Origin: an uncultured Gammaproteobacteria bacterium
GTDB taxonomy: Bacteria; Patescibacteriota; Patescibacteriia; Magasanikbacterales; GWA2-37-8
NCBI GenBank assembly: GCA_964444635.1
Contig: CAYUIA010000001.1
Span: forward strand, 1 to 41,983
Length of the DNA: 41,983 bases
Reading direction: 5' to 3'
Shown here: in pieces, positions 1 to 41,983 of the stretch
Layout of the letters: the number at the start of each line of letters is the position of its first letter
Numbering within the stretch: the first letter of the stretch is position 1
Made by a program: the position numbers and the translations under genes
The notes under the pieces: model-generated
What the model was told of the DNA's origin: nothing
The model's database searches: none
The model's input: only the letters and a program-made list of their open reading frames with translations

Positions 1-3
1 GTT

Positions 4-3000
4 TTGTTTGGTCGTCATGCGGATGTAGATCAAGATTTGATAAAAGTTGATACAGGAGATGCGATATTACCCAAACTATCTTATAGAAGCAATTATTATA
101 ATAACAGAGGTTTGATTTTTATAGATGACAATCCTGATAGTAAGGCTTTTTTAGGAGCCCAATCTGCTAGCAGTTCGGCTAAAATTTTAGCTATGAGTGG
201 TAATAGAAATGAACTTTCCGGATTATATTTATATTCAGACACAGACGGATTTGGAACAACTTCCAGTATGCGTGGTTGGATGATGGCAAAAATAGAAGAA
301 AATTCAAACTTAGTTTTTGGTTTTAATAATAGTGATTCTGGGGATGGTAAAGATTTAACCAATGTTAGGGTGATGACTTTGGATGGTTTTAATCCCAATA
401 TGTATGTTTATGGCGGAGCTACTTTCAACACCAGTAGCGGTAATTTTGATTTTCGTGTTCAGGGAAATGCAGATACTCATAATTTGTTTGTTCAAGGTAG
501 TACAAACAATGTCGGTATTGGCACATCTACCCCCGGTTATAAATTAACCGTGCAGGGTGATGTAAATATTACCGGTAGTTATATGATGAACGGCATACCT
601 TTGACTGCGGTTGACCCGGGCACGGTAACCGGTCAAATGGCTTATTGGGACGGGGATTCTTGGACACCGACTAGTAATATTTTTGTTTCCAGTAGCGGGT
701 TTATCGGTATAGGCACCACTACTCCCAAAAATGCCCTGACTCTCATTGGCGGACTTTCTATTTGCAGTAGTACACCGGCCGAAACCGCTTATACTCTTTA
801 TAATCTCAACGGGCAGCTTTATTGGAACGGATCGCCGGTTATTGGCGGTAGTACTAGTACCTATATCCAAGATGCAGATGGAAATACCAAAGTGGAAACT
901 GAAGAAAATCCGGATGAAAATAAGATTAATTTTTATACTGCCGGAGTCCGCAGGATGATTATCACCGATGATGGCAGGGTTGGTATCGGCACTTCCACTC
1001 CAGGTTTAGCCGATCCGTTGGCTCATTATCTGGTGGATGTTGAGATGACTTCCAATACCATTTCCGGTATTCGTTTGGCAAATCTGTCTGCCGGCAATAA
1101 TGCCAGTACGGAAATTAATTTTTATAATGATTCTGATCAGGGCGGAACAGTATTTTTGGTCGGAAGTAATTTTGACGGTTTTCCAAATGCGGCCGGCGCT
1201 TTTGGTATGGCTGCTACCGCAGGAAATGATTTGGTGTTAGCGGCCTTGGGTGGAAATATCAGATTTGCCACATATAATCAATTGATAAACGGTAGTAGCT
1301 CTATTTATATTGTCGGTTCGGGTGCTAATGAAGGATTTATCGGAATAAACACTTCAACTCCGTTGGCTCCGTTGTCTATTTTTGGCAATGTGTTTATTGA
1401 AGGTGAAAATCGTTATCTCAATTTCGGTACTACCACGGGAGAGCTTGGTTATGGTTTTCGTGATAATAACGGTATCATGGAGCTTCGCAATATCAATAAT
1501 AATCATAATGTTTGGTCGGAAATAGTTATCAATGATGCGCTTATTGAGGGTAATGTTATTTATGTCAATGCAATAAGCGGTAAGGATAGTTTTGATGGCA
1601 GATCTATCGCCAGAGCCAAAAAAACTATTCAAAATGCTATTGATACGGCTGCTGTTTCTTCTTCACCTTCCAATCCGTATACGGTTTCTGTTTCTGCCGG
1701 GACTTTTACCGAAGATTTACAGATGAAAGATTTTGTAGTGGTTCGAGGGATGGGTTGTAATACTTACATTAAAGGAAAAGTCATTTTTGATATGACTTAT
1801 GGCAGTGTTTTATCTATGGTTGATCTGGAAAATACGGATGATTATGCTGTGGAAGTAAAAAGTGCCGGAAAATCTGTTTTGAAAAATGTAACCGTGGGTG
1901 CGAAATATACGGACGGTAGTAAAGATATCCAAGCCGTGGTTTATCAGGAAAACGGCACTTTGGAAAGTTTTACCGCCAATAAATACAATTTTACTCAAAC
2001 TACCAATACTGTTGGGACAAAAATAAATACGATTTTTTATCTAACCAGCTCCACCGTCGCCAGCGCTTATATATATAATCCGGAAATTTTTGTAAATACT
2101 TATGATAATGATGATGATTTGTCTGTGCTTTATTCTGAAAATCAAAGTTTCCGCAGCGTGGCAACAATGAAAGATCCGATTATTACGTTCCCGATTTATG
2201 CTTCCGCACCGACAAATATTGTCAAAATGTTTAATCATAACAATGCCAGATTTAACACTTATATTGATGCCGCTTTTGCAACGATTTTGACTGTGGCGCC
2301 GGGAACAGTCAAACTGATTCCGGCTTATGTAAATAGTTCTACGGTTTTATCCGGCGCGCAAATCACCAATTCTTCTTTTGCTTGGGCCGGACCCGGGATC
2401 AGTGAAAACAGTGTTTATCTTAGCTCCGCCAACACACCCAATGATCAAATAGTTTTAACTTCCAATCAATTTAAAACAAATACTGATATTTTTCCGGTGA
2501 GATATACTGCGGACGGAGCTTCCGGTACTTTGGAATATTTTATCAGTAATGGTTTTGGAGATTTACAAAATAGCTCATTTGCTACATATAAAGGTAGTTT
2601 TGGTATTGGTACTTCCACCCCATATGATCTTTTGGAAATTTGGGGTGTTGATCTAAGTACCGGTCCGACCAGCTCAAGAAATTATATAACCATAGTTGCC
2701 AATGGCAATGGTGAAGCTGGTAATTATATACGTCGCGTAAATAGCGGTATTTATGATAATGGCTGGTCCTGGTATATGCCGGTGAGTAGCACTGATTTTC
2801 GTCTCTGGGATGATTCAATAGGGGCGGAAGGAGATGATATGCTGACTTTCCAAGCGGGAACCGGTAATGTCGGTATCGGGATAGCGCTTTACGATCCTCT
2901 CAACAAGCTACATATTGACGGTGGGTTATATCTTGGAGATACAGCTACAGCCACTACCACCAACTCGCTTTATAATGTCAGCGGAGATCTGTTTTGGAAC

Positions 3001-6000
3001 GGAAATCTTTTGGCCAGCGCCGGAGGAGCCACCGCCAATTGGCTGTTGACTTCACATAATGGAGGAAATGTTTTAAGCACTTCTACCACTATCCCGGTTT
3101 GGTTCAAGGATATTATTTATGCCAGCTCTTCGGTTTACATTGACGGCACATTAAATGTTTTGGGAGCGGTAAATATGCCAACCACGACAATTACCGAATT
3201 GACGGTTAATAATATCAATGTTTTGGGTACGGTCAGTACCACGGATATGTTAGTGGCAAATAATATCACATTGGGCGGGGTAACTCGCAACACTTGGCCG
3301 ACCGGTGGCGGAGGAGATAGCGTATGGACAACAACTACTGCCAATGTTGCTTATCCTGATTTAGACGGTGATTATGCTATAGTGATCGGAAATAGTGTTA
3401 CCAGCAGTAATGTAAAATTTGAAGTAGCGGGCCATACTAAGTTGGGAGGTAATTTGTCAATTACCGGATCTGGTAATGTCGCAGGTACATCAACTTTGTC
3501 CGGCCCGGTTTTGTTCGGGGACTATGTACAATTTACCACTGCGGGAAATAATAATTTTTATTTTAATAACAACACAAACAATTATTTGCGATGGAATAAT
3601 TCTGCCACACAATTTGAATTATCAAACGGAATATCTGTAACCGGTGCGGCTTCTACTACCGGTAATATGTATGCCGGAGGTGGTTTTGACACAAATGATA
3701 CTTATCGGATTGGCGGAGTTGATTATGGCCAATATTTTATTGATTCGGCCGGGACGGTAGGACAACTATGGTCATCTGACTCCAGTGGTCGCGGTCAATG
3801 GATAAACACTTCATCTCTTGGTTTGGCTCAAGGCATTGCCGGTGCGATTCAGTTTAGCAATGGTAGCGGGGTTTTTGATGCTACATCAAGTTTGTTTTGG
3901 GATAGTGCAAATAGTAGATTGGGTATTGGCACTACTACGCCAGGAGCTCCGTTGCATATTGTAACCAATAATACTGGTCCGGCAATGACAATTTTACAAA
4001 AAACTATTGCTGGAGCTACAAACTTGAATTTTGTAACCCAAAATAATAAATATTGGCAACTTTCCAAAAGAGACGATAATCAAGATGATAAATTTATATT
4101 TTATTTTGTAAATGACGCCGGTTTATTTACCAATATTTTGACACTTGGATCAACCGGAACTATCGGCATTAATAATGAAAACCCGGAAGCCATGCTTGGT
4201 ATAAAAGGAACTTCCACTTATCCTTTGTTTTATGTACAGACCAGCTCTTCGCAACCGTCAATTTATTCTGCTGAAAATGGATATGTAGGTATTGGTACCA
4301 AATCACCAACAAGCTTATTAACAATCAGCGGAACCACGACAGCCAGAAATATCATACCGGCCAACGGTTCTTATAATTTGGGTAATTTTGATCATAACTG
4401 GTTACGTTTATGGGCAAAAACTATAAATATTAATAATCAAAATTCTATAGGAGCTATTGAATCTACGGGTAGTTATGGTCCGACCTCAACAAATATAAAC
4501 GGAGCTTTGGCAATTACTGATCCGGACAATCCCAATAGGACCGGTAGATATATGGACACTTATAATATTGCTACTTTATTTCCAGGGATTCCAAATGGTT
4601 CAAATATGACGGTTTCTATAACCTCGGGAAATTTTGATACTTATTTGCAAATAACATCCGACACCGGATCAGTAACTTATTTTGATGATGACGGAGGCAC
4701 AGGAACAAACTCTTATTTAGAGTTTATTTATGATGCCAGCTCTACTTATAATATCGTTGTAACTAGCTGGGGGGCTGGTGAAACAGGTGATTATAGTCTG
4801 GAAGTAACAGCAGTTAATTCTCCTGTTGATGCTGGATTAGCAATATATAATGCCATTAATGGCGGAGGAGATAATTTGTTTACTATTTTAAACGGAGGAA
4901 CAGTTGGTATAGGCACATCAACACCGTCTCATTTACTTACCTTATCCTCAAACAACGAAGGAGTGCTTTTGATAACCAACAGTTCCACGGGATATATATT
5001 ACTGGAAGGTAAATATTTATCGCAAAATTTTGGGATGAGTTTGGAAACAGGAGCTTTGATTGCAAAAAATTCTTATTTTGGCGAAGAATTTATGCGCGGT
5101 AGAGGAAATGTGACTGCAGATACTTTGTATGCTTGGGGTGATTTTCAACAATTCACAGTTGATGAAAATACGGCTTGTACTTGGAGTTCAGTGGCAAACG
5201 GAGTAAACGGTATCGGCAGACAGCAAGCGGCAAATGGCGCCAACTCTTGTTTGGCATATCATGGGATTACAACTGCCGGAACCGCCAATCTTGTCTTTAA
5301 TACCGCCAATTTACCTGTCATAACTTTCAAAGCTTCTCCGTCCGCTGTTACTGCCAATATCCGATTTAGAATTGGTTTGAGTAATCTGTCTCAAGCTCAA
5401 ACTGCAGACCCTCTAAACGGTGTTTATTTTACCAATAACACCACCAACGGAGAGTGGCAGGGTGTTTCGCGTCGCGCCGGAGCTTCCACTGTTGTTGATT
5501 GTGCGGGACAAGCTATCAACACTGCTGTATTTGGGGTGGCAAAAATAGAAGTAGTTTCCAGTAATGGTGACGGGACGGGAGAGATAAATTTTTATATTGA
5601 TAACGATGCAACTGACGGAGTGGATTGGTTTTATTGCGGTCAAGCAACGACCAATATTCCGACTGTCGGATTGACTTCTATGATTATGAATAACACCGTA
5701 GCCGGAGGCGGGGCGCAACAGATTGATATTGATTATTATCGCGTATGGCAAGATGATTCGGCGGAAACAGTTATTGAAGAAATTGTGGAAGAAATTCCGG
5801 AATATATTGAGAAAAATATTTTTGGTATGGCGCAAATAAAAGCGGGCGACAGTTTGGTACAAGTGGATTTTGACGGTGAATATGCCGTACCGCCGATGAT
5901 GGGTGTTACCCCTCTTGGTTTTGACGGACGATGGAAATTACAAAATGTGACGACTCGCGGATTTGAAATCTCGCTTGTTGAGCAGGCAATAGATAACGTG

Positions 6001-6324
6001 TTATTCAATTGGCAAGCCTATGTGGTGGAGGATGATACGAAAATACACAGTTCTGACGGTAGTATACAACTATTAAAAGATTTTTATTTGGACTTTAATC
6101 CGTTGATAAATATCCCGCAAAGCGGAAGTAGTGGTGAATCTACTCCGGCTATGCCGTCAGGGACATCAACACCTCCGGTAGAAGAAACGCCTCCGGTGGA
6201 AACTCCGACAGAACCTGTGATAGAGACACCGCCGGTAGAAGAACCGGCACCAGCTCCGGAAGAACCGCCGGTTGAAGATCCTGTAGATCCAGTTGAAACG
6301 CCGGTAGATGTTCCTGTGGAATAA
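4..6324 (+). CDS. Giant secreted/surface fibre-like repeat protein. The ORF is open to the window edge, so it is probably 5'-partial (>=2106 aa).
   Basis: Uninterrupted 6.3 kb ORF with no signal peptide at the window edge. About 10 copies of the motif G-[IV]-G-[TI]-x-[TS]-P-x(3-5)-L-x-[VLI]-x-G (VGIGTSTPGYKLTVQG, IGIGTTTPKNALTLIG, VGIGTKSPTSLLTISG and others), as seen in tail-fibre-like proteins. Two LYN..G.L[YF]WNG motifs. A beta-helix-like start (GRSIARAKKTIQNAIDTA...VSVSAGTFTEDL), a PPC-like module (...GDYSLEVTAV) and an H-type-lectin-like module (VQVDFDGEYAVPP...TTRGFEISL...FNWQAYV). The last ~65 aa form a P/E/T/V-rich tail. Confidence 0.85.
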   Translation: MFGRHADVDQDLIKVDTGDAILPKLSYRSNYYNNRGLIFIDDNPDSKAFLGAQSASSSAKILAMSGNRNELSGLYLYSDTDGFGTTSSMRGWMMAKIEENSNLVFGFNNSDSGDGKDLTNVRVMTLDGFNPNMYVYGGATFNTSSGNFDFRVQGNADTHNLFVQGSTNNVGIGTSTPGYKLTVQGDVNITGSYMMNGIPLTAVDPGTVTGQMAYWDGDSWTPTSNIFVSSSGFIGIGTTTPKNALTLIGGLSICSSTPAETAYTLYNLNGQLYWNGSPVIGGSTSTYIQDADGNTKVETEENPDENKINFYTAGVRRMIITDDGRVGIGTSTPGLADPLAHYLVDVEMTSNTISGIRLANLSAGNNASTEINFYNDSDQGGTVFLVGSNFDGFPNAAGAFGMAATAGNDLVLAALGGNIRFATYNQLINGSSSIYIVGSGANEGFIGINTSTPLAPLSIFGNVFIEGENRYLNFGTTTGELGYGFRDNNGIMELRNINNNHNVWSEIVINDALIEGNVIYVNAISGKDSFDGRSIARAKKTIQNAIDTAAVSSSPSNPYTVSVSAGTFTEDLQMKDFVVVRGMGCNTYIKGKVIFDMTYGSVLSMVDLENTDDYAVEVKSAGKSVLKNVTVGAKYTDGSKDIQAVVYQENGTLESFTANKYNFTQTTNTVGTKINTIFYLTSSTVASAYIYNPEIFVNTYDNDDDLSVLYSENQSFRSVATMKDPIITFPIYASAPTNIVKMFNHNNARFNTYIDAAFATILTVAPGTVKLIPAYVNSSTVLSGAQITNSSFAWAGPGISENSVYLSSANTPNDQIVLTSNQFKTNTDIFPVRYTADGASGTLEYFISNGFGDLQNSSFATYKGSFGIGTSTPYDLLEIWGVDLSTGPTSSRNYITIVANGNGEAGNYIRRVNSGIYDNGWSWYMPVSSTDFRLWDDSIGAEGDDMLTFQAGTGNVGIGIALYDPLNKLHIDGGLYLGDTATATTTNSLYNVSGDLFWNGNLLASAGGATANWLLTSHNGGNVLSTSTTIPVWFKDIIYASSSVYIDGTLNVLGAVNMPTTTITELTVNNINVLGTVSTTDMLVANNITLGGVTRNTWPTGGGGDSVWTTTTANVAYPDLDGDYAIVIGNSVTSSNVKFEVAGHTKLGGNLSITGSGNVAGTSTLSGPVLFGDYVQFTTAGNNNFYFNNNTNNYLRWNNSATQFELSNGISVTGAASTTGNMYAGGGFDTNDTYRIGGVDYGQYFIDSAGTVGQLWSSDSSGRGQWINTSSLGLAQGIAGAIQFSNGSGVFDATSSLFWDSANSRLGIGTTTPGAPLHIVTNNTGPAMTILQKTIAGATNLNFVTQNNKYWQLSKRDDNQDDKFIFYFVNDAGLFTNILTLGSTGTIGINNENPEAMLGIKGTSTYPLFYVQTSSSQPSIYSAENGYVGIGTKSPTSLLTISGTTTARNIIPANGSYNLGNFDHNWLRLWAKTININNQNSIGAIESTGSYGPTSTNINGALAITDPDNPNRTGRYMDTYNIATLFPGIPNGSNMTVSITSGNFDTYLQITSDTGSVTYFDDDGGTGTNSYLEFIYDASSTYNIVVTSWGAGETGDYSLEVTAVNSPVDAGLAIYNAINGGGDNLFTILNGGTVGIGTSTPSHLLTLSSNNEGVLLITNSSTGYILLEGKYLSQNFGMSLETGALIAKNSYFGEEFMRGRGNVTADTLYAWGDFQQFTVDENTACTWSSVANGVNGIGRQQAANGANSCLAYHGITTAGTANLVFNTANLPVITFKASPSAVTANIRFRIGLSNLSQAQTADPLNGVYFTNNTTNGEWQGVSRRAGASTVVDCAGQAINTAVFGVAKIEVVSSNGDGTGEINFYIDNDATDGVDWFYCGQATTNIPTVGLTSMIMNNTVAGGGAQQIDIDYYRVWQDDSAETVIEEIVEEIPEYIEKNIFGMAQIKAGDSLVQVDFDGEYAVPPMMGVTPLGFDGRWKLQNVTTRGFEISLVEQAIDNVLFNWQAYVVEDDTKIHSSDGSIQLLKDFYLDFNPLINIPQSGSSGESTPAMPSGTSTPPVEETPPVETPTEPVIETPPVEEPAPAPEEPPVEDPVDPVETPVDVPVE

Positions 6325-6338
6325 AAAAATAATAAAAA

Positions 6339-6366
6339 CCGTTCCTAATAAATAGGAGCGGTTTTT
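6339..6366. terminator. Intrinsic terminator after the giant gene
   Basis: Stem ccgttccta/taggagcgg (9 bp, one GU), loop ataaa, T5 run. An A-run upstream makes it potentially bidirectional. Confidence 0.7.
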
Positions 6367-6403
6367 GATTAAATAAATCCCGCCCCTGTGTACAGGGGTG
6401 GGA

Positions 6404-6545
6404 TAGTGGGTCGCCGGAGGAATCGAACGTCGTCGGCCTTTGGCCTCCTCCTTGAGGAACCTTCGGGTTCCTCAACAGCTCCTCCTCGGTAATGTGGGGA
6501 AATACTTTCCCCACCACCCCTTTGTTCGAATCTCCGGCTCAACAT
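6404..6545 (-). other. GC-rich ~140 nt multi-hairpin element bounded by tRNA-Lys 3'-end fragments. Not a canonical tRNA.
   Basis: 6404-6428 (tagtgggtcgccggaggaatcgaac) is a direct near-copy of the tRNA-Lys 3' end plus 3 nt of flank at 6584-6607. 6524-6538 (gttcgaatctccggc) is an exact inverted copy of the tRNA-Lys T-loop/acceptor. The two fragments can pair (~14 bp) around internal hairpins GTGGGGAAA/TTTCCCCAC, TTGAGGAACC/GGTTCCTCAA and GGCC/GGCC. A GC hairpin at 6380-6403 plus a T-rich tract follows on the minus strand. Confidence 0.5.
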
Positions 6546-6548
6546 AAT

Positions 6549-6584
6549 AAAAAATAACTCCTCATAAATGAGAAGTTATTTTTT
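6549..6584 (-). terminator. Terminator hairpin directly downstream of tRNA-Lys
   Basis: ~15 bp AT-rich stem (aaaaaataactcctca / tgagaagttatttttt) with one mismatch. The 3' arm ends in a T-run. Confidence 0.65.
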
Positions 6585-6586
6585 AG

Positions 6587-6659
6587 TGGGTCGCCGGAGA
6601 TTCGAACTCCGGACCTTGTCCTTAAGAGGGACCTGCTCTACCAGCTGAGCTAGCGACCC
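6587..6659 (-). tRNA. tRNA-Lys (anticodon CUU), 73 nt, no encoded CCA
   Basis: The reverse complement folds as GGGTCGC-TA-GCTC-AGCTGGTA-GAGC-A-GGTCC-CTCTTAA-GGACA-AGGTC-CGGAG-TTCGAAT-CTCCG-GCGACCC-A. This is a full cloverleaf with the anticodon loop C-T-CTT-A-A. Confidence 0.9.
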
Positions 6660-6703
6660 CTCACCAATAAATTTTATTTTTTATAAAATTCATTGGTGAG
6701 GGG
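6657..6703 (-). promoter_or_regulatory. 20-bp hairpin between the rnc stop codon and the tRNA-Lys 5' end (candidate processing site)
   Basis: cccctcaccaat(a)aatttta-ttttt-taaaatt(c)attggtgagggg: 12 bp, one mismatch, then 8 bp, with a 5-nt loop. There is no T-run on either strand. The stem includes tRNA nucleotides 1-3. Confidence 0.5.
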
Positions 6704-6713
6704 CTAAGCTCGG

Positions 6714-7520
6714 TTAAATAGGATCACCAGATTTTCTCTTAATAATATCTATCTTCGGGCCTTTCCATCCTTTGGTTTTGAGTGCTATTTCTGCAGCTTC
6801 TGTTTGAGCCTCTTGTTTGCTGGTGCCGTTTCCTTCGGCCACCAATTCTTTGTCCAGATAAACTCCGACTTTGAAATTTTTGGCATGATCCGGACCTTCT
6901 TCACTGATAACTTTGTAAGTCGGCGTTACTCCAACCAGCTCCTGAGCGCTTTCTTGGAACCTGCTTTTAGGGTCCAAATATAAGCCATTTTCTAAAATAT
7001 AGGGTAATTTTGGCAATACCCAGGTTTGTAAAAATTTAGTAGTAGCTTCATATCCTTGATCTAGATAAATCGCCCCGACCAGCGCTTCAAACAAATTGGC
7101 CATGATATAATCGCGAGCTTTGGTGCCGGCGTCTTTGGATTCGCCGTGACTCAAAAAGAGAAATGGTTCAGTGCCTATCTCATAGGCGATAGAGGAGAGG
7201 ATTTTGGCGTTTACCAAAGCTGCGCGCCAATTGGTTAGCTCGCCCTCGGGGTTACCGTATTCATTGAAAAGATGTTCGGTTACAATGAGTTCAACCACCG
7301 CATCACCCAAAAACTCCAGTCGTTCATTGTGAGAAAGAGGAAAATCATGATGTTCGTTGAGATAAGAACGATGGACAAACGCTTGAACTAGATATTCAAA
7401 ATTTTTGAATTTAATACCGATTTTTTCTTCCAGAATTTCAAAATTACGCTCTTTGATTTCCGGTAAATTGCGTAAATCCTTTTTTATTTTATTTTTTGAA
7501 ATTGTTTTTTTTATCGGCAT
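6714..7520 (-). CDS. rnc: Ribonuclease III
   Basis: RNase III signature ERLEFLGDAVVELIVTEHLF, a catalytic-domain acidic residue (LFEALVGAIYLD) and a C-terminal dsRBD (DPKSRFQE...GPDHAKNFKV...GNGTSKQEAQTEAA). Confidence 0.93.
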   Translation of the reverse strand: MPIKKTISKNKIKKDLRNLPEIKERNFEILEEKIGIKFKNFEYLVQAFVHRSYLNEHHDFPLSHNERLEFLGDAVVELIVTEHLFNEYGNPEGELTNWRAALVNAKILSSIAYEIGTEPFLFLSHGESKDAGTKARDYIMANLFEALVGAIYLDQGYEATTKFLQTWVLPKLPYILENGLYLDPKSRFQESAQELVGVTPTYKVISEEGPDHAKNFKVGVYLDKELVAEGNGTSKQEAQTEAAEIALKTKGWKGPKIDIIKRKSGDPI

Positions 7521-7525
7521 ATATT

Positions 7526-8104
7526 TTATCTTTCAACATCGGGTGTTTCGTAGTCATCTTCGTTATTATTTGTATTTTTTTCAACTTCAGTTTCATTCTC
7601 GGTAATTTCCTCTGTATTTTCTTCAACTTCTTCGCTTTCTTCTATTTTATCTTTCTTTTTAGTTTTTTCCTCTAAAGCGATTTTTTCATCTTCGGGAATA
7701 TCCTTGTAGATAGAACCCAAAACTCCGTTGACAAATTTGCCTGAAGCAGGACCACCATAACTCTTAGCCAATTCTATAGCCTCATTGATGGCTACTTTTG
7801 GTGGAACTTCTTGAGCTATCTTGAGCTCATATATTCCCAAACGTAAAACATTGCGATCCACATTGGTAATCTGCTCTATAGGCCAACTTGGAGCGTATTT
7901 GGTAATAACCTCGTCAATGGCGGGTATGTTTTCAATAACACCGTTAACCAAAGAAAGAGTAAAATCTTTTTCGTTCAATCCCGCGCCAAATTCCAGCAAG
8001 TCATGTTCAACAATAGAACCGAGTTCTTGTAAATTTTTACCGCGAAAGTCCCATTCAAAAAGGACTTGCAGCGCTATACTGCGCGCCAAATGGCGATTGG
8101 ACAT
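7526..8104 (-). CDS. nusB: Transcription antitermination factor NusB with an acidic ~55 aa C-terminal extension
   Basis: [28 protein letters not shown] and [13 protein letters not shown] are typical of NusB. The tail is E/N/T-rich and low-complexity. Confidence 0.88.
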
Positions 8105-8116
8105 AAGATTTTAAAA

Positions 8117-8314
8117 TTATTTCTTCTTAGTTAATTTTTTTTCGGTTTTAATCACTTGTTTTCCTTTGTAAGTACCGCAAAAAGCGCATGCGCGATGCGG
8201 ACGAACAGCTTTGCCGCATTTTGGGCAAGCATTGATAGCGGTAGAGGAAAGAGCAAAATGAGCGGCTCTTTTTCTTTTGTGAGACGAAGTTCGTCTATGG
8301 CCTGGTAAACCCAT
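8117..8314 (-). CDS. rpmF: 50S ribosomal protein L32
   Basis: N-terminus MGLPGHRRTSSHKRKRAAH plus the C4 zinc ribbon CPKCG...CAFCG. Confidence 0.92.
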   Translation of the reverse strand: MGLPGHRRTSSHKRKRAAHFALSSTAINACPKCGKAVRPHRACAFCGTYKGKQVIKTEKKLTKKK

Positions 8315-8370
8315 AAAATTAAAATATTAAATACATTAAAAATTTCGCGTTTAATAAGCGATTTGCTTTC

Positions 8371-8399
8371 AGTATATAATAAACTTAGAAATTTTGCAA
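8371..8399 (-). promoter_or_regulatory. Putative promoter of the rpmF-nusB-rnc operon
   Basis: Minus strand: TTGCAA, 17 nt spacer, TATACT, about 55 nt upstream of the rpmF ATG. Confidence 0.45.
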
Positions 8400-8401
8400 G
8401 C

Positions 8402-8463
8402 CTCGTGCTAAGCGCGAGAGTAGCCCCGCTCAGCGGGGCCGGTGATTAGCATAACTATGCTAA
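8402..8463. repeat. Three tandem 7-bp-stem hairpins in a divergent intergenic region
   Basis: ctcgtgc-taa-gcgcgag (8402-8418), gccccgc-tca-gcggggc (8423-8439) and ttagcat-aact-atgctaa (8446-8463). Confidence 0.6.
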
Positions 8464-8533
8464 ATTAAAGCAAAAAGATTTATTGTTGTATTGAAAAATT
8501 ATTTTAGCTATTATATACTCAAGATATTGAAAT

Positions 8534-9565
8534 ATGACACTAGAGATTAGAAAAAATACAAACAAAGAAGAATGGGACGATTTTTTATCTCAATTTTCCG
8601 ATTTTAATCCTTTTCCCCAGAGTTTTGCCTGGGGTGATGTTTTGATTACCGAAGGCAAGGAAGTGGAAAAATTGGCCATATTTGATGGAGGCGAGCAAAT
8701 AGCGGCTGTTTTGATTGTTTATGAAAAACTACCATTTGGCTGGAAATACGCATTTAGCCCAAAAGGCCCGGTGATTGGTATAAAGTATCAAGAATCCAGT
8801 ATTAAGTATGGAGAGGTCGTCTCTATAATTAGTGAGTATTTAAAAGACAAAGGATGTGTATTTTGGAGGTTGGAACCCAATGTTAATCTGCAATCTGAAA
8901 TCAAAAATCTAAAATTGGCAAAGGTTAAGGACATAAACCCCTCAAACACTTTATTGTTAGATTTGAATAAGAACTATGAAGAACTACTCTTTGCCATGCA
9001 CCCCAAAACCAGGTATAATATTGGCTTGAGTAAAAAGAAAGATCTGCGCATAGAAGAAAGAAAAGATTTGGAAATTTTTTGGGATTTGATGCAAAAAACA
9101 GGGGAGCGAGACGCTTTTCGTTTGCATCACAAAAAACATTATGAAGAAGTTTTGAATTCAGATCTAACTTCGCAAGTAATAGTGTATTTTGAAAATAAGC
9201 CAATTGCCACCGGGGTTTTTATAGGCTTTGGTCAAACATTTACCTATTTATACGGTGCTTCTGATTATGAATATCGCCAAGCAATGGCGCCTTATCTGAT
9301 ACAGGATTTTGGGATAAACAAAGCCAAAAATAAAGGGTTTAAAAAATATGATTTTTTTGGCATTGCTCCGTTAAACAAGGATGAGACAGGAGAGGTAATT
9401 TATGATGAAAAACATCAATATGCCGGTGTGACGAGATTTAAACTTGGTTTTGGTGGGGGATGCATCGCTTTCCCAGGAACATACGAAATTGTAATAAATA
9501 AAGTTTCATATCTATTTTTAAGTTTGATGAAAAAAATTCGGAAAATATTGAATATTAAATATTGA
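8534..9565 (+). CDS. FemAB-family peptidoglycan interpeptide-bridge peptidyltransferase-like protein
   Basis: 343 aa. The FemAB-like central block MHPKTRYNIGLSKKKDLRIEE...FWDLMQKTGERDAFRLHHKKHYEEVL and the C-terminal GVTRFKLGFGG resemble the PF02388 family. Confidence 0.75.
   Translation: MTLEIRKNTNKEEWDDFLSQFSDFNPFPQSFAWGDVLITEGKEVEKLAIFDGGEQIAAVLIVYEKLPFGWKYAFSPKGPVIGIKYQESSIKYGEVVSIISEYLKDKGCVFWRLEPNVNLQSEIKNLKLAKVKDINPSNTLLLDLNKNYEELLFAMHPKTRYNIGLSKKKDLRIEERKDLEIFWDLMQKTGERDAFRLHHKKHYEEVLNSDLTSQVIVYFENKPIATGVFIGFGQTFTYLYGASDYEYRQAMAPYLIQDFGINKAKNKGFKKYDFFGIAPLNKDETGEVIYDEKHQYAGVTRFKLGFGGGCIAFPGTYEIVINKVSYLFLSLMKKIRKILNIKY
8777..8811 (+). repeat. 35-nt, five-heptad (GTATNNN) element in frame inside the femAB-like CDS
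   Basis: ggtataaagtatcaagaatccagtattaagtatgg encodes GIKYQESSIKYG. It is 32/35 identical to 36590-36624 (reverse complement), and by that comparison also related to the intergenic copy at 38714-38748. Confidence 0.8.
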
Positions 9566-9583
9566 ATATTATTTTTTACAATT

Positions 9584-9616
9584 AAAAAACCCCTCCATTT
9601 TGTGGAGAGGTTTTTT
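9584..9616. terminator. Bidirectional terminator between the convergent femAB-like gene and gyrA
   Basis: aaaaaacccctcca-ttttg-tggagaggtttttt: 9-bp stem with one mismatch, A-run and T-run on the flanks. Confidence 0.75.
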
Positions 9617-9626
9617 GTTTTATTTT

Positions 9627-12116
9627 TTATACTTCTTCTTTATCCTGTAAAACCATAGTGACGGAAACAACTTTGTCAGCTTCTTCTTTGAAACGCATCA
9701 GACGAACACCTTGCGTAGCACGACCAGTGGTTGGAATAGTTTTGAAAGGTAGGCGAATAACTTGTCCTTTGGCGGACATTAAAATGATATCTTGGTTTTC
9801 TGCCAAATTTGGATCAATGACACTGGCGTGGATGATATATCCGGTTTTCTCCGTGACTTTGGCGGTTTTGATACCGCTGCCGGCACGTCCTTGAACTTTA
9901 TATTCATTTAGCGGAGTAAGTTTGCCTAAACCGTTTTCACCCACGGTTAAAAATTTTAGATTTTTACTTTCCGGATTGACTATGTCCATGCCGATAACCT
10001 CATCTTTATCGTGTAATCGCACACCTTTGACGCCAGATGCGGTACGGCCCATAGAACGGACATCTTCTTCTTCAAAACGGATAGATTGTCCTTCTTTGGT
10101 GGCGATCATGATTTCGTCTTTGCCGGTGCTTGGTTTGACCCACTCCAGATTATCTTCAGGACGGATTTTCAGAGCTATCAAACCGCTTTTGCGAACATTG
10201 GAAAAGTCGCTTAACGGAGTTTTTTTGATAACACCTTTGGTGGTAACCATGACTAAATATTTTATTTTTTCCAAATCAGACATGGCGAGAAAGGCGGTCA
10301 CTTTTTCATTTGGCGCCAATTGTAAGAAGTTTACCAAAGCTTGACCTTTGGCGGTGCGAGAAGCTTGCGGGATATCGTAAGCCATCAATTGGAAACATCG
10401 TCCGCGATTGGTGAAAAACAAAATATTATCATGAGTATTGGTAGATTGGATTTGCTCTACTGCTTCTTCTTCTTTGGTAGTCATGCCGATAACACCCTTA
10501 CCACCTCGGCTTTGTTGACGGAAAGTATCCGGTGGCATGCGTTTAATATAGCCGTCAGAAGTGATGAGAATCATTGTCGGTTCGTTTGGGATCAAGTCTT
10601 CCACGGTAAAATCTTTGATACCGTGAGCAACTATCTGAGTGCGACGAGGCTCTGCAAATTTATCTTTGATTTCCACTGTTTCATCCTTGATGATTTTGAG
10701 AATTTTGGTTTTGGAAGCCAAAATACTTTGTAGTTCTTTTATCAAAGCCAATTTTTCTTTGAGTTCATCTTCAATTTTTTTCGCTTCCAGGTTAGCCAAT
10801 TGTTGGAGCTTCATTTCCAAGATAGCAATTGCTTGTTTTTCGGTAAATTTGAATTTACTCATCAAGTTTTGTCGCGCTTCTTCCTTGTCTTTACTAGCCT
10901 TGATAGTTTTGATGATGAGGTCTATTTTATCCAGCGCCATTTTGAGGCCTTCTAATATATGGGCTCGGTCTTGAGCTTTGTTCAAATCAAATTCAGTTCG
11001 TCTTTTGACAACTTCTTGCCTATGTTTGATAAATTCTTCCAAAACAGTTTTGAGGTTGAGTACGCGAGGCTGGATTCCGTCAACAAGCGCCAACATGTTG
11101 GTGTGAAAAGTGGTTTGAAGTTCGGTTAAGTTGTAAAGTTGATTGAGAACTTTTTTGGGATAAGCGTCTTTTTTGAGTTCAATGACAACGCGGACGCCGT
11201 CTTTGTTACTTTCATCGCGTAAATCTTTGATGCCTTCAATTCTTTTTTCTTGCACCAGAGTAGCTATTTTTTCCAAAAGAGTGGCTTTATTGATTTGATA
11301 GGGGACTTCAGTGACGATAATTTGGAAATGTCCGGCTTTGGGTTCCTCTATATCGGCTTTGGCGCGGAGTACTACACCGCCTTTACCGGTTGCCAGGGCC
11401 GCAAAGATATCTTTTTTATTATAGATTATACCGCCGGTTGGAAAGTCAGGTCCTTTAACTACTTCGCACAAATCTTCTATGGAAGCTTCCGGTTCATCTA
11501 TCAATTTTGTAATACCGTCGCAAAGCTCTCCTAAATTATGCGGAGCAATGGAAGTGGCCATACCTACCGCAATACCCATGGTGCCGTTTAAAAGAAGATT
11601 GGGTACTTTTGTGGGCAATACAGCCGGTTCATTGTGAGAACCGTCATAAGTTGGGTTAAAATTGACAGTATTTTTCTCAATATCAGTAAGCATTTCCTCG
11701 GCAATCGCTTGGAGTTTGGCTTCGGTGTAACGCATCGCGGCTGCGCCATCGCCGTCCATGGAACCGAAGTTTCCTTGACCGTTGACCAGTTGATGTCGCA
11801 TGGAAAAATCTTGAGCCATACGCACCATTGAGTCATAAATGGCAGCATCACCGTGTGGGTGGTATTTAGCCATCACCTCACCGACTACGTGGGCGGATTT
11901 GCGGAATTTGGCATTATGTTTGAGGCCAATATCCCACATGGCATAGAGAATACGGCGGTGCACAGGTTTGAGACCGTCGCGGACATCAGGTAATGCGCGA
12001 GACACGATGACACTCATTGCATATTCCAAATATGCTTGTTTAACTTCTTGTGACAGAGAAGCATCGGTGATTTTTCCAATATCTCCCTTTACCAATTTCA
12101 TTTTTTCTTGAGACAT
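9627..12116 (-). CDS. gyrA: DNA gyrase subunit A
   Basis: 829 aa. YAMSVIVSRALPDVRDGLKPVHRRILYAM, the active-site motif AAAMRYTEA, and C-terminal beta-pinwheel repeats. Confidence 0.97.
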   Translation of the reverse strand: MSQEKMKLVKGDIGKITDASLSQEVKQAYLEYAMSVIVSRALPDVRDGLKPVHRRILYAMWDIGLKHNAKFRKSAHVVGEVMAKYHPHGDAAIYDSMVRMAQDFSMRHQLVNGQGNFGSMDGDGAAAMRYTEAKLQAIAEEMLTDIEKNTVNFNPTYDGSHNEPAVLPTKVPNLLLNGTMGIAVGMATSIAPHNLGELCDGITKLIDEPEASIEDLCEVVKGPDFPTGGIIYNKKDIFAALATGKGGVVLRAKADIEEPKAGHFQIIVTEVPYQINKATLLEKIATLVQEKRIEGIKDLRDESNKDGVRVVIELKKDAYPKKVLNQLYNLTELQTTFHTNMLALVDGIQPRVLNLKTVLEEFIKHRQEVVKRRTEFDLNKAQDRAHILEGLKMALDKIDLIIKTIKASKDKEEARQNLMSKFKFTEKQAIAILEMKLQQLANLEAKKIEDELKEKLALIKELQSILASKTKILKIIKDETVEIKDKFAEPRRTQIVAHGIKDFTVEDLIPNEPTMILITSDGYIKRMPPDTFRQQSRGGKGVIGMTTKEEEAVEQIQSTNTHDNILFFTNRGRCFQLMAYDIPQASRTAKGQALVNFLQLAPNEKVTAFLAMSDLEKIKYLVMVTTKGVIKKTPLSDFSNVRKSGLIALKIRPEDNLEWVKPSTGKDEIMIATKEGQSIRFEEEDVRSMGRTASGVKGVRLHDKDEVIGMDIVNPESKNLKFLTVGENGLGKLTPLNEYKVQGRAGSGIKTAKVTEKTGYIIHASVIDPNLAENQDIILMSAKGQVIRLPFKTIPTTGRATQGVRLMRFKEEADKVVSVTMVLQDKEEV

Positions 12117-12134
12117 ACATTAATATATTTTTTT

Positions 12135-12207
12135 ATTATTCAATATTCAGTATTCAATATTTATGTTTAAAACAAAAAAATATTGGATATTGAATATTAA
12201 ATATTAA
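12135..12207. repeat. AT-rich heptad-word palindrome (attcaat / attgaat)
   Basis: Left arm tattattcaatattcagtattcaatattt, right arm aaatattggatattgaatattaaatatta, which are approximate reverse complements. The right arm overlaps the stop codon of the 12204 gene. Confidence 0.65.
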
Positions 12208-12644
12208 TTATTGTTTATTGAGGAAGTTGTAGAAGAGACAATGTTGAGAGTGCTCGTTAACATCAAACCGATAGTGTTTGTATTGATCGTAGGTGTGCCG
12301 GTTGTAGTGCTGACAATTTGTTGTAAAAATCCAGAAACTTGTTTTTTAATATCGGAAATATCCTTTTCTTTTTCTTGTTTTTCAAAAGACTCGGTCCATT
12401 TTTGCTCGGCTGTATTTTTTATGTCTAGTGTAGCTTTATCCCAGTTGAAAGCGTTGATCTGTAGTTGAGTGGTGTAGGCAAAAAAAACAACAAGCCCGAC
12501 AGTAATAGAGCCGACACCAAACCATAATAGTTTTTTGGCTGAATCTTTGGAATTTTGGTGTTCAAAAAAAGTGACGAATTTTTCCAAATCCTCCGAAGAT
12601 TTTTTTTCCGCTTCTTCTTTTAGGGCGCCTTTTTTCTTAGGCAT
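12204..12644 (-). CDS. Hypothetical single-pass membrane protein
   Basis: 146 aa. One TM segment (LLWFGVGSITVGLVVFFAY). 3 nt downstream of the preceding gene (apparent coupling). T/S/N-rich C-terminus. Confidence 0.6.
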   Translation of the reverse strand: MPKKKGALKEEAEKKSSEDLEKFVTFFEHQNSKDSAKKLLWFGVGSITVGLVVFFAYTTQLQINAFNWDKATLDIKNTAEQKWTESFEKQEKEKDISDIKKQVSGFLQQIVSTTTGTPTINTNTIGLMLTSTLNIVSSTTSSINNN

Positions 12645-12647
12645 AAA

Positions 12648-13268
12648 CTAGTAATTTTTTTCTAAGACAAAAATTTTGGTGTCTTCTTGCGGTAAATCTT
12701 TTTTCTTGATGATAATTTTTTTCTCCGTAATTTCAGGTTTGAGCCCGATTTCTTTGAGAAAACTTTCTACGGGCAGGGCTTTGGGATCGGTATCACATTG
12801 GTAAGCTATCGGGATGATAACACGAGGTTCTAATATGGAAACAGCTTCGCGAGCTTTTTTGGGATCAAGAGACTTTTCTCCGTTGCCGACCGGTAAAAAA
12901 AGAATATCAGGAGTGCCGAGTTTTTCTATGATATGTTCGGAAATTTTTTCTTTGACATTGCCCAGATGGACAATATTCATGCCTTCGGCGGAAATTTTGA
13001 AAATCATCTCTTGGTCATTGGCGGCCAATGCATAGATCATATTGTCTTTGACTTCATATTCGCCAAGTGTTTCTATGATAAAAGCGGAATCGGAAATGGT
13101 GACCGAATCTTTGGCGGTTTTACTATATAAGACTACGTCTGGAGAAAAATTACGGGGAAAATCACCTTTTTCCGGTTTATAAGGATCAATAATAATCACG
13201 ATATCCTCATCTTTGAGATTTTTGGTTTGCAGTTTGACACAAGTTTGTCCGAGCCAGTTGATATGCAT
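12648..13268 (-). CDS. Metallo-beta-lactamase-fold protein (UlaG/Lactamase_B_3-like) with a degenerate metal-binding motif
   Basis: N-terminus MHINWLGQTCVKLQ...VIIIDPY is typical of the family. The expected HxHxDH block reads DVVLYSKTAKDS. Confidence 0.6.
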   Translation of the reverse strand: MHINWLGQTCVKLQTKNLKDEDIVIIIDPYKPEKGDFPRNFSPDVVLYSKTAKDSVTISDSAFIIETLGEYEVKDNMIYALAANDQEMIFKISAEGMNIVHLGNVKEKISEHIIEKLGTPDILFLPVGNGEKSLDPKKAREAVSILEPRVIIPIAYQCDTDPKALPVESFLKEIGLKPEITEKKIIIKKKDLPQEDTKIFVLEKNY

Positions 13269-13365
13269 AAAATATATGATTAAATAACGCCTTTATTTTA
13301 TCATAATTCATACACCTCCGCAAGGGGTAAAATGTGGGTAAAAAATGGCTAAAATTAGCCAACTC

Positions 13366-13394
13366 TTGACAAGTTTGGATGGTCTGTGTATAAT
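13366..13394 (+). promoter_or_regulatory. Consensus sigma70-type promoter of rpsA
   Basis: TTGACA, 17 nt, TATAAT. Roughly 100 nt leader to the rpsA ATG. Confidence 0.7.
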
Positions 13395-13497
13395 ACTTCA
13401 AAATTCAATTAAACAAGTTAATCCAATTTAGAGATTAACACTCTGTCTGCAAATAAAAAAAGCAGAAGGGATAAGAGAATTTTTTTGTTTTTATTAT

Positions 13498-14688
13498 ATG
13501 TCAAACAAAGATTTTAAGACGCTTTTGGCAGAAAATCTGACGATTTTCCCGAAAGTTGGAGATATCGTCAAAGGAAAAATTCTTTCCGTTGATAAAGGAG
13601 AAGTGCGTATCGATGTAGAAGGTGTTACTACCGCCATTGTTCGTGGTGCGGAGATGTTTGCCGAATCTCAAGAATACGCCAATTTAAAACCCGGGGACGA
13701 AGTAGAGGGGACCGTCATTGATTTGGAAAACGAAAACGGTGAAATGGAGCTTTCTTTCAAAGTTGCCGGCATGCAACGTGTTTGGGATAATCTACGCAAA
13801 TGGATGAAAGAAGGCATTACCATCAAAGCCAAAGTTTTGGCTGCCAATAAAGGCGGTATCATGATGCAAGTCGGCGCTATCGCCGGTTTCATGCCGGTAT
13901 CTCAGCTCAATCCGGATCATTATCCGCGAGTAATGGGCGGAGATAAAAATAGAATTTTGGAAAAACTTCAAGAGCTCATTGGTAAAGATTTGGAAGTTAA
14001 AGTAATTGATGTTGATGAAAATGATGAAAAACTCATTGTTTCTGAAAAAAGCGTTTGGGATGATGCTCAAAAAGCGGTTTTAGAGGCTTATAAAGTCGGC
14101 GATACGGTTGACGGTGAAGTTTCCGCTCTCACTTCTTTTGGTGCTTTCATCAAATTTGGTCAAGGACTGGAAGGTCTTATTCATATTTCTGAAATTGCTT
14201 GGCAACGTATTGATCATCCAAAAGATTTGCTCAAAGTTGGAGATAGAGTTCAAGCTCAGATCATCCAACTTGATCATTCCAAAATCTATCTTTCCATGAA
14301 ACGCTTGATTGAAGATCCTTGGAAATTGGTAAAAGATAAATATAAAATTGGTGATACAGTAAAAGGTAAAATTTTGAAAATTGAACCGTTTGGTTTGATG
14401 ATCGGTTTGGACAAAGATATCCATGGTTTGGCCCATGTTTCTGAATTGTCCGATGAGCCGATTGCTAACATCCAAAGTAAATTCCAAATCGGTACGGAAA
14501 TGGATTTTACTGTTGTCTCTCTAGAACCAACCGAACATCGTCTCGGTTTGCGCGTAGCCGGAGTTAAAGGCAAAGCTAAAAAGGAAGAAAAAGCTGACAA
14601 AGAGGAAAAATCTGAGAAAAAAGCGAAAAAAGAAAAGAAAGAAAAAGAGGAAGTGAAAGAGGAGAAATTGGAAGAGACAAAAGAATAA
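13498..14688 (+). CDS. rpsA: 30S ribosomal protein S1 (four S1 domains) with a K/E-rich tail
   Basis: Four repeats of the S1 OB-fold pattern (GD.V.G.V......G..V....G..G..H.SE). The C-terminal ~45 aa are KE-rich. Confidence 0.9.
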   Translation: MSNKDFKTLLAENLTIFPKVGDIVKGKILSVDKGEVRIDVEGVTTAIVRGAEMFAESQEYANLKPGDEVEGTVIDLENENGEMELSFKVAGMQRVWDNLRKWMKEGITIKAKVLAANKGGIMMQVGAIAGFMPVSQLNPDHYPRVMGGDKNRILEKLQELIGKDLEVKVIDVDENDEKLIVSEKSVWDDAQKAVLEAYKVGDTVDGEVSALTSFGAFIKFGQGLEGLIHISEIAWQRIDHPKDLLKVGDRVQAQIIQLDHSKIYLSMKRLIEDPWKLVKDKYKIGDTVKGKILKIEPFGLMIGLDKDIHGLAHVSELSDEPIANIQSKFQIGTEMDFTVVSLEPTEHRLGLRVAGVKGKAKKEEKADKEEKSEKKAKKEKKEKEEVKEEKLEETKE

Positions 14689-14700
14689 TCTGATTAAATA

Positions 14701-14727
14701 AAAAACCGCCTGAAAGGGCGGTTTTTT
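14701..14727 (+). terminator. rpsA terminator
   Basis: CCGCCT-GAAA-GGGCGG (GNRA tetraloop) followed by T6. Confidence 0.8.
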
Positions 14728-14771
14728 GGTAGTTAGTATTAAGTATGGAAACTGTAAATATGTCATCCCTG
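14714..14771 (+). repeat. 58-nt block shared with 16915-16986 (terminator 3' half, TAGT heptads, then gtcatccctg)
   Basis: aagggcggttttttggtagttagtattaagtatggaaactgtaaatatgtcatccctg. Identical to the ftsH-downstream copy except that copy carries a 14-nt tandem duplication. Confidence 0.85.
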
Positions 14772-14901
14772 TATTATGTTCGTCCGTAGCTTTAGCGAAG
14801 CCTAGGGCTTGCCGGGTGTAGCTTTAACGAAGCCCGGTTGATTTTTTCCCATATTTATTATATTATTAAAATACTCTAAATTATTATAAAAACTTTTATT
14901 T

Positions 14902-16728
14902 ATGAAAGATTTTTTCAAAAATTTCATTATTATTTTTTGTTGTTTGTTGGTTGTAGCCGCGGTTTTGAGTATTTTCCAACAAGATGAAAACAAAAAACCG
15001 GAAACTATCGGGATAGGTCGTTTGATTGAGCAGATAAATCAAGGTCAGGTTAAAAAAGTGGTGGTAGAAGGAAATTTGCTCAAGATAGATCTCAAGGATG
15101 AAAATGCCAGACCGCAAGAAGTAAAAAAAGAAGCCGGAGAATCCTTTGGTGATATTTTGAAAAATTACAGTGTCAGTGAAGAAGCCAAAGCCGGTTTGGA
15201 AGTGGAAATCAAAGATGAAAGCTCGGTCAAATTTTGGGCGATAAATTTTATTTTACCGATATTATTGCCATTGCTTATCATCATCGGATTCTTTTATTTT
15301 ATGAGTCGCGGGGTGCAGGGGGTAAATAATAAAGCTATGGGCTTTGGTCAGAGTAGCGCTCGCATGGTAAATCCGCGTGATAAAAATCGTAAAACATTTG
15401 CGGATGTTGCCGGAGCCGGTGAAGCCAAAGAAGAGTTACAAGAAATAGTGGAATTCTTAAAAAGTCCAAAAAAGTTTTCCGATATGGGTGCCAAAATTCC
15501 CAAAGGTGTGCTTTTGATGGGAGCCCCGGGTACCGGTAAAACATTATTGGCTAAATCAGTGGCTGGTGAAGCCAATGTGCCGTTTTTCCATATGTCAGGA
15601 TCTGAGTTTGTAGAGATGTTTGTAGGGGTAGGAGCCTCTCGAGTGCGTGATTTATTTGCCAAAGCCAAAAAAGCTGCTCCAGCTATTGTATTTATCGATG
15701 AGATTGATGCTGTGGGTCGTCGTCGCGGGACAGGTCTTGGTGGAGGACATGATGAACGTGAACAAACACTAAATCAAATTTTAGTGGAAATGGACGGTTT
15801 TGAACCAAACAGCGGTGTTATTGTAATGGCTGCTACCAATCGTCCGGATGTTTTGGATCCGGCGCTACTTCGTCCGGGCCGTTTTGATCGTCGTGTAGTT
15901 TTGAATATGCCTGACATCAAAGATAGAGAAGAAATTCTCAAAATTCATGCTAAAAACAAACCTCTCATCAAAGATGTTTCTTTGCGTAAAGTTGCCGAAC
16001 GCACTCCTGGATTTTCCGGAGCAGATTTGGAAAGCTTGTTAAACGAAGCGGCTATTTTGACTGTGCGTCGTAATCTCAAAAAAATTACAGAAACAGAAAT
16101 CTTGGAAAGTATTGAAAAAGTAATGCTTGGACCGGAACGCAAAAGTAGGGTGATAAGCGATAAAGACAAAAAGATGACCGCTTATCACGAAGCCGGACAT
16201 GCTATTGTCGGTCATTCTTTGTCAAATTGTGATCCGGTTAGAAAGGTTTCTATCATTTCTCGCGGACAAGCCGGAGGATATACGCTCAAGATGCCGACTG
16301 AGGATAAACATTATTATACTCTGGCGCAGTTTAAAGATGAACTCGCGATGACTTTGGGTGGTTATGTAGTAGAAAAGATGATCTATGGTGAAGATCAGAT
16401 TTCAACCGGTCCTTCATCGGATTTGAAAAATGCCACCAAAGTGGCTAAAGACATGGTAACTCGTTATGGCATGAGTGAACTTGGTCCGCGAACGTTTGGT
16501 GAAAGAGAAGAGATGATATTCTTGGGTAAAGAAATTCATGAGCAACAAGATTACAGTGACAAGACTGCCGAAAAAATAGATGAAGAAGTTATCAAAATTA
16601 TAAATGAAGCGCAAAATAAAGCGCGAGAGATTTTGGAAAGCAAAAGAGATAAATTGGAAGAAATGGTTGCCGTGCTTTTGGAAAAAGAAACAATTGAACA
16701 AGAAGAGATAAAAGATATTTTGGGATAA
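14902..16728 (+). CDS. ftsH: ATP-dependent zinc metalloprotease FtsH
   Basis: Two TM segments, Walker A GAPGTGKT, an SRH region and the HEAGHA zinc site. Confidence 0.97.
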
Positions 16729-16770
16729 GCTAGTAAGCAGTAAAGCTGTAAAGCAATAAAGCAAACAAAT

Positions 16771-16899
16771 GTCATTGCGAGGATTCGCCTCCGCCAGTTG
16801 GCGGGTGGCGGAGACGAAGCAATCCCACGAAGTTCAGTAATCAGTGGGATTGCCACGACCCTTCGGAACGCTAAGCGTCCCTCCGGGTCTCGCAATGAC
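16771..16899. repeat. 129-nt GC-rich multi-hairpin MITE/REP-like element
   Basis: 11-bp terminal inverted repeats GTCATTGCGAG...CTCGCAATGAC. Internal hairpins cgcctccgcc/ggcgggtggcg and gcaatcccac/gtgggattgc. A truncated right-end copy lies at 17543-17575. Confidence 0.75.
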
Positions 16900-16902
16900 A
16901 TT

Positions 16903-16929
16903 AAAATCGCTCGCAAGGGCGGTTTTTTG
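16903..16929 (+). terminator. ftsH terminator, copy 1 of a 27-nt exact duplicate
   Basis: aaaatcgctcgcaagggcggttttttg: stem TCGCTC/GGGCGG, GCAA tetraloop, T-run. Confidence 0.75.
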
Positions 16930-16986
16930 GTAGTTAGTATTAAGTATTTAGTATTAAGTATGGAAACTGTAAATATGTCATCCCTG
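16915..16986 (+). repeat. Second copy of the 58-nt block, with an internal 14-nt tandem duplication
   Basis: Same sequence as 14714-14771, with ttagtattaagtat present twice. Confidence 0.85.
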
Positions 16987-17077
16987 CGAAAGCAGGGATC
17001 CAGGAAAGTTAAAATTATATATTACCACTGGATTCTTCGCGTTTCCCAAAGGGAGGCCTTTGGCCCGCGGGAATGAC
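16977..17077. repeat. 101-nt MITE/REP-like element with GTCATCCC...GGGAATGAC termini
   Basis: Terminal inverted repeats gtcatccc/gggaatgac. Internal hairpins ccctgc-gaaa-gcaggg and atccag...ctggat. Confidence 0.7.
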
Positions 17078-17083
17078 AAAACA

Positions 17084-17110
17084 AAAATCGCTCGCAAGGG
17101 CGGTTTTTTG
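17084..17110 (+). terminator. Copy 2 of the 27-nt terminator sequence
   Basis: Identical to 16903-16929. Confidence 0.75.
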
Positions 17111-17138
17111 TAGTCTGTAGTCTGAAGACCGAAGACTG
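17111..17138 (+). repeat. Heptad array tagtctg-tagtctg-aagaccg-aagactg
   Basis: Four 7-nt units directly after the terminator T-run. 16 nt (tctgtagtctgaagac) recur at 17589-17604. Confidence 0.8.
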
Positions 17139-17143
17139 ATATA

Positions 17144-17173
17144 TTGACAAAACACAAACTTTACTCCTATAAT
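17144..17173 (+). promoter_or_regulatory. Promoter of the 72-aa zinc-ribbon gene
   Basis: TTGACA, 18 nt, TATAAT. Confidence 0.65.
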
Positions 17174-17212
17174 AAATTGTTCTTTATTAAAAACAAATAA
17201 AAGGAGGCAAAC

Positions 17213-17431
17213 ATGGATCTATTGATAGGATTTACAGAAAACAAAATAGATTTGTTTTGCACTCGTTGTCAAAAGAGTACACAACATTTCCGTTTTGAAG
17301 AAGACCCGAGAATTGGCAGGATTGTCTGGACTTGTTCTGTTTGTAAAAAGAAAAAAGCTACCAATATTCAGGAGGTGGAAAGACAAGGTGAGGTGGAAAT
17401 CTTTGATGAAGATGATGAAGAAGAATCTTAA
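17213..17431 (+). CDS. Small zinc-ribbon protein with an acidic tail (orphan)
   Basis: 72 aa. CTRC...CSVC cysteine pairs. SD AAGGAGG 5 nt before the ATG, with its own promoter and terminator. Confidence 0.75.
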   Translation: MDLLIGFTENKIDLFCTRCQKSTQHFRFEEDPRIGRIVWTCSVCKKKKATNIQEVERQGEVEIFDEDDEEES

Positions 17432-17436
17432 ATATA

Positions 17437-17459
17437 AGACCGGCACACCGGTCTTTTTT
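17437..17459 (+). terminator. Terminator of the zinc-ribbon gene
   Basis: AGACCGG-caca-CCGGTCT followed by T5. A weaker second hairpin plus T7 lies at 17479-17505. Confidence 0.8.
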
Positions 17460-17506
17460 AATACAGAAAAAAACAAAACTCGACCAATTATGATCGAGTT
17501 TTTTTG

Positions 17507-17604
17507 TAGTCAGTAGTCTGTAGTCCGAAGTCCAATTTATAACCAGTGGGATTGCTTCGTTTCACTCGCAATGACAGTAGTCCCGTAATCTGTAGTCTGA
17601 AGAC
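17507..17604. repeat. Heptad arrays (tagtcag-tagtctg-tagtccg-aagtcca and ...gtagtct-gaagact) flanking a truncated MITE end
   Basis: Arrays at 17507-17534 and 17577-17604. 17543-17575 (ccagtgggattgcttcg...ctcgcaatgac) matches the right end of the 16771-16899 element. Confidence 0.7.
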
Positions 17605-18770
17605 TATTTTACATTCTTCACCACCACTTTAATCTTATCCGCCGAGCTTGGAGCGGTATCACTCCAAGAAGGGGAGAATTTTACATTAACTCCGGTGACA
17701 TGCGGTAAGCTCACAACATATCTTTCTATTTCACTTTTTTCTTTACCGGCAAAATTGGATTTATCCAAACTTTTGGCTTCGGCATTGAGAGTTACCAGAG
17801 TTTCTTGAGCTACGGTCAAATCGGCTGTTTGTTTTACCAGATCGGTAGAAGCCACAGTGACGACAGGTTCGCCGGAAAAGGAAAGTATTTTTTCAGAATT
17901 ATCATCTATAGATTTGCCTATTTCTTTGTTTAATATTTCTTCCAAATCTTTTTTGGCGAAATAAACCGCGACGAGAGTTGAGGTTCCTGAAAGTGTGAAA
18001 GTGCCGGTTTCTTCACCAGCTTTGTGTGAAGAGGCAGGATTGCTCTCGGTTACGGTGATGATTTTCATATCCGCCCAAAGCTCTGTTTCCCCGATTTGTT
18101 TGAGATAAGCTTGTTTTACTTTTTCTTTATAATCATTTTTGGCGGCCGAAATGTCTGTTTCAGAAACCATACCGATTTTACCGCTACCGCCGCTCATAGG
18201 TTTGGAACTCTCTGCATAAACCACTTTTTGTTTATCTGTAGAAAGTCCGGGAATAGTAAATTTGGTTGGCCCGATATCGCTAGCAGCTCCGTTTTGATCG
18301 GCATAAACTTTGGCGGTTATTTGTCCGCGAGCCGGGATAGTCACCCTATCTTCCAAACGGAAAAGCACATTATCCGGAGAAAGTAGGCGAGTGGTTTTGA
18401 CCAAGATTTGAACTTCGGAAGTATTGTTGTACAGGGTTACTTCGCCTTTGGAAATGCCTTCTACTGTTTTGACACCGGTTGGTGAATAATTTTCGCTCAG
18501 ATAAAATTTGGTGGTGGTGACGATAGCAGCTACTGATTTTTCTCCGCTTTTTTCTTTCATCGCATTTATTGAAATATTGATTGTTTTTTTACTTTCTTTG
18601 GCGATAATGGTAATTTCGGTTTTTTTCAAAGCGGAAAAAATCACAATAGCCAACAATATTACGGTTAATGCCAAAAAGGAGAAAGCAATAACTCGATAAG
18701 TTTTTACCGGCGGTTCATGAGCCGGTTTGGTAGAAAGGCGATGAGCGTACATATTAAAGTTATTTAACAT
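17604..18770 (-). CDS. Hypothetical membrane-anchored extracytoplasmic protein
   Basis: 388 aa. One N-terminal TM segment (VIAFSFLALTVILLAIVIFSAL). The rest is beta-rich, and I recognise no family. Confidence 0.6.
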   Translation of the reverse strand: MLNNFNMYAHRLSTKPAHEPPVKTYRVIAFSFLALTVILLAIVIFSALKKTEITIIAKESKKTINISINAMKEKSGEKSVAAIVTTTKFYLSENYSPTGVKTVEGISKGEVTLYNNTSEVQILVKTTRLLSPDNVLFRLEDRVTIPARGQITAKVYADQNGAASDIGPTKFTIPGLSTDKQKVVYAESSKPMSGGSGKIGMVSETDISAAKNDYKEKVKQAYLKQIGETELWADMKIITVTESNPASSHKAGEETGTFTLSGTSTLVAVYFAKKDLEEILNKEIGKSIDDNSEKILSFSGEPVVTVASTDLVKQTADLTVAQETLVTLNAEAKSLDKSNFAGKEKSEIERYVVSLPHVTGVNVKFSPSWSDTAPSSADKIKVVVKNVK

Positions 18771-18926
18771 TTAAAATTTAATATTTAAAATTACGTACGA
18801 ACTACGAAAGTATACCTGCCCGCCAACGGCCTGGAGCCGTAAGGCGAATGGCAGGCGGGCGAAATTACGAAAATAAATAAATGAATTTATTCTTTAATAT
18901 AGTATACCATTTTTGCAATAAGTTGA

Positions 18927-20630
18927 CTACTCAGTCACACGGAACACTTCCTCTACAGTCGTGACTTTGTTGAGTGCTTTGAGTATGCCATCTTGCACCA
19001 TTGTAACCATCCCATTTTTTACCGCAATTTCTTGGATAGCATATTCACTGGTTTGGCCGGTCAAAATGATTTCTTCTATTTCTTTGTTCATGGTAAATAT
19101 TTCATAAATGCCGATACGGCCTTTATAACCCAAACCCGAGCAAGCTTCACAACCTTTACCGTGATAAAATTTCAAATTATCAAAATCTATTTTATTTTTT
19201 TCGTTTTCCGGTAATTTTTCCAGTTGCTCTTTGACCCGAGTCATTTTTTCATCGTCTATTTTTATTTCTTCAATACATTTGGGACAGGTACGACGAACTA
19301 AACGTTGACCGATAATAGCATTTAGTGACGGGGCTAATAAAAAAGGCTTAACACCCATAGAAAGGAAACGAGGTAATGCCCCAGAAGCGCTGTTGGTGTG
19401 AATGGTGGATAGCATCAAGTGACCGGTCAGGGCGGCCTGAATAGCAATTTCAGCGGTTTCCAAATCACGGATTTCTCCAACCATACAAATATCGGGATCT
19501 TGGCGCAAAATACTGCGTAAACCTTTGGCAAAAGTATAATCGCGACTTGGATCAACTTGGCTTTGATTGACGCCTTCCATTTTGATTTCCACCGGATCTT
19601 CCAAGGTGATAATCTTTACTCCTGGTTTATTGAGAGTGCGTAAAATAGCGTAAAGCGTAGTTGTTTTACCAGAGCCTGTCGGACCGGTAGTGATAATCAT
19701 ACCGTTTGGTCTCTCTACTTCTCTTTTTAGTCTTTCATAAGAATCACCGTAAAAACCTAAGTCGTCAAAAGTAACACCTTTGCTACCGGAAAATAAAATT
19801 CTCATTACCACGCTCTCGCCATAAGTGGTTGGCATGGTGGAAACACGGACATCAATATTACCGGAAGGGAGTTTCAAAGTGACGCGTCCGTCTTGCGGTT
19901 TGTCGGTAATATTTATTTTAAGCGCGGCTAATAATTTGATACGAGAAACAAAACGCTTCCATTGCTCTATCGGTAAATTGGCGACATCGTGGAGTACTCC
20001 ATCAATACGATAGCGCACGGCAATGCCTTTTTCTTCGGCTTCTACGTGAATATCTGAGCTGTTTAGTTTGAGGGCAGAGGCAATAATCAAAGTCAAAATA
20101 TCGGTAATATTGATATTTTTGAATTTTTCTTCCAGAGACTGGATGTTATTCATCTCTACCTGGTATTTATTGAGCTCTTCTTCGGTAATATTAATCTCTT
20201 TACTAACCGGTTTGATGACCGGGAGATTTGCATAGAGTTTGAGTACATAGTCCAAACTATTTTGTGAGATGAGATAAATCTCTGTTTCTGCGTGACCTTT
20301 TTCACCCAGTTGATAAGCGTATTCTTTGAGTGAATCGTCCAAATCCGTAACTGCCAGCTTGATTTTGTCCGGTAGTGAATAAAAACAAATCAGATTTTTT
20401 TCACGAGCGACGCTCTCCGGGATCAAACGCAATGATTCTGCGGAAACAGGGAATCCGTAAAGGTTGATATAAGGCAGACCGAGTTCTTTGGCCTTTTTTT
20501 CCGTATCTTCTTCTCTGCCTTTTTGACGGATGGTTTTTATTTTTTGCGATAATTGCTCTTGAACATCATCGCTTTTTTTCTTGGTACCCCCCTTTTTCAT
20601 CAATTCGTTGATGGATTGAAAATCGGACAT
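18927..20630 (-). CDS. pilB: Type IV pilus / type II secretion assembly ATPase (PilB/GspE family)
   Basis: N-terminal T2SSE_N-like domain, Walker A GPTGSGKTTT, Walker B/Asp box ILRQDPDICMVGEIRD, His box GHLMLSTIHTN, and a tetracysteine motif CPKC...CEAC. Confidence 0.92.
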   Translation of the reverse strand: MSDFQSINELMKKGGTKKKSDDVQEQLSQKIKTIRQKGREEDTEKKAKELGLPYINLYGFPVSAESLRLIPESVAREKNLICFYSLPDKIKLAVTDLDDSLKEYAYQLGEKGHAETEIYLISQNSLDYVLKLYANLPVIKPVSKEINITEEELNKYQVEMNNIQSLEEKFKNINITDILTLIIASALKLNSSDIHVEAEEKGIAVRYRIDGVLHDVANLPIEQWKRFVSRIKLLAALKINITDKPQDGRVTLKLPSGNIDVRVSTMPTTYGESVVMRILFSGSKGVTFDDLGFYGDSYERLKREVERPNGMIITTGPTGSGKTTTLYAILRTLNKPGVKIITLEDPVEIKMEGVNQSQVDPSRDYTFAKGLRSILRQDPDICMVGEIRDLETAEIAIQAALTGHLMLSTIHTNSASGALPRFLSMGVKPFLLAPSLNAIIGQRLVRRTCPKCIEEIKIDDEKMTRVKEQLEKLPENEKNKIDFDNLKFYHGKGCEACSGLGYKGRIGIYEIFTMNKEIEEIILTGQTSEYAIQEIAVKNGMVTMVQDGILKALNKVTTVEEVFRVTE

Positions 20631-20632
20631 AA

Positions 20633-21598
20633 TTATTTTTGAAAAAGTTTAATAAAAAGATGGCCGATACTGGAAAAAATACCTTTGTGATGCATCTTCA
20701 TAAAAAGATACATCCAAGTACCGGTATTAAAAGCATTGTAAAAACCGCCGATAATGATTATCAAAACCGTGATAGTTAAAATACTCAAAATTATCCCTAG
20801 GTTTAACAAGAAAATACTATTGACCAGTCCGGCCAAGAACCACAGGATAGTAGCCGGAATAAAAGATAAGACAATAACTGTGGAAATCAAAGAGGCTAAT
20901 ACCAAATCCAATAGTAACATTATCAAGCTTATTTCAAAAGAAACCAAAAAGTGATCCTTGAAAAGCAAAGCGCCTTTTTTCAGACTCTCGCCAAAAGATT
21001 TATTATCAATGACTGCGTAGCCAGAAGCGTAGATAGAAACGGCGGTCACAACAAGCATGATAAAAATAGCGATGATAAAAGACAAAATCAGAAAGACCTT
21101 GGTTGGCAGGTTATTGCTTGTTCCCAAAAACCAAACACCGGCGCTAAAAGCGGTCATTAAGATCAAAATTATTTTACGTAATAAATCAAAGCCTAGTATT
21201 TTCCAAAAATATTTGTAACTTTTGTGCCAAGTATCGGATAACTTGGAATGCGTCTTCTTTTTGTAATATTCGCAAGTGTTGATAATGAGCGAAGTTTGAG
21301 CACAAACGGAAACAAAAACTATAATTATGAAAATAGCCAAAATAATCTCAAGTAGCCAAACTGCGGAAACAAAATCAGCCGCCGAGCTGTGAGCGAGTAG
21401 ATTATAAAATCCCATCCAAGGAAAATGACTGAAACGAATAGTTTCGGAACCGGTCAAAAATATTTGTCCGTAAAAACCGCCCAATCCAAAAGGGCTGACA
21501 AAAAGTGCGGCCAAAATACCGAAAATCCAAAAAGATTTATTTTTCCAAACAAGGATAAAAGCGTTTTTTAAAGCTTCGCGATAACTTGGTTCGTACAT
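20633..21598 (-). CDS. Hypothetical polytopic membrane protein, apparently translationally coupled to pilB
   Basis: 321 aa with about 6-7 hydrophobic helices. Its stop codon is 2 nt from the pilB ATG. It does not resemble PilC. Confidence 0.6.
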   Translation of the reverse strand: MYEPSYREALKNAFILVWKNKSFWIFGILAALFVSPFGLGGFYGQIFLTGSETIRFSHFPWMGFYNLLAHSSAADFVSAVWLLEIILAIFIIIVFVSVCAQTSLIINTCEYYKKKTHSKLSDTWHKSYKYFWKILGFDLLRKIILILMTAFSAGVWFLGTSNNLPTKVFLILSFIIAIFIMLVVTAVSIYASGYAVIDNKSFGESLKKGALLFKDHFLVSFEISLIMLLLDLVLASLISTVIVLSFIPATILWFLAGLVNSIFLLNLGIILSILTITVLIIIIGGFYNAFNTGTWMYLFMKMHHKGIFSSIGHLFIKLFQK

Positions 21599-21800
21599 AA
21601 AAGTTATAAGTTAAAAGTTGAAAGTTGAAAGTTCGCCCAATTAATCCCTTAAAATAGTTCGTTTGAGGCAGGTTTTAACTAAGGCAAATAAATCCCAAAA
21701 ACACAAAAAAAGCACATTCTTTTGGAACAATATTATTATAGCATATTTTGGCTAAAATGGGGAAATTTTTCTCGGTTAAATTATCAACATGGGGATTATA

Positions 21801-21829
21801 TTGACAAAAGGTATTTTTTTGGCTAAAAT
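21801..21829 (+). promoter_or_regulatory. Promoter of the 208-aa orphan gene
   Basis: TTGACA, 17 nt, TAAAAT. Confidence 0.6.
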
Positions 21830-21900
21830 AAAATGTCTTTTTTCAAAGATAAGGTTCTTTAAATATTAGATGATTTATTAACGTTTTTTCGGAGGAAAAA

Positions 21901-22527
21901 ATGGAACAAAGAATGACTTCTCAAATCGCGCCTTATTTTGGCGCGCGGCAATTGTTTGAAAAGCATGACCCGAACTCTCTCCCGAGCCTCAATGTCTTTC
22001 CTTTTTTTAAAAGAGAAAACATAAAGGCTTATCTGGACAAGCATTACCGGTTTACTCCGGCGGAAGAAAAAGAGTTTCTTTCCTGGTCCCTTGAATGTAT
22101 TATTTTACTGGAACCGGAAAACGATCTGTCCAAAGCCAATGAACTTCTCCGGCTTTTCAAAAAAGAGTTTGACGATTTCTCGGTCAACAAGGCGGTTTTA
22201 AACGCCCTGGTTCAACAGAATTTCTGCGATGAGATTGCTCTTGAGGACCTACTTGGTCTTTTACGCAACTTGGAAATCAAGCCGGGTTCTCCGGAAGCGT
22301 TTGAATTGACGGCCAAATATACAGAACGTTTTCGTGAAGAAGTTACCAGATCTTCCGAAAGCACCAAGAGAACTTTGTGCAATTTCAAAATGCTGGCGGA
22401 AAAGTTCGGCGTGGATCTCAAGGGGTTCAAAGGCTGTTTTGAATCTTTTGTGACCGATTACGAAAAACACCATCACTATAATTCCGCCGCTGTTCTTCGG
22501 GGTTTTATCGAAGAAGATCTTGTCTAA
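21901..22527 (+). CDS. Orphan 208-aa helical protein, a distant paralogue of the 30080 gene
   Basis: SD GGAGG 5 nt before the ATG, with its own promoter and terminator. Shares ...DLS...N(F)CDEIAL..(L)L.......P..A..L..KY with the 126-aa protein at 30080. Confidence 0.7.
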   Translation: MEQRMTSQIAPYFGARQLFEKHDPNSLPSLNVFPFFKRENIKAYLDKHYRFTPAEEKEFLSWSLECIILLEPENDLSKANELLRLFKKEFDDFSVNKAVLNALVQQNFCDEIALEDLLGLLRNLEIKPGSPEAFELTAKYTERFREEVTRSSESTKRTLCNFKMLAEKFGVDLKGFKGCFESFVTDYEKHHHYNSAAVLRGFIEEDLV

Positions 22528-22535
22528 AATACTTT

Positions 22536-22562
22536 AACCGTCCTATTTAGGGCGGTTTTTTT
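22536..22562 (+). terminator. Terminator of the 208-aa gene
   Basis: ccgtcc-tattta-gggcgg followed by T7. Confidence 0.75.
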
Positions 22563-22581
22563 ATCACTTTTTACATTGTGG

Positions 22582-22609
22582 TTGACTTTTTTTGGGGAAT
22601 TGTTATAAT
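22582..22609 (+). promoter_or_regulatory. Promoter of the thrS leader
   Basis: TTGACT, 16 nt, TATAAT. Confidence 0.65.
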
Positions 22610-22615
22610 TTTGAT

Positions 22616-22764
22616 TGCTAGTCAAAAGAACCAGCCCAGACGTGACAGTGTCATGGTACCACTCTTTGGAGAAACGACAATTTAGAAAAAGTGAAAAATA
22701 CGGGTGGAACCGTCCTAAATTTTTAAGGACCCCGATACCTCTGTTTTTGAGGTGTCGGTTTTTT
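22616..22764 (+). promoter_or_regulatory. T-box riboswitch leader (Thr specifier) controlling thrS
   Basis: T-box motif AAUACGGGUGGAACCGUCC. It folds as the canonical antiterminator GGG-[UGGAACC bulge]-GUCCU-loop-AGGAC-CCC. A terminator follows immediately: CCGAUACCUC-uguuuuu-GAGGUGUCGG plus U6. The specifier context GAGAA-ACG-AC at 22669-22678 matches the GAA-codon-A pattern, and ACG codes for Thr. Confidence 0.75.
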
Positions 22765-22785
22765 ATTTTAAAACATACCAATATA

Positions 22786-22880
22786 CTAATGGTACGAATG
22801 ATACTAATGCTATACTAATACTCAATACGAATATATTCGTATTCCATTCGTATAATTAGTACAATTCGTATATTAGTATA
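22786..22880. repeat. AT-rich word palindrome (tactaat/acgaat words) between the T-box terminator and the thrS ATG
   Basis: Perfect 14-nt palindrome acgaatatattcgt at 22827-22840. It is flanked by tactaat/acgaat words on the left and attagta/attcgt words on the right. Confidence 0.6.
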
Positions 22881-22899
22881 AATTAAATAATATTCACAT

Positions 22900-24735
22900 A
22901 TGAAATTAGATATTTCAATTATGCGTCATAGTTGTGCGCACTTGGTGGCCGCGGCTGTAGCCGAGCTTTATCCTAAAGCTAAATTTGGTGTAGGCCCTAT
23001 GATTGAAAACGGGTTTTATTATGATATTGATTTTGGTGTGCCGATAACAGAAGAAGATTTACAAAAAATAGAGGACAAAGCCAAGGATCTGCAAAAACAA
23101 GATTTGCCATTTTCCCGTCAAGAGGTGACCCTTGACAAAGCTATGGAAAAGTTTGCACAAATGGGCCAAGATTACAAAGTAGAGCTGTTAAATGATCTCA
23201 AAACCAAAGGTACGACCAAAATCAATGATGAAGAATTGGCTGAGATTGGCGGAAATATAGATAAAGTCACTATCTATCAAACCGGTAATTTTATAGACCT
23301 TTGTCGTGGTCCGCACTTGAAATCTACCAAAGAAATCGGTGTTTTTAAGCTAACTAAACTGGCCGGTGCTTATTGGCGCGGTAAAAGCGAAAATCCGCAG
23401 TTGACCAGAGTTTATGGCGTTTGTTTTGCCAAACAAAAAGAGTTGGATGATTATCTGTTTTTGTTGGAAGAAGCGGAAAAACGAGATCATCGCAAACTGG
23501 GCAAGGAGTTGGATCTATTTCATATTGATGAGATGGTTGGTTTGGGTTTGCCCCTGTGGCATCCCAAGGGCGCGATAGTTTGGCGAGTGATTGAAGAATT
23601 TTGGTATAAGCATCATTTGCTTGATGGTTATGAATTGGTACGCACCCCGCACATTGGCAACAAAGCGCTTTGGGAAACTAGCGGACATTGGGGATTTTAT
23701 AATGATAGTATGTATCCGCCACTGGAGGTCGGGCAAACACTCAAAGAAAGTCAAAACAATCAAGAAGCCAAAGAGCATGAAACTTATTTGCTCAAACCCA
23801 TGAACTGTCCGTTTCATGTGCAGATTTTCAAAAATCGTCCATATTCTTATCGCGAACTTCCTCTGCGTTGGGCGGAATGTGGCACAGTTTATCGTCATGA
23901 GAAAAAAGGTCAGTTATCGGGTTTGACTCGCGTGCGCGGTTTTACTCAAGATGATGCGCATATTATTTGTTCCAAAGAACAAGTAGAAGAAGAGCTCAAA
24001 AGAGTGATAGATTTTATTTTGTTTATTTATAAATCGTTTGGTTTCAACATTGATGATGTACAAGTATTCTTGTCTTTGCGTGATCCAAATGATAAAGAAA
24101 AATATGTTGGTAGCGACGAGGGTTGGGAATTGACGGAAAGTGTTTTGCGTAAAGTTGCCAAAGAAAAGAAATTAAACTTTACCGAAGAACTTGGTGAAGC
24201 CGCTTTTTACGGTCCGAAATTGGATTTCAAAATTAAAGATTGTTTGGGCCGGCTCTGGCAATGCTCTACTTTGCAGTTTGATTTTAATATTCCGGAACGC
24301 TTTGATATGAATTTCGTAAATAATAAAGGCGAACAAGAACGTCCGTATATGTTACATCGCGCGCTATTTGGTTCGTTTGAGAGATTTATCGGCTTGCTCA
24401 TAGAACATTATGCCGGAGCTTTTCCAGTTTGGTTGGCACCGACACAAATTATGCTCGTACCGGTGAGTGAAAAACATGTAGAAGGCGCGAGAAAAATCAG
24501 AGCCGAGTTGATTGAGCTTGGTTTACGAGTGGAAAGCGATGAAGCGGATGAAACACTTGGTAACAAAGTTCGCAAAGCCGTGAAACAAAAAGTGCCTTAT
24601 ATTATCGCGGTGGGCGATAAAGAACTTAGCGGCGAAGATTGGATGATCAGAATCAGGGGGGTGGAAAAACAAGAAAAAATGAGTAAAGAAAAATTTATTG
24701 AAAAGATTTTGGGAGAAGTAAAAGAAAGAAAATGA
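22900..24735 (+). CDS. thrS: Threonyl-tRNA synthetase lacking the N-terminal TGS domain
   Basis: 611 aa. Begins at the editing-domain motif RHSCAHLVAAAV...GPMIENGFYYDIDF. Class II motifs YRHEKKGQLSGLTRVRGFTQDDAHI and GAFPVWLAP, plus an anticodon-binding domain. Confidence 0.96.
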   Translation: MKLDISIMRHSCAHLVAAAVAELYPKAKFGVGPMIENGFYYDIDFGVPITEEDLQKIEDKAKDLQKQDLPFSRQEVTLDKAMEKFAQMGQDYKVELLNDLKTKGTTKINDEELAEIGGNIDKVTIYQTGNFIDLCRGPHLKSTKEIGVFKLTKLAGAYWRGKSENPQLTRVYGVCFAKQKELDDYLFLLEEAEKRDHRKLGKELDLFHIDEMVGLGLPLWHPKGAIVWRVIEEFWYKHHLLDGYELVRTPHIGNKALWETSGHWGFYNDSMYPPLEVGQTLKESQNNQEAKEHETYLLKPMNCPFHVQIFKNRPYSYRELPLRWAECGTVYRHEKKGQLSGLTRVRGFTQDDAHIICSKEQVEEELKRVIDFILFIYKSFGFNIDDVQVFLSLRDPNDKEKYVGSDEGWELTESVLRKVAKEKKLNFTEELGEAAFYGPKLDFKIKDCLGRLWQCSTLQFDFNIPERFDMNFVNNKGEQERPYMLHRALFGSFERFIGLLIEHYAGAFPVWLAPTQIMLVPVSEKHVEGARKIRAELIELGLRVESDEADETLGNKVRKAVKQKVPYIIAVGDKELSGEDWMIRIRGVEKQEKMSKEKFIEKILGEVKERK

Positions 24736-24795
24736 GTTCCATTCAAAATATAATATAACGAAATCTGTCCGTAACTCCGAAGGGGTGAAGGCGGA

Positions 24796-24825
24796 TAAAA
24801 AAAGAGCGCCGGGAGGCGCTCTTTT
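24796..24825. terminator. Bidirectional terminator between thrS and the convergent orphan gene
   Basis: aaaaaaagagcgcc-ggga-ggcgctctttt. Confidence 0.8.
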
Positions 24826-24839
24826 GGTAAGGTGCTTTT

Positions 24840-25316
24840 TTATTCGCCGATGGATTTTACGGCTTCTTTGTACAGTTCCTTTCCGATTTTTTCCGTGATA
24901 GTTCCACGGTATTTTTCCGAAGAAAGAAACTTTTTCATTCCGTCGCGATAATACTGGCTTTTGACCAAAAAAACCGATTTCGCGTCCGTCAATTTGTTCC
25001 AAAAACGGGATAAAAAATACAAGGAAAAAGCCTTGTTGGGAAACACATCCGCATGATTTTTCTGAACAAGTTCAATGAGAAAATCCGTTTTGTGGGAAAT
25101 ATTTTTCCAGACCTCATTTTTTTCTTCATCAGTCATTAGGTCATAAATCGGATATCCAGCCGTCAGAAGGAAAGCTGGAAGATTAGGATTTTTTCCTTTG
25201 GCCATGGAGATAATCATTTCTTTCTTGTCCATTTTTTCTTTTTCGTGTTTTTTTTTCTTCGCATCTTTTCTTTCTCTTGCTTCATCCAGAAAAAGTATTG
25301 TCTGTTGTGCACCCAT
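24840..25316 (-). CDS. Orphan 158-aa protein (start moved to the internal ATG preceded by an SD)
   Basis: AGGAGG lies 6 nt before the ATG at 25316 (MGAQQ...). The promoter lies downstream of the longer-ORF start at 25355. No recognisable family. Confidence 0.7.
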   Translation of the reverse strand: MGAQQTILFLDEARERKDAKKKKHEKEKMDKKEMIISMAKGKNPNLPAFLLTAGYPIYDLMTDEEKNEVWKNISHKTDFLIELVQKNHADVFPNKAFSLYFLSRFWNKLTDAKSVFLVKSQYYRDGMKKFLSSEKYRGTITEKIGKELYKEAVKSIGE

Positions 25317-25359
25317 AGAAGTCCTCCTGTGTTTGGGTAAAATAATAAAGAACATATGA

Positions 25360-25387
25360 ATTTTACTTCTTTTATTTCAAATGTCAA
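25360..25387 (-). promoter_or_regulatory. Promoter of the 158-aa orphan gene
   Basis: Minus strand: TTGACA, 16 nt, TAAAAT. Confidence 0.6.
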
Positions 25388-25402
25388 GGTTTGAGGGGAA
25401 TT

Positions 25403-25430
25403 TAAAAATCCGCCCTAAAAAGGGCGGATT
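25403..25430 (-). terminator. Terminator of the 81-aa gene
   Basis: aatccgccct-aaaa-agggcggatt (10-bp stem), followed on the minus strand by TTTTAAATT. Confidence 0.75.
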
Positions 25431-25454
25431 AAAGTAAAAGAACTTGTGGGGTTT

Positions 25455-25700
25455 TTATGTGTCCAAAGTTTCCAAAGCGGCTCTGGGAGCCAAACGAACA
25501 CACTCCTTCCAAGGAATAGGGTTTTTTTCAGTGTGCCCGCAGACAACACAGGTTATCTGTTTTTCACTGGCACCATTTTCCCAAGTTACTCCTTGAAAGT
25601 GATCTGTCTCAGTCTGACATCTTCCTTTGCAGAATTTTTTTTCCACCCAGTATCCATGATAGGGGGTTTGTGGCGGATAGCGACGATCACTGTCACGCAT
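25455..25700 (-). CDS. Orphan 81-aa cysteine-rich (zinc-ribbon-like) protein
   Basis: AGGAGG 5 nt before the ATG, a consensus promoter and its own terminator. Cysteine pattern CKGRC...CVVCGH...C. Confidence 0.72.
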   Translation of the reverse strand: MRDSDRRYPPQTPYHGYWVEKKFCKGRCQTETDHFQGVTWENGASEKQITCVVCGHTEKNPIPWKECVRLAPRAALETLDT

Positions 25701-25744
25701 TTTTTCCTCCTAAGAAAAGTGTTTTATAAAAAAGGACCAGGAAG

Positions 25745-25773
25745 ATTATACAATAAAAAAATAAAATTGTCAA
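25745..25773 (-). promoter_or_regulatory. Consensus promoter of the 81-aa gene
   Basis: Minus strand: TTGACA, 17 nt, TATAAT. Confidence 0.7.
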
Positions 25774-25788
25774 GGATGTCCAACCTAT

Positions 25789-25812
25789 AAAAAAACCGCC
25801 CACAGGGGGGCG
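25789..25812 (-). terminator. Terminator of the 75-aa gene
   Basis: Minus strand: ccgccc-ccctgt-gggcgg followed by T6, immediately after the stop codon. Confidence 0.8.
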
Positions 25813-25813
25813 G

Positions 25814-26041
25814 TTAGGAAGGAAGCTTGGCGAGAGTCTTTGCTTCTTTGAAGGATTCGTAATCAATCTTCTTCTTAAGAATTTTTTTGCATTTTTCACA
25901 GCGGAGTACACTGAGATACAGACTGGTATCATGGTTCCACGCCAGTCCGGTGTGGTGTGTGGTGTGCATTCCGCATTTTTTGCAATAAGACTCTTGTTTG
26001 TCTTTTTCGTTAAAAGAGAAGTTCAACTTTTGCTTCTCCAT
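25814..26041 (-). CDS. Orphan 75-aa zinc-ribbon protein
   Basis: CKKCG...CEKCKK cysteine pairs. AAGGAGG 5 nt before the ATG, with its own terminator. Confidence 0.72.
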   Translation of the reverse strand: MEKQKLNFSFNEKDKQESYCKKCGMHTTHHTGLAWNHDTSLYLSVLRCEKCKKILKKKIDYESFKEAKTLAKLPS

Positions 26042-26157
26042 TTTTTCCTCCTTTTTTGTGTATAAAGTACTAATTATATCCTAGTAGTTATTAAAATTAA
26101 TGTCAATTTTGTTGCTAGTTGCCAAATCCACAAAAAACCGCTAAAATGCTCTAGATT

Positions 26158-27555
26158 ATGGCTAAATACTATCACATCATCACTTTTGGCTGTCAAATGA
26201 ATAAAAACGACTCAGAGCGCGCTGGGGCGCTTTTGGCGTCTCTTGGTATGAAAGAAACGCCGGTATTGGAAAAGGCGGATGTGGTGTTGGTAAATACCTG
26301 TAGCGTGCGTCAAATGGCCGAAGACAGGACCAGCGGGATAAACAGGAAGATTTTGAAATTGAAAAAACAAAAACCAAGTTTGATTTTTGCCGTAACCGGT
26401 TGTATGCCGGGGCGAGATACGGACGGACGATTGCGAAAAAAAATTCCCAGCGCGGATCTGTTTTTTCCGATCATTGATCTTCCTAAATTGCCGGTATGGT
26501 TGCGCGAACTTCAACCTGACTGGTTCAAACTGAAATTTGAAGATGTCGGACAGTATTGGAATATTGACCCAAAAAGAGAGCTTGATTACAAAGTTTTTAT
26601 CACTATTCAAATTGGTTGTAATAATTTTTGTTCGTATTGCGTAGTGCCTTATGCTCGGGGCAGAGAAAAAAACAGACCAGTGAAAGATATTTTGCAAGAA
26701 ATTAAAAAAGCGGTGAAAAAAGGCGCCAAAGAAATCACCTTGCTTGGGCAAGTAGTCAATAATTATCGCGCGCCTGACCCGGAAAATTATAAAAAAGAAA
26801 ATATATTTTCCCCCTCTGCCAGAGAGGGGGCGAAGGGGGAGAGGGAGAAAAACGATTTTGCGGCTTTGCTTTGGGAGATAAATAATATACCGGGCGATTT
26901 TCGTATTTTTTATACCGCTCCAGATCCACAACATTTTGATGATTATCAAGTTAAAGCGTTGAGTTTGCCCAAAATGGTGAACTATCTTCATTTGCCGGTG
27001 CAAGCGGGGGATAATGAAATACTCAAGAAAATGAATCGCAAATATACGCGCGAACAATTTATAAAATTAATCAAAAAAATTCGCGCGCAAAAACCCGAGA
27101 TTGCCATTGGTACGGATATTATTGTTGGTTTTTGCTCGGAAACTAAAAAACAATTTGAACAAACGGTTGATTTGTATAAACAATGTGATTTTGATATTGC
27201 GTATCTTGCTATGTACAGTCAGCGCAGTGGAACGGTAGCGGCGAAAATTTATAAAGATGATGTGGAAATTGCAGAGAAAAAACGTCGTTGGCGAGTATTA
27301 CAGGATTTGATGGAAGAAATAGTTTTGCGTAAAAACCAAAAATATTTAGGGCAAGTAGTGGAAGTATTGGTAGATGATTGTCAATCTCCCTCCTCTGCCC
27401 GAGAGGAGGGTGGGGTGGAGAGGGAGATTTGTACAGGGAATAGTAGTGAAATGAAAATGGTGCAGTTTTTGGGAAATAAAAAAATGATTGGGAAATTGAT
27501 AAAAGTGAAAATAAATTTTGCGGAGAAATGGATACTCAAGGGAGAAATAATTTAA
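26158..27555 (+). CDS. miaB: tRNA-i6A37 methylthiotransferase MiaB (radical SAM), carrying two in-frame repeat insertions
   Basis: UPF0004 N-terminal domain (YHIITFGCQMNKNDSE), radical-SAM motif CNNFCSYCVVPYARGRE and a C-terminal TRAM region. Confidence 0.93.
   Translation: MAKYYHIITFGCQMNKNDSERAGALLASLGMKETPVLEKADVVLVNTCSVRQMAEDRTSGINRKILKLKKQKPSLIFAVTGCMPGRDTDGRLRKKIPSADLFFPIIDLPKLPVWLRELQPDWFKLKFEDVGQYWNIDPKRELDYKVFITIQIGCNNFCSYCVVPYARGREKNRPVKDILQEIKKAVKKGAKEITLLGQVVNNYRAPDPENYKKENIFSPSAREGAKGEREKNDFAALLWEINNIPGDFRIFYTAPDPQHFDDYQVKALSLPKMVNYLHLPVQAGDNEILKKMNRKYTREQFIKLIKKIRAQKPEIAIGTDIIVGFCSETKKQFEQTVDLYKQCDFDIAYLAMYSQRSGTVAAKIYKDDVEIAEKKRRWRVLQDLMEEIVLRKNQKYLGQVVEVLVDDCQSPSSAREEGGVEREICTGNSSEMKMVQFLGNKKMIGKLIKVKINFAEKWILKGEII
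26809..26847 (+). repeat. GC-rich hairpin repeat in frame in miaB (copy 1, 39 nt, SPSAREGAKGERE)
   Basis: tccccctctgccagagagggggcgaagggggagagggag. Hairpin CCCCCTCT/AGAGGGGG. Exactly 13 codons. Confidence 0.8.
27385..27426 (+). repeat. GC-rich hairpin repeat in frame in miaB (copy 2, 42 nt, SPSSAREEGGVERE)
   Basis: tctccctcctctgcccgagaggagggtggggtggagagggag. Hairpin CCCTCCTCT/AGAGGAGGG. Exactly 14 codons. Confidence 0.8.
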
Positions 27556-27589
27556 TAGATTTAAGAGATTCAAGAAATTTAAAAGATTA

Positions 27590-27614
27590 AAACCCTGCTT
27601 TTGGCGGGGTTTTG
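27590..27614 (+). terminator. miaB terminator
   Basis: aaaaccctgc-tttt-ggcggggtttt. Confidence 0.65.
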
Positions 27615-27618
27615 GTAA

Positions 27619-27647
27619 TTGACTTTTTTGATTGTTTATGTTAGTTT
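27619..27647 (+). promoter_or_regulatory. Promoter of the 184-aa orphan gene
   Basis: TTGACT, 17 nt, TAGTTT. Confidence 0.5.
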
Positions 27648-27689
27648 AAAGGTAGATCTTTATCAATTTATATAAAAAGGAGAAGGAAA

Positions 27690-28244
27690 ATGAAAGCAAT
27701 CGTTGTTTTTTTTAGAGAGTATTTTGAAGGGAAAAGCATTGAAGACGAAGGATTTTATGAAGTTGTAGTCAAAAGCACATCGTTCAATTTTATTTGTAAT
27801 CTTGGTGATGATGGTATTATGAAATATCATAATGTAGAAAGAAAGATTCTGACAATCGGCTCTTTATTTCCAAGTGACGAAGCAAGGATAAAAAACCCGA
27901 ATCTTCATTTAGAATCCCTTTTGGAGGAAAACATCAAAAAAGAAGAGCCAGATGATTTTTTCATCATGGCTTGTGGTAAAAAGGAAATTGATGAAGAAAT
28001 ATGGAAACAGGTAAGTCGGTTTCCTGAAAACGCCACCATGCTTTATAAAACCGAAAAAGGTTTTGTAAAAGTTACAGGGATCAGGAAAAGTTATTTTGAA
28101 GGGGAAGAAGTTATTTTTCCTGAAAAAGAAGAAAAGATCAATTCTCCTAAACATGAGAAAGAAATTACAAAAGCAAAGATAGGGTTTCAGAAAATTTGCG
28201 AAAGCGCGCCAGAGATAATTGGTCCGCCAAAAAAGTTTATGTAA
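27690..28244 (+). CDS. Orphan 184-aa protein, member 1 of a tandem paralogue triplet
   Basis: SD AGGAG. N-terminus MKAIVVFF and motif FFIMACGKKEIDEEIWKQVSRF, similar to IVVVDKCGEKEFDAKIKDFISKH in the 28918 gene. The terminator is homologous to that of 28918. Confidence 0.7.
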   Translation: MKAIVVFFREYFEGKSIEDEGFYEVVVKSTSFNFICNLGDDGIMKYHNVERKILTIGSLFPSDEARIKNPNLHLESLLEENIKKEEPDDFFIMACGKKEIDEEIWKQVSRFPENATMLYKTEKGFVKVTGIRKSYFEGEEVIFPEKEEKINSPKHEKEITKAKIGFQKICESAPEIIGPPKKFM

Positions 28245-28270
28245 AGTTTATTTCAAAATAGATTTTACTT

Positions 28271-28295
28271 CCGCGGTTAAAACCCGCGGTTTTTT
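28271..28295 (+). terminator. Terminator CCGCGG-N7-CCGCGG plus T6
   Basis: ccgcggttaaaacccgcggtttttt. Near-identical architecture and flanks to 29290-29314. Confidence 0.8.
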
Positions 28296-28345
28296 ATTTA
28301 GAGGACTTGTCGGGCGTAGTCCGCTATCTGGCGGACGAAGACCGA

Positions 28346-28374
28346 TTGACAAAACTGGCTTTTTATGCTATATT
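28346..28374 (+). promoter_or_regulatory. Promoter of the 129-aa orphan gene
   Basis: TTGACA, 17 nt, TATATT. The promoter and leader share blocks (tttttatgctat, atagtacattaa) with the 30017 promoter region. Confidence 0.65.
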
Positions 28375-28424
28375 ATGATGTAATTTAAATAGTACATTAA
28401 TAATAAAAATAAAGGGAGGAGAAA

Positions 28425-28814
28425 ATGAAAAGGTTGATTTTAATCACCTTTTCCGATCCGACAAAAACCTGGTGTAGTTCGAAGTATCGTGACTATGTCG
28501 GCTATTTTTTGGAAAGGTTCAGAGAAAGGTTTGGGGTGAAAGAGGAAATTGAAATTGTCATCAGACATATTTCGCTTCCTCCAAATACCCAGCCCTCCAA
28601 AGTACTCGGAGATTATTTCCGAGACAGGAATTCTGAGGTTGTCGGTGTGGTTGTCCAAGCGCATGAATCTTTGGAAATAAACCAGAAAATTCTGTTTCTG
28701 GCAGAGATTATGCGAGAAGATAATCACCCGATAGAAATCATTTTTTTTGAAAACGGAAAAACATTTCTGTTGAAATCCGTTTTCAGAGGAAAAATAGAGG
28801 GTGAAGAGCTGTAA
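28425..28814 (+). CDS. Orphan 129-aa protein, member 2 of the triplet
   Basis: SD GGGAGGAG. N-terminus MKRLILITF...Y......FLERFRERFGV parallels MTKVIFITF...Y......FFEVLEGRFHL of member 3. Confidence 0.7.
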   Translation: MKRLILITFSDPTKTWCSSKYRDYVGYFLERFRERFGVKEEIEIVIRHISLPPNTQPSKVLGDYFRDRNSEVVGVVVQAHESLEINQKILFLAEIMREDNHPIEIIFFENGKTFLLKSVFRGKIEGEEL

Positions 28815-28845
28815 GCCCCGCGGATTTTGTCGGGGCTTTGTTTTT
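28814..28845 (+). terminator. Terminator of the 129-aa gene
   Basis: agccccg-cggattttgt-cggggct followed by ttgttttt. Confidence 0.7.
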
Positions 28846-28872
28846 GACAAAAATATTGCGAAGGAGTAAATT
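28844..28872 (+). promoter_or_regulatory. Promoter of the 120-aa orphan gene
   Basis: TTGACA, 17 nt, TAAATT. Confidence 0.55.
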
Positions 28873-28917
28873 AGTAGTCTGTTCTTTGAATAAAACTTTT
28901 TCAAACGGGGGTGACAA

Positions 28918-29280
28918 ATGACAAAAGTAATTTTTATCACTTTTGAGGTCGGAACCGAATGCTTTTGGAAAGAAGACAGATATCAAGCCGGAAGAAAAAA
29001 ATTCTTTGAAGTTTTGGAAGGTCGTTTTCATCTTTCAAATGTCAAAGAAAATTTTGAACCGGTTTTTGCCGTGAACCAACTTGGGCTTCCTAAATTAAAA
29101 AGCGGGGAGACCATACCCTTGGAAATGGCAGAAAAGATTCTTTCCGAATATGAAAAAAACGAGATAGTTGTAGTTGATAAATGCGGGGAAAAAGAATTTG
29201 ACGCAAAAATCAAAGACTTTATTTCCAAGCATAAAAATTTCTACGCCTTGGAGGAGGTGATAGAACATCATCACAACTAA
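28918..29280 (+). CDS. Orphan 120-aa protein, member 3 of the triplet
   Basis: SD GGGGGTGA 4 nt before the ATG. Motifs are shared with members 1 and 2 (see those entries). Confidence 0.7.
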   Translation: MTKVIFITFEVGTECFWKEDRYQAGRKKFFEVLEGRFHLSNVKENFEPVFAVNQLGLPKLKSGETIPLEMAEKILSEYEKNEIVVVDKCGEKEFDAKIKDFISKHKNFYALEEVIEHHHN

Positions 29281-29289
29281 ACAGTTAAT

Positions 29290-29314
29290 CCGCGGTACCA
29301 AACCGCGGTTTTTT
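29290..29314. terminator. Bidirectional terminator CCGCGG-N7-CCGCGG plus T6
   Basis: ccgcggtaccaaaccgcggtttttt. Overlaps the stop codon of the convergent lipoprotein gene. Confidence 0.8.
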
Positions 29315-29948
29315 ATTTCACCTCGGTAAATTTTACCGTTTTTTCAAACAATTCATTAGCCTCATCGGGTAATATAACCCCGGGGATAGAAGAAAATTTT
29401 TCTTTTTGCGGATTAAGATTAGTTAGTTCGGGAACAAAGTTTTTTTGAACTATCAAAACACCGTTTTCAGTTGGGAAATAATATTGATCATGGCCACACC
29501 CTTCAACTCCTTGTGTTAATCTATATCCTTCGCGGTCTCCGATTTTTGTTTTTTCCAAAAATCCGGTTTCTTCTTTTATAGTGCCGTCGGTATTCACAAA
29601 CTCTTTTAGATATTCTCCGCCAAATTTTGTCAGAGCTCTATCAAGCGATAGAGTAGTAAAAGAAAATTTGATAGTAAGGTCTTTGAAAGTAGTGGTTGGC
29701 AGAGAATCGCCCTTGAAATCACAAAAATCCGTATGAAGAAAAGTTTCTACCGTGTGAGAAAGAGTTACGGTCCCATTCTCGTCTTTTATTGCAAAGGGTT
29801 TCAAAAGGATTATTTTCAAATCCGCAGTTTCATAATATTGTTGTTCTATAACCCCCGGTAGCGGATAGGGTTTTTCAACTGTTAGTCTAAAACACCCGGC
29901 GATAAAAAATGCGGATAAAAGTAAAATGAAGAAAGATGCTTTTTTCAT
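29313..29948 (-). CDS. Putative lipoprotein
   Basis: Signal peptide with lipobox MKKASFFILLLSAFFIAGC. 211 aa. No SD. Confidence 0.7.
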   Translation of the reverse strand: MKKASFFILLLSAFFIAGCFRLTVEKPYPLPGVIEQQYYETADLKIILLKPFAIKDENGTVTLSHTVETFLHTDFCDFKGDSLPTTTFKDLTIKFSFTTLSLDRALTKFGGEYLKEFVNTDGTIKEETGFLEKTKIGDREGYRLTQGVEGCGHDQYYFPTENGVLIVQKNFVPELTNLNPQKEKFSSIPGVILPDEANELFEKTVKFTEVK

Positions 29949-30016
29949 AAGTTATTTGATAAATTAATTATAAATTTAGTATATTCTTTTGACGCTTTTT
30001 AATCAAGGATGCGTCG

Positions 30017-30045
30017 TTGACCAAAGTGTTTTTTTATGCTATTGT
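30017..30045 (+). promoter_or_regulatory. Promoter of the 126-aa orphan gene
   Basis: TTGACC, 17 nt, TATTGT. Homologous to the 28346 promoter and leader. Confidence 0.55.
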
Positions 30046-30079
30046 TTTGATAGTACATTAAACAACAGGGGGGTGATAA

Positions 30080-30460
30080 ATGCCGGAAAAAGGAAATAAA
30101 AAGTTCGCTGTTTTAGAGAGCAGAGTAAAAAGTCTCAAGGTAGATGACTTGTCGATAAAAGACCTAATTGCTTTATCGGACGAGTTAAATTTTAAAAACA
30201 GGATAGTTGCCGAAGAGATGTTGATTCGGAAAAACTGCGATGAGATAGCACTTCGTCATATATTGCGAAATGCTAGCAAAGAACCGCGCCAAGAAGCTGC
30301 TAAGCGTCTTTTGGAAAAGTATCCCACTCGGGATAATCTGGGGATGATTATTCGTTATTGTGAATATTATCGTCATAGAGCATTTGAAATGCTCAAAGAA
30401 AAAGAAGGGCAGGAAAACGCTCAGGCGATTTTTCTTAACAACATTTACAAAGACAGTTAA
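30080..30460 (+). CDS. Orphan 126-aa helical protein, paralogue of the 21901 gene
   Basis: SD GGGGGGTGA. Shares the CDEIAL-containing block with the 208-aa protein. Has its own terminator. Confidence 0.7.
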   Translation: MPEKGNKKFAVLESRVKSLKVDDLSIKDLIALSDELNFKNRIVAEEMLIRKNCDEIALRHILRNASKEPRQEAAKRLLEKYPTRDNLGMIIRYCEYYRHRAFEMLKEKEGQENAQAIFLNNIYKDS

Positions 30461-30466
30461 ATTATG

Positions 30467-30494
30467 CCGACCTTATGTAGAGGTCGGTTTTTTT
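30467..30494 (+). terminator. Terminator of the 126-aa gene
   Basis: ccgacct-tatgtag-aggtcgg followed by T7. Confidence 0.8.
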
Positions 30495-30520
30495 GACGAA
30501 AAAAATATAATTGGTATAAT
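30493..30520 (+). promoter_or_regulatory. miaA promoter placed only 9 nt from the ATG (near-leaderless)
   Basis: TTGACG, 16 nt, TATAAT, 9 nt, ATG. Confidence 0.55.
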
Positions 30521-30529
30521 GATAATATT

Positions 30530-31450
30530 ATGAAAAATAAACTTCCAAAATTAATCGTTGTTTGCGGTCCGACCGCCAGCGGTAAAACCGATTTGGCTAT
30601 TGTATTGGCCAAAAAATTTAACGGTGAAATAGTCAATGCCGATTCTCGACAAATTTATAAAGAAATGGATATTGCCACCGCCAAGCCGACTCTGGACTAC
30701 GGACTACAGACTCCCGACTACATTGTTGACGGGATAAATCATTATTTACTTGATATTATAAACCCGGATGAAAATTTTACACTCAGCGATTATAAAGATC
30801 AAGCTCAAAAAACAATTAAAGAAATTATCAAAAAAGGAAAAATTCCTTTTTTGGTCGGTGGAACCGGTCTTTATATCAAAGCGATTGTAGATAATCTGGA
30901 AATCCCGAGAGTTGAACCGGATTTGGTTTTGCGCAGAGAGTTAGAAAGTAAAAGTGCGGAGGAAAGGATCAAAATGCTCAAAGAAATTGATCCGGAAACT
31001 TATGAAAAAATAGATATACAAAATCCGCGCCGGGTTATTCGAGCGCTTGAAGTGGTGCTAAGTACCGGGGAATCGTTTTTGAAACAACAAAAAAAAGGCA
31101 AACCGCTTTACGATGTTTTACAGTTAGGAATAAAAGTTGATAAAGAAAATTTATATGAGCGAATAAATAAGCGTTGTGAAAAAATGATTGAAGCCGGTTT
31201 AGTTCAAGAGGCCAAAAGGTTGGCACAAAAATATTCTTGGGAGTTGCCCAGTATGAGCGGTATCGGTTATAGACAAATGCGCGATTATATCGAGGGTAAG
31301 ATGACTTTGGAGGAGGCGATAGAATGGCTCCAAACAGATACTCGACATTATGCCAAACGACAGATGACTTGGTTTAGGAAAGATGAAAGAATTCATTGGA
31401 TAGAAAACGAGAAACAAGCAGAAAAGAAAATAGACGAATTTTTGAAATAA
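30530..31450 (+). CDS. miaA: tRNA dimethylallyltransferase MiaA with a short in-frame repeat-derived insertion
   Basis: P-loop GPTASGKT, then IVNADSRQIYKEMDIATAKP, LVGGTGLY and the C-terminal RHYAKRQMTWFR. Confidence 0.94.
   Translation: MKNKLPKLIVVCGPTASGKTDLAIVLAKKFNGEIVNADSRQIYKEMDIATAKPTLDYGLQTPDYIVDGINHYLLDIINPDENFTLSDYKDQAQKTIKEIIKKGKIPFLVGGTGLYIKAIVDNLEIPRVEPDLVLRRELESKSAEERIKMLKEIDPETYEKIDIQNPRRVIRALEVVLSTGESFLKQQKKGKPLYDVLQLGIKVDKENLYERINKRCEKMIEAGLVQEAKRLAQKYSWELPSMSGIGYRQMRDYIEGKMTLEEAIEWLQTDTRHYAKRQMTWFRKDERIHWIENEKQAEKKIDEFLK
30692..30712 (-). repeat. tagtc-type heptad repeat inside miaA (opposite orientation)
   Basis: The reverse complement agtctgtagtccgtagtccag matches 19/21 nt of the intergenic agtctgtagtccgaagtccaa at 17515-17535. 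It encodes part of LDYGLQTPDY. Confidence 0.7.
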
Positions 31451-31485
31451 AAAAACAGGATCGGTTGTCGAGTCTGTTTTTTTTA
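31451..31485. terminator. Possible bidirectional terminator between miaA and the convergent 628-aa gene
   Basis: aaaaaacaggatcg-gttgt-cgagtctgtttttttt: imperfect stem, A-run and T-run flanks. Confidence 0.45.
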
Positions 31486-31491
31486 TTTATT

Positions 31492-33378
31492 TTATCTGGC
31501 AAAAGGGTCTTCTTCCTCTGTTTTTTCTTCAAAAAGGAGAGTTTCGCTACCCATAAAAGTTATAATTTGGTCGGTTACTTTGTCAGTAGCTTTGATTTTT
31601 ATTTTTGACAGTAACACTTGTTGAGTAGGATTTTTTTTGTTTATCATTAGAGAAAAGGGCAGGGCCAGCACATCCACGCTTTCGGGCATTTCGTCTATAG
31701 TCCAATTGATAATTTTTTCTTTGGAATCGTAGTTTAATTTTCCGGCCGGTATGGTTGAAGTGATAAATTCAACATCCCCGTAAACTTCGGCTGATAATAC
31801 TATATCTTTGAGAGGGTGGAAAGTATTGCGTAAAATCCAGGTGAAATTTCTTTTATCCTTATCATCGTTTGTTTTGGTAACTTCTACTCTTTTTTCAAAA
31901 GTAAAATCTGAATTCAAGGTTATGGTTATTGGATTGCTGGCAATAGTTTTTTGAGTTTTATCTTCATCGGTAAATATTATTTCTGCCGTTGCTTTAATCT
32001 GATTTTCTTTGATTTCAGAAAGATTTATTTTATCCGCACCTTTGATAGGTAGACGCAGGTCCAGACTGACTTCTTGGCTGGATTTTATCTCACCCAAGTC
32101 TTTCAACTTGCTTTTGTTCCAAGTGATAGTTCCGTTGCGCAAATTGTCGTTTATTTGTTTACCGACAATATCACCGTCAAGCTGATCGGAAAGCTCAACC
32201 CAGTCCATAATACTAACTCTTTTGAGTGCTGGAGCGTCTAATTTAAGAGCGATAGAAGCGTTTTTAAGGGATGTTTTGCCGGCGTTTTTAAAATTTACCG
32301 TCATGTTCAGAGGATCTCCGGGTCTGGCGCCAAAATCATTAGTAGCGCCGTTTATTGCCAAAGTTAAAAGAAAAGCGGTGCGAGAAAGTTGAATTTTATT
32401 TTCCGCTTGTCCGATTTGATAAGTTTGACGGGCTGCCAAAACTGGCAGTTCTAAAACCGCTTTAAAACCTTCTTCGGTTTCAAGTTCACCGCTAAATCTG
32501 CCGACAATTTTGAATTCTCTAGGGAAATAATCACTACTGGTAGGGGAGATGGTCCAACGATTTTCTTTATCCAAACCGGGGGTGCTGGAGACAATGGAAA
32601 ATTTTTCCGGCAAGCTTAATTGTAAATACATTTTTTCCGGTAAATATCCATTTTTATTTTCCAGAGTATAGATTATGGATGTGTCAGTTCCATAAATGGC
32701 TTTTTCCGGAGATTTTACAGATAAAACAAACGGAGTTAAAGAAACTTTGGTATTTAAAGTGGCGATTTTTTGCATCTGAGAGTTGAGACTGCTGGGTTGA
32801 TATGAAAAGAAAACCCGCCAAGAACCTTGTTGTTCCAAAGAACCATAAGTTTTTCCACTGATAGTTAACACAGTTTCACTGAGAGCTTCTAAATCTGACA
32901 GAGACCATTCGGTATTCCCCAGATTTTGTGCCGGTTTATCGCTTTGTAAAAAAACAAAACCATCGGGATAGTTGGTATTGAGTGTCAGTTTTTTCAAAGG
33001 AACAGCCAAATTGTTTTTTATGATGATTTTGTAAGTGCTAGTACCGCCAAGCTCCACCTCGGTCGGTCCGTCAATAATCAAGCTGATTTTTTCTTCGGAA
33101 AATTTTTCTCCTTGCGGGAAATAGAGGAACCCGGCCCAAGAAAAAAAGGCCATTAAAGAAGTTAAGAAAAGCAGAAAAAAAGCAAAACGGACTATCGGGT
33201 TTTTGCGACGCATTTTAATCTTGTGCATTTCCGGGATATGACCGTTTGGATCTTTGTAGATTTTGGCTATTTTATCAGCAATTTCTTTTTGTTTGGCAGC
33301 GCCTATTTCTTTATCAAAAAAATCCGGTTTTTTTCTGCGTGGTTTTTTTGCGGCCAAAATATTTTTTTCTTGAGTCAT
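31492..33378 (-). CDS. Membrane-anchored extracellular protein with repeated Ig-like (DUF11/CARDB-like) beta-sandwich segments
   Basis: 628 aa. Basic cytoplasmic N-terminus, one TM segment (FAFFLLFLTSLMAFFSWAGFLYF), then long beta-rich repeats. The family assignment is tentative. Confidence 0.6.
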   Translation of the reverse strand: MTQEKNILAAKKPRRKKPDFFDKEIGAAKQKEIADKIAKIYKDPNGHIPEMHKIKMRRKNPIVRFAFFLLFLTSLMAFFSWAGFLYFPQGEKFSEEKISLIIDGPTEVELGGTSTYKIIIKNNLAVPLKKLTLNTNYPDGFVFLQSDKPAQNLGNTEWSLSDLEALSETVLTISGKTYGSLEQQGSWRVFFSYQPSSLNSQMQKIATLNTKVSLTPFVLSVKSPEKAIYGTDTSIIYTLENKNGYLPEKMYLQLSLPEKFSIVSSTPGLDKENRWTISPTSSDYFPREFKIVGRFSGELETEEGFKAVLELPVLAARQTYQIGQAENKIQLSRTAFLLTLAINGATNDFGARPGDPLNMTVNFKNAGKTSLKNASIALKLDAPALKRVSIMDWVELSDQLDGDIVGKQINDNLRNGTITWNKSKLKDLGEIKSSQEVSLDLRLPIKGADKINLSEIKENQIKATAEIIFTDEDKTQKTIASNPITITLNSDFTFEKRVEVTKTNDDKDKRNFTWILRNTFHPLKDIVLSAEVYGDVEFITSTIPAGKLNYDSKEKIINWTIDEMPESVDVLALPFSLMINKKNPTQQVLLSKIKIKATDKVTDQIITFMGSETLLFEEKTEEEDPFAR

Positions 33379-33390
33379 AAGAATTTGAAT

Positions 33391-35949
33391 TTAGTTGCTT
33401 TGTTCCATAATCAAACTCCAAAGTTTGTCATTTTTTAGAACGGTTTCGCTGACAAAATGTCCGTTTAAAGCCAGGTTACTGTTTTCTCCGTCGCTATAAA
33501 CAGAATTCCAACCTGCCGGATAGATAACTTGAGATTCAAAAGACGTATTGGAGCCGGATTGTTTTTGAACCAAAATTTGGTACTGAGAAATTGTTTTTTG
33601 CGGAATAATCAAAGAAGTAAAAGTCCTATTTTTTTCAGAAAGAGAATCGGGATTAAATAATCGGAAAGGTAAACGATAAATAAATTGCACCGAATTTGTT
33701 GTTCCCGGTTCGGTTATAAGCCAGTTGCCAAAAACCGTTTTTCCAAATTCACGAGTTATGCGAGTGCCGGAATTTTCGTCATATCCGAGTTCTATCTCTA
33801 TATTTTGCAGATCAAGATCTTTGGTCGCGTTTTTTGCCGGTGCGCGAAAATATTTTTCATCCGGCCAAGTAAAACCTTCGGCTGAAATAATTTGCGAACC
33901 CTCGGGAACATAAAGACGGATATAGTCTATATTGGTTTGACCGTAAAATTTTTGCCCGCTTTGTCCGATGTGATTTTTGGTGATAGTTACCACGTTTATA
34001 ATAGAGCCGTCTTTTTCTATCAAAGACTGGTGATGGACTTTTTGTTTTATGGAAGCGTCGCTTTTTTGTCCTTGAATATTGGTATTTACAACCATTAAAT
34101 AATCACGATCATCCGGGGTTTTGATTATTCTTCCGCCCCAGTTGAAAGATTCTATGGTTTGTTGCAGAGAAGGAGCTGTAAAATAAGCTTGAATTTCTTT
34201 TTGTGACAAAGATTCATTGAGATTGAAAAGTAGAGCTAAAGTATTTTCCGGTTTGAGAGAAAACAACGAACTTAAAATTTGCGGACCAATGTCTGATAAT
34301 ATTTGTTTGGGTTTGTTGATTTTCTTCTCCTCACCTTCTTCTACTACTTCTTGCAAAGATGTCAAAATATTTTTTTCATCTAAAACCAAATTTCTTTGTT
34401 CATCGGAAATCGGCCCGACCAAAGTTATCAATCTTTTAAGTACCGAGGAATTTACGGCAATAACCCCGTCTAGAGTTACACTGCGACTATGACGATAAAA
34501 CCAGAGCATCTTTTCAGCTGAAGTTTTGAAATCCGGAAACCAATTGGCGTCTTGGAATTCCCAGCGCTTATTGGAAAGTAGTAGTGGAGCGGGCGGTTCC
34601 ACCAAAACCGAAAGTTGTCCTTGTAAATCATAAGATCCGCCCGGCGGGATATCCAGACTGATTATTTCGCCGTTTTTAACTTCCAAAACCGCAAAACTGC
34701 CTATAAAACCACCGGTCGGTCTCAGTTCGGCTTCATTTTGGAAAACTAACAGATAACGCCTTGAGCCGTATCCGCCAAAAATTTCATTAATATTTCTACT
34801 GAGATCGGATATACTTTTAAGGTCTTGTAATAGGTCTGAAAAAATTATTTTAAAATCCTTAAATGGCGCTTGGTATTCTACCGGCAATACGGTAAAATCA
34901 ACTTTTTCTAAATCCGTAAAAGCATTCTCGTAATTTGGGATAGCAAAATTAAGATGTTCAGCCAAAGTATTTAATCTTTTTAAAGGAGAAAGCTCATTGT
35001 CCGATGACTCAACGATGCCTTTAATAAGGTAAGTGTTGCCCAAAGCTAATTTTTGTCCGGCCAAAATTATGTTTTGTCGGCTTTGGACCTCTGTTTTAAC
35101 CAGGGGAACATTTTTGGCAATAGTTTGTAAAATACGATGGCTTTGGATTTCGTTTACCGCCTCGTTGAATTTTTGCAAAGCTTCTGTAATGGAATATTGG
35201 GCGTTTTGTAAATCTGCGGAAACAATAGCCGAAGCAGAATCTTGTAAAGCCATAAAACCCTCGGTACTGTTGGCGGTTATTTTTTCCGTGCTTGTTTTGA
35301 TATTTTTGTAAAAAGTTTTGGTTTGTAAAGGTATGGATACGACAATCAAAACAATCATTGCCGCGACAAAAGCTCTTTTCCAATCGGTTTTTTGCAAAAA
35401 AGAGAAAGAAATTAGCGGTTGGCTCGGTTTTCTCACAATTTTTTTCAAAGCCACTTGTTTAGAACTTTGTTTTTTAAAAAAAGTTTTTTGTTGCTTCTTA
35501 TTTTCTTCTTTTATGGCGGCGATAATTTTTTCAAAATCCAGACCATCTTCTTCTTTCTTAATCTCCGGCTTTATTATTTGTGTTTTTATTTCTTCTTTTT
35601 CCGGTAAAATAAAAGTTTTCTCCGGGGTATAAGAATTTTTATTTGTTTGAGCTTTGATTTCTTGATAAAATTTTTCCCATTCATTGTTGGTATTATCTGG
35701 AGAAACGGTTTCGGTTTTTTGCCAGTGACTGCTTTGTTTTTGGAGATTGAGTAAATGGACGGAAACAGTGTCGGAATTTTTTTGTTCCGGCGCATGATAA
35801 AAAATACGAACTTTTTTATCATTTTTTTGAAGAGGTTGAGCCAAGGTGTTTTTTTGCAAAATTAAAAATTCCGGACAAGTGGCTTTGTTGTGCCCGGGTT
35901 TGTTGCAAAATTGGCAACGGCGTAATTGAATTCGTTTTTTATCTTTCAT
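33391..35949 (-). CDS. DUF4012-domain envelope protein with an N-terminal CCHC zinc knuckle
   Basis: 852 aa. CQFCNKPGHNKATC (C-x2-C-x4-H-x4-C) at residues 12-25. One TM segment (AFVAAMIVLIVVSIPL). DUF4012 hallmark RYLLVFQNEAELRPTGGFIGSFAVLEV. Confidence 0.75.
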   Translation of the reverse strand: MKDKKRIQLRRCQFCNKPGHNKATCPEFLILQKNTLAQPLQKNDKKVRIFYHAPEQKNSDTVSVHLLNLQKQSSHWQKTETVSPDNTNNEWEKFYQEIKAQTNKNSYTPEKTFILPEKEEIKTQIIKPEIKKEEDGLDFEKIIAAIKEENKKQQKTFFKKQSSKQVALKKIVRKPSQPLISFSFLQKTDWKRAFVAAMIVLIVVSIPLQTKTFYKNIKTSTEKITANSTEGFMALQDSASAIVSADLQNAQYSITEALQKFNEAVNEIQSHRILQTIAKNVPLVKTEVQSRQNIILAGQKLALGNTYLIKGIVESSDNELSPLKRLNTLAEHLNFAIPNYENAFTDLEKVDFTVLPVEYQAPFKDFKIIFSDLLQDLKSISDLSRNINEIFGGYGSRRYLLVFQNEAELRPTGGFIGSFAVLEVKNGEIISLDIPPGGSYDLQGQLSVLVEPPAPLLLSNKRWEFQDANWFPDFKTSAEKMLWFYRHSRSVTLDGVIAVNSSVLKRLITLVGPISDEQRNLVLDEKNILTSLQEVVEEGEEKKINKPKQILSDIGPQILSSLFSLKPENTLALLFNLNESLSQKEIQAYFTAPSLQQTIESFNWGGRIIKTPDDRDYLMVVNTNIQGQKSDASIKQKVHHQSLIEKDGSIINVVTITKNHIGQSGQKFYGQTNIDYIRLYVPEGSQIISAEGFTWPDEKYFRAPAKNATKDLDLQNIEIELGYDENSGTRITREFGKTVFGNWLITEPGTTNSVQFIYRLPFRLFNPDSLSEKNRTFTSLIIPQKTISQYQILVQKQSGSNTSFESQVIYPAGWNSVYSDGENSNLALNGHFVSETVLKNDKLWSLIMEQSN

Positions 35950-36024
35950 GACCGCAGTTTTTTGAAATCCGAAAAAAATTCACAAAATTTGGGATTTGTG
36001 ATTTTGAATTTATTATTTTATTTA

Positions 36025-37161
36025 TTATACCATTTTTTGATAAACCGATAAAGTGGTTTCAGCGGTATTTTTTTGGCTATATTTAGACAAAATATACGGC
36101 ATGTTGTTGATAAGTTTTTGGCGTATGTTTGTATCGGTCAAAATTAGGCTTATTTTTGAACAAATATCTTGTTCAGTTAGAGGATCAAAATACAAAGCTG
36201 CTTCACCTAAAATTTCCGGCAAACAAGCGGAGTTGGTAGAAATTGTTGGTACACCATATTGCATAGCTTCAAGCGGAGGCAAACCAAATCCTTCGTATAA
36301 AGAAGGAAAAACATAAGCGGTTGCATTTTTATAAAACATTGCCAATTCTGCATCAGGCACAAAATCCGTAAAAACAATATTTTGACAATTTTTAAAAATT
36401 TCGGAATTTATCAAGCGATCGTAAAAATAATTTTTTTTGCCAACTAGAACAAGTTGAAAATTTTTATTTTTTTCTTCAAATTTTTTCCAAGATTTCACGA
36501 GCTGTTCCAGGTTTTTATGTGGATAAGCCACCCCTACATAAAGCAGATAAGGCTTTAAAATATGATGCTTTATTAAAAGATTTTCGTTTCCATACTTAAT
36601 ACTTGATACTGGATACTTTATACCCAAATCGGTCGGAGCCAGATGGGTTACGGTGATTTTTTCTTCCGGCATGTGTAGGGTTTTAGTTATATCCTGTTTG
36701 GTAAAGTTACTTGGGGTTATAATTTGCACGGCCTTTTTAACCGCATGGTGTAGGATAAATCTATAAGCGAGATTTTTGAAAAAATATTTGAGCGGTCCCA
36801 AGGTGCTGGATTGGCGACTTGGATAATGAAGTAAAATCAGGTCATGAATAGTTACAATAAATTTTCCGCGATAAAAAAACGGGATATTCCAGTGGGGAAA
36901 ATGGACAAAATCACAATTTTCTTTTTTTAAAATTCTAGGCAGTAAAATTTGCTCTTGCCAGCCATACCATGGAATATCGGCTAAAATCTTTTTAAAACGA
37001 GGATTTTTTGGTTGATATTCTTCAAAATTTTCTTGACGCAAAAAAATCACGTAATCATTGTTTTGGTCGTTTTTTTCTAAACCTGTTATGAGTTGTTGTA
37101 AATAGCGCCCCAGACCACCCTGTTTTGGGCCGTATAGGCGCGCATCTATCCCTATTTTCAT
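36025..37161 (-). CDS. Glycosyltransferase family 4 (GT-B, Glycos_transf_1)
   Basis: FPSLYEGFGLPPLEAMQYGVPTISTNSACLPEILG (E-x7-E region). Contains the in-frame 35-nt heptad element. Confidence 0.88.
   Translation of the reverse strand: MKIGIDARLYGPKQGGLGRYLQQLITGLEKNDQNNDYVIFLRQENFEEYQPKNPRFKKILADIPWYGWQEQILLPRILKKENCDFVHFPHWNIPFFYRGKFIVTIHDLILLHYPSRQSSTLGPLKYFFKNLAYRFILHHAVKKAVQIITPSNFTKQDITKTLHMPEEKITVTHLAPTDLGIKYPVSSIKYGNENLLIKHHILKPYLLYVGVAYPHKNLEQLVKSWKKFEEKNKNFQLVLVGKKNYFYDRLINSEIFKNCQNIVFTDFVPDAELAMFYKNATAYVFPSLYEGFGLPPLEAMQYGVPTISTNSACLPEILGEAALYFDPLTEQDICSKISLILTDTNIRQKLINNMPYILSKYSQKNTAETTLSVYQKMV
36590..36624 (-). repeat. 35-nt, five-heptad (GTATNNN) element in frame inside the GT4 CDS
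   Basis: The reverse complement ggtataaagtatccagtatcaagtattaagtatgg encodes GIKYPVSSIKYG. Together with the next 4 nt it matches gtattaagtatggaaac of the intergenic blocks at 14740-14756 and 16955-16971. Confidence 0.8.
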
Positions 37162-37230
37162 ATTATTTTAAGTATAATGCAAATCTTTAGTTAAGCCAAG
37201 TTTCTCCCCAAATTGATTGATTGGGTAAAT

Positions 37231-37259
37231 TTGACAAACAAAAAAAAGAGGGATAAAAT
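37231..37259 (+). promoter_or_regulatory. Promoter of the 76-aa zinc-ribbon gene
   Basis: TTGACA, 17 nt, TAAAAT. It lies inside the longer ORF-track call that starts at 37213. Confidence 0.6.
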
Positions 37260-37311
37260 AGTTTCTTCTTGTTCTTTCGACAAATCATCCAACCTGTTTT
37301 TGGAGGCGCCA

Positions 37312-37542
37312 ATGACCAAACCTCTTTTGAAGAAAAAGGAAAATGAAGAAATTGATCGTATTTGCGGTCAATGCAGCGGTAAAGAAAAAAACCTAGTTCC
37401 CCATGTGGCTTATTATGCTATGTGTGTGGGGACATTATGGAGGAAAATGAACTGCAAAACATGCGGAAGCATTTCTCAAGAGCCAGTCAGTAGTAAAGAG
37501 GAAGATAAGGTGATGAAAGATTTTGTCATAAAAGAAATGTAG
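37312..37542 (+). CDS. Orphan 76-aa zinc-ribbon protein (start moved to the ATG preceded by an SD)
   Basis: GGAGG 5 nt before the ATG at 37312 (MTKPLL...). CGQC...CKTCG cysteine pairs. Has its own terminator. Confidence 0.7.
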   Translation: MTKPLLKKKENEEIDRICGQCSGKEKNLVPHVAYYAMCVGTLWRKMNCKTCGSISQEPVSSKEEDKVMKDFVIKEM

Positions 37543-37566
37543 TCTCGAAGACTACAAAACATAACC

Positions 37567-37598
37567 AAGACCCTTTTTAAGGGTCTTCTTTTATTTTA
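37567..37598. terminator. Bidirectional terminator between the zinc-ribbon gene and the convergent GT4
   Basis: aagaccct-tttt-aagggtctt followed by cttttatttt. Confidence 0.7.
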
Positions 37599-38706
37599 AA
37601 ATATTCAAAAATTCTTTTGCTGACGAGTTCCAAGAAAATTTTTCAGCCTGGATTTTGGCTTTTGATACTAAATTATTTTTTATATTTTGGTCATTAAGTA
37701 TTTTAATCAAGCCTTCAGATATTTGTTTCGTTTTGTTAGGATCTACTAGATAAGCGTTTTTTGAAGTTATTTCCACCAGAGAGGATGCATTACTTGTTAT
37801 GACCGGGACACGACAATGCATGGCTTCTAGAACAGGAAAGCCAAAGCCTTCATAAAAAGAAGGGTAAATAAAAGCGGCGGCGCGATTATAAAGCTCCGGC
37901 TTATCTTCATTTTTTACATAACCGACAAAGGTTATTTTTTGCGTTAACGGTGATTTTTCTATTTTTTCAAAAATATCTTTATTTTTCCATCCGGGCGCGC
38001 CGGCTATTACTAAACTGTAGGGTAGGGGCAAAGATGTAAAAGCTTGTTCAAAAGCCAAAATAGTTCCTAAAATATTTTTTCTAGGCTCAAGTGCTCCCAA
38101 AAAAAGAATGTAATTATCCGGTAGTTGCAGATTCTTATTTTGTTTTTGGGGCTCGTTAAATACGGAGGATAAGCCGGGATAAATAATTTTGATTTTATTT
38201 TCCGATAATTTATAAAAATTTATCAAATCGCGTTTAGTATTGACACTGGGGGTTAAAATGATATCCGCGTAACAGCATTGTTTTTTAGGGTTGATAAGGT
38301 GATGCCAAAGTTTTTGTTTAAAAGAAAAATACTCTGGAAAAAGTTCAAAAGATAAATCATGCACAGTCAGAATATGTTTGGTTTTTTTACTTAGAGCGGT
38401 AAAATTTAGATTTGGCGAGAAAAAATAATCCAATTTTTGCGGAGCAAAAGTGTCTATTTTTGGCCATTTTAGAAATTTTTGACAAAAGTTGAAGAGTTTA
38501 TTCGGCCAATTTTTTTTTATAAAATGGACATTTTCATATTTCCAAGTTGGCAAATATTTTTCAAGATCTTTATAAGAATTATAAAACAAAAAATATTGAT
38601 TTTGGCGATCAATTTGAAAAATTGCATTAAGAAGCTCATAAGTGTATTCGCCAACCCCGGTGCGAATAGGAGATAGGAGGGGGCGGATGTCAATGCCAAT
38701 GTTCAT
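37591..38706 (-). CDS. Glycosyltransferase family 4
   Basis: YPSFYEGFGFPVLEAMHCRVPVITSNASSLVEI. 371 aa. Confidence 0.88.
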   Translation of the reverse strand: MNIGIDIRPLLSPIRTGVGEYTYELLNAIFQIDRQNQYFLFYNSYKDLEKYLPTWKYENVHFIKKNWPNKLFNFCQKFLKWPKIDTFAPQKLDYFFSPNLNFTALSKKTKHILTVHDLSFELFPEYFSFKQKLWHHLINPKKQCCYADIILTPSVNTKRDLINFYKLSENKIKIIYPGLSSVFNEPQKQNKNLQLPDNYILFLGALEPRKNILGTILAFEQAFTSLPLPYSLVIAGAPGWKNKDIFEKIEKSPLTQKITFVGYVKNEDKPELYNRAAAFIYPSFYEGFGFPVLEAMHCRVPVITSNASSLVEITSKNAYLVDPNKTKQISEGLIKILNDQNIKNNLVSKAKIQAEKFSWNSSAKEFLNILK

Positions 38707-38713
38707 AAATTGA

Positions 38714-38754
38714 GGTATTAAGTATCAGGTATTATGTATTAAGTATGTAAACTG
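38714..38754 (+). repeat. Intergenic full-length copy of the 35-nt GTATNNN heptad element
   Basis: ggtattaagtatcaggtattatgtattaagtatgt followed by aaactg. 29/35 identical to the GT4 coding copy, with the same 35-nt length. Confidence 0.8.
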
Positions 38755-38767
38755 ATGCTGAATAACC

Positions 38768-38828
38768 TTTATTGTTTATTGATTATTGTTTATTGTGTGG
38801 AGTATTTTTAATAAACAATAAATAATAA
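38768..38828. repeat. Heptad-word palindrome (ttattgt / acaataa)
   Basis: tttattgtttattgattattgtttattg ... aataaacaataaataataa. A 13-bp perfect stem is possible (tttattgtttatt / aataaacaataaa). Confidence 0.65.
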
Positions 38829-38867
38829 TTTAATAATAAAACCCAGTATTTAATATTTTTCAGAGCG

Positions 38868-39986
38868 TTAAAATAATTTATTTTGAACGAGGCCGGCTTT
38901 AAACTCCTCATACTTATTCTCCACAAACTTTTTCATCTTTTCTTTAAAAATTTCTTCACTAAATTTTTCCGCATGTGTGCGAATTTTGGCACTATCCCAA
39001 TTTGTCGGATGAAAATTCAAAACAGCGTCAAACAGACTTTCCCAGGTTTGTTTTTTGAAAAAAATACCGGTTTCGCCATCAATAACCGTTTCCTGAGCTC
39101 CGCCCGCGCTATATGCTATTACCGGTCTGCCGGCAGCCATACTTTCTATCGCGGTAATACCGAAGTCCTCTAATTGCGGATTGATAAAAGCTAGTGCTTT
39201 ATTCATCAAATCTATTTTTTGTTCCTCGGTGATGCGCCCTAAAAATTGTATATTTGGTTTGGCGATTTTTTTCAAATATTTCAATTCCGGTCCGTCGCCA
39301 AATATTTTTAAAGGTAATCCCAGGCGATTAAAAACTTTGATAACCAAATCAATTTTTTTATAAGGCACCAATCTGCCTCCGCAAAGATAATAATCACCAA
39401 GAGTTGGAGAAATTTTGAATTTTTCCGTTTCTACCGGCGGGTTAATGATAATTGCCTCACGACGATAAAATTTTTGAATGCGTTTGGCGACAGTAAAAGA
39501 ATTGGCGATAAATTCATCTACACGGTCGGCGCTCATCTTATCCCAAAGACGCAAACGATGAATAAAATTGGGAGAAAAAAGTTTTATAAAAAAATTATAA
39601 CGAAAATCATCCAGATATTTATGAGTATCTGACCAAAGAAAACGCGGGGGAGTGTGGCAATAAGAAATATGCAGAGTGGACGGCGGTGTTATCACGCCTT
39701 TGGCAAAAAGAGAAGTGCTGGAAATGACGATATCAAAGTTTTTTAGATCGTGTTTTTCCGTGGCTATTGGCATGAAAGGCAGATACCATTGATAGCGAGA
39801 ATGAATAAAAGGAAAATTTTTCAAAAAACTTTCTTTAACTTGCTCTTTTTTGAATTGGTCCAGTTTTTTTTCATCATGAAATAAAACAAAAATTGGCGCC
39901 TCCGGCCAAATTTGGTGGAGGGACCATAAAACTTTTTCCGCCCCTCCATCTTGCGCTAAATAATCATGGACTAATGCGATGTTCAT
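38868..39986 (-). CDS. Glycosyltransferase family 4
   Basis: NPQLEDFGITAIESMAAGRPVIAYSAGGAQETV. 372 aa. Confidence 0.85.
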   Translation of the reverse strand: MNIALVHDYLAQDGGAEKVLWSLHQIWPEAPIFVLFHDEKKLDQFKKEQVKESFLKNFPFIHSRYQWYLPFMPIATEKHDLKNFDIVISSTSLFAKGVITPPSTLHISYCHTPPRFLWSDTHKYLDDFRYNFFIKLFSPNFIHRLRLWDKMSADRVDEFIANSFTVAKRIQKFYRREAIIINPPVETEKFKISPTLGDYYLCGGRLVPYKKIDLVIKVFNRLGLPLKIFGDGPELKYLKKIAKPNIQFLGRITEEQKIDLMNKALAFINPQLEDFGITAIESMAAGRPVIAYSAGGAQETVIDGETGIFFKKQTWESLFDAVLNFHPTNWDSAKIRTHAEKFSEEIFKEKMKKFVENKYEEFKAGLVQNKLF

Positions 39987-39995
39987 AAAATATTA

Positions 39996-40116
39996 TAATC
40001 CGAATACTACAAATTATTATCCGAATTCCCCAAATTACCGCGACATCCGAATTATTGTTATTCGGGTGAATCACTTTTTATTCGGAGCATTCGGATAAAT
40101 TCGTAGATTCGGATTA
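39996..40116. repeat. Word palindrome: three copies of atccgaat followed by four or five copies of attcgg(a)
   Basis: atccgaat at 39998, 40019 and 40045. Inverse attcgg at 40060, 40080, 40089 and 40107, plus attcgt at 40099. Confidence 0.65.
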
Positions 40117-40127
40117 TATTTTTAATT

Positions 40128-41546
40128 TTATTTTGCTCCTTTACGACTTAACACCACAAAAGGAGTTTTTATTAAGATAATCAAATCAAGCAACAATCTC
40201 CAGTTTTCAATATAAAAGGTATCCAGTTTGATTTCGTCTTCAAAACTCAGGTCACTACGTCCGGAAATTTGTGCCAGACCGGTAATGCCTGGTTTGATAG
40301 CCAAAACTATTTTGTGATGTTTTTTATATTTTTCCACTTCGCGCGGTTGGTGCGGACGAGGTCCGACTAAGCTCATATTGCCGATAAAAACATTAAAAAA
40401 TTGAGGAAATTCATCCAAACTCCAGCGACGGATAAAACGACCAAAAGGGGTAACACGCGGATCGTTATTGATTTTATAAACAGGTCCGGTTTTGGTATTT
40501 AATTCTTTTATTAACTCTTCTTCTTTTTCTAGAGCTTCTTGACCTTGAGAGCCAAATTGCGCGCCGGTGCAATATTTCTGATACATGGAACGGAATTTGT
40601 AAGTAAAAAATAAAATTCCTTTTTGTCCGACTCTTTCGTTTTTATAAATTATCGGTCGCCCGGTTTCTATGAATATTATCAAAGAAACTATCAGATAAAT
40701 CGGGGAGAAAATTATTATCAAAATCAAACTGCCGACAATATCCAAAATTCTTTTGAAAATTCTGCCCCAGACATTTAATCTGGTTCTACGAAGTTCAATA
40801 ATCGGTATGTCATCAATTGTACTAAGTGAAATGTTGGAGGTAATGGTATCAAGCAGATCGGCGGAATATTTGAAAGACAGATGGTTTTCATTGGCAAAAT
40901 CTATGGCCGATAGCGCCTCTTCTTGATTGGCTTTGGGATCGGCAAAAATAATATCATCAGGTTTGAGAGTTTTTATTTTATTAGCAATTCCTTCGTTAAA
41001 AGTTTCAAAATTACCGACCAGTTTATAACCAAGCATCGGTTGATTATTTATATTTTCCATTAAGCGAAGAGCAATATTTTGAGCTCCTATAATCACGGTT
41101 TTGCGTAAACCAAAACCGCGACTGTATAAAAATATTTTTAGACCGCGAATAATGGCGCGAGCAAAAATCACATAAACAACCGCCAAAATCCATCCCATCA
41201 AAACCAGAAAACGAGAATCAAATTTTTGCAAAGTAAAAAATACATAGATTGTGATACCGGCAAATCCGGTGGCGCAGGCAAAGAAGATGCGATTAATGTC
41301 TTTGAGTAAGCGACGATTGGGATCGGCATGATAAAGTCCGGAAAAAGCAAATATGATTATCCAAACTCCGGCAACCAAAAGAACTATCGGCCAATAAGTG
41401 TGCCAAGTCAGGTCAAACATTATCGGGCGGATACTTTTGATAAATTCGGTATAGCGAAGGCTATAAGCGGAAAATCCGGCCAAAACGATCATAAGATAAT
41501 CAATCGGAAGTTGGAGAAAGGTGAAGAAAAGTTCGAAACGCTTCAT
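40128..41546 (-). CDS. Polyprenyl-phosphate sugar phosphotransferase (WbaP/EpsB-type priming glycosyltransferase)
   Basis: Four or five N-terminal TM segments. C-terminal bacterial sugar transferase domain: KRILDIVGS..., PIIYKNERVGQKG..FTYKFRSM, DEFPQFFNVFIGNMSLVGPRP. Confidence 0.9.
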   Translation of the reverse strand: MKRFELFFTFLQLPIDYLMIVLAGFSAYSLRYTEFIKSIRPIMFDLTWHTYWPIVLLVAGVWIIIFAFSGLYHADPNRRLLKDINRIFFACATGFAGITIYVFFTLQKFDSRFLVLMGWILAVVYVIFARAIIRGLKIFLYSRGFGLRKTVIIGAQNIALRLMENINNQPMLGYKLVGNFETFNEGIANKIKTLKPDDIIFADPKANQEEALSAIDFANENHLSFKYSADLLDTITSNISLSTIDDIPIIELRRTRLNVWGRIFKRILDIVGSLILIIIFSPIYLIVSLIIFIETGRPIIYKNERVGQKGILFFTYKFRSMYQKYCTGAQFGSQGQEALEKEEELIKELNTKTGPVYKINNDPRVTPFGRFIRRWSLDEFPQFFNVFIGNMSLVGPRPHQPREVEKYKKHHKIVLAIKPGITGLAQISGRSDLSFEDEIKLDTFYIENWRLLLDLIILIKTPFVVLSRKGAK

Positions 41547-41624
41547 ACAAAATGAAGAAAAATAAATAAATCAAGTTAATGATATTTTATTACAAAAATC
41601 ACTTAAAGTCAAAGTTTGTTATGT

Positions 41625-41700
41625 AACATGTATCATGTATCATGTATTATGTATGCGAAATGGTTTTATACATAATACATAATACAAACTACATACTACT
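41625..41700. repeat. Heptad-word palindrome (three catgtat units then inverted atacata units)
   Basis: catgtatcatgtatcatgtattatgtat...atacataatacataatacaaactacatac. Confidence 0.65.
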
Positions 41701-41736
41701 TTTTGGCTTTCTTTAGCCAAAATAAACCCTTATATC

Positions 41737-41765
41737 TTGACAAAAGTGCCAAAATATGCTATGCT
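41737..41765 (+). promoter_or_regulatory. Promoter of RNase P RNA
   Basis: TTGACA, 17 nt, TATGCT. The predicted TSS falls at about the start of the rnpB P1 helix. Confidence 0.6.
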
Positions 41766-41768
41766 TAT

Positions 41769-41983
41769 GAAGTTCAAAGCGGATGGTCGCTTGGGTCGGA
41801 ATACGACCCGAGAGGAAAGTCCGAACGCCTCTATCGGCAAGCAATTATAGGCAGGCTAAAAATTAAGAATTTCTTGGTTTTTAGAGGTCTCGTTTGTCTG
41901 AAAGGTAAGGGGTAGCGGGTAATACCCGCCGTTGCATTGGTAACAATGTAAAAGGGAAAGTGGCACAGAGACTATACTAGTGA
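41769..41983 (+). ncRNA. rnpB: RNase P RNA (bacterial type), 5' portion truncated by the window end
   Basis: Universally conserved CR-I GAGAGGAAAGUCCGAAC at 41810-41826. P3-like hairpin gggtcggaatacgaccc. GUAA-tetraloop hairpin cauugGUAAcaaug. GGGAAAGUGGCACAGAGA resembles the conserved J11/12 region. Confidence 0.85.

Follow-up and report, generated by a model that had tools for sequence, protein, structure and literature searches.

The window, a stretch of 41,983 nt, comes from an ultra-small bacterium of Ca. Magasanikbacteria (Patescibacteria). Its GC content is about 38%, and about 13% of its DNA is non-coding. Three related sequences of 35 nt, each made of five GTATNNN units, are present at the positions and on the strands given in a preliminary description of this DNA. 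The first (8777-8811, + strand) is read in frame within the coding sequence of a FemAB-family protein (8534-9565), where it encodes GIKYQESSIKYG. The second (36590-36624, - strand) is read in frame in the inter-domain linker of a GT4-family protein (36025-37161) and encodes GIKYPVSSIKYG. The third (38714-38748, + strand) is intergenic and lies 6-8 nt upstream of the start codon of a GT4 paralog (37591-38706, - strand). As had been claimed, the FemAB and GT4 copies agree at 32 of 35 positions and the GT4 and intergenic copies at 29 of 35, and the two proteins share a peptide. By BLASTP, the linker of the GT4 protein exceeds that of the paralog by 9 aa, where about 9-12 aa had been proposed. The shorter copies said to follow the rpsA and ftsH terminators were also found. 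One, with three units and a trailing GGAAAC, lies immediately 3' of the rpsA terminator (14729-14753, + strand) and has five units (+14 nt) in two other strains. The other follows a terminator-like hairpin downstream of ftsH (16929-16968, + strand); it has five units and GGAAAC, and is a paralogous copy of the repeat at 14702-14771, two units longer. GGAAAC likewise follows the GT4 copy.

The GTAT family noticed earlier is real, but it is only one of at least six unit types in the window. The FemAB-like gene alone holds two further arrays: an AATCTGA-type array in frame at a second hot spot (8884-8916, + strand), encoding NLQSEIKNLKL, and an AATATTG-type array found in the period-7 scan (9541-9571, + strand), which covers the final codons and the stop (..KILNIKY*). 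Another array, of GACTACN units, is in frame in MiaA (30530-31450) directly after the invariant DIATAKP motif (30687-30722, + strand); its unit is the reverse complement of the TGTAGTC family. That family is itself represented by a TGTAGTC/GAAGAC array at 17106-17140 (+ strand), after a terminator like that downstream of ftsH, with related copies at 17503-17536 and 17585-17604. Two arrays sit at the starts of genes on the - strand: an ATTTAAA-type array (18759-18794) overlaps the start codon of the coding sequence 17604-18770, and an AAAGTTG-type array (21595-21637) abuts that of the coding sequence 20633-21598. The AAAGTTG unit type recurs in other species, where it encodes KLKVES in FemAB and MiaA. 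Three inverted pairs are predicted to form hairpins. These are an AATATTG-type pair upstream of gyrA (12128-12222, with arms 12128-12165 and 12177-12222), a TTTATTG array with an inverted AATAAAC partner (38763-38828, with arms 38763-38803 and 38810-38828), and a GTATYAT pair of five units on each arm (41615-41702, with arms 41615-41658 on the + strand and 41664-41702 on the - strand), located between a sugar-transferase gene and a probable RNase P RNA. Searches of Rfam at gathering thresholds gave no match at the arrays. A divergent patch at 6646-6720 within an otherwise identical tract was considered as a further array and rejected; it is a terminator hairpin flanking a tRNA.

Arrays of period 7 were located with TRF and with a self-match scan. 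Under stringent and relaxed settings, 10 and 17 of them were found in the window, against 0-0.1 in Markov controls, and other periods gave 0-3. In 1.29 Mb from about 80 species there were 72 period-7 arrays, and no other period between 4 and 12 gave more than 7. These 72 arrays comprise 52 canonical unit types, among which TAACTGA does not occur. At all the sites listed above, the units follow one another head to tail at a period of exactly 7 nt. Array length is narrow, mostly about 4-6 units, although the GTAT family ranges from 3 to more than 8 units across contexts. Against the small non-coding share of the window, 12 of the 17 arrays of the relaxed set lie between genes or at their edges. 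Four of the roughly 12 intergenic arrays overlap a start codon or lie within 12 nt of one; the others follow terminators or form hairpins. In the multi-species sample, which was centered on the array-rich FemAB, 46 of the 72 arrays are in long ORFs. The concern had been raised beforehand that the resemblance might vanish against an AT-rich background. In shuffle and Markov controls, however, GTATNNN arrays proved far beyond chance: the window has 16 matches to GTATTAAGTAT with at most one mismatch (1.03 expected), and 18 matches to three successive GTATNNN units (0.07 expected). The 35-mer is probably a member of a pervasive class of heptanucleotide arrays of 3-6 units in Patescibacteria and not a discrete mobile element. 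Our search of open-access papers and bioRxiv preprints turned up no report of heptad arrays in this group.

The positions of the coding arrays are restricted. Among 82 FemAB loci, 40 arrays were found, all at only four positions, and in FemAB, MiaA and GT4 the same codon position carries different units in different species. The FemAB positions match the lowest-confidence segments of the predicted structure; in the window protein, the arrays at the first and second hot spots fall in low-pLDDT blocks at residues 81-90 and 121-130. In the GT4 model, residues 182-191 are the only segment with pLDDT below 50, and they coincide with the array. When orthologs were aligned, as the preliminary description had suggested, the linkers at the same site were either shorter or wholly different, which marks the segments as lineage-specific additions or replacements. 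Its proposal that such insertions are tolerated in coding sequence is borne out by the GTAT family, which is read in frame in five or more other unrelated proteins and recurs at many intergenic sites. The in-frame hosts are FemAB, GT4, GT2, ArgRS, an IleRS-type synthetase, a P-type ATPase and a membrane protein; the family is also present in TatD, in antisense orientation, and at the 3' end of RNase J. Removal of the 35-mer from the transcript was considered and rejected, since the conserved domains on its two sides lie in one frame when the array is included, and 35 is not divisible by 3.

The peptide GIKY-x-(V/E)(S/L/F)S-IKY-x is found in FemAB, GT4, GT2, ArgRS, the P-type ATPase and the membrane protein, with a related peptide in the IleRS-type enzyme. 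It need not point to a common insertion, as had been supposed. Because 7 and 3 have no common factor, every reading frame passes through all seven phases of the unit in 21 nt. An in-frame array therefore encodes a peptide with a period of seven residues, length changes that keep the frame come in steps of three units (7 aa), and a unit that contains TAA must be mutated wherever TAA is in phase. In each of the seven in-frame GTAT copies (7/7), a sense codon stands exactly at the in-phase TAA position. The motif IKY-x-(V/E)(S/L/F)S-IKY-x is thus (GTATTAA)n translated with the in-phase TAA codons mutated, and the same IKY peptide is to be expected in every protein that hosts the GTATTAA family. 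Stop-codon avoidance thereby yields a conserved in-frame peptide in unrelated genes with no need for mobility.

Changes in heptad number, which the preliminary description had proposed to look for, were found between strains in intergenic arrays. Among strains of the source species, length differences of +7, +14 and -14 nt occur in these arrays. In strain L135, the array upstream of the GT4 paralog is 7 nt longer through the exact duplication of an adjacent GTATCAG unit, and the TTTATTG/AATAAAC pair is 14 nt shorter. This compound +7/-14 change was read reliably by anchored extraction; a BLAST-based list of indels smears it into 1-nt gaps. Across about 200 kb of strain alignment, clusters of indels were confined to two array-bearing intergenic regions, and the other indels were isolated and of 1 nt. 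Coding arrays of orthologs were found to differ by exactly 7 aa (P0012 versus P0013, and P0135/P0133 versus P0125). Whole-unit differences between strains and 7-aa steps between orthologs are signatures of slippage. Given this gain and loss of units, and the survival of arrays as floppy loops in enzyme genes, the arrays are most likely a microsatellite-like habit of these genomes and not a jumping gene.

Taken together, we think it probable, though far from settled, that the 35-mers are members of a genome-wide set of short heptanucleotide arrays (3-6 units, with many different units) that originate and change length in place by slippage. Slippage is also the process proposed for the known excess of heptanucleotide simple repeats in bacteria (PMC4679880, PMC4692102). 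Arrays would be born and resized in place through replication slippage in whole 7-nt units, and the preference for 7 nt may have a polymerase-related reason. Coding DNA would then act as a filter: an array would survive only where the protein has a disordered loop or linker, where its orientation and phase avoid stop codons, and where its total length preserves the reading frame. Over evolution an array would be inherited vertically and drift, or give way to an array of another unit, either because a variant unit expands or through recombination with a divergent allele. Vertical inheritance fits the GT4 array, whose divergence between the window and L083 is similar to that of the remainder of the gene. 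A recombination breakpoint located at an array was set aside as a sign of a hot spot, because a tract is expected to end where homology ends.

Slippage alone does not account for the clustering of GTAT arrays by lineage, the conservation of the core over the spacer, the wholesale replacement of units, or the period of 7. Exact GTAT-core clusters number four in the 42-kb window, three in L085, two in L083 and three in L018, against two in the other ~1.19 Mb. In orthologous pairs the GTAT core changes at a rate of 3.6% versus 16.5% for the 3-nt spacer, and the core is the steadier in both coding and non-coding copies. A perfect match of 54 nt over the FemAB array joins genomes that are only 72.5% identical, and arrays are completely replaced between proteins of 82-93% identity with no intermediates visible. 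It should be noted that in a pattern-ascertained sample adjacent units are no more alike than distant ones, so that a gradient of the kind that stepwise local duplication should leave was not confirmed; in arrays chosen by the detector, which itself selects on lag-1 similarity, the mismatch between units climbs with lag from 1.68 to 3.98. One explanation for these features is that the arrays are written or maintained in Patescibacteria by a sequence-aware process of period 7, such as short-patch templated conversion or an oligomeric factor reading the 4-nt core. We regard this as a long shot, if one to be kept in view. If true, such a process would give lineages their own amplified unit families, conserved cores, repeated hot spots in housekeeping genes and swaps of whole arrays between close relatives.

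A related reading, put forward in the preliminary description, is a mobile or templated micro-insertion. A GTAT element of ~35-40 nt would be copied from a master or template to new sites, coding ones included, by a transposition-like process, short-patch gene conversion or templated repair synthesis. Lineage-specific additions or replacements that coding DNA tolerates are supported; a discrete mobile element of 35 nt is not, as neither flanks, ends nor unit number are conserved. The GTAT family is indeed amplified in particular lineages, with the window ~23-fold denser than distant species, and it is in frame in many unrelated proteins (FemAB, GT4, GT2, ArgRS and others). Many copies have five units, start with GGTAT and finish with GTATGGAAAC, but in the coding copies the need to avoid stop codons dictates both the size of five units and the GG..GG ends. 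Outside the heptads nothing is conserved, with flanks that differ in 34 distinct contexts. No terminal inverted repeats or palindromes are visible, and the folding of single arrays is not better than that of shuffled sequences (z -0.1 to +0.9); no target duplications are visible in the flanks of 45 oriented copies, as judged without a clean empty site. Copies range from 3 to more than 8 units and change by single units between strains. The 32/35 identity that first drew attention is ordinary within the family (median 30/35; at least 32 in 15% of pairs), in a reference set selected by a pattern that fixes 21 of the 35 positions. The long FemAB identity between distant genomes and the clean swaps between close relatives are in keeping with copying, but the GT4 array has diverged at about the pace of its own gene, dozens of unrelated units behave alike at the same hot spots, and no candidate enzyme was identified. 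The sharing of units within genomes was also taken as a possible sign of templating. It exceeded expectation in a loose test (28 versus 15.1) and did so more weakly once the test was limited to exact units, left out hairpin partners and used GC-matched permutation (p about 0.07 and 0.02), after which it was set aside as evidence for templating, leaving sharing weakly above expectation (p about 0.02-0.07). Overall, copying of a mobile element appears improbable.

Equally doubtful in our estimate is a function for the arrays as such, either as a cis-element of period 7, read on a 4-nt core every 7 nt by an oligomeric factor that binds single-stranded or duplex nucleic acid, or as a structure-free leader that helps translation to start, with the coding copies as by-products. 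One argument for it is that, in coding and non-coding copies alike, the core is far better kept than the spacer. Selection on the protein cannot explain this, because the heptad runs through all codon phases. Turnover of units by slippage can mimic this pattern, however, and could yield it as well as selection could, so that core conservation is not decisive. The confinement of array length to about 4-6 units and the placement of four of about 12 intergenic arrays at or near start codons would also suit a cis-element, as would the similar placement of the TAACTGA repeats of Beggiatoaceae (PMC4679880). The 5'-UTR array is predicted to be fully unstructured (0 kcal/mol; 200 of 200 shuffles fold at least as well). 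With a canonical Shine-Dalgarno sequence in only 3 of the 28 window genes, a comparison of genes with and without upstream arrays weighs neither way. Placement is inconsistent, however, since arrays occur on either strand, after terminators, within genes and as hairpin pairs; more than 50 units would call for many factors or for recognition blind to sequence; and unrelated units replace one another at the same site without evident consequence.

The preliminary description had also raised phase variation. On this reading the coding arrays would be contingency loci in the manner of neuO (PMC13001214), with slippage of one unit toggling the envelope enzymes FemAB, GT4 and GT2. One heptad step does shift the frame, the hosts in the window include cell-envelope enzymes, and intergenic arrays slip between strains. 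One FemAB gene, in L027, is frameshifted inside its array and would be corrected by removal of one unit; an apparent frame change in L026 is due to a masked run of N and was discarded. The other 24 of the 25 array-bearing FemAB genes, each from a different species, are in frame. The coding arrays are short, with five imperfect units against the 3-53 perfect units of neuO, and showed no variation among the sampled strains or within any of the 90%-identity clusters. The MiaA array was identical in 7 of 7 strain contigs; those of FemAB and GT4 were invariant in 10 contigs each, but these contigs had been selected for identical proteins, so that only the MiaA result is unbiased. Moreover, the hosts include essential housekeeping proteins (MiaA, ArgRS, the IleRS-type enzyme, TatD, the P-type ATPase) that it would make little sense to switch off. 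Switching of this kind is therefore very unlikely. Chance likeness in a genome as AT-rich as this one, among units that are themselves AT-rich, can be practically dismissed, because dinucleotide-preserving shuffles and Markov controls expect 0.07-1 matches where 16-18 were observed, and 0-0.1 arrays where 10-17 were observed, with enrichment at period 7 only.

In many bacteria, no long simple repeats are as over-represented as heptanucleotides, and the reason for the number 7 and the role of the repeats are open (PMC4679880, PMC4692102). As relayed in those two papers, the heptanucleotide LSSRs of Mrazek et al. (2007), the cyanobacterial STRR heptamers, GGGAATC of Xanthomonas and GGGGAYT of Nostoc share with the present arrays a strict period of 7 nt and a strong excess over other periods. 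Those repeats are mostly intergenic, a likeness that holds for the window, whereas most arrays of the FemAB-centered sample are in long ORFs. They also share variation in length and sequence at the same intergenic sites between close relatives, inverted pairs that form hairpins, and polymerase slippage as the proposed cause. The period of 7, the excess over chance and over other periods, and whole-unit change between relatives were all found here. In contrast to those systems, the present genome holds many unit families in short arrays of 3-6 units, and a sizeable share are in frame at fixed internal loops of conserved enzymes, with a unit that differs between species. The TAACTGA repeats of marine Beggiatoaceae and some Cyanobacteria and Bacteroidetes (MacGregor 2015, PMC4679880) resemble our arrays in having 2-6 copies per set, some of them inside or overlapping ORFs, where they encode a heptad-periodic peptide; on one strand stops occur in all frames. 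Many of their sets lie close to start codons, a placement seen here for four of the ~12 intergenic arrays. Mobility was suspected for these repeats, but a mechanism was not found (PMC4679880). That system has a single dominant heptamer, with related heptamers seldom repeated, whereas more than 50 units are found here, none of them TAACTGA; where its copies fall inside genes, most encode the ends of proteins or belong to hypothetical ones, and ours are at internal hot spots of housekeeping enzymes.

Three other systems are comparable in part. The AAGACTC VNTR of neuO in E. coli K1 is likewise a 7-nt repeat translated in frame, in which slippage alters the number of units and full-length protein is made only at suitable numbers (PMC13001214). 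It lies at the 5' end of the gene and is phase-variable in populations, unlike the arrays described here, which have ~5 imperfect units in internal loops and did not vary among the strains sampled. Rickettsia palindromic elements, which are MITE-like, are also found in frame in many unrelated genes, to which they add a conserved peptide; their hosts are metabolic genes and the insertion appears compatible with the fold (PMC10969869). They are discrete palindromic elements of ~150 bp, whereas ours are direct tandem repeats of 21-45 nt without palindromy or fixed ends. The tandem repeats of constant size and variable sequence described by Subirana and Messeguer (20-21 and 52 nt; PMC8161180) have in common with our arrays a fixed size, varying sequence and species-specific families, but have other unit sizes (20-21 nt happens to include 3 x 7) and were described as non-coding.

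The Patescibacteria offer an unusually clean natural experiment on heptanucleotide repeats. Many unit families coexist in each genome, fixed sites in conserved enzymes can be aligned over dozens of species, and whole-unit polymorphism is visible at the level of strains. Since 7 and 3 do not match, selection leaves a trace that can be read in stop-escape codons, 7-aa steps and low-confidence loops. The rates of birth, turnover and replacement of arrays can thus be measured against a protein-coding clock, and models of slippage, templated conversion and binding sites are open to direct testing in these bacteria. For annotation, it should be noted that the arrays give unrelated proteins the same peptides, IKY..SSIKY, KLKVES and ISNFQFP among them, and that in CPR genomes this can lead homology searches and the assignment of domains astray. 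By the same token, the arrays flag loops that are tolerant of insertion.

The three 35-nt elements lie where the preliminary description placed them: at 8777-8811, in frame in a FemAB-family ORF (8534-9565, +); at 36590-36624 (reverse complement), in frame in a GT4 glycosyltransferase ORF (36025-37161, -); and in intergenic DNA at 38714-38748. The FemAB and GT4 copies are identical at 32/35 positions and the GT4 and intergenic copies at 29/35. The two unrelated enzymes carry related in-frame peptides, GIKYQESSIKYG in FemAB and GIKYPVSSIKYG in GT4, and the linker of GT4 exceeds that of the neighbouring paralogue (37591-38706, -) by 9 aa. Shorter GTAT copies are likewise present 3' to the rpsA and ftsH terminators, as part of a longer common repeat of terminator, heptads and GGAAACTGTAAATATGTCATCCCTG. 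Small palindromic elements (GTCATTGCGAGG...CCTCGCAATGAC and GTCATCCCTGCGAAAGCAGGGAT) were seen beside several intergenic GTAT arrays (window 14760-14835, 16765-16900 and 16975-17075; 4076-4100 in L129), and at three loci the result is a composite in which terminator, heptads, GGAAACTGTAAATAT and hairpin are combined.

The 35-mer is a single instance of a far broader class of heptanucleotide arrays. TRF together with a self-match scan gave 10 period-7 arrays in the window under stringent criteria and 17 under relaxed ones, compared with 0-0.1 in Markov controls and 0-3 arrays for each other period; period 7 is thus singular among the repeat periods of the window. Non-coding DNA shows a lag-7 identity peak. 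There are at least six unit families (GTATNNN, AATATTG, TGTAGTC/GAAGAC, AAAGTTG, TTTATTG and ATTTAAA). The FemAB gene contains three arrays (8777-8811, 8884-8916 and, at its 3' end, 9541-9571), and the MiaA gene (30530-31450, identified by Pfam IPPT) has an array of GACTACN; the intergenic TGTAGTC family is its reverse complement. Inverted pairs are seen among the intergenic arrays in some cases, with predicted hairpins (z about -3); arrays that stand singly are predicted to be free of structure. By its homologues, the window belongs to Candidatus Magasanikbacteria, a group of the Patescibacteria/CPR. In 1.29 Mb fetched around FemAB orthologues of about 80 Patescibacteria species, 72 period-7 arrays of 52 canonical unit types were found, and no other period between 4 and 12 gave more than 7 arrays.

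The window's main tandem-repeat region with another period is a cluster of 9-nt (ATACTAATG) and 18-nt (ATTCGTATAATTAGTAAA) repeats at 22775-22884, upstream of a gene starting at 22900. A MiaB-like radical-SAM gene (26158-27555), whose product differs in length among orthologues and strains (440, 452 or 465 aa), contains a 44-nt G-rich direct repeat, ATTTTCCCCCTCTGCCAGAGAGGGGGCGAAGGGGGAGAGGGAGA, at 26805-26848 and 27384-27427.

A perfect (GTATTAA)n array reads VLSIKY* in every frame, and there are stops on the opposite strand too. Seven in-frame GTAT copies were examined, in FemAB, GT4 (two species), GT2, ArgRS, a P-type ATPase and a membrane protein. All seven have the form GGT ATW AAG TAT NNN ... 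AGT ATT AAG TAT GNN, with a sense codon exactly at the in-phase TAA position, and the array stops at the next such phase. Stop-codon avoidance therefore accounts for the IKY-x-(V/E)(S/L/F)S-IKY-x peptide, for the size of five units and for the GG..GG ends, and none of the three needs a common insertion event.

Heptad number is polymorphic between strains, a possibility that had been raised for these repeats. The window was compared with 20 contigs of other samples, each with an identical FemAB or GT4 protein, and the length differences of the intergenic arrays are always whole units: the adjacent GTATCAG is exactly duplicated at 38713 (+7 nt), the array at 38763 is 14 nt shorter, and the array at 14729 is 14 nt longer. 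Strain alignments covering ~200 kb (295 SNP cells) contain indel clusters only in the two array-bearing regions, and the remaining indels are isolated single-base changes. Coding arrays are unchanged in the strain contigs, but this is unbiased only for MiaA (7/7 identical), as the FemAB and GT4 contigs were chosen by protein identity; they are also unchanged across all members of 90%-identity clusters. Orthologous coding arrays can differ by exactly 7 aa, equal to three units (proteins P0012 vs P0013; P0135/P0133 vs P0125). One FemAB gene, at locus L027, is frameshifted within a (GTCGAAA) array, and loss of one unit would restore its frame. In one strain (L133, 3240-4354) the GT4 paralogue is split by a 1-nt deletion outside any array (window position about 38049), which shows how often frameshifts arise as background in these assemblies.

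Array positions are hypervariable in protein alignments of orthologues. Orthologues that are 70-83% identical have different 7-aa-periodic peptides at one position (GIKYQESSIKYG, KISNFQFPISN, SKKLKVESYKV and KMTNDQFPMTN). The differences in the protein alignments are borne out in DNA: between near-identical flanks stand GGTATAA AGTATCA AGAATCC AGTATTA AGTATGG in the window and perfect (AATTTCC)x4 in a relative whose FemAB protein is 82% identical. Units are swapped in the same way in MiaA, immediately 3' of the invariant DIATAKP motif, with (GACTACN)x4 in the window, perfect (GACTACG)x4 in L085, (ACAAGTK)x4 in L084 and (AAAGTWG)x5 in L083; the L084 protein is 93% identical despite its different unit. 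Among 82 FemAB loci, 25 genes contain 40 arrays, every one at aa 80-99, 120-129, 280-289 or the C-terminus. In the AlphaFold model of FemAB, confidence is lowest at these array positions (blocks 81-90, 121-130 and the C-terminus), and the sole segment of the GT4 model with pLDDT <50, residues 182-191, falls within the array peptide in an inter-domain linker. The FemAB array peptide aligns with a variable segment preceding a helix in S. aureus FemA.

A second kind of in-frame micro-insertion is a ~20-nt palindrome, CTTGCCTACCGGCAGGCAGG, encoding LPTGRQ or LPAGR. At the DNA level it breaks up the heptad array in the L084 GT4 gene (2604-3779). Matching peptides are carried by P0126 and P0136, which are GT4 orthologues, and by the FemAB orthologues P0010 and P0013, there at other positions. 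In the L086 GT4 gene (854-2053), a 63-nt insertion within the heptad array encodes LNPAKPEFRDERNYLTGVNP and holds the hairpin CCGGCAAAGCCGG.

The best-supported reading, which we consider moderately probable, is that the heptanucleotide arrays are driven by slippage and that coding constraints act on them as a filter. A process based on templating or recognition seems unlikely. Some features are not explained by slippage. Of the exact GTAT-core clusters, 4 lie in the window, 3 each in L085 and L018, and 2 in L083; the remaining ~1.19 Mb has 2. Slippage does not account for this lineage clustering. This species has a further GTAT copy immediately beyond the window, at the 3' end of RNase J. Unforced GTAT core columns are 94-100% conserved, and spacer columns retain the consensus base in 56-79% of copies; in orthologous pairs, 3.6% of the core vs 16.5% of the spacer had changed (p about 0.001). 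Unit turnover could be the source of this difference. A 54-nt perfect run across the FemAB array joins genomes only 72.5% identical. A 2.3-kb tract shared with L001 (window 6406-8770; L001 7856-10240), 97-100% identical and containing the tRNA region, RNase III, NusB, L32 and the 5' end of FemAB, ends exactly at the FemAB array; since the two are 82-86% identical outside it, recent recombination between species is indicated. P0243 is another FemAB mosaic. Unit sharing within genomes is weakly significant under strict controls, a neighbour-similarity gradient between units was not reproduced in an unbiased sample, and no intermediates of array replacement were visible between close relatives.

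The preliminary description favoured a mobile or templated micro-insertion. Lineage-specific coding insertions are indeed tolerated and heptad number does vary, but the evidence speaks against the 35-mer being a discrete mobile element. A degenerate 35-mer, scanned against metagenomes, gave 42 stretches in 34 distinct contexts with variable flanks; no conserved sequence beyond the heptads was found among the 34 contexts, and no inverted repeats or target duplications were visible in the matches. No long ORF surrounds 26/45 matches; several are sense in-frame, several adjoin start codons, and one, ILNTKYLI in TatD, is antisense in-frame. Pairwise identity among contexts has a median of 30/35 and reaches at least 32/35 in 15% of pairs, a comparison that covers free positions only, the pattern having fixed 21/35. 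Given that median, the identities first remarked upon show that the copies belong to one family and do not point to direct copying. The GT4 arrays of the window and L083 are about 80% identical, similar to the remainder of the gene, which fits vertical descent. Chance in an AT-rich background is excluded, GTATNNN x3 having 18 matches vs 0.07 expected in dinucleotide-preserving shuffles.

Several other features of the window were recorded. Positions 6406-6585 are perfectly conserved between species and have a tRNA-like 3' end (TGGGTCGCCGGAGGAATCGAAC...); ARAGORN and Rfam called only the adjacent tRNA-Lys (6586-6659) there, and the region may be an interrupted tRNA or other structured RNA. A canonical Shine-Dalgarno sequence lies within 20 nt of the start codon in only 3/28 genes, and leaders are A/T-rich. 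A near-consensus promoter-like 26-mer, TTGACAAAAnTGnnnnnnTATGCTAT, occurs at 28346-28371, 30017-30042 and 41737-41762, the last just 5' of a putative RNase P RNA (about 41780-41983, cut by the window end) for which Rfam made no call at gathering score. A 2106-aa ORF (4-6324), for which the gene calls of orthologues record no Pfam hit, contains a 23-nt motif, GGTATTGGCACATCTACCCCCGG, in six scattered copies; the motif encodes GIGTSTP.

Among long SSRs, heptanucleotide repeats are described as the most strongly over-represented in many bacteria, and polymerase slippage has been suggested as the cause (Mrazek 2007, as cited in PMC4679880 and PMC4692102); cases include cyanobacterial STRR and Xanthomonas GGGAATC. 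The window arrays match this class. They fail the tests for a MITE or RPE, the Rickettsia RPEs being classic in-frame repeat insertions that are palindromic and about 150 bp long (PMC10969869); for the single-unit TAACTGA system of Beggiatoaceae, with 2-6 copies often just 5' of start codons and sometimes within ORFs (PMC4679880); and for a switch like the translated, phase-variable heptanucleotide repeat of neuO (PMC13001214). No report linking Patescibacteria to heptanucleotide arrays was found in open-access papers and bioRxiv preprints. The aspects that look new are the phylum, the many unit families per genome, the hot spots at fixed internal positions of conserved enzymes, where the units are species-specific, and the stop-escape footprint.

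Follow-up and report, generated by a model that had tools for sequence, protein, structure and literature searches.

Heptanucleotide repeat arrays in the intergenic spacers of a Candidatus Magasanikbacteria contig

Arrays and neighbouring genes

The window, 41,983 nucleotides of one contig, belongs to a member of Candidatus Magasanikbacteria (Patescibacteria/CPR) with a reduced genome, and was compared with 20 related contigs. An array is defined here as at least three units with at least 12 of 14 matches, with dinucleotide shuffles as controls. The 6.4 kb of intergenic DNA contain 12 arrays of period 7 (0.12 ± 0.32 expected), one array of period 8, and none of periods 5, 6 or 9–14; the 36 kb of coding DNA contain 4 arrays (0.3 expected). 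TRF recovers the same arrays. The intergenic autocorrelation peaks at lags 7, 14 and 21 (z = 6.2, 3.3 and 2.3 against dinucleotide shuffles), is slightly raised at lag 8 (z 2.2), and is flat at lags 6, 13 and 15 (z 0.4, 0.4 and −0.7); lags 2–5 are raised too, and the spacers are AT-rich. Within the window, the period of seven proposed by a first-pass annotation is thus in excess over shuffled sequence. The same annotation described the spacers as built from heptad arrays. The arrays are real, but they cover only ~13% of the intergenic bases and the lag-7 signal is lost once they are masked (z 0.56), hence the spacers contain arrays rather than consist of them.

Several arrays adjoin housekeeping genes. 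Directly upstream of the gyrA start codon (12116), an inverted pair at 12135..12221 joins TATTCAA x3.6 (12137–12161) and AATATTG x6.1 (12179–12221; TRF, pair p 0.02–0.045). About four units of AATATTG/AATATTA (9543..9571; TRF period 7 x3.9, period 14 x2.1 at 100%) lie at the 3' end of the FemAB gene, in a convergent spacer and with no inverted partner. The FemAB coding sequence itself holds GTATAAA GTATCAA GAATCCA GTATTAA GTATGGA (8779..8812, plus strand, family D4), which encodes GIKYQESSIKYG; the same site in the related contigs L004 and L084 has AATGACC units (KMTNDQFPMTN). A period-8 array, AAGCAGTA x3.6 (16735..16763, plus strand; TRF), directly follows the ftsH stop codon. ATTTAAA/ATTTAAC x4.4 (18761..18792; TRF) is unstructured and overlaps the start codon of the gene at 17604–18770, and AAAGTT(A/G) x5 (21598..21635; TRF), fully unstructured (0 kcal/mol) and conserved in L004, abuts the start codon of the gene at 20633–21598. 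In the thrS leader, downstream of a terminator, the inverted arrays ATACTAATG/GTACGAATG followed by ATTCGTA/ATTAGTA (22775..22884, plus strand; TRF) form a 100-nt hairpin. A second array in coding sequence, GGACTAC x4 (30694..30721, plus strand; TRF), lies inside miaA, and its word belongs to the family of GTAGTCC. We note that a GTAGTCC array of ~4 units (11677–11708) is located within the called miaA homologue (10906–11871) of contig L167, a positional, unaligned match.

At four sites (~14722, 16923, 17104 and 17500, all plus strand) a terminator T-run passes directly into a heptad array as TTTTTTG(G)TAGT, as had been noticed earlier. After the rpsA terminator, GTAGTTA GTATTAA GTAT (~2.5 units, 14722..14746; dispersed-repeat families D1, D5 and D7) is one copy of a dispersed terminator-plus-heptad module. 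The second terminator copy is followed by GTAGTTA GTATTAA GTATTTA GTATTAA GTAT (16923..16961; TRF; D1, D4, D5), and the third by GTAGTCT GTAGTCT GAAGACC GAAGACT (17104..17138; TRF; D16, D17), a weakly self-complementary arrangement of 2+2 units whose fold is not significant (z −0.6) and which has 1+1 units in L004. At the fourth site (17500..17604; TRF; D16, D17) the array GTAGTCA GTAGTCT GTAGTCC GAAGTCC is followed by a MITE fragment and a second copy, GTAATCT GTAGTCT GAAGAC (17585–17604). The word GTAGTCY occurs 11 times against 0.78 expected, and the GTATTAA/GTATCAT and AATATTG families also repeat across loci (families D2, D4, D10 and D16), so that words are not, as had been stated, different from one spacer to the next.

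In the glycosyltransferase operon, GTATTAA/GTATCAG x4.6 (38715..38746; TRF) is unstructured and abuts the GT2 start codon (38706). An inverted pair at 38767..38830 consists of TTTATTG x4.1 (38768–38796) and AATAAAC x2.7 (38810–38828; TRF, p 0.01–0.025). The Bac_transf-to-GT1 spacer is filled by a 135-nt hairpin (39988..40122; TRF), in which the 8-mer ATCCGAAT (three copies) and its complement ATTCGGAT (four copies) stand at spacings of ~21–24 nt. A further inverted pair, CATGTAT x4.9 and ATACATA x4.6 (41620..41699; TRF, p 0.005–0.02), forms a hairpin (41620–41700) between divergent promoter-like sites (minus strand 41612..41584; plus strand 41737..41765, RNase P RNA). It lies upstream of both adjoining −35 boxes and outside both transcription units, and would therefore be transcribed from neither promoter. 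Two regions previously listed among the heptads are of another kind, namely 22786–22880, to which TRF assigns period 9/18, and 39996–40116, which is the spaced 8-mer; the period-7 arrays are otherwise confirmed.

An inverted partner at most 90 nt away (p ≤ 0.05) is found for 6 of the 16 arrays of the window, which make up three pairs (12135/12180, 38767/38810 and 41620/41665); the fraction of arrays with a partner is about 40–50%. Folding gives long hairpins in five spacers (z −3.5 to −10): 12125–12220 (z −4.8), 22775–22890 (z −7.1), 38755–38840 (z −3.5), 39988–40122 (z −10.1, −56 kcal/mol) and 41610–41705 (z −6.6). The earlier description, that a direct array is often followed by its inverted complement and that the spacers fold, is accurate for these pairs and hairpins, but over half of the arrays lack a partner and are wholly unstructured. 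The frequency of partners is far above that of independent slippage at random sites, which implies that palindromic seeds are common, or that templated copying or selection for hairpins contributes.

Variation between strains and lineages

Between strains that are 97–99.9% identical, indels consist of whole repeat units inside arrays; set aside in this comparison are 1–3-nt changes, one 32-nt tandem-unit deletion, and force-aligned non-homologous cassettes or recombinant segments. Strains L175 and L184 have 14 additional nucleotides (two units) at 14747, in the 14722..14746 array, and share with L179 a gain of 8 nt (one unit) at 16749 in the period-8 array. Strain L169 has lost 14 nt (two units) at 38782, in only one arm of the 38767..38830 pair, and both L169 and L173 have gained 7 nt at ~38721–38728 in the 38715..38746 array. 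The GT1-to-GT2 spacer occurs as alleles of 154, 161 and 168 nt. Such whole-unit indels support slippage, one of the two generating mechanisms put forward in the first-pass annotation; the other, hairpin-templated repair, is not needed, and the two arms have changed copy number independently. In 10 contigs of the species (at least 99.8% identity) most arrays are unchanged, hence the arrays are not hypermutable in the short term. Nor are they an assembly artefact, since assemblies made independently from other samples (L001–L003, L176 and L177) have them in identical form.

Between lineages, orthologous spacers hold unrelated words, in agreement with the earlier remark that the architecture is shared and the sequence is not. 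The spacer at 18771 has ATTTAAA/ATTTAAC in the window, ATATTGG plus its inverse in L004, and AAGTTAT in L084; the thrS leader of L004 contains a hairpin of the unrelated words CCAAATC / ATTGGGA; and the spacer upstream of rpsA has a heptad-like hairpin in L084 (z −8.2) and none in the window or in L004. The inverted pair upstream of gyrA (12135..12221) is 99% identical in L004, and the hairpin at 12117–12203 matches at 87 of 89 positions, although the flanking genes are ~80% identical. The pair is missing in L084.

The operon spacers vary in length. The Bac_transf-to-GT1 spacer has 141 nt in the window, 3, 3 and 4 nt in L168, L171 and L172, and different cassettes in other relatives; the GT1-to-GT2 spacer has 161 nt in the window and 8, 2 and 2 nt in L164, L168 and L172. 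Upstream of Bac_transf, 6 of the 11 strain or lineage contigs compared have a heptad hairpin, with three unrelated word families, and L164 carries a wholly different cassette there although its Bac_transf protein is 98% identical. The site of 41620..41699 is occupied in other lineages by unrelated words, a MITE, or nothing. Across 2.5 Mb of related loci, the hairpin cassettes of the window are found at orthologous positions only. In a census of 118 Patescibacteria loci (2.08 Mb) there are 130 arrays of period 7, compared to 33, 11 and 6 of periods 6, 8 and 9, respectively; 73 of the loci have no arrays, the richest being L123, L031, the window, L106 and L004. Among Patescibacteria the trait has a patchy distribution.

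Origin and possible roles

The arrays are, in our view, probably simple-sequence repeats of heptanucleotides that arose where they stand, by replication slippage from short palindromic seeds, and that are for the most part dispensable. Short AT-rich words in non-coding DNA, or occasionally in tolerant coding loops, would be duplicated in tandem by slippage with a strong preference for 7-nt units; the unit-length indels are direct observations, the reason for seven is presumed. Where slippage starts from a short inverted-repeat seed, the arms, which do change independently, would expand separately into a direct array and its inverted complement, and these may fold as a long AT-rich hairpin or cruciform. 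Arrays then decay by point mutation, gain or lose units and are wholly replaced via recombination between strains, as the comparisons above show; each spacer thereby comes to have its own word, which turns over between lineages. Most arrays would be dispensable, and any influence on expression a by-product that selection may now and then retain, be it from an unstructured AU-rich leader of genes without a Shine-Dalgarno sequence, from a hairpin inside an operon or from a cruciform that forms between promoters. Only the hairpin upstream of gyrA is a candidate for such retention.

Spacers of 141 and 161 nt that are only 2–4 nt long in relatives argue for dispensability, as does the hairpin upstream of rpsA that L084 has and the window and L004 lack, and the restriction of cassettes to orthologous positions for an in-place origin. 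The sporadic, heptamer-dominated census is the pattern reported for long simple-sequence repeats of bacteria. Folds, compensation and the untranscribed hairpin at 41620–41700 give no sign of selection at the RNA level. Several observations run against this reading. The conservation of the gyrA-upstream hairpin points to purifying selection or the recent transfer of one element; words found at several loci and across lineages (GTAGTCY, GTATTAA, TTGGTCA and CTCAAAA) hint at dispersal or favoured words; and the repeated heptad hairpin of unrelated words upstream of Bac_transf in several lineages could mean that structure is selected there. Counting against it too are the high frequency of inverted partners and the invariance of most arrays within the species.

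An unlikely alternative is that the arrays are expression rheostats acting at the RNA level: a transcribed array and its complementary arm would form a long hairpin that is cut by RNase III or blocks the start, and the number of units would tune the downstream gene. Long, significantly stable hairpins do occur in the glycosyltransferase operon and the thrS and gyrA leaders, an RNase III gene lies in the window (6714–7520), unit number is polymorphic in the GT1-GT2 spacer of what is a surface-polysaccharide operon, the hairpin upstream of gyrA is more conserved than its flanks, and a heptamer-repeat hairpin processed by RNase III has a precedent (PMC12721329). However, comparing sense with antisense folds of the hairpins reveals no consistent sense-strand bias, compensatory changes are seen in 0 of 32 pairs and 8 pairs are broken in relatives, and no match to Rfam is found. 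These results, together with the 2–4-nt spacers of relatives with otherwise the same operon and the hairpin at 41620–41700 that the flanking promoters do not transcribe, also tell against the structural RNA role (processing, stability or termination) suggested earlier. Moreover, arm copy numbers change independently, arrays also lie beside housekeeping genes and outside transcription units, and the more than half without a partner arm do not fold.

It is distinctly unlikely that the hairpin cassettes are tiny non-autonomous mobile elements (MITE-, REPIN- or SDR-like) with heptad arrays as arms, whose words differ because many element families coexist. Whole cassettes are present, absent or replaced between strains whose flanking genes are 98–100% identical; at one site the occupant is in some cases a heptad hairpin and in others a MITE whose ends are GTCATCC...GGATGAC; a CTCAAAA/TTTTGAG cassette precedes Bac_transf in L168 and separates GT1 from GT2 in L170; an IS200-like Y1 transposase gene adjoins an array in strain L178; and a ~20-nt palindrome, CCTGCCTACCGGCAGGCAGG, is dispersed in relatives and sits inside arrays. 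Elhai et al. are said to have described, in 2008, SDR elements inside tandem heptamers of Nostoc, to which this palindrome can be likened, and cyanobacterial heptamers that reportedly co-occur with tiny palindromic insertions and MITEs. Yet the cassettes of the window do not leave their orthologous positions, neither conserved termini nor target-site duplications were found for them, unit-length indels indicate growth in place, unpaired arrays lack element-like boundaries, and homologous recombination between strains explains the allelic replacement at the polysaccharide locus equally well.

Very unlikely, finally, is a platform role, in which a protein or a DNA structure responds to the periodicity and not to the sequence, for example a single-strand-binding protein of ~7-nt footprint (S1 or cold-shock type) bound to AU-rich leaders, or cruciforms absorbing negative supercoils between divergent promoters and upstream of gyrA. 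Fully unstructured unpaired arrays abut the start codons of genes without a Shine-Dalgarno sequence, S1 is encoded at 13498–14688, S1 and Csp have been proposed to bind TAACTGA repeats (PMC4679880), and AT-rich palindromes occupy the gap of divergent promoters and the region before gyrA, where the palindrome is conserved. But most genes here lack a Shine-Dalgarno sequence with or without an array, other arrays come after terminators or separate convergent genes, and relatives can dispense with them. We agree with the first-pass annotation that neither a single sequence-specific DNA-binding protein nor a CRISPR array is involved. Chance, low complexity or artefact, for which AT-rich spacers and raised lags 2–5 might speak, is already refuted by a 100-fold excess over dinucleotide shuffles at period 7 specifically, by the same arrays in independent assemblies and by orthologous arrays in other species.

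Comparison with known heptamer and palindrome systems

A literature search returned no report of heptamer repeats in Patescibacteria. Closest are the long simple-sequence repeats of Mrázek, Guo and Shah (2007), which, as described in PMC4679880 and PMC4692102, are sporadic and heptamer-dominated in bacteria. Common to both are tandem 7-nt units far beyond chance length, mostly intergenic, the dominance of 7 among units of 5–11 nt, a very sporadic phylogeny, differences in length and sequence among close relatives, and slippage as the proposed cause. The arrays of the window are, by comparison with that account, short (3–6 units), degenerate, of many AT-rich words per genome, paired with an inverted array in ~40% of cases, and hosted by a reduced-genome Patescibacteria lineage.

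The STRR and tandem heptamers of heterocystous cyanobacteria (Calothrix, Nostoc/Anabaena) likewise comprise several word families per genome, are intergenic and often <100 nt from a start codon or promoter (bioRxiv 10.1101/2022.06.06.494920), and some form inverted repeats (PMC4692102). The STRR word TTGGTCA/GACCAAT is tandem in the relatives L004, L084 and L164; no STRR word is tandem in the window. The window lacks HIP1 and its proteins match Magasanikbacteria, which rules out a cyanobacterial host. Its words are AT-rich and its arrays much shorter than the long ones of Nostoc.

Hairpins with a heptamer arm are known from Haemophilus influenzae hmw1A, where gain or loss of units in the upstream (ATCTTTC)n repeat tunes output and the transcript is processed by RNase III (PMC12721329). 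As here, the array in the 5' UTR is one arm of a long hairpin, unit number differs between strains, and an RNase III gene is in the genome. hmw1A is a single locus with at least 11 units, experimentally demonstrated phase variation and processing, and a non-repetitive G-rich right arm instead of an inverted array (PMC12721329); here there are many loci of 3–6 units each, stable within the species and known from sequence. REP, REPIN and BIME elements are intergenic hairpin-forming inverted repeats of ~80–140 nt as well (PMC3116915), and a Y1 (IS200/RAYT-type) transposase gene is present in one strain here. REPINs, however, have many near-identical copies of one sequence per genome and an internal 7-nt periodicity is foreign to REP (PMC3116915), whereas no two hairpins here share a sequence and each occurs as a single copy in the loci examined.

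TAACTGA repeats of marine Beggiatoaceae occur as 2–6 copies a few nucleotides upstream of start codons without a canonical ribosome-binding site, and their downstream genes follow no functional pattern, housekeeping genes included (PMC4679880). They have one dominant word and an inverted arrangement in 1 of 170 sets (PMC4679880), in contrast to the many words and frequent inverted pairs of the window, in which TAACTGA is not repeated. Some GGGAATC arrays of Xanthomonas are inverted repeats able to form stem-loops, but this is one G-rich word with G-quadruplex potential (PMC4692102), and the AT-rich arrays here cannot form G-quadruplexes. The best reading is that the arrays fall into the same class as the Mrázek heptanucleotide repeats, the cyanobacterial STRR and Nostoc heptamers, and the TAACTGA and GGGAATC repeats. 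They add a new case to the heptamer repeats, themselves poorly understood, of cyanobacteria and other bacteria, and are not a new kind of element.

Discrete heptad arrays in the intergenic spacers

The period-7 pattern of the intergenic DNA is real, specific and well above chance. Across the 5.4 kb of intergenic sequence, the autocorrelation peaks at lags 7, 14 and 21 (z = 6.2, 3.3 and 2.3, respectively), is flat at lags 6, 13 and 15, and is weakly raised at lag 8 (z = 2.2). Counting arrays of at least three units with at least 12 of 14 matches, we observe 12 intergenic period-7 arrays versus 0.12 expected from dinucleotide shuffles, none with a period of 5, 6 or 9-14, and a single one of period 8. 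Both analyses bear out the heptad arrays described in the first-pass annotation, and TRF recovers the same arrays. Coding DNA, a sequence six times larger, contains four period-7 arrays (0.3 expected). The arrays occupy approximately 13% of the intergenic bases, and with arrays masked the lag-7 score falls to z = 0.56. The signal therefore reflects a set of discrete arrays rather than a general property of the spacers, and a pervasive period of 7 in all intergenic DNA is ruled out. Of the nine items that the annotation lists as tandem heptads, two are of another kind: the one at 22786-22880 has a period of 9/18 and the one at 39996-40116 consists of an 8-mer at spacings of approximately 21-24 nt.

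The claim that each spacer carries a different word did not survive: GTAGTCY occurs 11 times (0.78 expected), and the GTATTAA and AATATTG families also recur. The four arrays described as starting right after a T-run were found, each behind an ordinary terminator, and they are copies of one dispersed terminator-plus-heptad module. In the region of 16903-17110, one terminator hairpin (cgctcgcaagggcgg plus T-run) is repeated, with three copies inside 2.4 kb. The alignment of three contigs of the same species (L175, L179 and L184) to the window stops at 16939 and resumes at 17072, hence the intervening stretch is absent from these strains. As judged from the repeat positions, it was probably deleted between the terminator copies at 16903 and 17084. 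Strains also differ in a 32-nt tandem unit at 14790. Within coding sequence, heptad arrays are located at 8779-8812 (FemAB), 8885-8915, 30694-30721 (miaA) and 36592-36623 (GT3). For a loop of FemAB, the window uses GTATNAA units (GIKYQESSIKYG) and the related loci L004 and L084 use AATGACC units (KMTNDQFPMTN), so that turnover of the array changes the sequence of the protein loop.

Of the 16 arrays, 6 have an inverted partner no more than 90 nt away (p <= 0.05). Five spacers fold far more stably than shuffles (z = -3.5 to -10.1), and arrays that lack an inverted partner show no folding. The array hairpins, which are AT-rich, lack a T-run. Two divergent promoter-like sites flank the hairpin at 41620-41700, which is thus located upstream of the -35 box of each.

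Host lineage and distribution among Patescibacteria

The window (38% G+C, with a cumulative GC skew that climbs almost monotonically) encodes RNase III, NusB, FemAB, GyrA, ribosomal protein S1, FtsH, a type II/IV secretion ATPase, ThrRS, MiaB-like and MiaA enzymes, and DUF4012, as well as the surface-polysaccharide operon, in which Bac_transf is followed by three GT4 glycosyltransferase genes (GT1, GT2 and GT3). FtsH is 89% identical to that of L004, a 906-kb contig of a Candidatus Magasanikbacteria MAG, and 54-76% identical to those of other Patescibacteria. Homologues of Bac_transf whose source is named come from Candidatus Magasanikbacteria. HIP1 was not found in the window and the host is therefore not a cyanobacterium. 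Since, in addition, the nearest genomes and proteins belong to Candidatus Magasanikbacteria and other Patescibacteria rather than to a heterocystous cyanobacterium, cyanobacterial STRR proper can be dismissed.

Several further features were observed. The region 4692-8378 is 93% identical to positions 1-3645 of L084, a syntenic relative, with 100% identity over its 389-nt tRNA-Lys spacer; the remaining locus shows approximately 78-80% identity, which suggests a recent exchange between lineages. Two small ORFs with CxxC...CxxC cysteine pairs, at 17213-17431 (+) and 37213-37542 (+), each have their own consensus promoter. The former has a strong GGAGG ribosome-binding site, most genes of the window having no Shine-Dalgarno sequence; the latter runs antisense in the glycosyltransferase operon, at a position conserved across lineages. 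Several promoters have a short palindrome approximately 5-25 nt upstream of their consensus -35 boxes (GGCTAAAATTAGCC, or variants such as ggctaaagaaagcc); it recurs at 13346-13361, 41700-41720 and other sites of the window as well as in L004 and L085, and is possibly an operator or an UP-like motif. A bacterial class A RNase P RNA (41775-41983 (+), Rfam RF00010, E = 2.8e-5) is cut by the window end, so that only its 5' part is present and, being truncated, scores under the Rfam gathering threshold; a promoter-like TTGACA-17-TATGCT precedes it at 41737-41765.

Among 118 FtsH loci of Patescibacteria, we count 130 arrays of period 7, 33 of period 6, 11 of period 8 and 6 of period 9. The arrays are concentrated in few lineages (L123, L031, the window, L106 and L004), and 73 of the 118 loci, some among the nearer relatives of the window, have none. 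In the L031 locus, inverted arrays are laid out alike but made of different words. Our literature searches found no report of heptamer repeats in the phylum. The window extends them to the small genomes of the Candidate Phyla Radiation, and the patchiness among close lineages provides a comparative handle on what sets the 7-nt unit, as the gene content of array-rich and array-free sisters can be compared (mismatch repair, polymerases, helicases, RNase III).

Turnover of arrays at fixed sites

The comparison covers three contigs that are 100% identical to the window (L001-L003), ten contigs of the same species that span 7-27 kb of it (L175-L184), a glycosyltransferase-operon series (L164-L174) whose Bac_transf is 100, 99, 98, 95, 93, 86 and 85% identical, and three syntenic loci at approximately 80% DNA identity (L004, L084 and L085). 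This natural series of alleles, from 99.9% to approximately 80% identity, directly shows unit-wise change, word replacement at fixed sites, and dispensability.

Between near-identical strains, heptad arrays differ by whole units: +14 at 14747, -14 at 38782 and +7 at approximately 38721-38728, to which a period-8 array adds +8 at 16749. Apart from changes of 1-3 nt, one deletion of a 32-nt tandem unit, and force-aligned stretches of non-homologous cassettes or recombinant segments, the indels are whole units inside arrays, which supports the earlier proposal of slippage as the generating mechanism. Through the changes at 38782 and 38721-38728, of which the former affects a single hairpin arm, the GT1-GT2 spacer exists in alleles of 154, 161 and 168 nt.

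The words themselves also turn over at fixed sites. The spacer at 18771 holds ATTTAAA in the window, ATATTGG and its inverse in L004, and AAGTTAT in L084, and the thrS leader hairpin of L004 is made of CCAAATC/ATTGGGA. Upstream of Bac_transf, in the gap separating two divergent promoter-like sites, a TATGTAT hairpin is found in the window, L167, L170 and L166, AATCCCA/TTGGTCA arrays in L164 (protein 98% identical), CTCAAAA arrays in L168, a MITE in L169, L172, L173 and L174, and neither MITE nor array in L171. Nearly all such cassettes fold significantly (z = -2.2 to -10.6), the exceptions being L169, whose 105-nt cassette reaches only z = -1.8, and L166, whose 47-nt spacer does not fold (z = 0.04). 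Other spacers of the operon are dispensable: the one between Bac_transf and GT1 measures 141 nt in the window versus 3 nt in L168 and L171 and 4 nt in L172, and the one between GT1 and GT2 161 nt versus 8 nt in L164 and 2 nt in L168 and L172. A heptad-like hairpin upstream of rpsA (z = -8.2) is present in L084 and in neither the window nor L004. The exception to this turnover is the hairpin upstream of gyrA (12117-12203), which is identical to L004 at 87 of 89 positions with flanks of approximately 80% identity, and is absent from L084.

Small elements share these spacers. MITE-like elements with ends GTCAT(T/C)CC...GG(A/G)ATGAC occur at 16770-16900, 16975-17078 and 17545-17575, and in L164, L169, L172, L173 and L174; in several strains one sits exactly at the site of the 41620-41700 hairpin. 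In L178, of the same species, an IS200-like Y1 transposase gene (144-593, PF01797, E = 3.6e-28, corresponding to approximately 14720 of the window) has inserted so as to separate the rpsA terminator from the TTGGTAGTTAGTATT array. A GC-rich palindrome of approximately 20 nt, CCTGCCTACCGGCAGGCAGG, is dispersed in the relatives, often inside heptad arrays (L084 at approximately 3980-4000, 4727-4746 and 11906-11925; L164 at 9877-9892; L168 at 7749-7768; L172 at 811-830), with a longer variant at 18815-18855 of the window. Two in-frame copies in the FemAB of L084 contribute PCLPAGR and ACLPVGR. The palindrome is similar to the tiny mobile repeats (SDR) of Nostoc that were reportedly described by Elhai in 2008.

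Origin of the arrays and known heptamer systems

The simplest account takes the arrays to be simple-sequence repeats with a heptanucleotide unit that arose in place through replication slippage. A short palindromic seed would give rise to an inverted pair whose arms expand separately; later decay, changes in unit number, and swapping between strains by recombination would follow. A live rival is an origin of the cassettes as mobile elements, since whole cassettes come and go, MITEs occupy the same sites, and a transposase adjoins an array. The latter holds for L178 only, no such gene being found in the window when an association with RAYT was examined. Each cassette matches its orthologous position only and none is found at a non-orthologous site in the 184 loci, which speaks against REP/REPIN elements, in which one palindrome is dispersed in many near-identical copies.

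The operon spacers or the gyrA hairpin might also be read as an RNase III rheostat, in which the unit number of a transcribed, cleaved hairpin would set expression. A precedent exists in H. influenzae, where RNase III processes the (ATCTTTC)n hairpin of hmw1A; this is the sole experimentally dissected case, and it indicates that such hairpins can be rheostats (PMC12721329). Hairpins, an RNase III gene and unit polymorphism occur in the window and its strains; nothing in the data favours this reading over neutrality. We consider it rather improbable that heptad hairpins are kept for their structure and not their sequence, with the 7-nt register set by some property, peculiar to the lineage, of its replisome or of a binding protein. 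In that joint reading the hairpins could act as cruciforms, located between divergent promoters and ahead of gyrA, that buffer supercoiling, or as rheostats of the polysaccharide operon that depend on RNase III. If true, selection on structure would explain why a heptad hairpin returns at the same site with unrelated words across lineages, and the preference of bacterial long repeats for 7 nt would become testable in genomes of approximately 1 Mb, by comparing array-rich with array-free sisters.

The structural RNA role proposed earlier finds no support. In Rfam 15 the array spacers of both array-rich stretches have no match at E <= 0.1; the hits, over the whole window at gathering thresholds and over these stretches at E <= 0.1, are a tRNA and the cut RNase P RNA only. 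A sense-strand bias in folding (G-U pairs) is not consistent, the sense strand being better in two cases, the antisense strand in two and both equal in one. For the 41620 hairpin, which lies upstream of both -35 boxes, four lineages provide no compensatory pair and eight broken ones, a comparison of low power. Unpaired arrays abut start codons of genes that have no Shine-Dalgarno sequence; a link between the two was dropped, as most genes have none whether or not an array is present. The thrS leader (22582-22770 (+)) combines a strong promoter-like site, an intrinsic terminator (22732-22758) and a stretch conserved in L004 (ggtaccac...gggtggaaccgtcc). This layout suggests an attenuator of the T-box type, a tentative identity for which Rfam gave no match at E <= 0.1.

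The rejection of a single DNA-binding protein and of a CRISPR array in the first-pass annotation stands, the latter because the units of 7-9 nt follow head to tail in no repeat-spacer layout, unlike CRISPR repeats of approximately 24-48 nt with unique spacers of similar length. Intrinsic terminators, with a GC-rich stem and T-run, do not fit AT-rich hairpins that have no T-run, four arrays merely following terminators. Iterons or replication-origin repeats, of 17-22 bp and located near an initiator gene or a GC-skew switch, are dismissed by the almost monotonic GC skew, the absence of an initiator gene from the window, and words that differ per locus. In annotation, the hairpins ought not to be mistaken for terminators, riboswitches or remnants of CRISPR.

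Heptamer repeats are the commonest class of long simple-sequence repeats in many bacteria, and the arrays of the window are a fresh instance of this known, poorly understood class. Among the known words, CCCCAGT, TTGGTCA and CAACAGT (those of STRR), TAACTGA, GGGAATC, GGGGATT, ATCTTTC, TTTTGAT and GATAGAA nowhere occur in tandem in the window; TAACTGA, the repeat of Beggiatoaceae, occurs as two single copies. Tandem TTGGTCA is present in three related lineages at several loci (L004 at 2708-2721 and 17466-17479, L084 at 3968-3981, L164 at 9897-9910). This word is also that of cyanobacterial STRR2 and of the Nostoc GACCAAT repeat; that it is shared may be a coincidence or reflect a generally slippage-prone word.

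As reported through PMC4679880 and PMC4692102, Mrázek (2007) found heptamers to dominate the long simple-sequence repeats of bacteria, with a sporadic distribution, and proposed a slippage hypothesis based on the polymerase footprint. The features of such repeats recur here, namely an excess of tandem 7-nt units, copy changes by whole units, and period-7 dominance with sporadic spread, in line with the slippage account. Close parallels are the heptamers of Nostoc and the STRR of cyanobacteria, close to start codons (PMC4692102, bioRxiv 10.1101/2022.06.06.494920), the TAACTGA repeats of Beggiatoaceae, which precede start codons without ribosome-binding sites (PMC4679880), and the GGGAATC arrays of Xanthomonas, likewise variable between species and in some cases arranged as inverted repeats (PMC4692102).

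Follow-up and report, generated by a model that had tools for sequence, protein, structure and literature searches.

Shine-Dalgarno-led small-gene cassettes among SD-less core genes suggest two sets of expression signals in a Candidatus Magasanikbacteria genome

Phage morons are autonomous promoter-ORF-terminator units inserted between conserved genes. The units described here, from an uncultured Candidatus Magasanikbacteria bacterium (Patescibacteria/CPR) known from JGI and ENA metagenomes, resemble them: each encloses one small ORF between a dedicated promoter and terminator, and relatives differ in which units they carry. However, they lie in a chromosomal housekeeping setting rather than a prophage, have no phage-family match, and are syntenic and old within the genus.

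In Flavobacterium johnsoniae and other Bacteroidia, translation is blind to the Shine-Dalgarno (SD) sequence, and an SD is kept on rpsU (PMC7797042, PMC9976891, PMC13000453), which is a precedent for an SD-bearing minority of genes in a bacterium that is otherwise SD-poor (PMC9976891, PMC13000453). As in Bacteroidia, the genome studied here is nearly SD-free, with AU-rich unstructured starts and a minority of genes with a strong, conserved and presumably functional SD. However, the SD class is a single bS21 gene in Bacteroidia, but here it comprises roughly ten short orphan genes per 20 kb, which also have a common promoter type, leader box and terminator. In place of the upstream adenines of Bacteroidia we found U at -1, in 85% of cases in the genus and 73% in other Patescibacteria (273 genes) vs 42% in Bacteroidota controls.

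Work on the reduced ribosomes of the CPR superphylum reports that part of the group can dispense with SD-dependent initiation (Tsurumaki et al. 2022, PMC9297842), and just 48% of the 16S genes of Parcubacteria had a detected anti-SD motif (PMC9297842). Our bacterium belongs to the same superphylum, and the near-absence of SDs in Zambryskibacteria and Paceibacterota relatives fits that report. The earlier work gave the state of the 16S motif, whereas gene-level SD usage is given here, and it describes no class split within one genome. Unlike the low-anti-SD Parcubacteria, the SD sequences here imply that the canonical anti-SD is retained. Leaderless or short-leader mRNAs are described for Actinobacteria, Deinococcus and archaea (PMC3160421, PMC8459731). 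Similarly, the -10 box of the core genes miaA, miaB, GT4a and GT4c lies 5-10 nt 5' of the ATG, but the positional signal is weak, and leadered and operon-internal core genes are also without an SD.

The window is the whole stretch of DNA analysed, 41,983 nt in length. Besides these approximately 42 kb of the source genome, the sample takes in some 10 kb of flanking sequence and the corresponding neighbourhoods of relatives, which is less than a whole genome. In the window, ten SD-led mini-genes were compared with 22 core genes, while the genus-level comparison among Candidatus Magasanikbacteria relatives set 38 SD-led genes against 97 that are SD-less and no shorter than 150 aa. SD usage in the lineage was surveyed in 36 further Patescibacteria loci (about 226 large genes), and SD energy was taken as hybridisation to the canonical anti-SD ACCUCCUUA. 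We consider it probable that two sets of expression signals coexist, one of SD-independent core genes and one of SD-led accessory cassettes. The features are as follows.

6714..41546, no strand assigned: 22 SD-less genes interleaved with the cassettes, among them rnc, nusB, rpmF, femAB-like, gyrA, MBL-fold, rpsA, ftsH, pilB and neighbours, thrS, miaB, miaA, DUF4012, three GT4 and wbaP-like
17144..17462, + strand: cassette m17213; -35 TTGACA 17144-17149, -10 TATAAT 17168-17173, box GTTCTTT 17179-17185, SD AGGAGG 17202-17207, CDS 17213-17431 (72 aa, CxxC...CxxC zinc ribbon), terminator 17436-17462
21801..22564, + strand: cassette m21901; -35 21801-21806, -10 TAAAAT 21824-21829, box GTTCTTT 21854-21860, SD GGAGG 21891-21895, CDS 21901-22527 (208 aa, all-alpha), terminator 22536-22564
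24794..25387, - strand: cassette m25316; -35 25387-25382, -10 25365-25360, box GTTCTTT 25353-25347, SD AGGAGG 25328-25323, CDS 25316-24840 (158 aa), terminator 24824-24794
25402..25773, - strand: cassette m25700; -35 25773-25768, -10 TATAAT 25750-25745, box GTCCTTT 25737-25731, SD AGGAGG 25711-25706, CDS 25700-25455 (81 aa, zinc ribbon), terminator 25428-25402
25789..26106, - strand: cassette m26041; -35 26106-26101, -10 26083-26078, box GTACTTT 26070-26064, SD AGGAGG 26052-26047, CDS 26041-25814 (75 aa, zinc ribbon), terminator 25813-25789
26119-26147: miaB promoter, ending 10 nt before the ATG
27619..28297, + strand: cassette m27690; -35 TTGACT 27619-27624, -10 TAGTTT 27642-27647, box GATCTTT 27655-27661, SD AGGAG 27678-27682, CDS 27690-28244 (184 aa), terminator 28270-28297
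28346..28843, + strand: cassette m28425; -35 28346-28351, -10 TATATT 28369-28374, box GTACATT 28392-28398, SD GGGAGG 28414-28419, CDS 28425-28814 (129 aa, Rossmann-like), terminator 28815-28843
28844..29318, + strand: cassette m28918; -35 28844-28849, -10 TAAATT 28867-28872, box GTTCTTT 28881-28887, SD GGGGGTG 28907-28913, CDS 28918-29280 (120 aa), terminator 29287-29318
30017..30495, + strand: cassette m30080; -35 TTGACC 30017-30022, -10 TATTGT 30040-30045, box GTACATT 30053-30059, SD GGGGGGTGAT 30068-30077, CDS 30080-30460 (126 aa, helical, weakly similar to m21901), terminator 30466-30495
30493..30532, + strand: miaA promoter, TTGACG-N16-TATAAT, ending 9 nt before the ATG
37231..37595, + strand: cassette m37312; -35 37231-37236, -10 TAAAAT 37254-37259, box GTTCTTT 37271-37277, SD GGAGG 37302-37306, CDS 37312-37542 (76 aa, Cys-rich), terminator 37566-37595

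The original prediction was a clean SD split between mini-genes and core genes, and in the window the split is stronger than first reported. The ten upstream sequences it quoted were all recovered at their positions, and precomputed Pfam hits bear out the names it gave to the large genes. GGAGG, AGGAG or GGGGGTG sits 4-7 nt 5' of the ATG in every mini-gene (10 of 10). The anti-SD energies, which it had proposed to compute, are -8.7 to -11.6 kcal/mol for the mini-genes vs -3.3 to +1.9 kcal/mol for the 22 core genes, with zero overlap (Mann-Whitney p = 8e-6). The window contains 11 ORFs of at least 70 aa that begin with ATG behind an SD, vs 0.12 expected from 200 Markov shuffles, an excess of about 90-fold. 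The impression that mini-genes are GC-richer was not borne out (GC 0.386 vs 0.381, p = 0.92; GC3 0.390 vs 0.347, p = 0.053).

The split along conservation and orphan status has exceptions. Genes without Pfam match of 86, 388, 321, 211 and 830 aa and a giant gene of 3065 aa are all without an SD, so orphan status is insufficient for having one. Among relatives, nusG (L098, L126) and an M16 peptidase gene (L007) carry SDs, so conservation is no absolute bar. The cassettes had also been described as autonomous units scattered between housekeeping genes; they are autonomous, but clustered, with all ten within 17.1-37.6 kb, and SD cassettes are absent from about 54 kb of other sequence of the same species or genus. 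A regional effect may be at work, since one 20-kb stretch contains all ten.

As predicted, every mini-gene has a TTGAC[ACT]-N16-18-TAnnnT promoter 34-71 nt before the ATG and its own terminator, a hairpin with a T-run at most about 50 nt from the stop codon (10 of 10 for both). The split recurs in genus-level relatives and reaches beyond the SD to promoter, box, terminator and the base at -1. In the genus-level loci, the TTGAC-N16-18-TAnnnT promoter is found in 95% of SD-led vs 11% of SD-less genes, a GT[TAC]C[TA]TT box close to where transcription is predicted to begin in 76% vs 4%, a terminator in 87% vs 37%, and U at -1 in 5% vs 87%. Leader GC content and predicted structure likewise distinguish the two classes. 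The box is a newly recognised signal, which is in sense orientation in every case; among upstream blocks, only the -35 element is better conserved. Leaders of orthologues diverge, yet SD, -35 element and box persist. For example, in the upstream alignment of six m25316 orthologues, TTGAC and eight box columns GTTCTTTA are invariant and the remainder has diverged. The m17213 orthologue in L010 (75% identical) keeps promoter, box and SD, and the m21901 homologue in L131 retains TTGAC and SD at 30% protein identity.

This conservation, together with the skew of the box towards SD-led genes, would suit a co-regulated regulon, in which the box is an operator or RNA element and box and SD mark a jointly switched gene set. 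The trigger might be host contact or stress, and the switch a box-binding factor, sequestration of the SD by the pyrimidine-rich box, or regulated anti-SD access as in Bacteroidia ribosomes lacking bS21; such a regulon would overlap with, rather than exclude, the coexistence of two signal sets. The box precedes unrelated proteins (including the M16 peptidase in L007), in m21901 its position is inside the transcript, 24 nt past the -10 element, in 3-4 of ten leaders UUCUUU or UCCUUUU is base-paired with the SD in the minimum-energy fold, and a precedent exists (PMC9976891). However, box-SD pairing is weak (-4 to -10 kcal/mol) and absent for the GTACATT variants and most leaders, neither a regulator nor a palindrome was identified, and none of the ten mini-genes resembles bS21, which is often absent in Parcubacteria (PMC9297842). 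Moreover, the box starts 5-8 nt past the -10 element in seven of ten cassettes, so it may just be a preferred initial transcribed sequence. We regard a regulon as conceivable but somewhat unlikely.

The initiation regions of core genes are AU-rich, G-depleted and weakly structured, with 17% GC at -30..-1, U at -1 in 20 of 22 genes of the window, and a predicted folding energy (-30..+30) of -3.9 kcal/mol vs -8.6 kcal/mol for gene-internal windows. The lineage as a whole is SD-poor, with an SD in about 8 of the roughly 226 large genes surveyed, and protein S1 is encoded at 13498-14688. Ribosomes would most likely load on such AU-rich, G-poor, weakly structured regions without SD pairing, next to a near-invariant U directly 5' of the AUG and probably assisted by S1. 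A few mRNAs, such as those of miaA (predicted leader about 2-3 nt) and miaB, may be close to leaderless.

If this last property were general, the split might mirror mRNA architecture only: leaderless or translationally coupled core genes would have no room for an SD, and the 5' UTRs of mini-genes would need one. The -10 elements of miaA and miaB end 9-10 nt before the ATG, a spacing kept in L007, L009 and L010 over diverging intervening nucleotides; GT4a (spacing 9) and GT4c (spacing 5) are alike, TAnnnT is slightly enriched 9-10 nt 5' of the ATG, and positions -15..-12 show a T/AAA signal. This explanation is nevertheless unlikely, since the positional peak is weak (about 7-12% of genes) and operon-internal nusB, rnc, pilB and the 628-aa gene are also without an SD. 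The same is true of thrS, which follows a conserved T-box-like leader and a spacer of 130-190 nt, and of wbaP, ftsH, rpmF and the lipoprotein gene, whose best predicted promoters give leaders of about 20-50 nt.

The original prediction could place the mini-genes in no known family, and indeed none of the ten matches Pfam, NCBIfam, PHROGs or PADLOC. They fall into roughly four small families that are unrelated to one another, and the phyletic search found homologues of the searched families in this clade only: eleven for m28425 and only two clusters for m26041 among 5.8 billion proteins, and twelve representatives for m21901 among 1.84 billion. m28918 is a distant paralogue of m28425 (hhalign against the m28425 family, E = 9e-5), and other assemblies of the same species also have m37312 called as a gene of 76 aa. 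The suggested AlphaFold models are confident for m28425 (pLDDT 83; weak fold matches only, to CARF and Argonaute-MID) and m21901 (pLDDT 90.5; no PDB match).

Mini-genes occupy syntenic positions throughout the genus, at near-saturated synonymous divergence (dS 0.7-3), and the slots differ between relatives and strains through gain, loss and replacement of genes. For example, strain L003 has a paralogue of about 45% identity in place of m27690, and the m27690 region (27.5-28.4 kb) is about 100% identical to L007, a separate species-level lineage, with flanks at 75-92%. Cassettes are exchanged between related genomes by homologous recombination. Such turnover, near-identity and autonomy between conserved genes would also be expected of moron-like cassettes recently acquired, with foreign signals, from SD-using donors or phages. 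We consider this quite improbable, given the lack of homologues of the searched families outside the clade among billions of proteins, the zero matches in PHROGs and PADLOC, a cassette GC equal to that of the host, the synteny and dS, and a promoter type shared with host miaA; flanking repeats or an integrase were not noticed in passing. The second explanation in the original prediction, a recently spread accessory family, thus stands as to an accessory, turned-over and exchanged gene set with common promoter and leader motifs, but neither as one family nor as recent.

That the mini-ORFs are non-coding, with SD-like motifs by chance or for another role, would agree with the missing family matches and with frameshifted m25316 copies in some assemblies, but is effectively ruled out by dN/dS well below 1 in all mini-genes tested (m26041 0.06-0.07, m28918 0.07-0.15, m21901 0.13, m25700 0.19-0.31, m25316 0.20-0.41), and frames conserved at 35-96% protein identity, the confident models and the excess over shuffles also speak against it. 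The mini-genes are genuine genes, fast-evolving under purifying selection; m25316 shows 35-49% protein identity where ThrS identity is at least 90%.

The coexistence of two signal sets corresponds to the first explanation in the original prediction, a separately translated small-protein set in an otherwise SD-independent organism, which fits all sequence evidence: the lineage is SD-poor, mini-gene SDs persist in orthologues, and the classes differ at -1, in leader GC and in structure. A minority of small lineage-restricted genes would form monocistronic transcription units in variable slots between housekeeping genes, in the order near-consensus sigma-70-type promoter, GT[TAC]C[TA]TT box at or just past the predicted transcription start, leader of about 28-65 nt, SD and intrinsic terminator. 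AAGGAGG and GGGGGUGAU, the two SD flavours, both fit the canonical tail GAUCACCUCCUU; in m30080, GGGGGUGAU as read from the sequence could pair over 9 bp with the canonical 16S tail AUCACCUCC. We infer from the presence of these SDs that the canonical anti-SD is kept in this genus and that ribosomes use the mini-gene SDs, which at their optimal 4-7 nt spacing would pair strongly with the 16S tail. The combined signals should yield much higher, possibly jointly regulated, expression than in the core genome; the cassettes are probably co-regulated or, judging by their consensus matches, highly expressed.

SD-poor translation was already known, and the addition made here is the split between gene classes with cassette signals. 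With SD-less housekeeping genes and ten signal-rich small genes side by side, this tiny genome seems to combine two expression systems.

The genes of the window fall into two classes by their Shine-Dalgarno (SD) sequence. This split is confirmed, conserved in relatives, and involves more dimensions than the original prediction gave. Ten short genes (mini-genes, named by start coordinate) are led by an SD:

17213, forward strand: m17213
21901, forward strand: m21901
25316, reverse strand: m25316
25700, reverse strand: m25700
26041, reverse strand: m26041
27690, forward strand: m27690
28425, forward strand: m28425
28918, forward strand: m28918
30080, forward strand: m30080
37312, forward strand: m37312

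The ten upstream strings quoted in the prediction all lie where it had placed them, and its gene names agree with precomputed Pfam matches (rnc, nusB, rpmF, FemAB, gyrA, MBL fold, S1, FtsH, T2SSE/pilB, thrS, miaB, miaA, DUF4012, three GT4 and Bac_transf). With the canonical anti-SD, which may not be the host's own 16S tail, the ten mini-genes pair at -8.7 to -11.6 kcal/mol and 22 SD-less core genes at -3.3 to +1.9 kcal/mol, with no overlap (p = 8e-6). No 16S rRNA was found in the 130 loci examined. The SD variant GGGGGUGAU is complementary to the canonical tail AUCACCUCC, and AAGGAGG and GGGGGUGAU, the two forms that the SD takes, can each be aligned with GAUCACCUCCUU, which implies that this genus retains a canonical anti-SD. 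The SD-to-ATG spacer is 4–7 nt in all ten mini-genes, inside the canonical range of about 4–9 nt, and the SD is kept across orthologues although the flanking leader diverges. SD, ATG and an ORF of 70 aa or more occur together 11 times, compared with 0.12 in shuffles. The predicted promoter (TTGAC[ACT]-N16-18-TAnnnT) and terminator (hairpin plus T-run after the stop) are each present in 10 of 10 mini-genes, while the impression that these genes are GC-richer was not borne out (GC 0.386 vs 0.381, p = 0.92).

By exact-protein look-up, the window lies on JGI metagenome contig 3300010355 Ga0116242_10001815, and contigs near-identical to it were found in several ENA, JGI and NCBI assemblies. Relatives, labelled Patescibacteria or Candidatus Magasanikbacteria, were picked by a ThrS-based scan of species-representative genomes. 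We treated L007, L008, L009, L010 and L011 (ThrS identity 88–97%) as genus-level relatives; L012–L020 (53–63%) include Zambryskibacteria, Paceibacterota and other Magasanikbacteria, and Bacteroidota loci, next in the scan, served as SD-poor control. The nearest ThrS sequences after Patescibacteria in these species-representative genomes are all from Bacteroidota, plus one bin labelled Acutalibacteraceae (about 47–50% identity), and several CPR-like MAGs among the ThrS matches carry the label ‘uncultured Gammaproteobacteria’. In the genus-level relatives, orthologous mini-genes retain the SD and large genes are without it. The pooled genus-level set contains 38 SD-led genes (median 131 aa) and 97 SD-less genes (at least 150 aa).

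Signals in SD-led and SD-less genes of the pooled genus-level loci
TTGAC-type promoter: 95% of SD-led, 11% of SD-less
GT[TAC]C[TA]TT box: 76% of SD-led, 4% of SD-less
Terminator: 87% of SD-led, 37% of SD-less
U at -1: 5% of SD-led, 87% of SD-less

On balance, we think that two initiation modes coexist, an SD-independent one for the core and an SD-paired one for small clade-restricted proteins with promoters and terminators of their own. The core genome would initiate independently of the SD on AU-rich leaders with U at -1. Canonical SD pairing, near-consensus promoters and dedicated terminators would serve the fast-evolving clade-restricted small proteins, and these signals together predict high, possibly coordinated expression.

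The GT[TAC]C[TA]TT box is an addition to the original finding. In 7 of 10 window cassettes (a cassette is one mini-gene with its own promoter, box, SD and terminator), the box starts 5–8 nt after the -10 hexamer, where transcription is predicted to begin. The box of m21901 sits 24 nt downstream of the -10 and hence within the transcript. In an alignment of six orthologues upstream of m25316, invariance is confined to TTGAC, to some of the spacer and -10, and to a run of eight columns, GTTCTTTA; the remaining columns diverge. The box also precedes SD-led genes missing from the window, such as the 137-aa and 83-aa genes of L009, the 70-aa gene of L131, and the 287-aa gene and M16 peptidase of L007. 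The box may define a regulon or a conditional translation switch, which overlaps with the main reading and which we hold to be possible, if short of probable. An SD-sequestering, fourU-like role of the box was considered and rejected, for only 3–4 of 10 leaders fold in this way, and weakly.

Judged from their upstream regions, the core genes probably start SD-independently on AU-rich leaders with U at -1. The region from -30 to -1 has 17% GC in core genes vs 30% in mini-genes, and G is nearly absent at -15 to -1 of core genes. Predicted folding over -30 to +30 is -3.9 kcal/mol for core genes, -7.6 for mini-genes and -8.6 for gene-internal windows. In the window, 20 of 22 core genes but only 1 of 10 mini-genes have U at -1 (Fisher p = 2e-5). 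Among large genes (counted in the window, L007–L020 and L095–L130), this UAUG context reaches 85% at genus level, 73% of 273 genes in other Patescibacteria and 42% in Bacteroidota. To our knowledge, such a lineage-wide U(-1) start context has not yet been described for CPR. The S1 protein is encoded within the window.

The split might instead be merely one between leaderless and leadered mRNAs, which we regard as unlikely. For miaA and miaB, a strong promoter has its -10 ending 9–10 nt before the ATG, and this spacing is kept in relatives while the intervening bases change, so that near-leaderless mRNAs are predicted; GT4a and GT4c show a similar spacing (window only). However, the positional enrichment of TAnnnT is weak, and a general leaderless model for core genes was kept as a partial rival only. 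Operon-internal core genes are also without SD, and so is thrS, although it has a conserved T-box-like attenuator and a long spacer upstream.

From its sequence, the RNA ahead of thrS looks like a T-box leader. The region at 22582–22768 contains a promoter (22582–22609), an RNA of about 150 nt and a terminator (22732–22758), with no ORF. The leader carries GAACCAG (Thr codon ACC, then A), the T-box-like sequence ACGGGTGGAACCGTCC, and a possible bulged antiterminator (CGGG / UGGAAC bulge / GUCC...GGAC / CCCG) overlapping the terminator. It is conserved in L007–L011 and partly in L016–L019, with a variable hairpin that changes on both sides. The Rfam T-box model gave no match on this leader even at E ≤ 10.

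Before SD-less core genes, the intergenic DNA is filled with short tandem arrays, which have 3.6–6 copies and a period of 7 (also 9, 14, 18 and 21):

9544-9570: tandem array
12137-12221: tandem array
16936-16961: tandem array
18762-18792: tandem array
21598-21633: tandem array
22775-22884: tandem array
38715-38828: tandem array
39992-40037: tandem array
41621-41699: tandem array

Some of them reach the ATG, for example (AACTTTY)x5 ahead of the gene starting at 21598 on the minus strand. Period-7 arrays were observed 11 times vs 0.0 in 20 Markov shuffles. There are 2–4 arrays per 20 kb in genus-level relatives and almost none in most other Patescibacteria loci and in the Bacteroidota loci, and the unit sequences differ among relatives at the same spacer. 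No tandem arrays were found in mini-gene leaders. The nearest known analogue of the arrays is the heptamer STRR repeats of cyanobacteria.

The ten cassettes are clustered within 17.1–37.6 kb of the window, with none in 1–17 kb, in 37.6–42 kb or in the 10 kb that follow (L087). Likewise, a UvrA region of 22 kb from a genus-level relative holds no cassette, and nusG is its only SD-led gene. Among relatives, the cassette content of the slots between housekeeping genes changes by gain, loss and replacement; in strain L003, for example, a paralogue of about 45% identity substitutes for m27690. The m27690 cassette (window 27500–28390, L007 14480–15370) is about 100% identical between the two loci despite flanks of 75–92%, and part of m28918 (28990–29190) is also 99–100% identical. 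This near-identity against divergent flanks suggests that single cassettes were recently exchanged by recombination between the window lineage and L007. It would also suit cassettes that are recent mobile imports in general, but most are old within the genus (dS 0.7–3) and have host GC content, which argues for resident accessory genes and makes import in general quite improbable. The observation behind the original prediction stands and is extended, and its interpretation is supported in part: the recent spread it had offered as one of two explanations does not fit most cassettes.

A repeat of about 45–90 nt, in which a terminator-like hairpin precedes GGTAGTTAGTATTAAGTATGGAAACTGTAAATATGTCATCCCTG, flanks ftsH on both sides, with a third partial copy (14696–14771, 16897–16986 and 17078–17110). 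A 92-aa ORF with no family match (16798–17076) overlaps this repeat, and in strain L003 an IS200-type Y1 transposase gene adjoins the upstream copy. In strain L094, a 23S_rRNA_IVP-family gene follows rnc.

The mini-genes are real genes. By tblastn, they occur at the same syntenic positions in genus-level relatives with 35–96% protein identity, and their dN usually exceeds that of neighbouring housekeeping genes. With dN/dS of 0.06–0.41 and confident AlphaFold models of two of them, it is hardly credible that they are artefacts. As predicted, they have no known family: Pfam, NCBIfam, PHROGs and PADLOC gave no match for any of the ten, so that known-family, phage and defence assignments were rejected, and Foldseek gave no family for the confident models of m28425 and m21901. 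For m28425, the model (pLDDT 83) shows a Rossmann-like alpha/beta domain whose only fold matches, to CARF, Argonaute MID and TIR-like structures, are weak and generic (TM 0.4–0.5 and E about 1e-3 for CARF and MID). The model of m21901 is an all-alpha protein (pLDDT 90.5) without a PDB match by Foldseek (best E = 0.6). The phyletic range is narrow: 5.8 billion proteins contained 11 homologues for the m28425 family and two clusters for m26041, and a set of 1.84 billion gave 12 representatives for m21901. By sequence comparison, the mini-genes appear to sort into about four groups:

m17213, m25700, m26041: zinc-ribbon group, common [FY]CxxCxxxTxH...CxxC, weak BLAST matches
m28425, m28918: weakly supported pair, hhalign E = 9e-5
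m21901, m30080: helical pair, E = 6e-4
m25316: group of one

Perhaps m37312 also belongs to the zinc-ribbon group. A paralogy of m27690 with m28425 was unsupported (hhalign E = 0.13). Identity with bL33 was rejected: the best L33-model matches, of m26041 (E = 0.009, 16 bits) and m17213 (E = 0.07, 13 bits), fall below the cut-off of 40 bits and are confined to the CxxC knuckle. We also considered m25316 as hypervariable or targeted by a diversity-generating retroelement, given its 79–89% protein identity between same-species contigs, and rejected this, as the DNA is 99.9% identical, with one frameshifting indel. In the same-species assemblies L001, L004 and L005, this single indel breaks the 158-aa m25316 (24840–25316, reverse strand) up into two ORFs, either 130 and 46 aa or 35 and 46 aa long; pseudogenisation, phase variation and assembly error are all possible causes.

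Among known systems, the SD-poor translation of Bacteroidia comes closest: the genome as a whole avoids SDs, but rpsU keeps one, which serves autoregulation (PMC7797042, PMC9976891, PMC13000453). Genome-wide SD depletion is shared with this lineage; however, the SD class here differs in kind, number and architecture. The SD gene of Bacteroidia encodes bS21, whereas no mini-gene passes the model cut-offs for bS21 or other ribosomal proteins, and the start signal there is upstream adenines, whereas the dominant one here is U at -1 (85–91%). Sequestration of the anti-SD by bS21, bS18 and bS6 is a further trait of the Bacteroidia system. Like phage morons and mobile cassettes, mini-genes are single ORFs with their own promoter and terminator between conserved genes, but their neighbours are housekeeping genes, and PHROGs and PADLOC gave nothing significant. 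Unlike integron cassettes, in which a promoterless ORF comes with attC and an adjacent integrase, each mini-gene unit has its own promoter; no integrase was found among the annotated genes.

Generally, few large genes (at least 220 aa) of this lineage carry an SD. None of the 17 counted in the window does, 3 of 37 do at genus level, and another 36 loci (UvrA-centred metagenome loci, 39–85% identity) yielded about 8 among 226. SDs are almost absent in L012–L020, except four genes of L016. In this more distant relative, strong GGAGGTG-type SDs precede pilB/T2SSE, an HD-domain protein and a cytidylyltransferase (3585–5318, 6607–7662 and 19420–21091), and SDs on conserved genes there indicate that SD usage varies between related lineages. 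Similarly, nusG has a strong SD (AAGGAGA) in 2 of 12 related lineages and none in the other ten, so core-gene SDs come and go within the lineage. The two SD-led nusG genes (L098 20518–21063, L126 20213–20758) lie downstream of a membrane-protein ORF. In Parcubacteria, the anti-SD motif was detected in only 48% of 16S genes, and bS21 is frequently absent (PMC9297842). The SD-led class of relatives takes in a few larger genes (287, 314 and 410 aa). The association of orphans with SDs holds for the ten mini-genes but not for orphans of 86, 211, 321, 388, 830 and 3065 aa, which are without SD. The giant 3065-aa ORF (partial at window 4–6324; full in L091, 11531–20728) has no Pfam match on record and a TATAAT 19 nt before the ATG. 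L091 (same-species contig k141_102340) also carries extra SD-less orphans of 830 and 56 aa between rpsA and the MBL-fold gene (1296–3969; about window 13270–13500).

A bolder extension of the coexistence of two initiation modes, which we consider rather doubtful, is a two-channel system. The SD-independent core would have low output, and a second channel, set by promoter, GT[TAC]C[TA]TT box and SD, would be reserved for small proteins that are co-regulated, evolve rapidly and can be exchanged by recombination (the zinc ribbons, the Rossmann-like domain and the helical fold without PDB match). These proteins could mediate interaction with host or phage, and the switch would be either the box or control over access to the anti-SD.

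Should this hold, both initiation modes, SD-independent and SD-dependent, would operate together in one small genome, each for its own cleanly delimited set of genes. Since most CPR are uncultured and their ribosomes are reduced, the finding bears directly on start-codon choice by such ribosomes. Gene finders for these genomes might gain better start-site models by training on the U(-1)AUG context and the AU-rich leaders, and the cassette signals could serve as strong expression elements in Patescibacteria genetics. The order TTGACA-17-TAnnnT, GTWCWTT box, SD, small ORF and terminator gives a recognition rule. It picks real small orphan genes, probably highly expressed, which pipelines leave unnamed and call inconsistently across assemblies, and these mini-genes are candidates for the lineage-specific biology of an episymbiont.

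Follow-up and report, generated by a model that had tools for sequence, protein, structure and literature searches.

A candidate threonine-specific T-box riboswitch of highly reduced form in the thrS leader of a Patescibacteria genome

The thrS leader of a Magasanikbacteria-like ultrasmall bacterium of the CPR (Patescibacteria) is very probably a threonine-specific, transcription-attenuating T-box riboswitch of highly reduced form, as judged by comparison with homologous leaders. T-boxes are a model case of RNA–RNA recognition in gene control, and this leader would extend T-box regulation into the Patescibacteria; we found no published description of its type in the literature. The DNA analysed belongs to a 621-kb assembly that is 86% complete, and the stretch that holds the leader, 41,983 nt long, is referred to here as the window. 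From promoter to terminator, the leader takes up ~150 nt and joins the discriminator half of a T-box to a truncated Stem I and an intrinsic terminator.

Layout of the leader and its two competing structures

The features of the leader and its surroundings are as follows:

22582-22609, plus strand: sigma-70-type promoter, with -35 TTGACT (22582-22587), a 16-nt spacer and an extended -10, TGtTATAAT (22601-22609)
22613-22682, plus strand: truncated Stem I, made up of P1 (putative), P2, an internal loop and the P3 hairpin, with covariation
22613-22617 with 22678-22682, plus strand: putative Stem I P1, GAUUG with CAAUU; covaries in other genera
22625-22629 with 22663-22667, plus strand: Stem I P2, AAAGA with UCUUU; 98% paired, compensatory changes at 4/5 pairs
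22630-22639 and 22653-22662, plus strand: Stem I internal loop, 5′ side ACCAGCCCAG and 3′ side AUGGUACCAC
22639-22652, plus strand: Stem I P3 hairpin, 5 bp with a GACA loop; 93% paired, compensatory changes at 4/5 pairs
22658-22661, plus strand: assigned specifier ACC (22658-22660) and the purine A22661, abutting the P2 3′ strand on its 5′ side
22683-22700, plus strand: A-rich single-stranded linker of 18 nt, containing conserved AAAGUGAAA (22688-22696); no stable fold
22698-22716, plus strand: T-box core AAUACGGGUGGAACCGUCC
22701-22734, plus strand: antiterminator (discriminator), consisting of A1, a 7-nt bulge and A2; invariant in the family
22701-22704 with 22731-22734, plus strand: antiterminator helix A1, CGGG with CCCG
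22705-22711, plus strand: 7-nt bulge UGGAACC, with UGGA as the complement of the tRNA 3′ end U73-C-C-A
22712-22716 with 22726-22730, plus strand: antiterminator helix A2, GUCCU with AGGAC
22732-22764, plus strand: intrinsic terminator, with a 10-bp stem, a 7-nt loop and U6 (22759-22764)
22732-22741 with 22749-22758, plus strand: terminator stem, CCGAUACCUC with GAGGUGUCGG; 94% paired, compensatory changes at 5/11 pairs
22767-22887, no strand assigned: inserted palindromic repeat of TACTAAT and TACGAAT words and their complements
22900-24735, plus strand: thrS, threonine–tRNA ligase, 611 aa; NCBIfam TIGR00418 at 689 bits against a cut-off of 384

The gene that follows the leader in the same orientation thus encodes an aminoacyl-tRNA synthetase, and this ThrRS carries the Pfam domains tRNA_SAD, tRNA-synt_2b and HGTP_anticodon. 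The TTGACT-16-TATAAT promoter of the original prediction is present and matches the consensus at 11/12 positions; its TATAAT (22604-22609) has TG in front, giving the extended -10. Relatives carry comparable TTGACA/-10 pairs at the same distance, and transcription is predicted to start at this promoter. No plus-strand promoter-like site was found between 22610 and 22892, which leaves thrS without an evident promoter besides the leader’s own.

All parts of the antiterminator that had been read from the sequence (GGG, UGGAACC, GUCCU, AGGAC and CCC) are present, with the T-box sequence as its 5′ half and a 7-nt bulge of the form UGGNACC. The core segment CGGGUGGAACCGUC at 22701-14 does not vary within the family. 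In leaders compared at the level of class and phylum, the A1 pair equivalent to 22701:22734 is C–G in 28 leaders, U–A in 5 and U–G in 1, and is never unpaired; the A2 pairs covary at the same levels. The strong terminator with its U6 run is likewise where it had been described, and its stem has an energy of -17.6 kcal/mol.

Antiterminator and terminator were predicted to share only about 2 nt. The overlap is indeed unusually short, but it comprises three bases (C22732, C22733 and G22734, common to A1 and the terminator) owing to the extra pair C22701–G22734. The two structures are mutually exclusive, and the shared base takes all four Watson–Crick states across 70 leaders. In each of these, the base preceding GGG is paired with the shared one that follows CCC, and the latter also forms part of a stable terminator; the triplets are C-G-C in 47, C-G-U in 10, U-A-U in 8, and A-U-A, A-U-G, G-C-G, U-G-C and U-G-U in 1 each. 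The terminator together with A2 amounts to -22.8 kcal/mol versus -9.6 kcal/mol for the antiterminator alone, indicating a default OFF state. Two points count against a T-box switch: the overlap is only 3 nt, and a residual hairpin of 7 bp and -8.7 kcal/mol could still form.

The part upstream of the discriminator is much reduced. Stem I of the window leader has no elbow-binding platform: both the AG bulge and the distal loop are absent, and only a 5-bp hairpin with a 4-nt loop is found at 22639-52. Four relatives (L018, L008, L157 and L158) still keep AGAGA and the distal loop. In this genus, P1 begins only 4 nt past the -10 hexamer and part of it may stay untranscribed, a further point against the T-box reading. 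At the base of Stem I, where a K-turn might form, the sequence has a conserved GGAG 3′ of P2 and (U)AGU(C)A before P2 on the 5′ strand; the canonical GAUGA...GAGC motif occurs in other CPR lineages only. The window leader also does without Stem II, the IIA/B pseudoknot and Stem III, and its 22683-22700 segment is unstructured. Other families of the class have a Stem III hairpin between AGUG and AAUUC, which is deleted here. The original prediction had spoken of a canonical antiterminator; for the element as a whole, the word suits only the discriminator half.

The MFE pairing of GGUACCACUC (22655-64) with GGGUGGAACC (22702-11) was considered as an auto-inhibited state and rejected. Neither strand varies in the main class, which is therefore uninformative on this point, and the complementarity is lost in L082, in loop-class leaders and in glyS leaders; it is probably a by-product of ACC-AC.

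Some 135 nt of palindromic DNA had been noted between the terminator and the ATG. That DNA is present, but it does not belong to the conserved leader: by comparison among genera, the AT-rich 135-nt spacer before ATG 22900 is a genus-specific repeat insertion outside the conserved riboswitch. From the leader end to thrS, the gap is 18-70 nt in most other genera, and in this genus it is taken up by 113-176 nt of inserted repeat. The inverted arms of the repeat are 54 nt long and 78% complementary, and as RNA it folds at -32.5 kcal/mol (z = -4.2). Other copies occur at G000:C21:1526-1650, with several more in G064 and G065. A 35-aa ORF starting with GTG (22752-22859) and containing five Thr codons was rejected as a Thr attenuator, as its start lies inside the terminator stem and the repeat recurs elsewhere in the genome.

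Specifier codon and cognate tRNA

Judged on the homologous leaders, the true specifier is ACC at 22658-22660 and not ACG, as had been predicted. ACC fits the amino acid of the regulated gene, is followed by a purine and lies on the 3′ side of Stem I, and GGAG is conserved past P2. GGUACCA is invariant in main-class leaders. The specifier reads ACU in three leaders (L082, L174 and L175), all linked to thrS, and becomes GGC or GGA in ten leaders linked to glyS; the identity of GlyRS is confirmed by a score of 550 bits, the cut-off being 312. Threonine specificity, as originally proposed, is thus borne out by the codon that accompanies each gene: ACC or ACU with thrS, GGC or GGA with glyS. When RF00230 is aligned to the relative L018, its codon and purine positions fall on (A)CC-A.

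The proposed ACG at 22674-22676 (plus strand) lies outside the covarying Stem I core, and within the same genus the triplet is AUG in two leaders, GCG in a third and CUG in a fourth; the neighbouring ACAAU motif recurs in the glyS leader L136. ACA at 22677-79, part of the recurrent UACAAAUU motif, was also rejected as a specifier: it is missing in about one third of main-class leaders, and ACAAU is found in L136 too.

With ACC as the specifier, the cognate tRNA would be tRNA-Thr(GGU) and not tRNA-Thr(CGU). The bulge UGGA had been taken to imply U73 on tRNA-Thr, and U73 is found in all three isoacceptors, CGU in this genome and GGU and UGU in the same genus, so that the fourth base of the UGGN bulge is complementary to the tRNA discriminator. 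CCA is not encoded in the tRNA-Thr genes. The search suggested earlier, for a tRNA-Thr with a CGU anticodon and U73, therefore finds its gene in this genome, but the ACC codon calls for GGU instead. A tRNA-Thr(GGU) gene is absent from this 86%-complete assembly, which counts against our reading. Contig C8 breaks off right at tRNA-Tyr, at the point where its relatives have a Tyr-Thr(UGU)-Thr(GGU) cluster.

Conservation across the Patescibacteria

The leader is present in 77/100 family genomes (34/41 genera), and in each of the 30 family loci fetched it precedes thrS in the same orientation. Taken with the single occurrence of GGGTGGNACCG in the 621-kb assembly, this puts it well beyond chance. 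Its nucleotide identity is 70-80% where ThrRS is only 42-50% identical. In an alignment of 20 leaders, 89.3% of cells are paired, versus 27-47% when the partners are slid, and the covariation score is 0.517, versus at most 0.142; none of 500 shuffles reaches 0.517. Covariation had been named as a check, and it is strong across the helices of this alignment: every variable helix covaries. Conservation and covariation together uphold a T-box-type thrS leader in a CPR genome. As for Stem I, its P2 and P3 helices covary, but the canonical form with a distal platform is not there.

The Rfam T-box model RF00230 gave no match on the window, the whole genome or the leader alone, even at E ≤ 10, its gathering threshold being 93 bits; the expected match above threshold did not materialize. 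Truncation of Stem I and the loss of Stems II and III explain why the model misses this leader. The best-scoring relative, L018, which keeps the AG bulge and distal loop, reaches 30.9 bits, with 40 Stem II and 15 Stem III positions deleted, and we count this match as pointing to homology with canonical T-boxes. The original prediction would have let a score below the threshold, or the lack of a canonical Stem I, decide against a T-box, a yardstick that we regard as too strict. Weak matches to other Rfam families, PyrR and rimP among them, stayed far below threshold throughout and were set aside as reflecting only terminators.

Among the phylum genomes sampled, 33/151 have a match, usually as one copy per genome, and CPR T-boxes appear to be confined to thrS and glyS. 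A sequence-pattern scan of a 596-billion-base contig collection used a pattern that was too loose, with ~130 matches estimated to arise by chance; most matches were noise (for example, Streptomyces and Micromonospora), and only those with thrS or glyS downstream were kept. Because standard annotation misses such leaders, CPR genomes contain more regulatory RNA than they are credited with.

Proposed switch, rival explanations and known systems

In the mechanism that we propose, transcription from the promoter at 22582-22609 would by default end at the terminator (22732-22764), ahead of thrS. The anticodon of uncharged tRNA-Thr(GGU) would pair with ACC 22658-22660, shown in the internal loop of the truncated Stem I, while its free 3′ end, U73-C-C-A, would pair with UGGA 22705-22708 in the bulge. 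Both contacts would stabilize the otherwise weak helix A1 (22701-22704 with 22731-22734), which would remove C22732, C22733 and G22734, the three terminator pairs beside the U-tract; with these lost, RNA polymerase would read through into thrS. A charged tRNA, lacking the 3′-end contact, would let termination prevail. Thus we infer tRNA binding, discrimination between charged and uncharged forms, and read-through, as well as the holding of tRNA with no distal platform, Stem II or Stem III.

The last point departs from the published view. In transcriptional T-boxes, the Stem I distal platform is held to be essential; forms with a truncated Stem I hardly bind tRNA when Stem II is missing, and work only with Stem II and only in translation (PMC7583486). 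The window leader lacks platform, Stem II and Stem III, yet has a terminator read-out. With a likelihood that we put somewhat short of even, it may be a working transcriptional T-box that recognizes tRNA with none of these three elements, in which the invariant ACCAGCCCAG/AUGGUACCAC internal-loop module, the A-rich AAAGUGAAA linker or both serve as a new tRNA contact or as pre-organization. If so, a T-box architecture of ~150 nt would be minimal and would contradict the platform as indispensable for co-transcriptional tRNA capture. If functional, the leader would be the most compact architecture in nature by which transcription is controlled through tRNA sensing, making the minimal set of contacts for such capture a testable question, and so compact a tRNA-responsive switch could serve as a genetic tool in CPR bacteria, which are hard to manipulate.

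The same reductions could instead mark a decayed T-box, whose Stem I no longer recruits tRNA and whose discriminator half is an ordinary hairpin plus terminator or the target of another factor, with thrS expression resting on leaky termination or another signal. The missing elbow platform, Stem II and Stem III, the very weak tRNA binding of truncated Stem I forms on their own (PMC7583486) and the 3-nt switch overlap all lean this way. However, ACC-A and UGGA are invariant over many genera while nearby helices change by compensatory substitutions, and the codon turns to Gly exactly where the gene is glyS. A relic would not retain the match of codon to gene or of bulge to discriminator, and we regard decay as unlikely. 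Still less likely is an independent small RNA gene that merely adjoins thrS. The strong promoter and strong terminator would suit such a gene, and the 113-176 nt of repeat in this genus could uncouple it from thrS (135 nt in the window), but in every locus examined the leader stands immediately before thrS, or before an operon that contains it, in the same orientation and mostly with no more than 18-70 nt left to the start codon, and no plus-strand promoter-like site lies between 22610 and 22892 in the window.

Least probable of all, to the point of being hardly credible, is an autoregulatory operator of the Escherichia coli thrS type, in which the leader would mimic tRNA-Thr and bind ThrRS. 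The gene regulated is the same and hairpins stand ahead of the start codon; however, the conserved loop holds the codon ACC and no Thr anticodon (GGU, UGU or CGU), the terminator ends 135 nt before the start codon with no overlap of a ribosome-binding site, glyS leaders are built on this scaffold with a Gly codon in it, and the invariant UGGAACC bulge would have no role.

If the T-box reading is right, the closest counterparts are the glyQS-type T-boxes of Bacillus, Geobacillus and Oceanobacillus (RF00230). Like the window leader, these precede an aminoacyl-tRNA synthetase gene and switch between terminator and antiterminator, with a T-box sequence GGGUGGNACCG, a 7-nt UGGN bulge for reading the 3′ end of the tRNA, and a specifier codon plus purine on the 3′ side of Stem I; they too have no Stem II and no IIA/B pseudoknot. 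They keep a long Stem I, Stem III and the platform of interdigitated T-loops formed by the AG bulge and the distal loop, whereas the window leader has a 5-bp hairpin above the specifier loop, no Stem III and a 3-nt overlap, and is missed by RF00230. In the specifier loop, ACCAGCCCAG/AUGGU takes the place of the AGUA/GAA S-turn of the glyQS type.

The lack of an elbow platform is shared with actinobacterial ileS translational T-boxes of short or ultrashort Stem I (Sherwood, Grundy and Henkin 2015, as cited in PMC7583486). The ileS forms act on translation by Shine–Dalgarno sequestration and depend on Stem II (PMC7583486), in contrast to the intrinsic terminator and missing Stem II of the window leader. 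The ultrashort ileS forms are resembled by related CPR leaders (L021, L024, L030, L177 and others) that carry the codon in a 7-nt terminal loop, CUACCAA.

The E. coli thrS translational operator resembles the window leader in that a leader RNA structure gives feedback control of thrS, but it binds ThrRS by imitating the anticodon arm of the tRNA and overlaps the ribosome-binding site, whereas the window leader presents a codon together with a T-box bulge and a terminator. In the thrS and thrZ leaders of Bacillus subtilis, threonyl-tRNA synthetase is controlled through uncharged tRNA-Thr, as would by analogy be the case here. These are full class I T-boxes of roughly 300 nt, with a long Stem I and Stems II, IIA/B and III, as against ~150 nt in the window, and their specifier is also ACC.

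Architecture of the thrS leader

Comparative sequence data make it very likely that the RNA preceding thrS is a functional, reduced, transcription-attenuating T-box sensing uncharged tRNA-Thr(GGU). The leader measures approximately 150 nt from its start to the U-tract and comprises the following parts.

Parts of the leader (window coordinates; P1–P3, helices of the truncated Stem I; A1 and A2, helices of the antiterminator).
22582–22609, plus strand: extended −10 promoter, TTGACT (22582–87), 16-nt spacer and TGtTATAAT ending at 22609 (consensus scan)
22613–17 with 22678–82, plus strand: P1, covaries in other genera
22625–29 with 22663–67, plus strand: P2 (covariation, 20-leader alignment)
22639–52, plus strand: P3, 5-bp hairpin (covariation, 20-leader alignment)
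22698–22716, plus strand: T-box core string AAUACGGGUGGAACCGUCC (window sequence)
C22701–G22734, G22702–C22733, G22703–C22732, G22704–C22731, plus strand: helix A1 (antiterminator)
22712–16 with 22726–30, plus strand: helix A2, GUCCU with AGGAC (window sequence, covariation)
22732–41 with 22749–58, plus strand: terminator, 10 bp, with U6 at 22759–64 (consensus scan)
Between the terminator and ATG 22900: AT-rich palindromic spacer, 135 nt (window sequence)

The promoter, T-box string, GUCCU/AGGAC hairpin, terminator and 135-nt palindromic DNA of the original prediction are all seen in the window sequence and consensus scans. The ORF 3′ of the leader encodes a threonine–tRNA ligase (TIGR00418, 689 bits; cut-off 384), with Pfam domains in agreement, and the ORF on its 5′ side ends in its own terminator (22536–57, consensus scan), which makes the leader a transcription unit of its own. 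P1 starts only 4 nt past the −10 hexamer in the window's genus and may therefore not be fully transcribed there. Upstream of the leader, ORFs 20633–21598 and 21901–22527 have no Pfam match; they neighbour a type II/IV secretion ATPase on the minus strand (18927–20630, T2SSE family, 413 bits), in keeping with the type IV pilus machinery that is widespread among CPR bacteria.

Conservation, covariation and the switch

A BLASTN search with 22560–22900 matched the leader core (approximately 22626–22773) in 77 of 100 same-family genomes, covering 34 of 41 genera, and in each of the 30 loci fetched the match precedes thrS in the same orientation. Leader DNA identity is 70–80% where ThrRS protein identity is only 42–50%, and GGGTGGNACCG is present once in the whole 621-kb assembly. 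An alignment of 20 main-class leaders (alignment A1) shows invariant blocks alternating with variable helices: ACCAGCCCAG, a variable hairpin and YAUGGUACCAC (block 1), GGAG (block 2), AAAGUGAAA (block 3), UUCGGGUGGAACCGUC (block 4) and GACCCCGAU (block 5). Across these leaders a model of P1, P2, P3, A2 and the terminator has 89.3% of cells paired, against 27–47% with partners slid by 1–3 columns, and a covariation score of 0.517, against at most 0.142 with slid partners; none of 500 shuffles attains the observed values. Paired cells reach 98% in P2, 93% in P3 and 94% in the terminator, with several two-sided pair changes in each.

A model of the full main-class leader (R1) matched at least 13 of 151 genomes in an even sample of the class, and one of the antiterminator only (R2) at least 33 of 151 in a phylum-wide sample, nearly always once per genome, both counts being lower bounds because samples were searched with strict filters. 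Among 29 phylum matches fetched, the locus holds thrS on the expected downstream side in 24 and glyS in 4, and one contig was too short to tell. In some genera the leader heads an operon in which thrS comes after a phosphoribosyltransferase gene (loci L009, L013 and L026) or after two genes, for a GNAT acetyltransferase and an NTP pyrophosphatase of the Ham1 family (L021); threonine-tRNA sensing would control those genes too.

The A1 helix and the terminator have C22732, C22733 and G22734 in common, which form the terminator's first three pairs. Uncharged tRNA-Thr(GGU) would pair through its anticodon with ACC at 22658–60 and through its 3′ end, U73-C-C-A, with UGGA at 22705–08; A1 would then take these three bases from the terminator, giving read-through into thrS, with termination otherwise. 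Because A1 is invariant within the family, a second alignment (alignment A2) was built of antiterminators including class-level variants. Its equivalent of the 22701:22734 pair, which the choice of sequences leaves unconstrained, is C-G in 28, U-A in 5, U-G in 1 and unpaired in none.

Triples in 70 distinct leaders of the family, class and phylum (base 5′ of GGG, shared base, its terminator partner); pairing of the shared base to the terminator partly follows from fold parsing, whereas its pairing to A1 does not.
C-G-C: 47
C-G-U: 10
U-A-U: 8
A-U-A: 1
A-U-G: 1
G-C-G: 1
U-G-C: 1
U-G-U: 1

Covariation thus ties the shared nucleotide to each of two alternative partners, a signature of mutually exclusive structures. 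The terminator plus A2 folds at −22.8 kcal/mol and the antiterminator alone at −9.6 kcal/mol, making termination the default; antiterminator formation would leave a 7-bp hairpin, 3 nt away from the U-tract.

Specifier codon and cognate tRNA

ACC followed by A in GGUACCAC (22658–61) is invariant, unlike the ACG at 22674–76 originally put forward as specifier, where same-genus leaders read AUG (L002, L005), GCG (L004) or CUG (L006); we assign the specifier to ACC at 22658–60. ACC-A immediately precedes the 3′ strand of P2, after which comes GGAG; codon, purine, helix and GA motif stand in this order in canonical T-boxes. ACU occupies the specifier position in L082, with thrS approximately 190 nt downstream, and in L174 and L175, also before thrS, and in a second architecture, again before thrS, the 7-nt terminal loop reads CUACCAA, UUACCAG or CCACCAA. 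GGC or GGA takes the equivalent position in ten leaders that share the T-box core (L042, L054, L058, L117, L135, L136, L183, L185, L187 and L197), and glyS lies downstream on the same strand in 10 of 10, its product identified as GlyRS (NF003211, 550 bits; cut-off 312). In L136, a Magasanikbacteria record, AUGGU-GGC-UC stands against AUGGU-ACC-AC in the window, as read by eye in a stretch that the covariance-model alignment does not display. With ACC or ACU before thrS and GGC or GGA before glyS, codon identity tracks the regulated synthetase, as by definition a specifier does.

The leaders L042 and L054 (Peribacteria-labelled) and L117 and L058 (Gracilibacteria-labelled) are mini T-boxes of the Gly type, whose 7–8 nt hairpin loop displays GGC or GGA. 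A NUDIX hydrolase gene separates leader and glyS in L042 and L054, and in-frame TGA codons number 1 and 33 in the ThrRS matches from the genomes of L117 and L058, respectively, consistent with genetic code 25.

UGGA (22705–08) is complementary to U73-C-C-A, and ACC to the GGU anticodon. The window's own genome carries a tRNA-Thr(CGU) with discriminator base U (contig C22:7229–7302), and same-genus genomes have a Tyr-Thr-Thr cluster whose two Thr genes, tRNA-Thr(GGU) and tRNA-Thr(UGU), both have U73 and do not encode CCA. The ACC specifier before thrS and U73 on the CGU, GGU and UGU tRNAs bear out the predicted threonine specificity and UGGA–U73 match; of that reading, the Thr-specific T-box is retained, and the ACG specifier and the term 'canonical' are dropped. 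Genes for tRNA-Thr(GGU) and tRNA-Thr(UGU) are missing from the window's own assembly (86% complete; only 24 tRNA genes found). Its contig C8 breaks off right at tRNA-Tyr(GUA) (21029–21111), where same-genus genomes continue with tRNA-Thr(UGU) and tRNA-Thr(GGU), so the simplest explanation is an assembly break, which probably hides the cognate genes.

Relation to other T-boxes and the palindromic spacer

The Rfam T-box model RF00230, whose silence the original prediction counted against a T-box, found nothing in the window when run at its gathering threshold, in 22480–22960 at E ≤ 10 with permissive filters, or in the 621-kb, 86%-complete assembly. Conservation, covariation, the specifier and the switch show that RF00230 is blind to this architecture. 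Within the family, L018 possesses a long Stem I, complete with ACAGAGAG (AG bulge) and distal loop, and scores 30.9 bits with RF00230. In that alignment the codon-plus-purine positions fall on (A)CC-A of the conserved specifier string, and the 40 model positions for Stem II and the 15 for Stem III are deleted. Other thrS leaders of the class retain a Stem III hairpin flanked by AGUG and AAUUC-GGGUGG, in some cases together with the long Stem I, and a GAUGA...GAGC K-turn plus a hairpin displaying the codon in its loop are seen in many leaders from other parts of the phylum. The window leader has no distal platform, Stem II or Stem III, which makes 'canonical' a misnomer; judged by these relatives, it stands at the reduced extreme of a continuous T-box series.

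Most T-boxes are transcriptional, with a long Stem I and an essential interdigitated T-loop motif; truncated Stem I occurs mostly in actinobacterial translational T-boxes, where tRNA binding requires Stem II (PMC7583486). The window leader differs from these truncated forms in its terminator read-out without Stem II, and from the glyQS class, also without Stem II, in lacking the platform and Stem III kept there. Truncated Stem I with terminator read-out and neither Stem II nor Stem III is a combination found in none of the long-Stem-I, actinobacterial and glyQS archetypes, and tRNA capture without the usual auxiliary domains is the point of interest in this leader. Full-text searches, mostly outside subscription journals, returned no paper on T-boxes in CPR taxa, and a prior description is possible; the main text of the TBDB paper makes no mention of candidate phyla, and a 2024 Patescibacteria perspective names riboswitches only as prospective tools. 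In L006 and L016, from different genera, the A2 helix loop holds a 75–94 nt insertion beginning CCUUCGCCCCUUCGGGGCU, which recalls lineage-specific insertions in other antiterminators, for example stem Sa of staphylococcal glyS T-boxes.

The 135-nt spacer before thrS contains an imperfect palindrome of approximately 120 bp (arms 22767–22820 and 22834–22887, 78% complementary), built of TACTAAT/TACGAAT words and folding at −32.5 kcal/mol (z = −4.2); a consensus scan found no plus-strand promoter-like site within it. Other copies occur in the same genome (contig C21:1526–1650) and, many times over, in G064 and G065, two genomes of the same genus. In sister species (L003, L004, L005, L012) the site is occupied by other word-palindromes, and in most other genera it spans no more than 18–70 nt. 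By this distribution the palindrome is a genus-level insertion, not a riboswitch part, and the different palindromes at one site suggest small MITE- or REP-like elements landing repeatedly just 3′ of the terminator. A long hairpin at L003:2599–2706, minus strand, gives a sub-threshold Rfam match to Wolbachia sRNA 46 (49.7 bits; gathering score 65.3) and is probably a palindromic repeat, not a homologue of that sRNA.

Follow-up and report, generated by a model that had tools for sequence, protein, structure and literature searches.

The miaB-miaA Slot and Its Genes

The window, that is, the whole stretch of 41,983 nucleotides (42 kb) analyzed here, belongs to the core chromosome of a Magasanikbacteria-like (CPR/Patescibacteria) genome. 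Pfam scans identified the housekeeping genes thrS, miaB, miaA, gyrA, ftsH, rnc and nusB around a small gene array, among named genomes a Candidatus Magasanikbacteria MAG came closest, and the G+C content gave no sign of foreign origin. The array comprises three consecutive ORFs on the + strand, c1 (27690-28244, 184 aa), c2 (28425-28814, 129 aa) and c3 (28918-29280, 120 aa). They occupy a variable slot just upstream of miaA, with miaB on one side and a convergent gene on the other; miaB and miaA both serve in tRNA modification. The intrinsic terminator of miaB, detected by terminator scan (27586-27616, + strand; fold -18.1 kcal/mol, z -4.4), is the upstream boundary of the array, and the downstream boundary is an ORF on the - strand (29313-29948) encoding a putative lipoprotein of 211 aa, the N-terminus of which ends in ...FFIAGC. 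This lipoprotein gene is conserved in all related loci reaching far enough. An orphan gene, e126 (30017-30460, + strand), also varies among relatives; it shows no similarity to c1-c3, and its membership in their family was not supported. An Rfam scan of 27400-30600 returned nothing near the gathering score, and a literature search on CPR variable islands and Magasanikbacteria found nothing relevant.

The original prediction, made from the letters alone, described the three genes as diverged paralogous cassettes with homologous terminators, in which regulatory DNA had been retained while the proteins diverged quickly under diversifying pressure. The three ORFs, the N-termini and the motifs on which it was built are all present in the translations. 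The comparison of copy number across relatives that it proposed revealed a slot of varying content, with 1 to 7 small genes among related loci. The slot contains c1-c2-c3 in the window, c1-c2-c3-314-287 in the related locus L007, c2-c3 in L009 and L016, c2 alone in L008, 132-c2 in L032, and 70-131-68-148-210-128-146 in L014. The core member is c2, which was found in every related locus. Family membership of the 146-aa and 131-aa proteins of L014 was unsupported in similarity tests.

Promoters and Terminators

The promoter regions of c1, c2 and c3 are three different modules. The c1-type promoter and 5'UTR module (27619-27689, + strand) was assigned by consensus match only, with a putative -35 element TTGACT at 27619-27624, TGn-TAGTTT at 27639-27647 (the -10 matches 3/6) and a GGAG Shine-Dalgarno sequence at 27679-27682. 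Seven copies of this module were found in five genomes (78% mean column identity), some of which precede unrelated ORFs, and the window copy is 91.7% identical to positions 6830-6901 of L014. In the c2 promoter and 5'UTR (28346-28424, + strand; 11/12 with TG in the promoter scan), TTGACA is followed after 17 nt by TGC-TATATT and then by ATAGTACATTAA and GGGAGGAG. This module is 90-95% identical between genomes, while the c2 ORFs of the same genomes are 57-80% identical at DNA level, and a module related to it precedes e126 at 30017-30061. The c3 promoter and 5'UTR (28844-28917, + strand; 10/12 in the promoter scan) consist of TTGACA, 17 nt and TAAATT, and together with the c2 terminator are 93-96% conserved in the relatives that possess c3.

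A hairpin with a T-run starts within ~30 nt of each of the three stop codons, as in an intrinsic terminator (-10.5 to -14.5 kcal/mol, z -2.6 to -4.3, for the hairpins at 28271, 28813 and 29290). Pattern and terminator scans with folding placed the c1 terminator at 28271-28299 (+ strand; CCGCGG-TTAAAAC-CCGCGG, then a T-tract) and the c3 terminator at 29290-29318 (+ strand; CCGCGG-TACCAAA-CCGCGG, then a T-tract), the tail of which overlaps the lipoprotein stop codon on the opposite strand. The c2 terminator (28813-28845, + strand) has a GCCCCG/CGGGGC stem and folds at -14.5 kcal/mol. Judged from these predicted promoters and transcript boundaries, c1, c2 and c3 would be autonomous units.

The near identity of the c1 and c3 terminators was recovered, since they are 26/30 identical in register, fold at -10.5 and -12.5 kcal/mol, and are the only two occurrences of CCGCGG-N7-CCGCGGTTTTTTATTT in the window (28271 and 29290, vs. 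0 expected). The homology read into this likeness did not hold. The likeness is confined to the palindromic 6-bp stem and the T-tract, with dissimilar flanks, and the same hairpin form recurs on 119 or more unrelated metagenome contigs of 35-71% G+C; within this clade the form is locus-specific, and the window has no excess of CCGCGG itself (8 sites vs. 5 expected). Two distant loci, L014 and L032, have the c1 terminator with 29/29 identity, in L014 after a different gene, and at the c3-terminator position in relatives the stem is kept and the loop differs. Furthermore, the true paralogs c2 and c3 carry different terminators. Most simply, the c1 and c3 terminators are two cases of a common hairpin form and no relic of cassette duplication. 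With different promoter modules and a different stem in the c2 terminator, retention of regulatory DNA among the three genes of the window is contradicted. The idea that a CCGCGG within the c2 terminator is a third hairpin copy was rejected, because this terminator is conserved in six genomes as GCCCCGCGATTTTGTCGGGGC and the CCGCGG arises from a 1-nt insertion found in the window alone.

Small same-strand ORFs with a hairpin inverted repeat after each, variable content and a fixed chromosomal site are also features of integron cassette arrays, and the slot might be read as a set of integron-like mobile cassettes with the CCGCGG hairpins as recombination sites, or as a toxin-antitoxin module. 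Conservation of an identical hairpin (100%) after different genes in distant genomes would agree with the former, and c2 and c3 are usually adjacent. However, the 19-nt hairpins are short GC stems followed by T-tracts, which are canonical intrinsic terminators and not attC sites, a promoter-like site stands in front of every unit, and the order thrS-miaB-[slot]-lipoprotein-miaA is fixed across all relatives compared. A Pfam scan of 26 window proteins detected neither an integrase nor a recombinase domain. As for a toxin-antitoxin module, c2 and c3 have a terminator and a promoter between them, L008 lacks c3 and L032 apparently does too, and no toxin-antitoxin family was matched. This explanation is very improbable.

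Relationships Among c1, c2 and c3

Sequence and profile comparisons firmly support c2 and c3 as true paralogs, c3 having a shortened C-terminus. The two proteins, 27% identical, matched in BLASTP at E 2e-4 with 30% identity over 87 aa, and their Smith-Waterman score (z 5.3) was reached by 0/1000 shuffles. The c2 HMM gave 13.2 bits for c3, with 0/3000 shuffles as high, and the c2 profile matched c3 at E 4e-6 to 2e-8. The early block named in the original prediction is part of this similarity, as FLERFRERFGV and FFEVLEGRFHL pair up in every c2-c3 alignment. The alike N-termini are also present, but they amount to an M-K-x-hydrophobic start of low information that corresponds to the first beta-strand. 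Each of the three proteins has its own orthologues in related genomes, at 57-99% identity for c1, 38-78% for c2 and 70-96% for c3.

The position of c1 is less direct. No similarity was found in direct comparison of c1 with c2. The central motif predicted to be shared by c1 and c3 does match (BLASTP E 0.057, hhalign E 0.035-0.05, shuffle p ~0.03), but alone it is not above chance, and c1 alone against c2/c3 (shuffle p ~0.01-0.03) is not significant without bridging sequences. Such bridges are provided by compact 132-aa proteins in L032 and L019, which are c1-type (profile E 1e-24) and match the c2+c3 profile at E 1.2e-5 (0/3000 shuffles), with z 7-8 when the N-terminal halves were used alone. 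In hhalign, the c1 profile enriched with bridging relatives (A7/A6 comparison) matched the c2+c3 profile with 82% probability and E 1.1e-5 over 83 collinear columns, all family profiles being shallow (Neff ~1.5-2.6). The two halves gave separate collinear signals in the c1 vs. c2/c3 profile test (E 2.5e-4 and E 5.6e-3). In addition, each predicted secondary-structure element of c1 falls on its c2 counterpart in the sequence alignment, the c1 model itself having a pLDDT of 41. Profile alignment thus joined c2 with c3, and it joined c1 to them only through the enriched profile. Duplication with divergence, as originally predicted, is supported for c2 and c3, and c1 is probably a more diverged member of the family, a distant paralog of c2 and c3 linked by its bridging relatives, that carries a C-terminal extension and extra residues inserted between b2 and a2.

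The alternative is that only c2 and c3 are related, while c1 is an unrelated orphan with generic alpha/beta patterns and the 132-aa and 210-aa bridges are chimeras of a c2-like N-terminal half and a c1-like C-terminal half. The direct c1 tests, at noise level or about 10-fold above it, agree with this, as do the L014 orthologue of c1 (148 aa), for which the c2+c3 profile gave no signal (p 0.68), and the BLASTP match of the bridge to the window c1, which covers only the C-terminal 70 residues. Recombination with breakpoints at ORF edges is also documented at the locus, and the N-terminal half of the window c1 matches the L014 210-aa protein only at p ~0.02. However, the L014 210-aa protein aligns over its full length with both c1 (E 1.7e-17, 143 aa) and the bridge (E 2.6e-12, 133 aa), and the C-terminal halves give an independent collinear b3-a3 signal (E 5.6e-3, p 0.011). 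Moreover, c1, c2 and c3 are mutually top or near-top non-self matches among the 272 ORFs of the window, and a half-domain chimera of unrelated folds would be unlikely to fold. An unrelated c1 is a minor but real possibility.

Fold and Family Searches

The AF2 model of c2 (pLDDT 77, pTM 0.75) predicts a Rossmann-like protein with the element order b1-a1-b2-a2-b3-a3-b4-b5, and the model of c1, which is poor (pLDDT 41), has the same order. Searching PDB and BFVD with the c2 model in Foldseek returned weak generic Rossmann-like matches (TM 0.44-0.50, E >= 4.5e-3), the best in PDB being hAgo2 MID and the CARF domains of Card1 and Can2. The c2 model shares with the Argonaute MID and CARF Rossmann domains a three-layer a/b arrangement and the b-a-b-a-b-a topology, but the matches have E 4.5e-3 or worse, TM 0.44-0.50, 7-11% identity and no sequence relationship. 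PDB sequence profiles gave only noise for the family.

No family was found for c1-c3 in Pfam or NCBIfam, and the PADLOC and PHROG models matched none of the three. An exhaustive HMMER search of 1.84 billion representatives with the c2 profile obtained 3 clusters, so that just one new member (P0019) was added to the profile and no link to other families appeared. The family is carried by 3 of 185,579 GTDB species genomes. As to location, the hydrophobic stretch at the N-termini of c1-c3 is only 6-7 residues long and gives way to charged residues, and no lipobox is visible. A surface role, one of those originally suggested, is unlikely, because the sequences show neither a signal peptide nor a membrane segment, and the hydrophobic start of c2 models as the buried strand b1. 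The proteins may be non-enzymatic accessory proteins that bind a ligand or a partner.

Selection and Recombination

Pairwise dN/dS (NG86) was calculated among orthologues (3-9 sequences). The values were 0.18-0.34 for c1, mostly 0.10-0.30 for c2 with one pair at 0.49, and 0.07-0.18 for c3, compared with 0.05-0.24 for flanking genes. The three genes are under ordinary purifying selection, which points to a modest family expansion rather than a fast-evolving surface or immunity system.

Comparison of the window with L007 revealed an abrupt change at c2. The two are 100% identical over 27541-28200 and 98-97% identical to 28380, fall to 73-83% within the c2 ORF (28441-28800), and return to 97% at the c2 terminator. 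Between the same genomes dS is 0.00 for c1, 0.98 for c2 and 0.16 for c3, and 0.15-0.39 for neighbouring genes. Similarly, e126 is 65% identical to its L007 copy, with a dS of 2.0. ORF alleles are thus far more diverged than the promoter and terminator flanks, and as the divergence is mostly synonymous, it indicates old alleles and not accelerated amino-acid change. The predicted contrast between regulatory DNA and protein, although absent within the window, is echoed in this difference between alleles and flanks and also in L014, where two c1-type paralogs with 38% protein identity have a common 97-nt upstream module at 94%. The locus is clearly recombining, and the bridging proteins described above might be recombinant chimeras.

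The interpretation originally offered, in which genes for immunity, interaction or surface functions diverge fast at protein level under diversifying selection and keep their regulatory DNA, has these same observations in its favour, namely presence/absence polymorphism between related genomes, alleles of c2 and e126 much more diverged than their surroundings, and the well-conserved upstream module of the diverged L014 paralogs; the pattern would also fit long-lived alleles under balancing selection. The slot resembles the orphan immunity-gene arrays of polymorphic toxin systems (CDI, Rhs, T6SS) in its tandem small cytoplasmic proteins, presence/absence variation, divergent alleles and lack of an enzymatic motif. 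It differs from them in that its genes are predicted to be monocistronic with terminators between them, that no toxin gene or remnant lies nearby and that omega is well below 1, at 0.07-0.34 except for the single pair, as in the flanking lipoprotein gene. The mostly synonymous divergence and the cytoplasmic appearance of the proteins also speak against it. In addition, c1-c3 matched no Imm, toxin, toxin-antitoxin or defence family, no toxin, integrase, recombinase or phage gene was found in the window by the Pfam scan, and no relatives were found on the viral contigs of IMG/VR scanned with both profiles. We consider diversifying selection of this kind quite unlikely.

Discussion

The explanation we favour, with a probability of about 0.6, is that the slot holds three autonomous genes of one lineage-restricted Rossmann-like family, which are tandem-duplicated, old and under purifying selection. 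Each gene would be monocistronic, transcribed from its own sigma-70-like promoter to an intrinsic terminator and preceded by a strong Shine-Dalgarno sequence, and would encode a small cytoplasmic alpha/beta protein. The family would have grown by tandem duplication, and the copies would be old, as related genomes contain separate orthologues of every one of them. Genomes would then diverge by gain or loss of whole units, and homologous recombination may replace an ORF allele between conserved promoter and terminator flanks.

Expansion of lineage-specific protein families by tandem duplication is a general phenomenon in CPR/Patescibacteria. The c1-c3 family resembles such families in being small, unannotated and limited to a narrow clade, with side-by-side copies under purifying selection. 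It differs from them in that complete promoter-ORF-terminator units are involved, the flanks are conserved above the ORFs, and ORF alleles are swapped.

Beyond the favoured explanation, a more speculative reading, which we regard as unlikely, would make the slot an "expression-slot array". Here the conserved modules would act as portable homology arms for integrase-free swapping, addition and deletion of ORFs, the divergent c2 and e126 alleles would be under balancing selection, and the products would be accessory proteins of an episymbiotic CPR bacterium with roles in immunity, anti-defence or host interaction.

Two cautions follow for the reading of similar loci. Look-alike terminators of neighbouring genes may be convergent cases of a generic hairpin, and diversifying selection does not follow from low identity between paralogs. 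The duplicated genes add a small, previously unannotated Rossmann-like family to the pool of CPR-specific proteins, and the slot shows cleanly how, in a reduced genome, ORF alleles are replaced between regulatory flanks that stay conserved. If the slot were a site where recombination drives the exchange of accessory genes, it would be relevant to the question of how variable functions are maintained in episymbionts with tiny genomes.

Gene Organization Between miaB and miaA

Three small plus-strand ORFs, c1 (27690-28244, 184 aa), c2 (28425-28814, 129 aa) and c3 (28918-29280, 120 aa), were found exactly where the original prediction had placed them. The array is flanked by miaB (26158-27555; Radical_SAM, UPF0004 and TRAM domains) and by a convergent minus-strand gene for a putative lipoprotein of 211 aa (29313-29948), beyond which a 126-aa orphan gene, e126, lies ahead of miaA (30530-31450; IPPT domain). 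Housekeeping genes (rnc, nusB, femAB-like, gyrA, S1, ftsH, PilB-type ATPase and thrS) fill the rest of the window, domain scans of the window proteins found no integrase, toxin or phage domains, and G+C content across the locus is not unusual. A 2106-aa ORF (4-6324) that matches no Pfam family at an E-value of 0.001 or below begins 3 nt from the left end and may in fact start beyond it. Among named genomes, a Candidatus Magasanikbacteria MAG is nearest, its ThrRS being 92% identical to that of the window, which places the window in a CPR/Patescibacteria bacterium. The related locus L008 (CAYWMO010000040.1) has the same thrS-miaB-c2-lipoprotein-miaA synteny, with proteins 85-90% identical to those of the window; this contig, titled 'uncultured Gammaproteobacteria bacterium', probably belongs to CPR and has been mis-binned or mislabelled.

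Because each of c1-c3 has a promoter-like site and a strong Shine-Dalgarno sequence on its 5' side and a hairpin with a T-tract on its 3' side, 'mini-gene cassettes' is a fair description of these units, which we infer to be transcribed. The promoter-like sites are a conserved TTGACT-N17-TAGTTT module for c1, TTGACA-17-TGC-TATATT for c2 and TTGACA-17-TAAATT for c3, and the three hairpins have folding energies of -10.5, -14.5 and -12.5 kcal/mol, respectively.

An in-frame, palindromic, G+C-rich element of about 44 nt (core CCyCCTCTGCCmGAGAGGrGG) occurs twice in miaB (26805-26848 and 27384-27427, 77% identical), these being the only copies in the window (0 expected), and adds the peptides SPSAREGAKGERE and SPSSAREEGGVERE to MiaB. 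L008 is without both insertions and another related locus, L032, without at least the second; at the first copy, identity to the related locus L007 drops to 53-73%. The elements are reminiscent of RPE-type events, in which small palindromic repeats insert into coding regions.

Paralogy of c2 and c3, Probable for c1

The three genes had been described as a diverged paralogous triplet, which is right for c2 and c3. The two proteins matched in BLASTP (E 2e-4, 30% identity over 87 aa) and in Smith-Waterman alignment (z 5.3, 0/1000 shuffles), and hhalign of their orthologue families (76%, E 2.2e-5, 85 columns) spanned both of the blocks quoted in the original prediction. With the c2 HMM, E-values for c3 proteins were 4e-6 to 2e-8 in a single comparison (0/3000 shuffles), and the invariant positions of a joint alignment are sensible. 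At the distant locus L014, a 131-aa protein (7166-7561) has the segment FKPVFAFNSL, 7 of whose 10 residues match the near-invariant c3 segment FEPVFAVNQL; with E 1e-3 against the c3 profile when compared singly, this protein is possibly a further, very diverged relative.

For c1 the relationship is only probable, and it comes through proteins of relatives. Direct tests found no similarity between c1 and c2, and the 'central motif' proposed for c1 and c3 gave a borderline match (E 0.035-0.057, shuffle p ~0.03). In L014, a 148-aa c1 orthologue adjoins a 210-aa paralog (E 1e-17), and L032 and L019 each encode a compact 132-aa c1-type protein (E 1e-24 to the c1 profile). The N-terminal half of these 132-aa proteins is c2-like (z 7-8, 0/2000 shuffles); that they could be recombinant chimeras is the main caveat to membership of c1. 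A c1-type profile enriched with sequences from related genomes aligned with the c2+c3 profile over 83 collinear columns (82%, E 1.1e-5), and each half was also collinear separately (E 2.5e-4 and E 5.6e-3). When all 272 window ORFs with 50 aa or more were ranked, the top non-member match of the c2+c3 profile was c1, and the c1-type profile ranked c3 first and c2 third. We put the probability that c1 is a diverged member of the c2/c3 family at about three in four.

The AF2 model of c2 (pLDDT 77, pTM 0.75) has the order b1-a1-b2-a2-b3-a3-b4-b5. The model of c1, of low quality (pLDDT 41), predicts the same order, to which it adds one helix as well as a third strand and a further helix at the C-terminus; the hhalign alignment sets every c1 secondary-structure element on its c2 counterpart. 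Foldseek with the c2 model returned only weak, generic Rossmann-like matches (E at least 4.5e-3, TM 0.44-0.50), including hAgo2 MID, Card1/Can2 CARF and KaiC, and nothing from a viral library.

Terminators and Reused Regulatory Modules

The likeness between the c1 and c3 terminators, previously taken as homology, is real: theirs are the sole two copies of the hairpin pattern in the window, and in relatives' loci it is confined to equivalent positions, so in this clade it does not represent a genome-wide consensus. As an argument for cassette duplication, however, it is weak evidence, because CCGCGG is its own reverse complement and a single 6-mer thus sets both arms; the tail TTTTTTATTT also stands 3' of an unrelated terminator at 22732 and overlaps the convergent gene's stop codon at 29313-29315; similarity is absent outside stem and tail; at least 119 contigs with 35-71% G+C, from unrelated organisms, carry the same pattern, which specifies 21 bases; and the demonstrable paralogs c2 and c3 differ in their terminators. 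The CCGCGG of the c2 terminator was rejected as a further hairpin copy, since it arises from a 1-nt insertion that only the window shows.

The conservation of the c1-type terminator is unusual: all 29 positions, including those of the loop, are the same in L014 and L032, where the protein of the adjacent ORF is only 48-57% identical, and in L014 this terminator also serves after the unrelated 131-aa gene. The stretch that separates the c1 terminator from the c2 promoter (28300-28345) contains a G+C-rich inverted repeat, GTCCGC-TATCTG-GCGGAC, within GTCGGGCGTAGTCCGCTATCTGGCGGACGAAGACCG; different G+C-rich hairpins occupy this position in L019 (ACGCTGAGCGT) and L032 (GACGCTTAGCGTC).

Promoters are reused as well, the c1-type module standing 5' of an unrelated 70-aa gene in L014 and the e126 promoter resembling the c2-type module. 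The c2 (28346-28400) and e126 (30017-30061) promoters have in common TTGACmAAAsTG and a downstream ATAGTACATTAA box, which lies upstream of c2 in most related genomes (1-2 nt changed in L009 and L014); these common elements hint at co-regulation or a shared operator. In L014, two 94% identical copies of a 97-nt module made up of terminator tail, promoter and 5'UTR (7907-8003 and 8469-8565) lie 5' of the c1-type paralogs of 148 and 210 aa (proteins 38% identical), and a 44-nt terminator module occurs twice (7569-7612 and 8446-8489, 91% identity) after unrelated genes.

Slot Content and Allele Exchange

The slot between miaB and the lipoprotein gene is variable: it holds c1-c2-c3 in the window, c1-c2-c3-314-287 in L007, c2-c3 in L009 and L016, c2 alone in L008, 132-c2 in L032, 132-c2-c3 in L019 and 70-131-68-148-210-128-146 in L014. 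Window and L007 are 100% identical over 27541-28200 (c1 promoter and nearly the whole c1 ORF) and 98-97% identical over the c1 terminator and c2 promoter to 28380; identity is 87% at the c2 start (28381-28440) and 73-83% inside the c2 ORF, recovering to 97% at the terminator of c2. The corresponding dS values are 0.00 for c1, 0.98 for c2, 0.16 for c3, 0.39 for miaB and 2.0 for e126, the c2 and e126 alleles both being unusually divergent. Across the compared genomes, the 80-nt c2 promoter/5'UTR is 90-95% identical in 7 of 8 (67% in L014), whereas c2 ORF DNA is 56-80% identical, which argues that old, divergent ORF alleles have been swapped between conserved regulatory flanks. The flanks are conserved either by selection or through homogenisation by recombination. 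An arrangement in which the conserved regulatory modules provide homology arms, so that cassettes are exchanged without an integrase while under balancing selection, seems unlikely.

Selection and Family Range

Orthologues from as many as eight genomes gave pairwise dN/dS values of 0.18-0.34 for c1, 0.07-0.18 for c3 and mostly 0.10-0.30 for c2, where a single pair reached 0.49, compared with 0.05-0.14 for thrS, miaB and miaA and 0.15-0.24 for the lipoprotein gene. c1-c3 are thus real genes under purifying selection, and the diversifying pressure that had been proposed has no gene-wide support, all values being well under 1. Nor is a surface or immunity function supported: no export signal is visible in c1-c3, and neither a PADLOC match nor a toxin domain was seen.

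Word-indexed searches gave just 5-7 clusters for each of c1-c3, exhaustive HMMER of the c2 profile against 1.84 billion representatives gave 3 clusters, and c2 is present in 3 of 185,579 GTDB species genomes. No relatives of c1-c3 were found in Pfam, NCBIfam, PADLOC, PHROG or PDB sequences, nor of the family in viral contigs. The family has no conserved catalytic motif, and we infer a non-enzymatic binding role. c1-c3 form a lineage-restricted orphan family that has undergone tandem expansion in a chromosomal slot of variable content in a CPR genome. Lineage-restricted tandem family expansion is an already known kind of phenomenon; what is particular here is the tidy modular regulatory layout together with ORF-level allele exchange.
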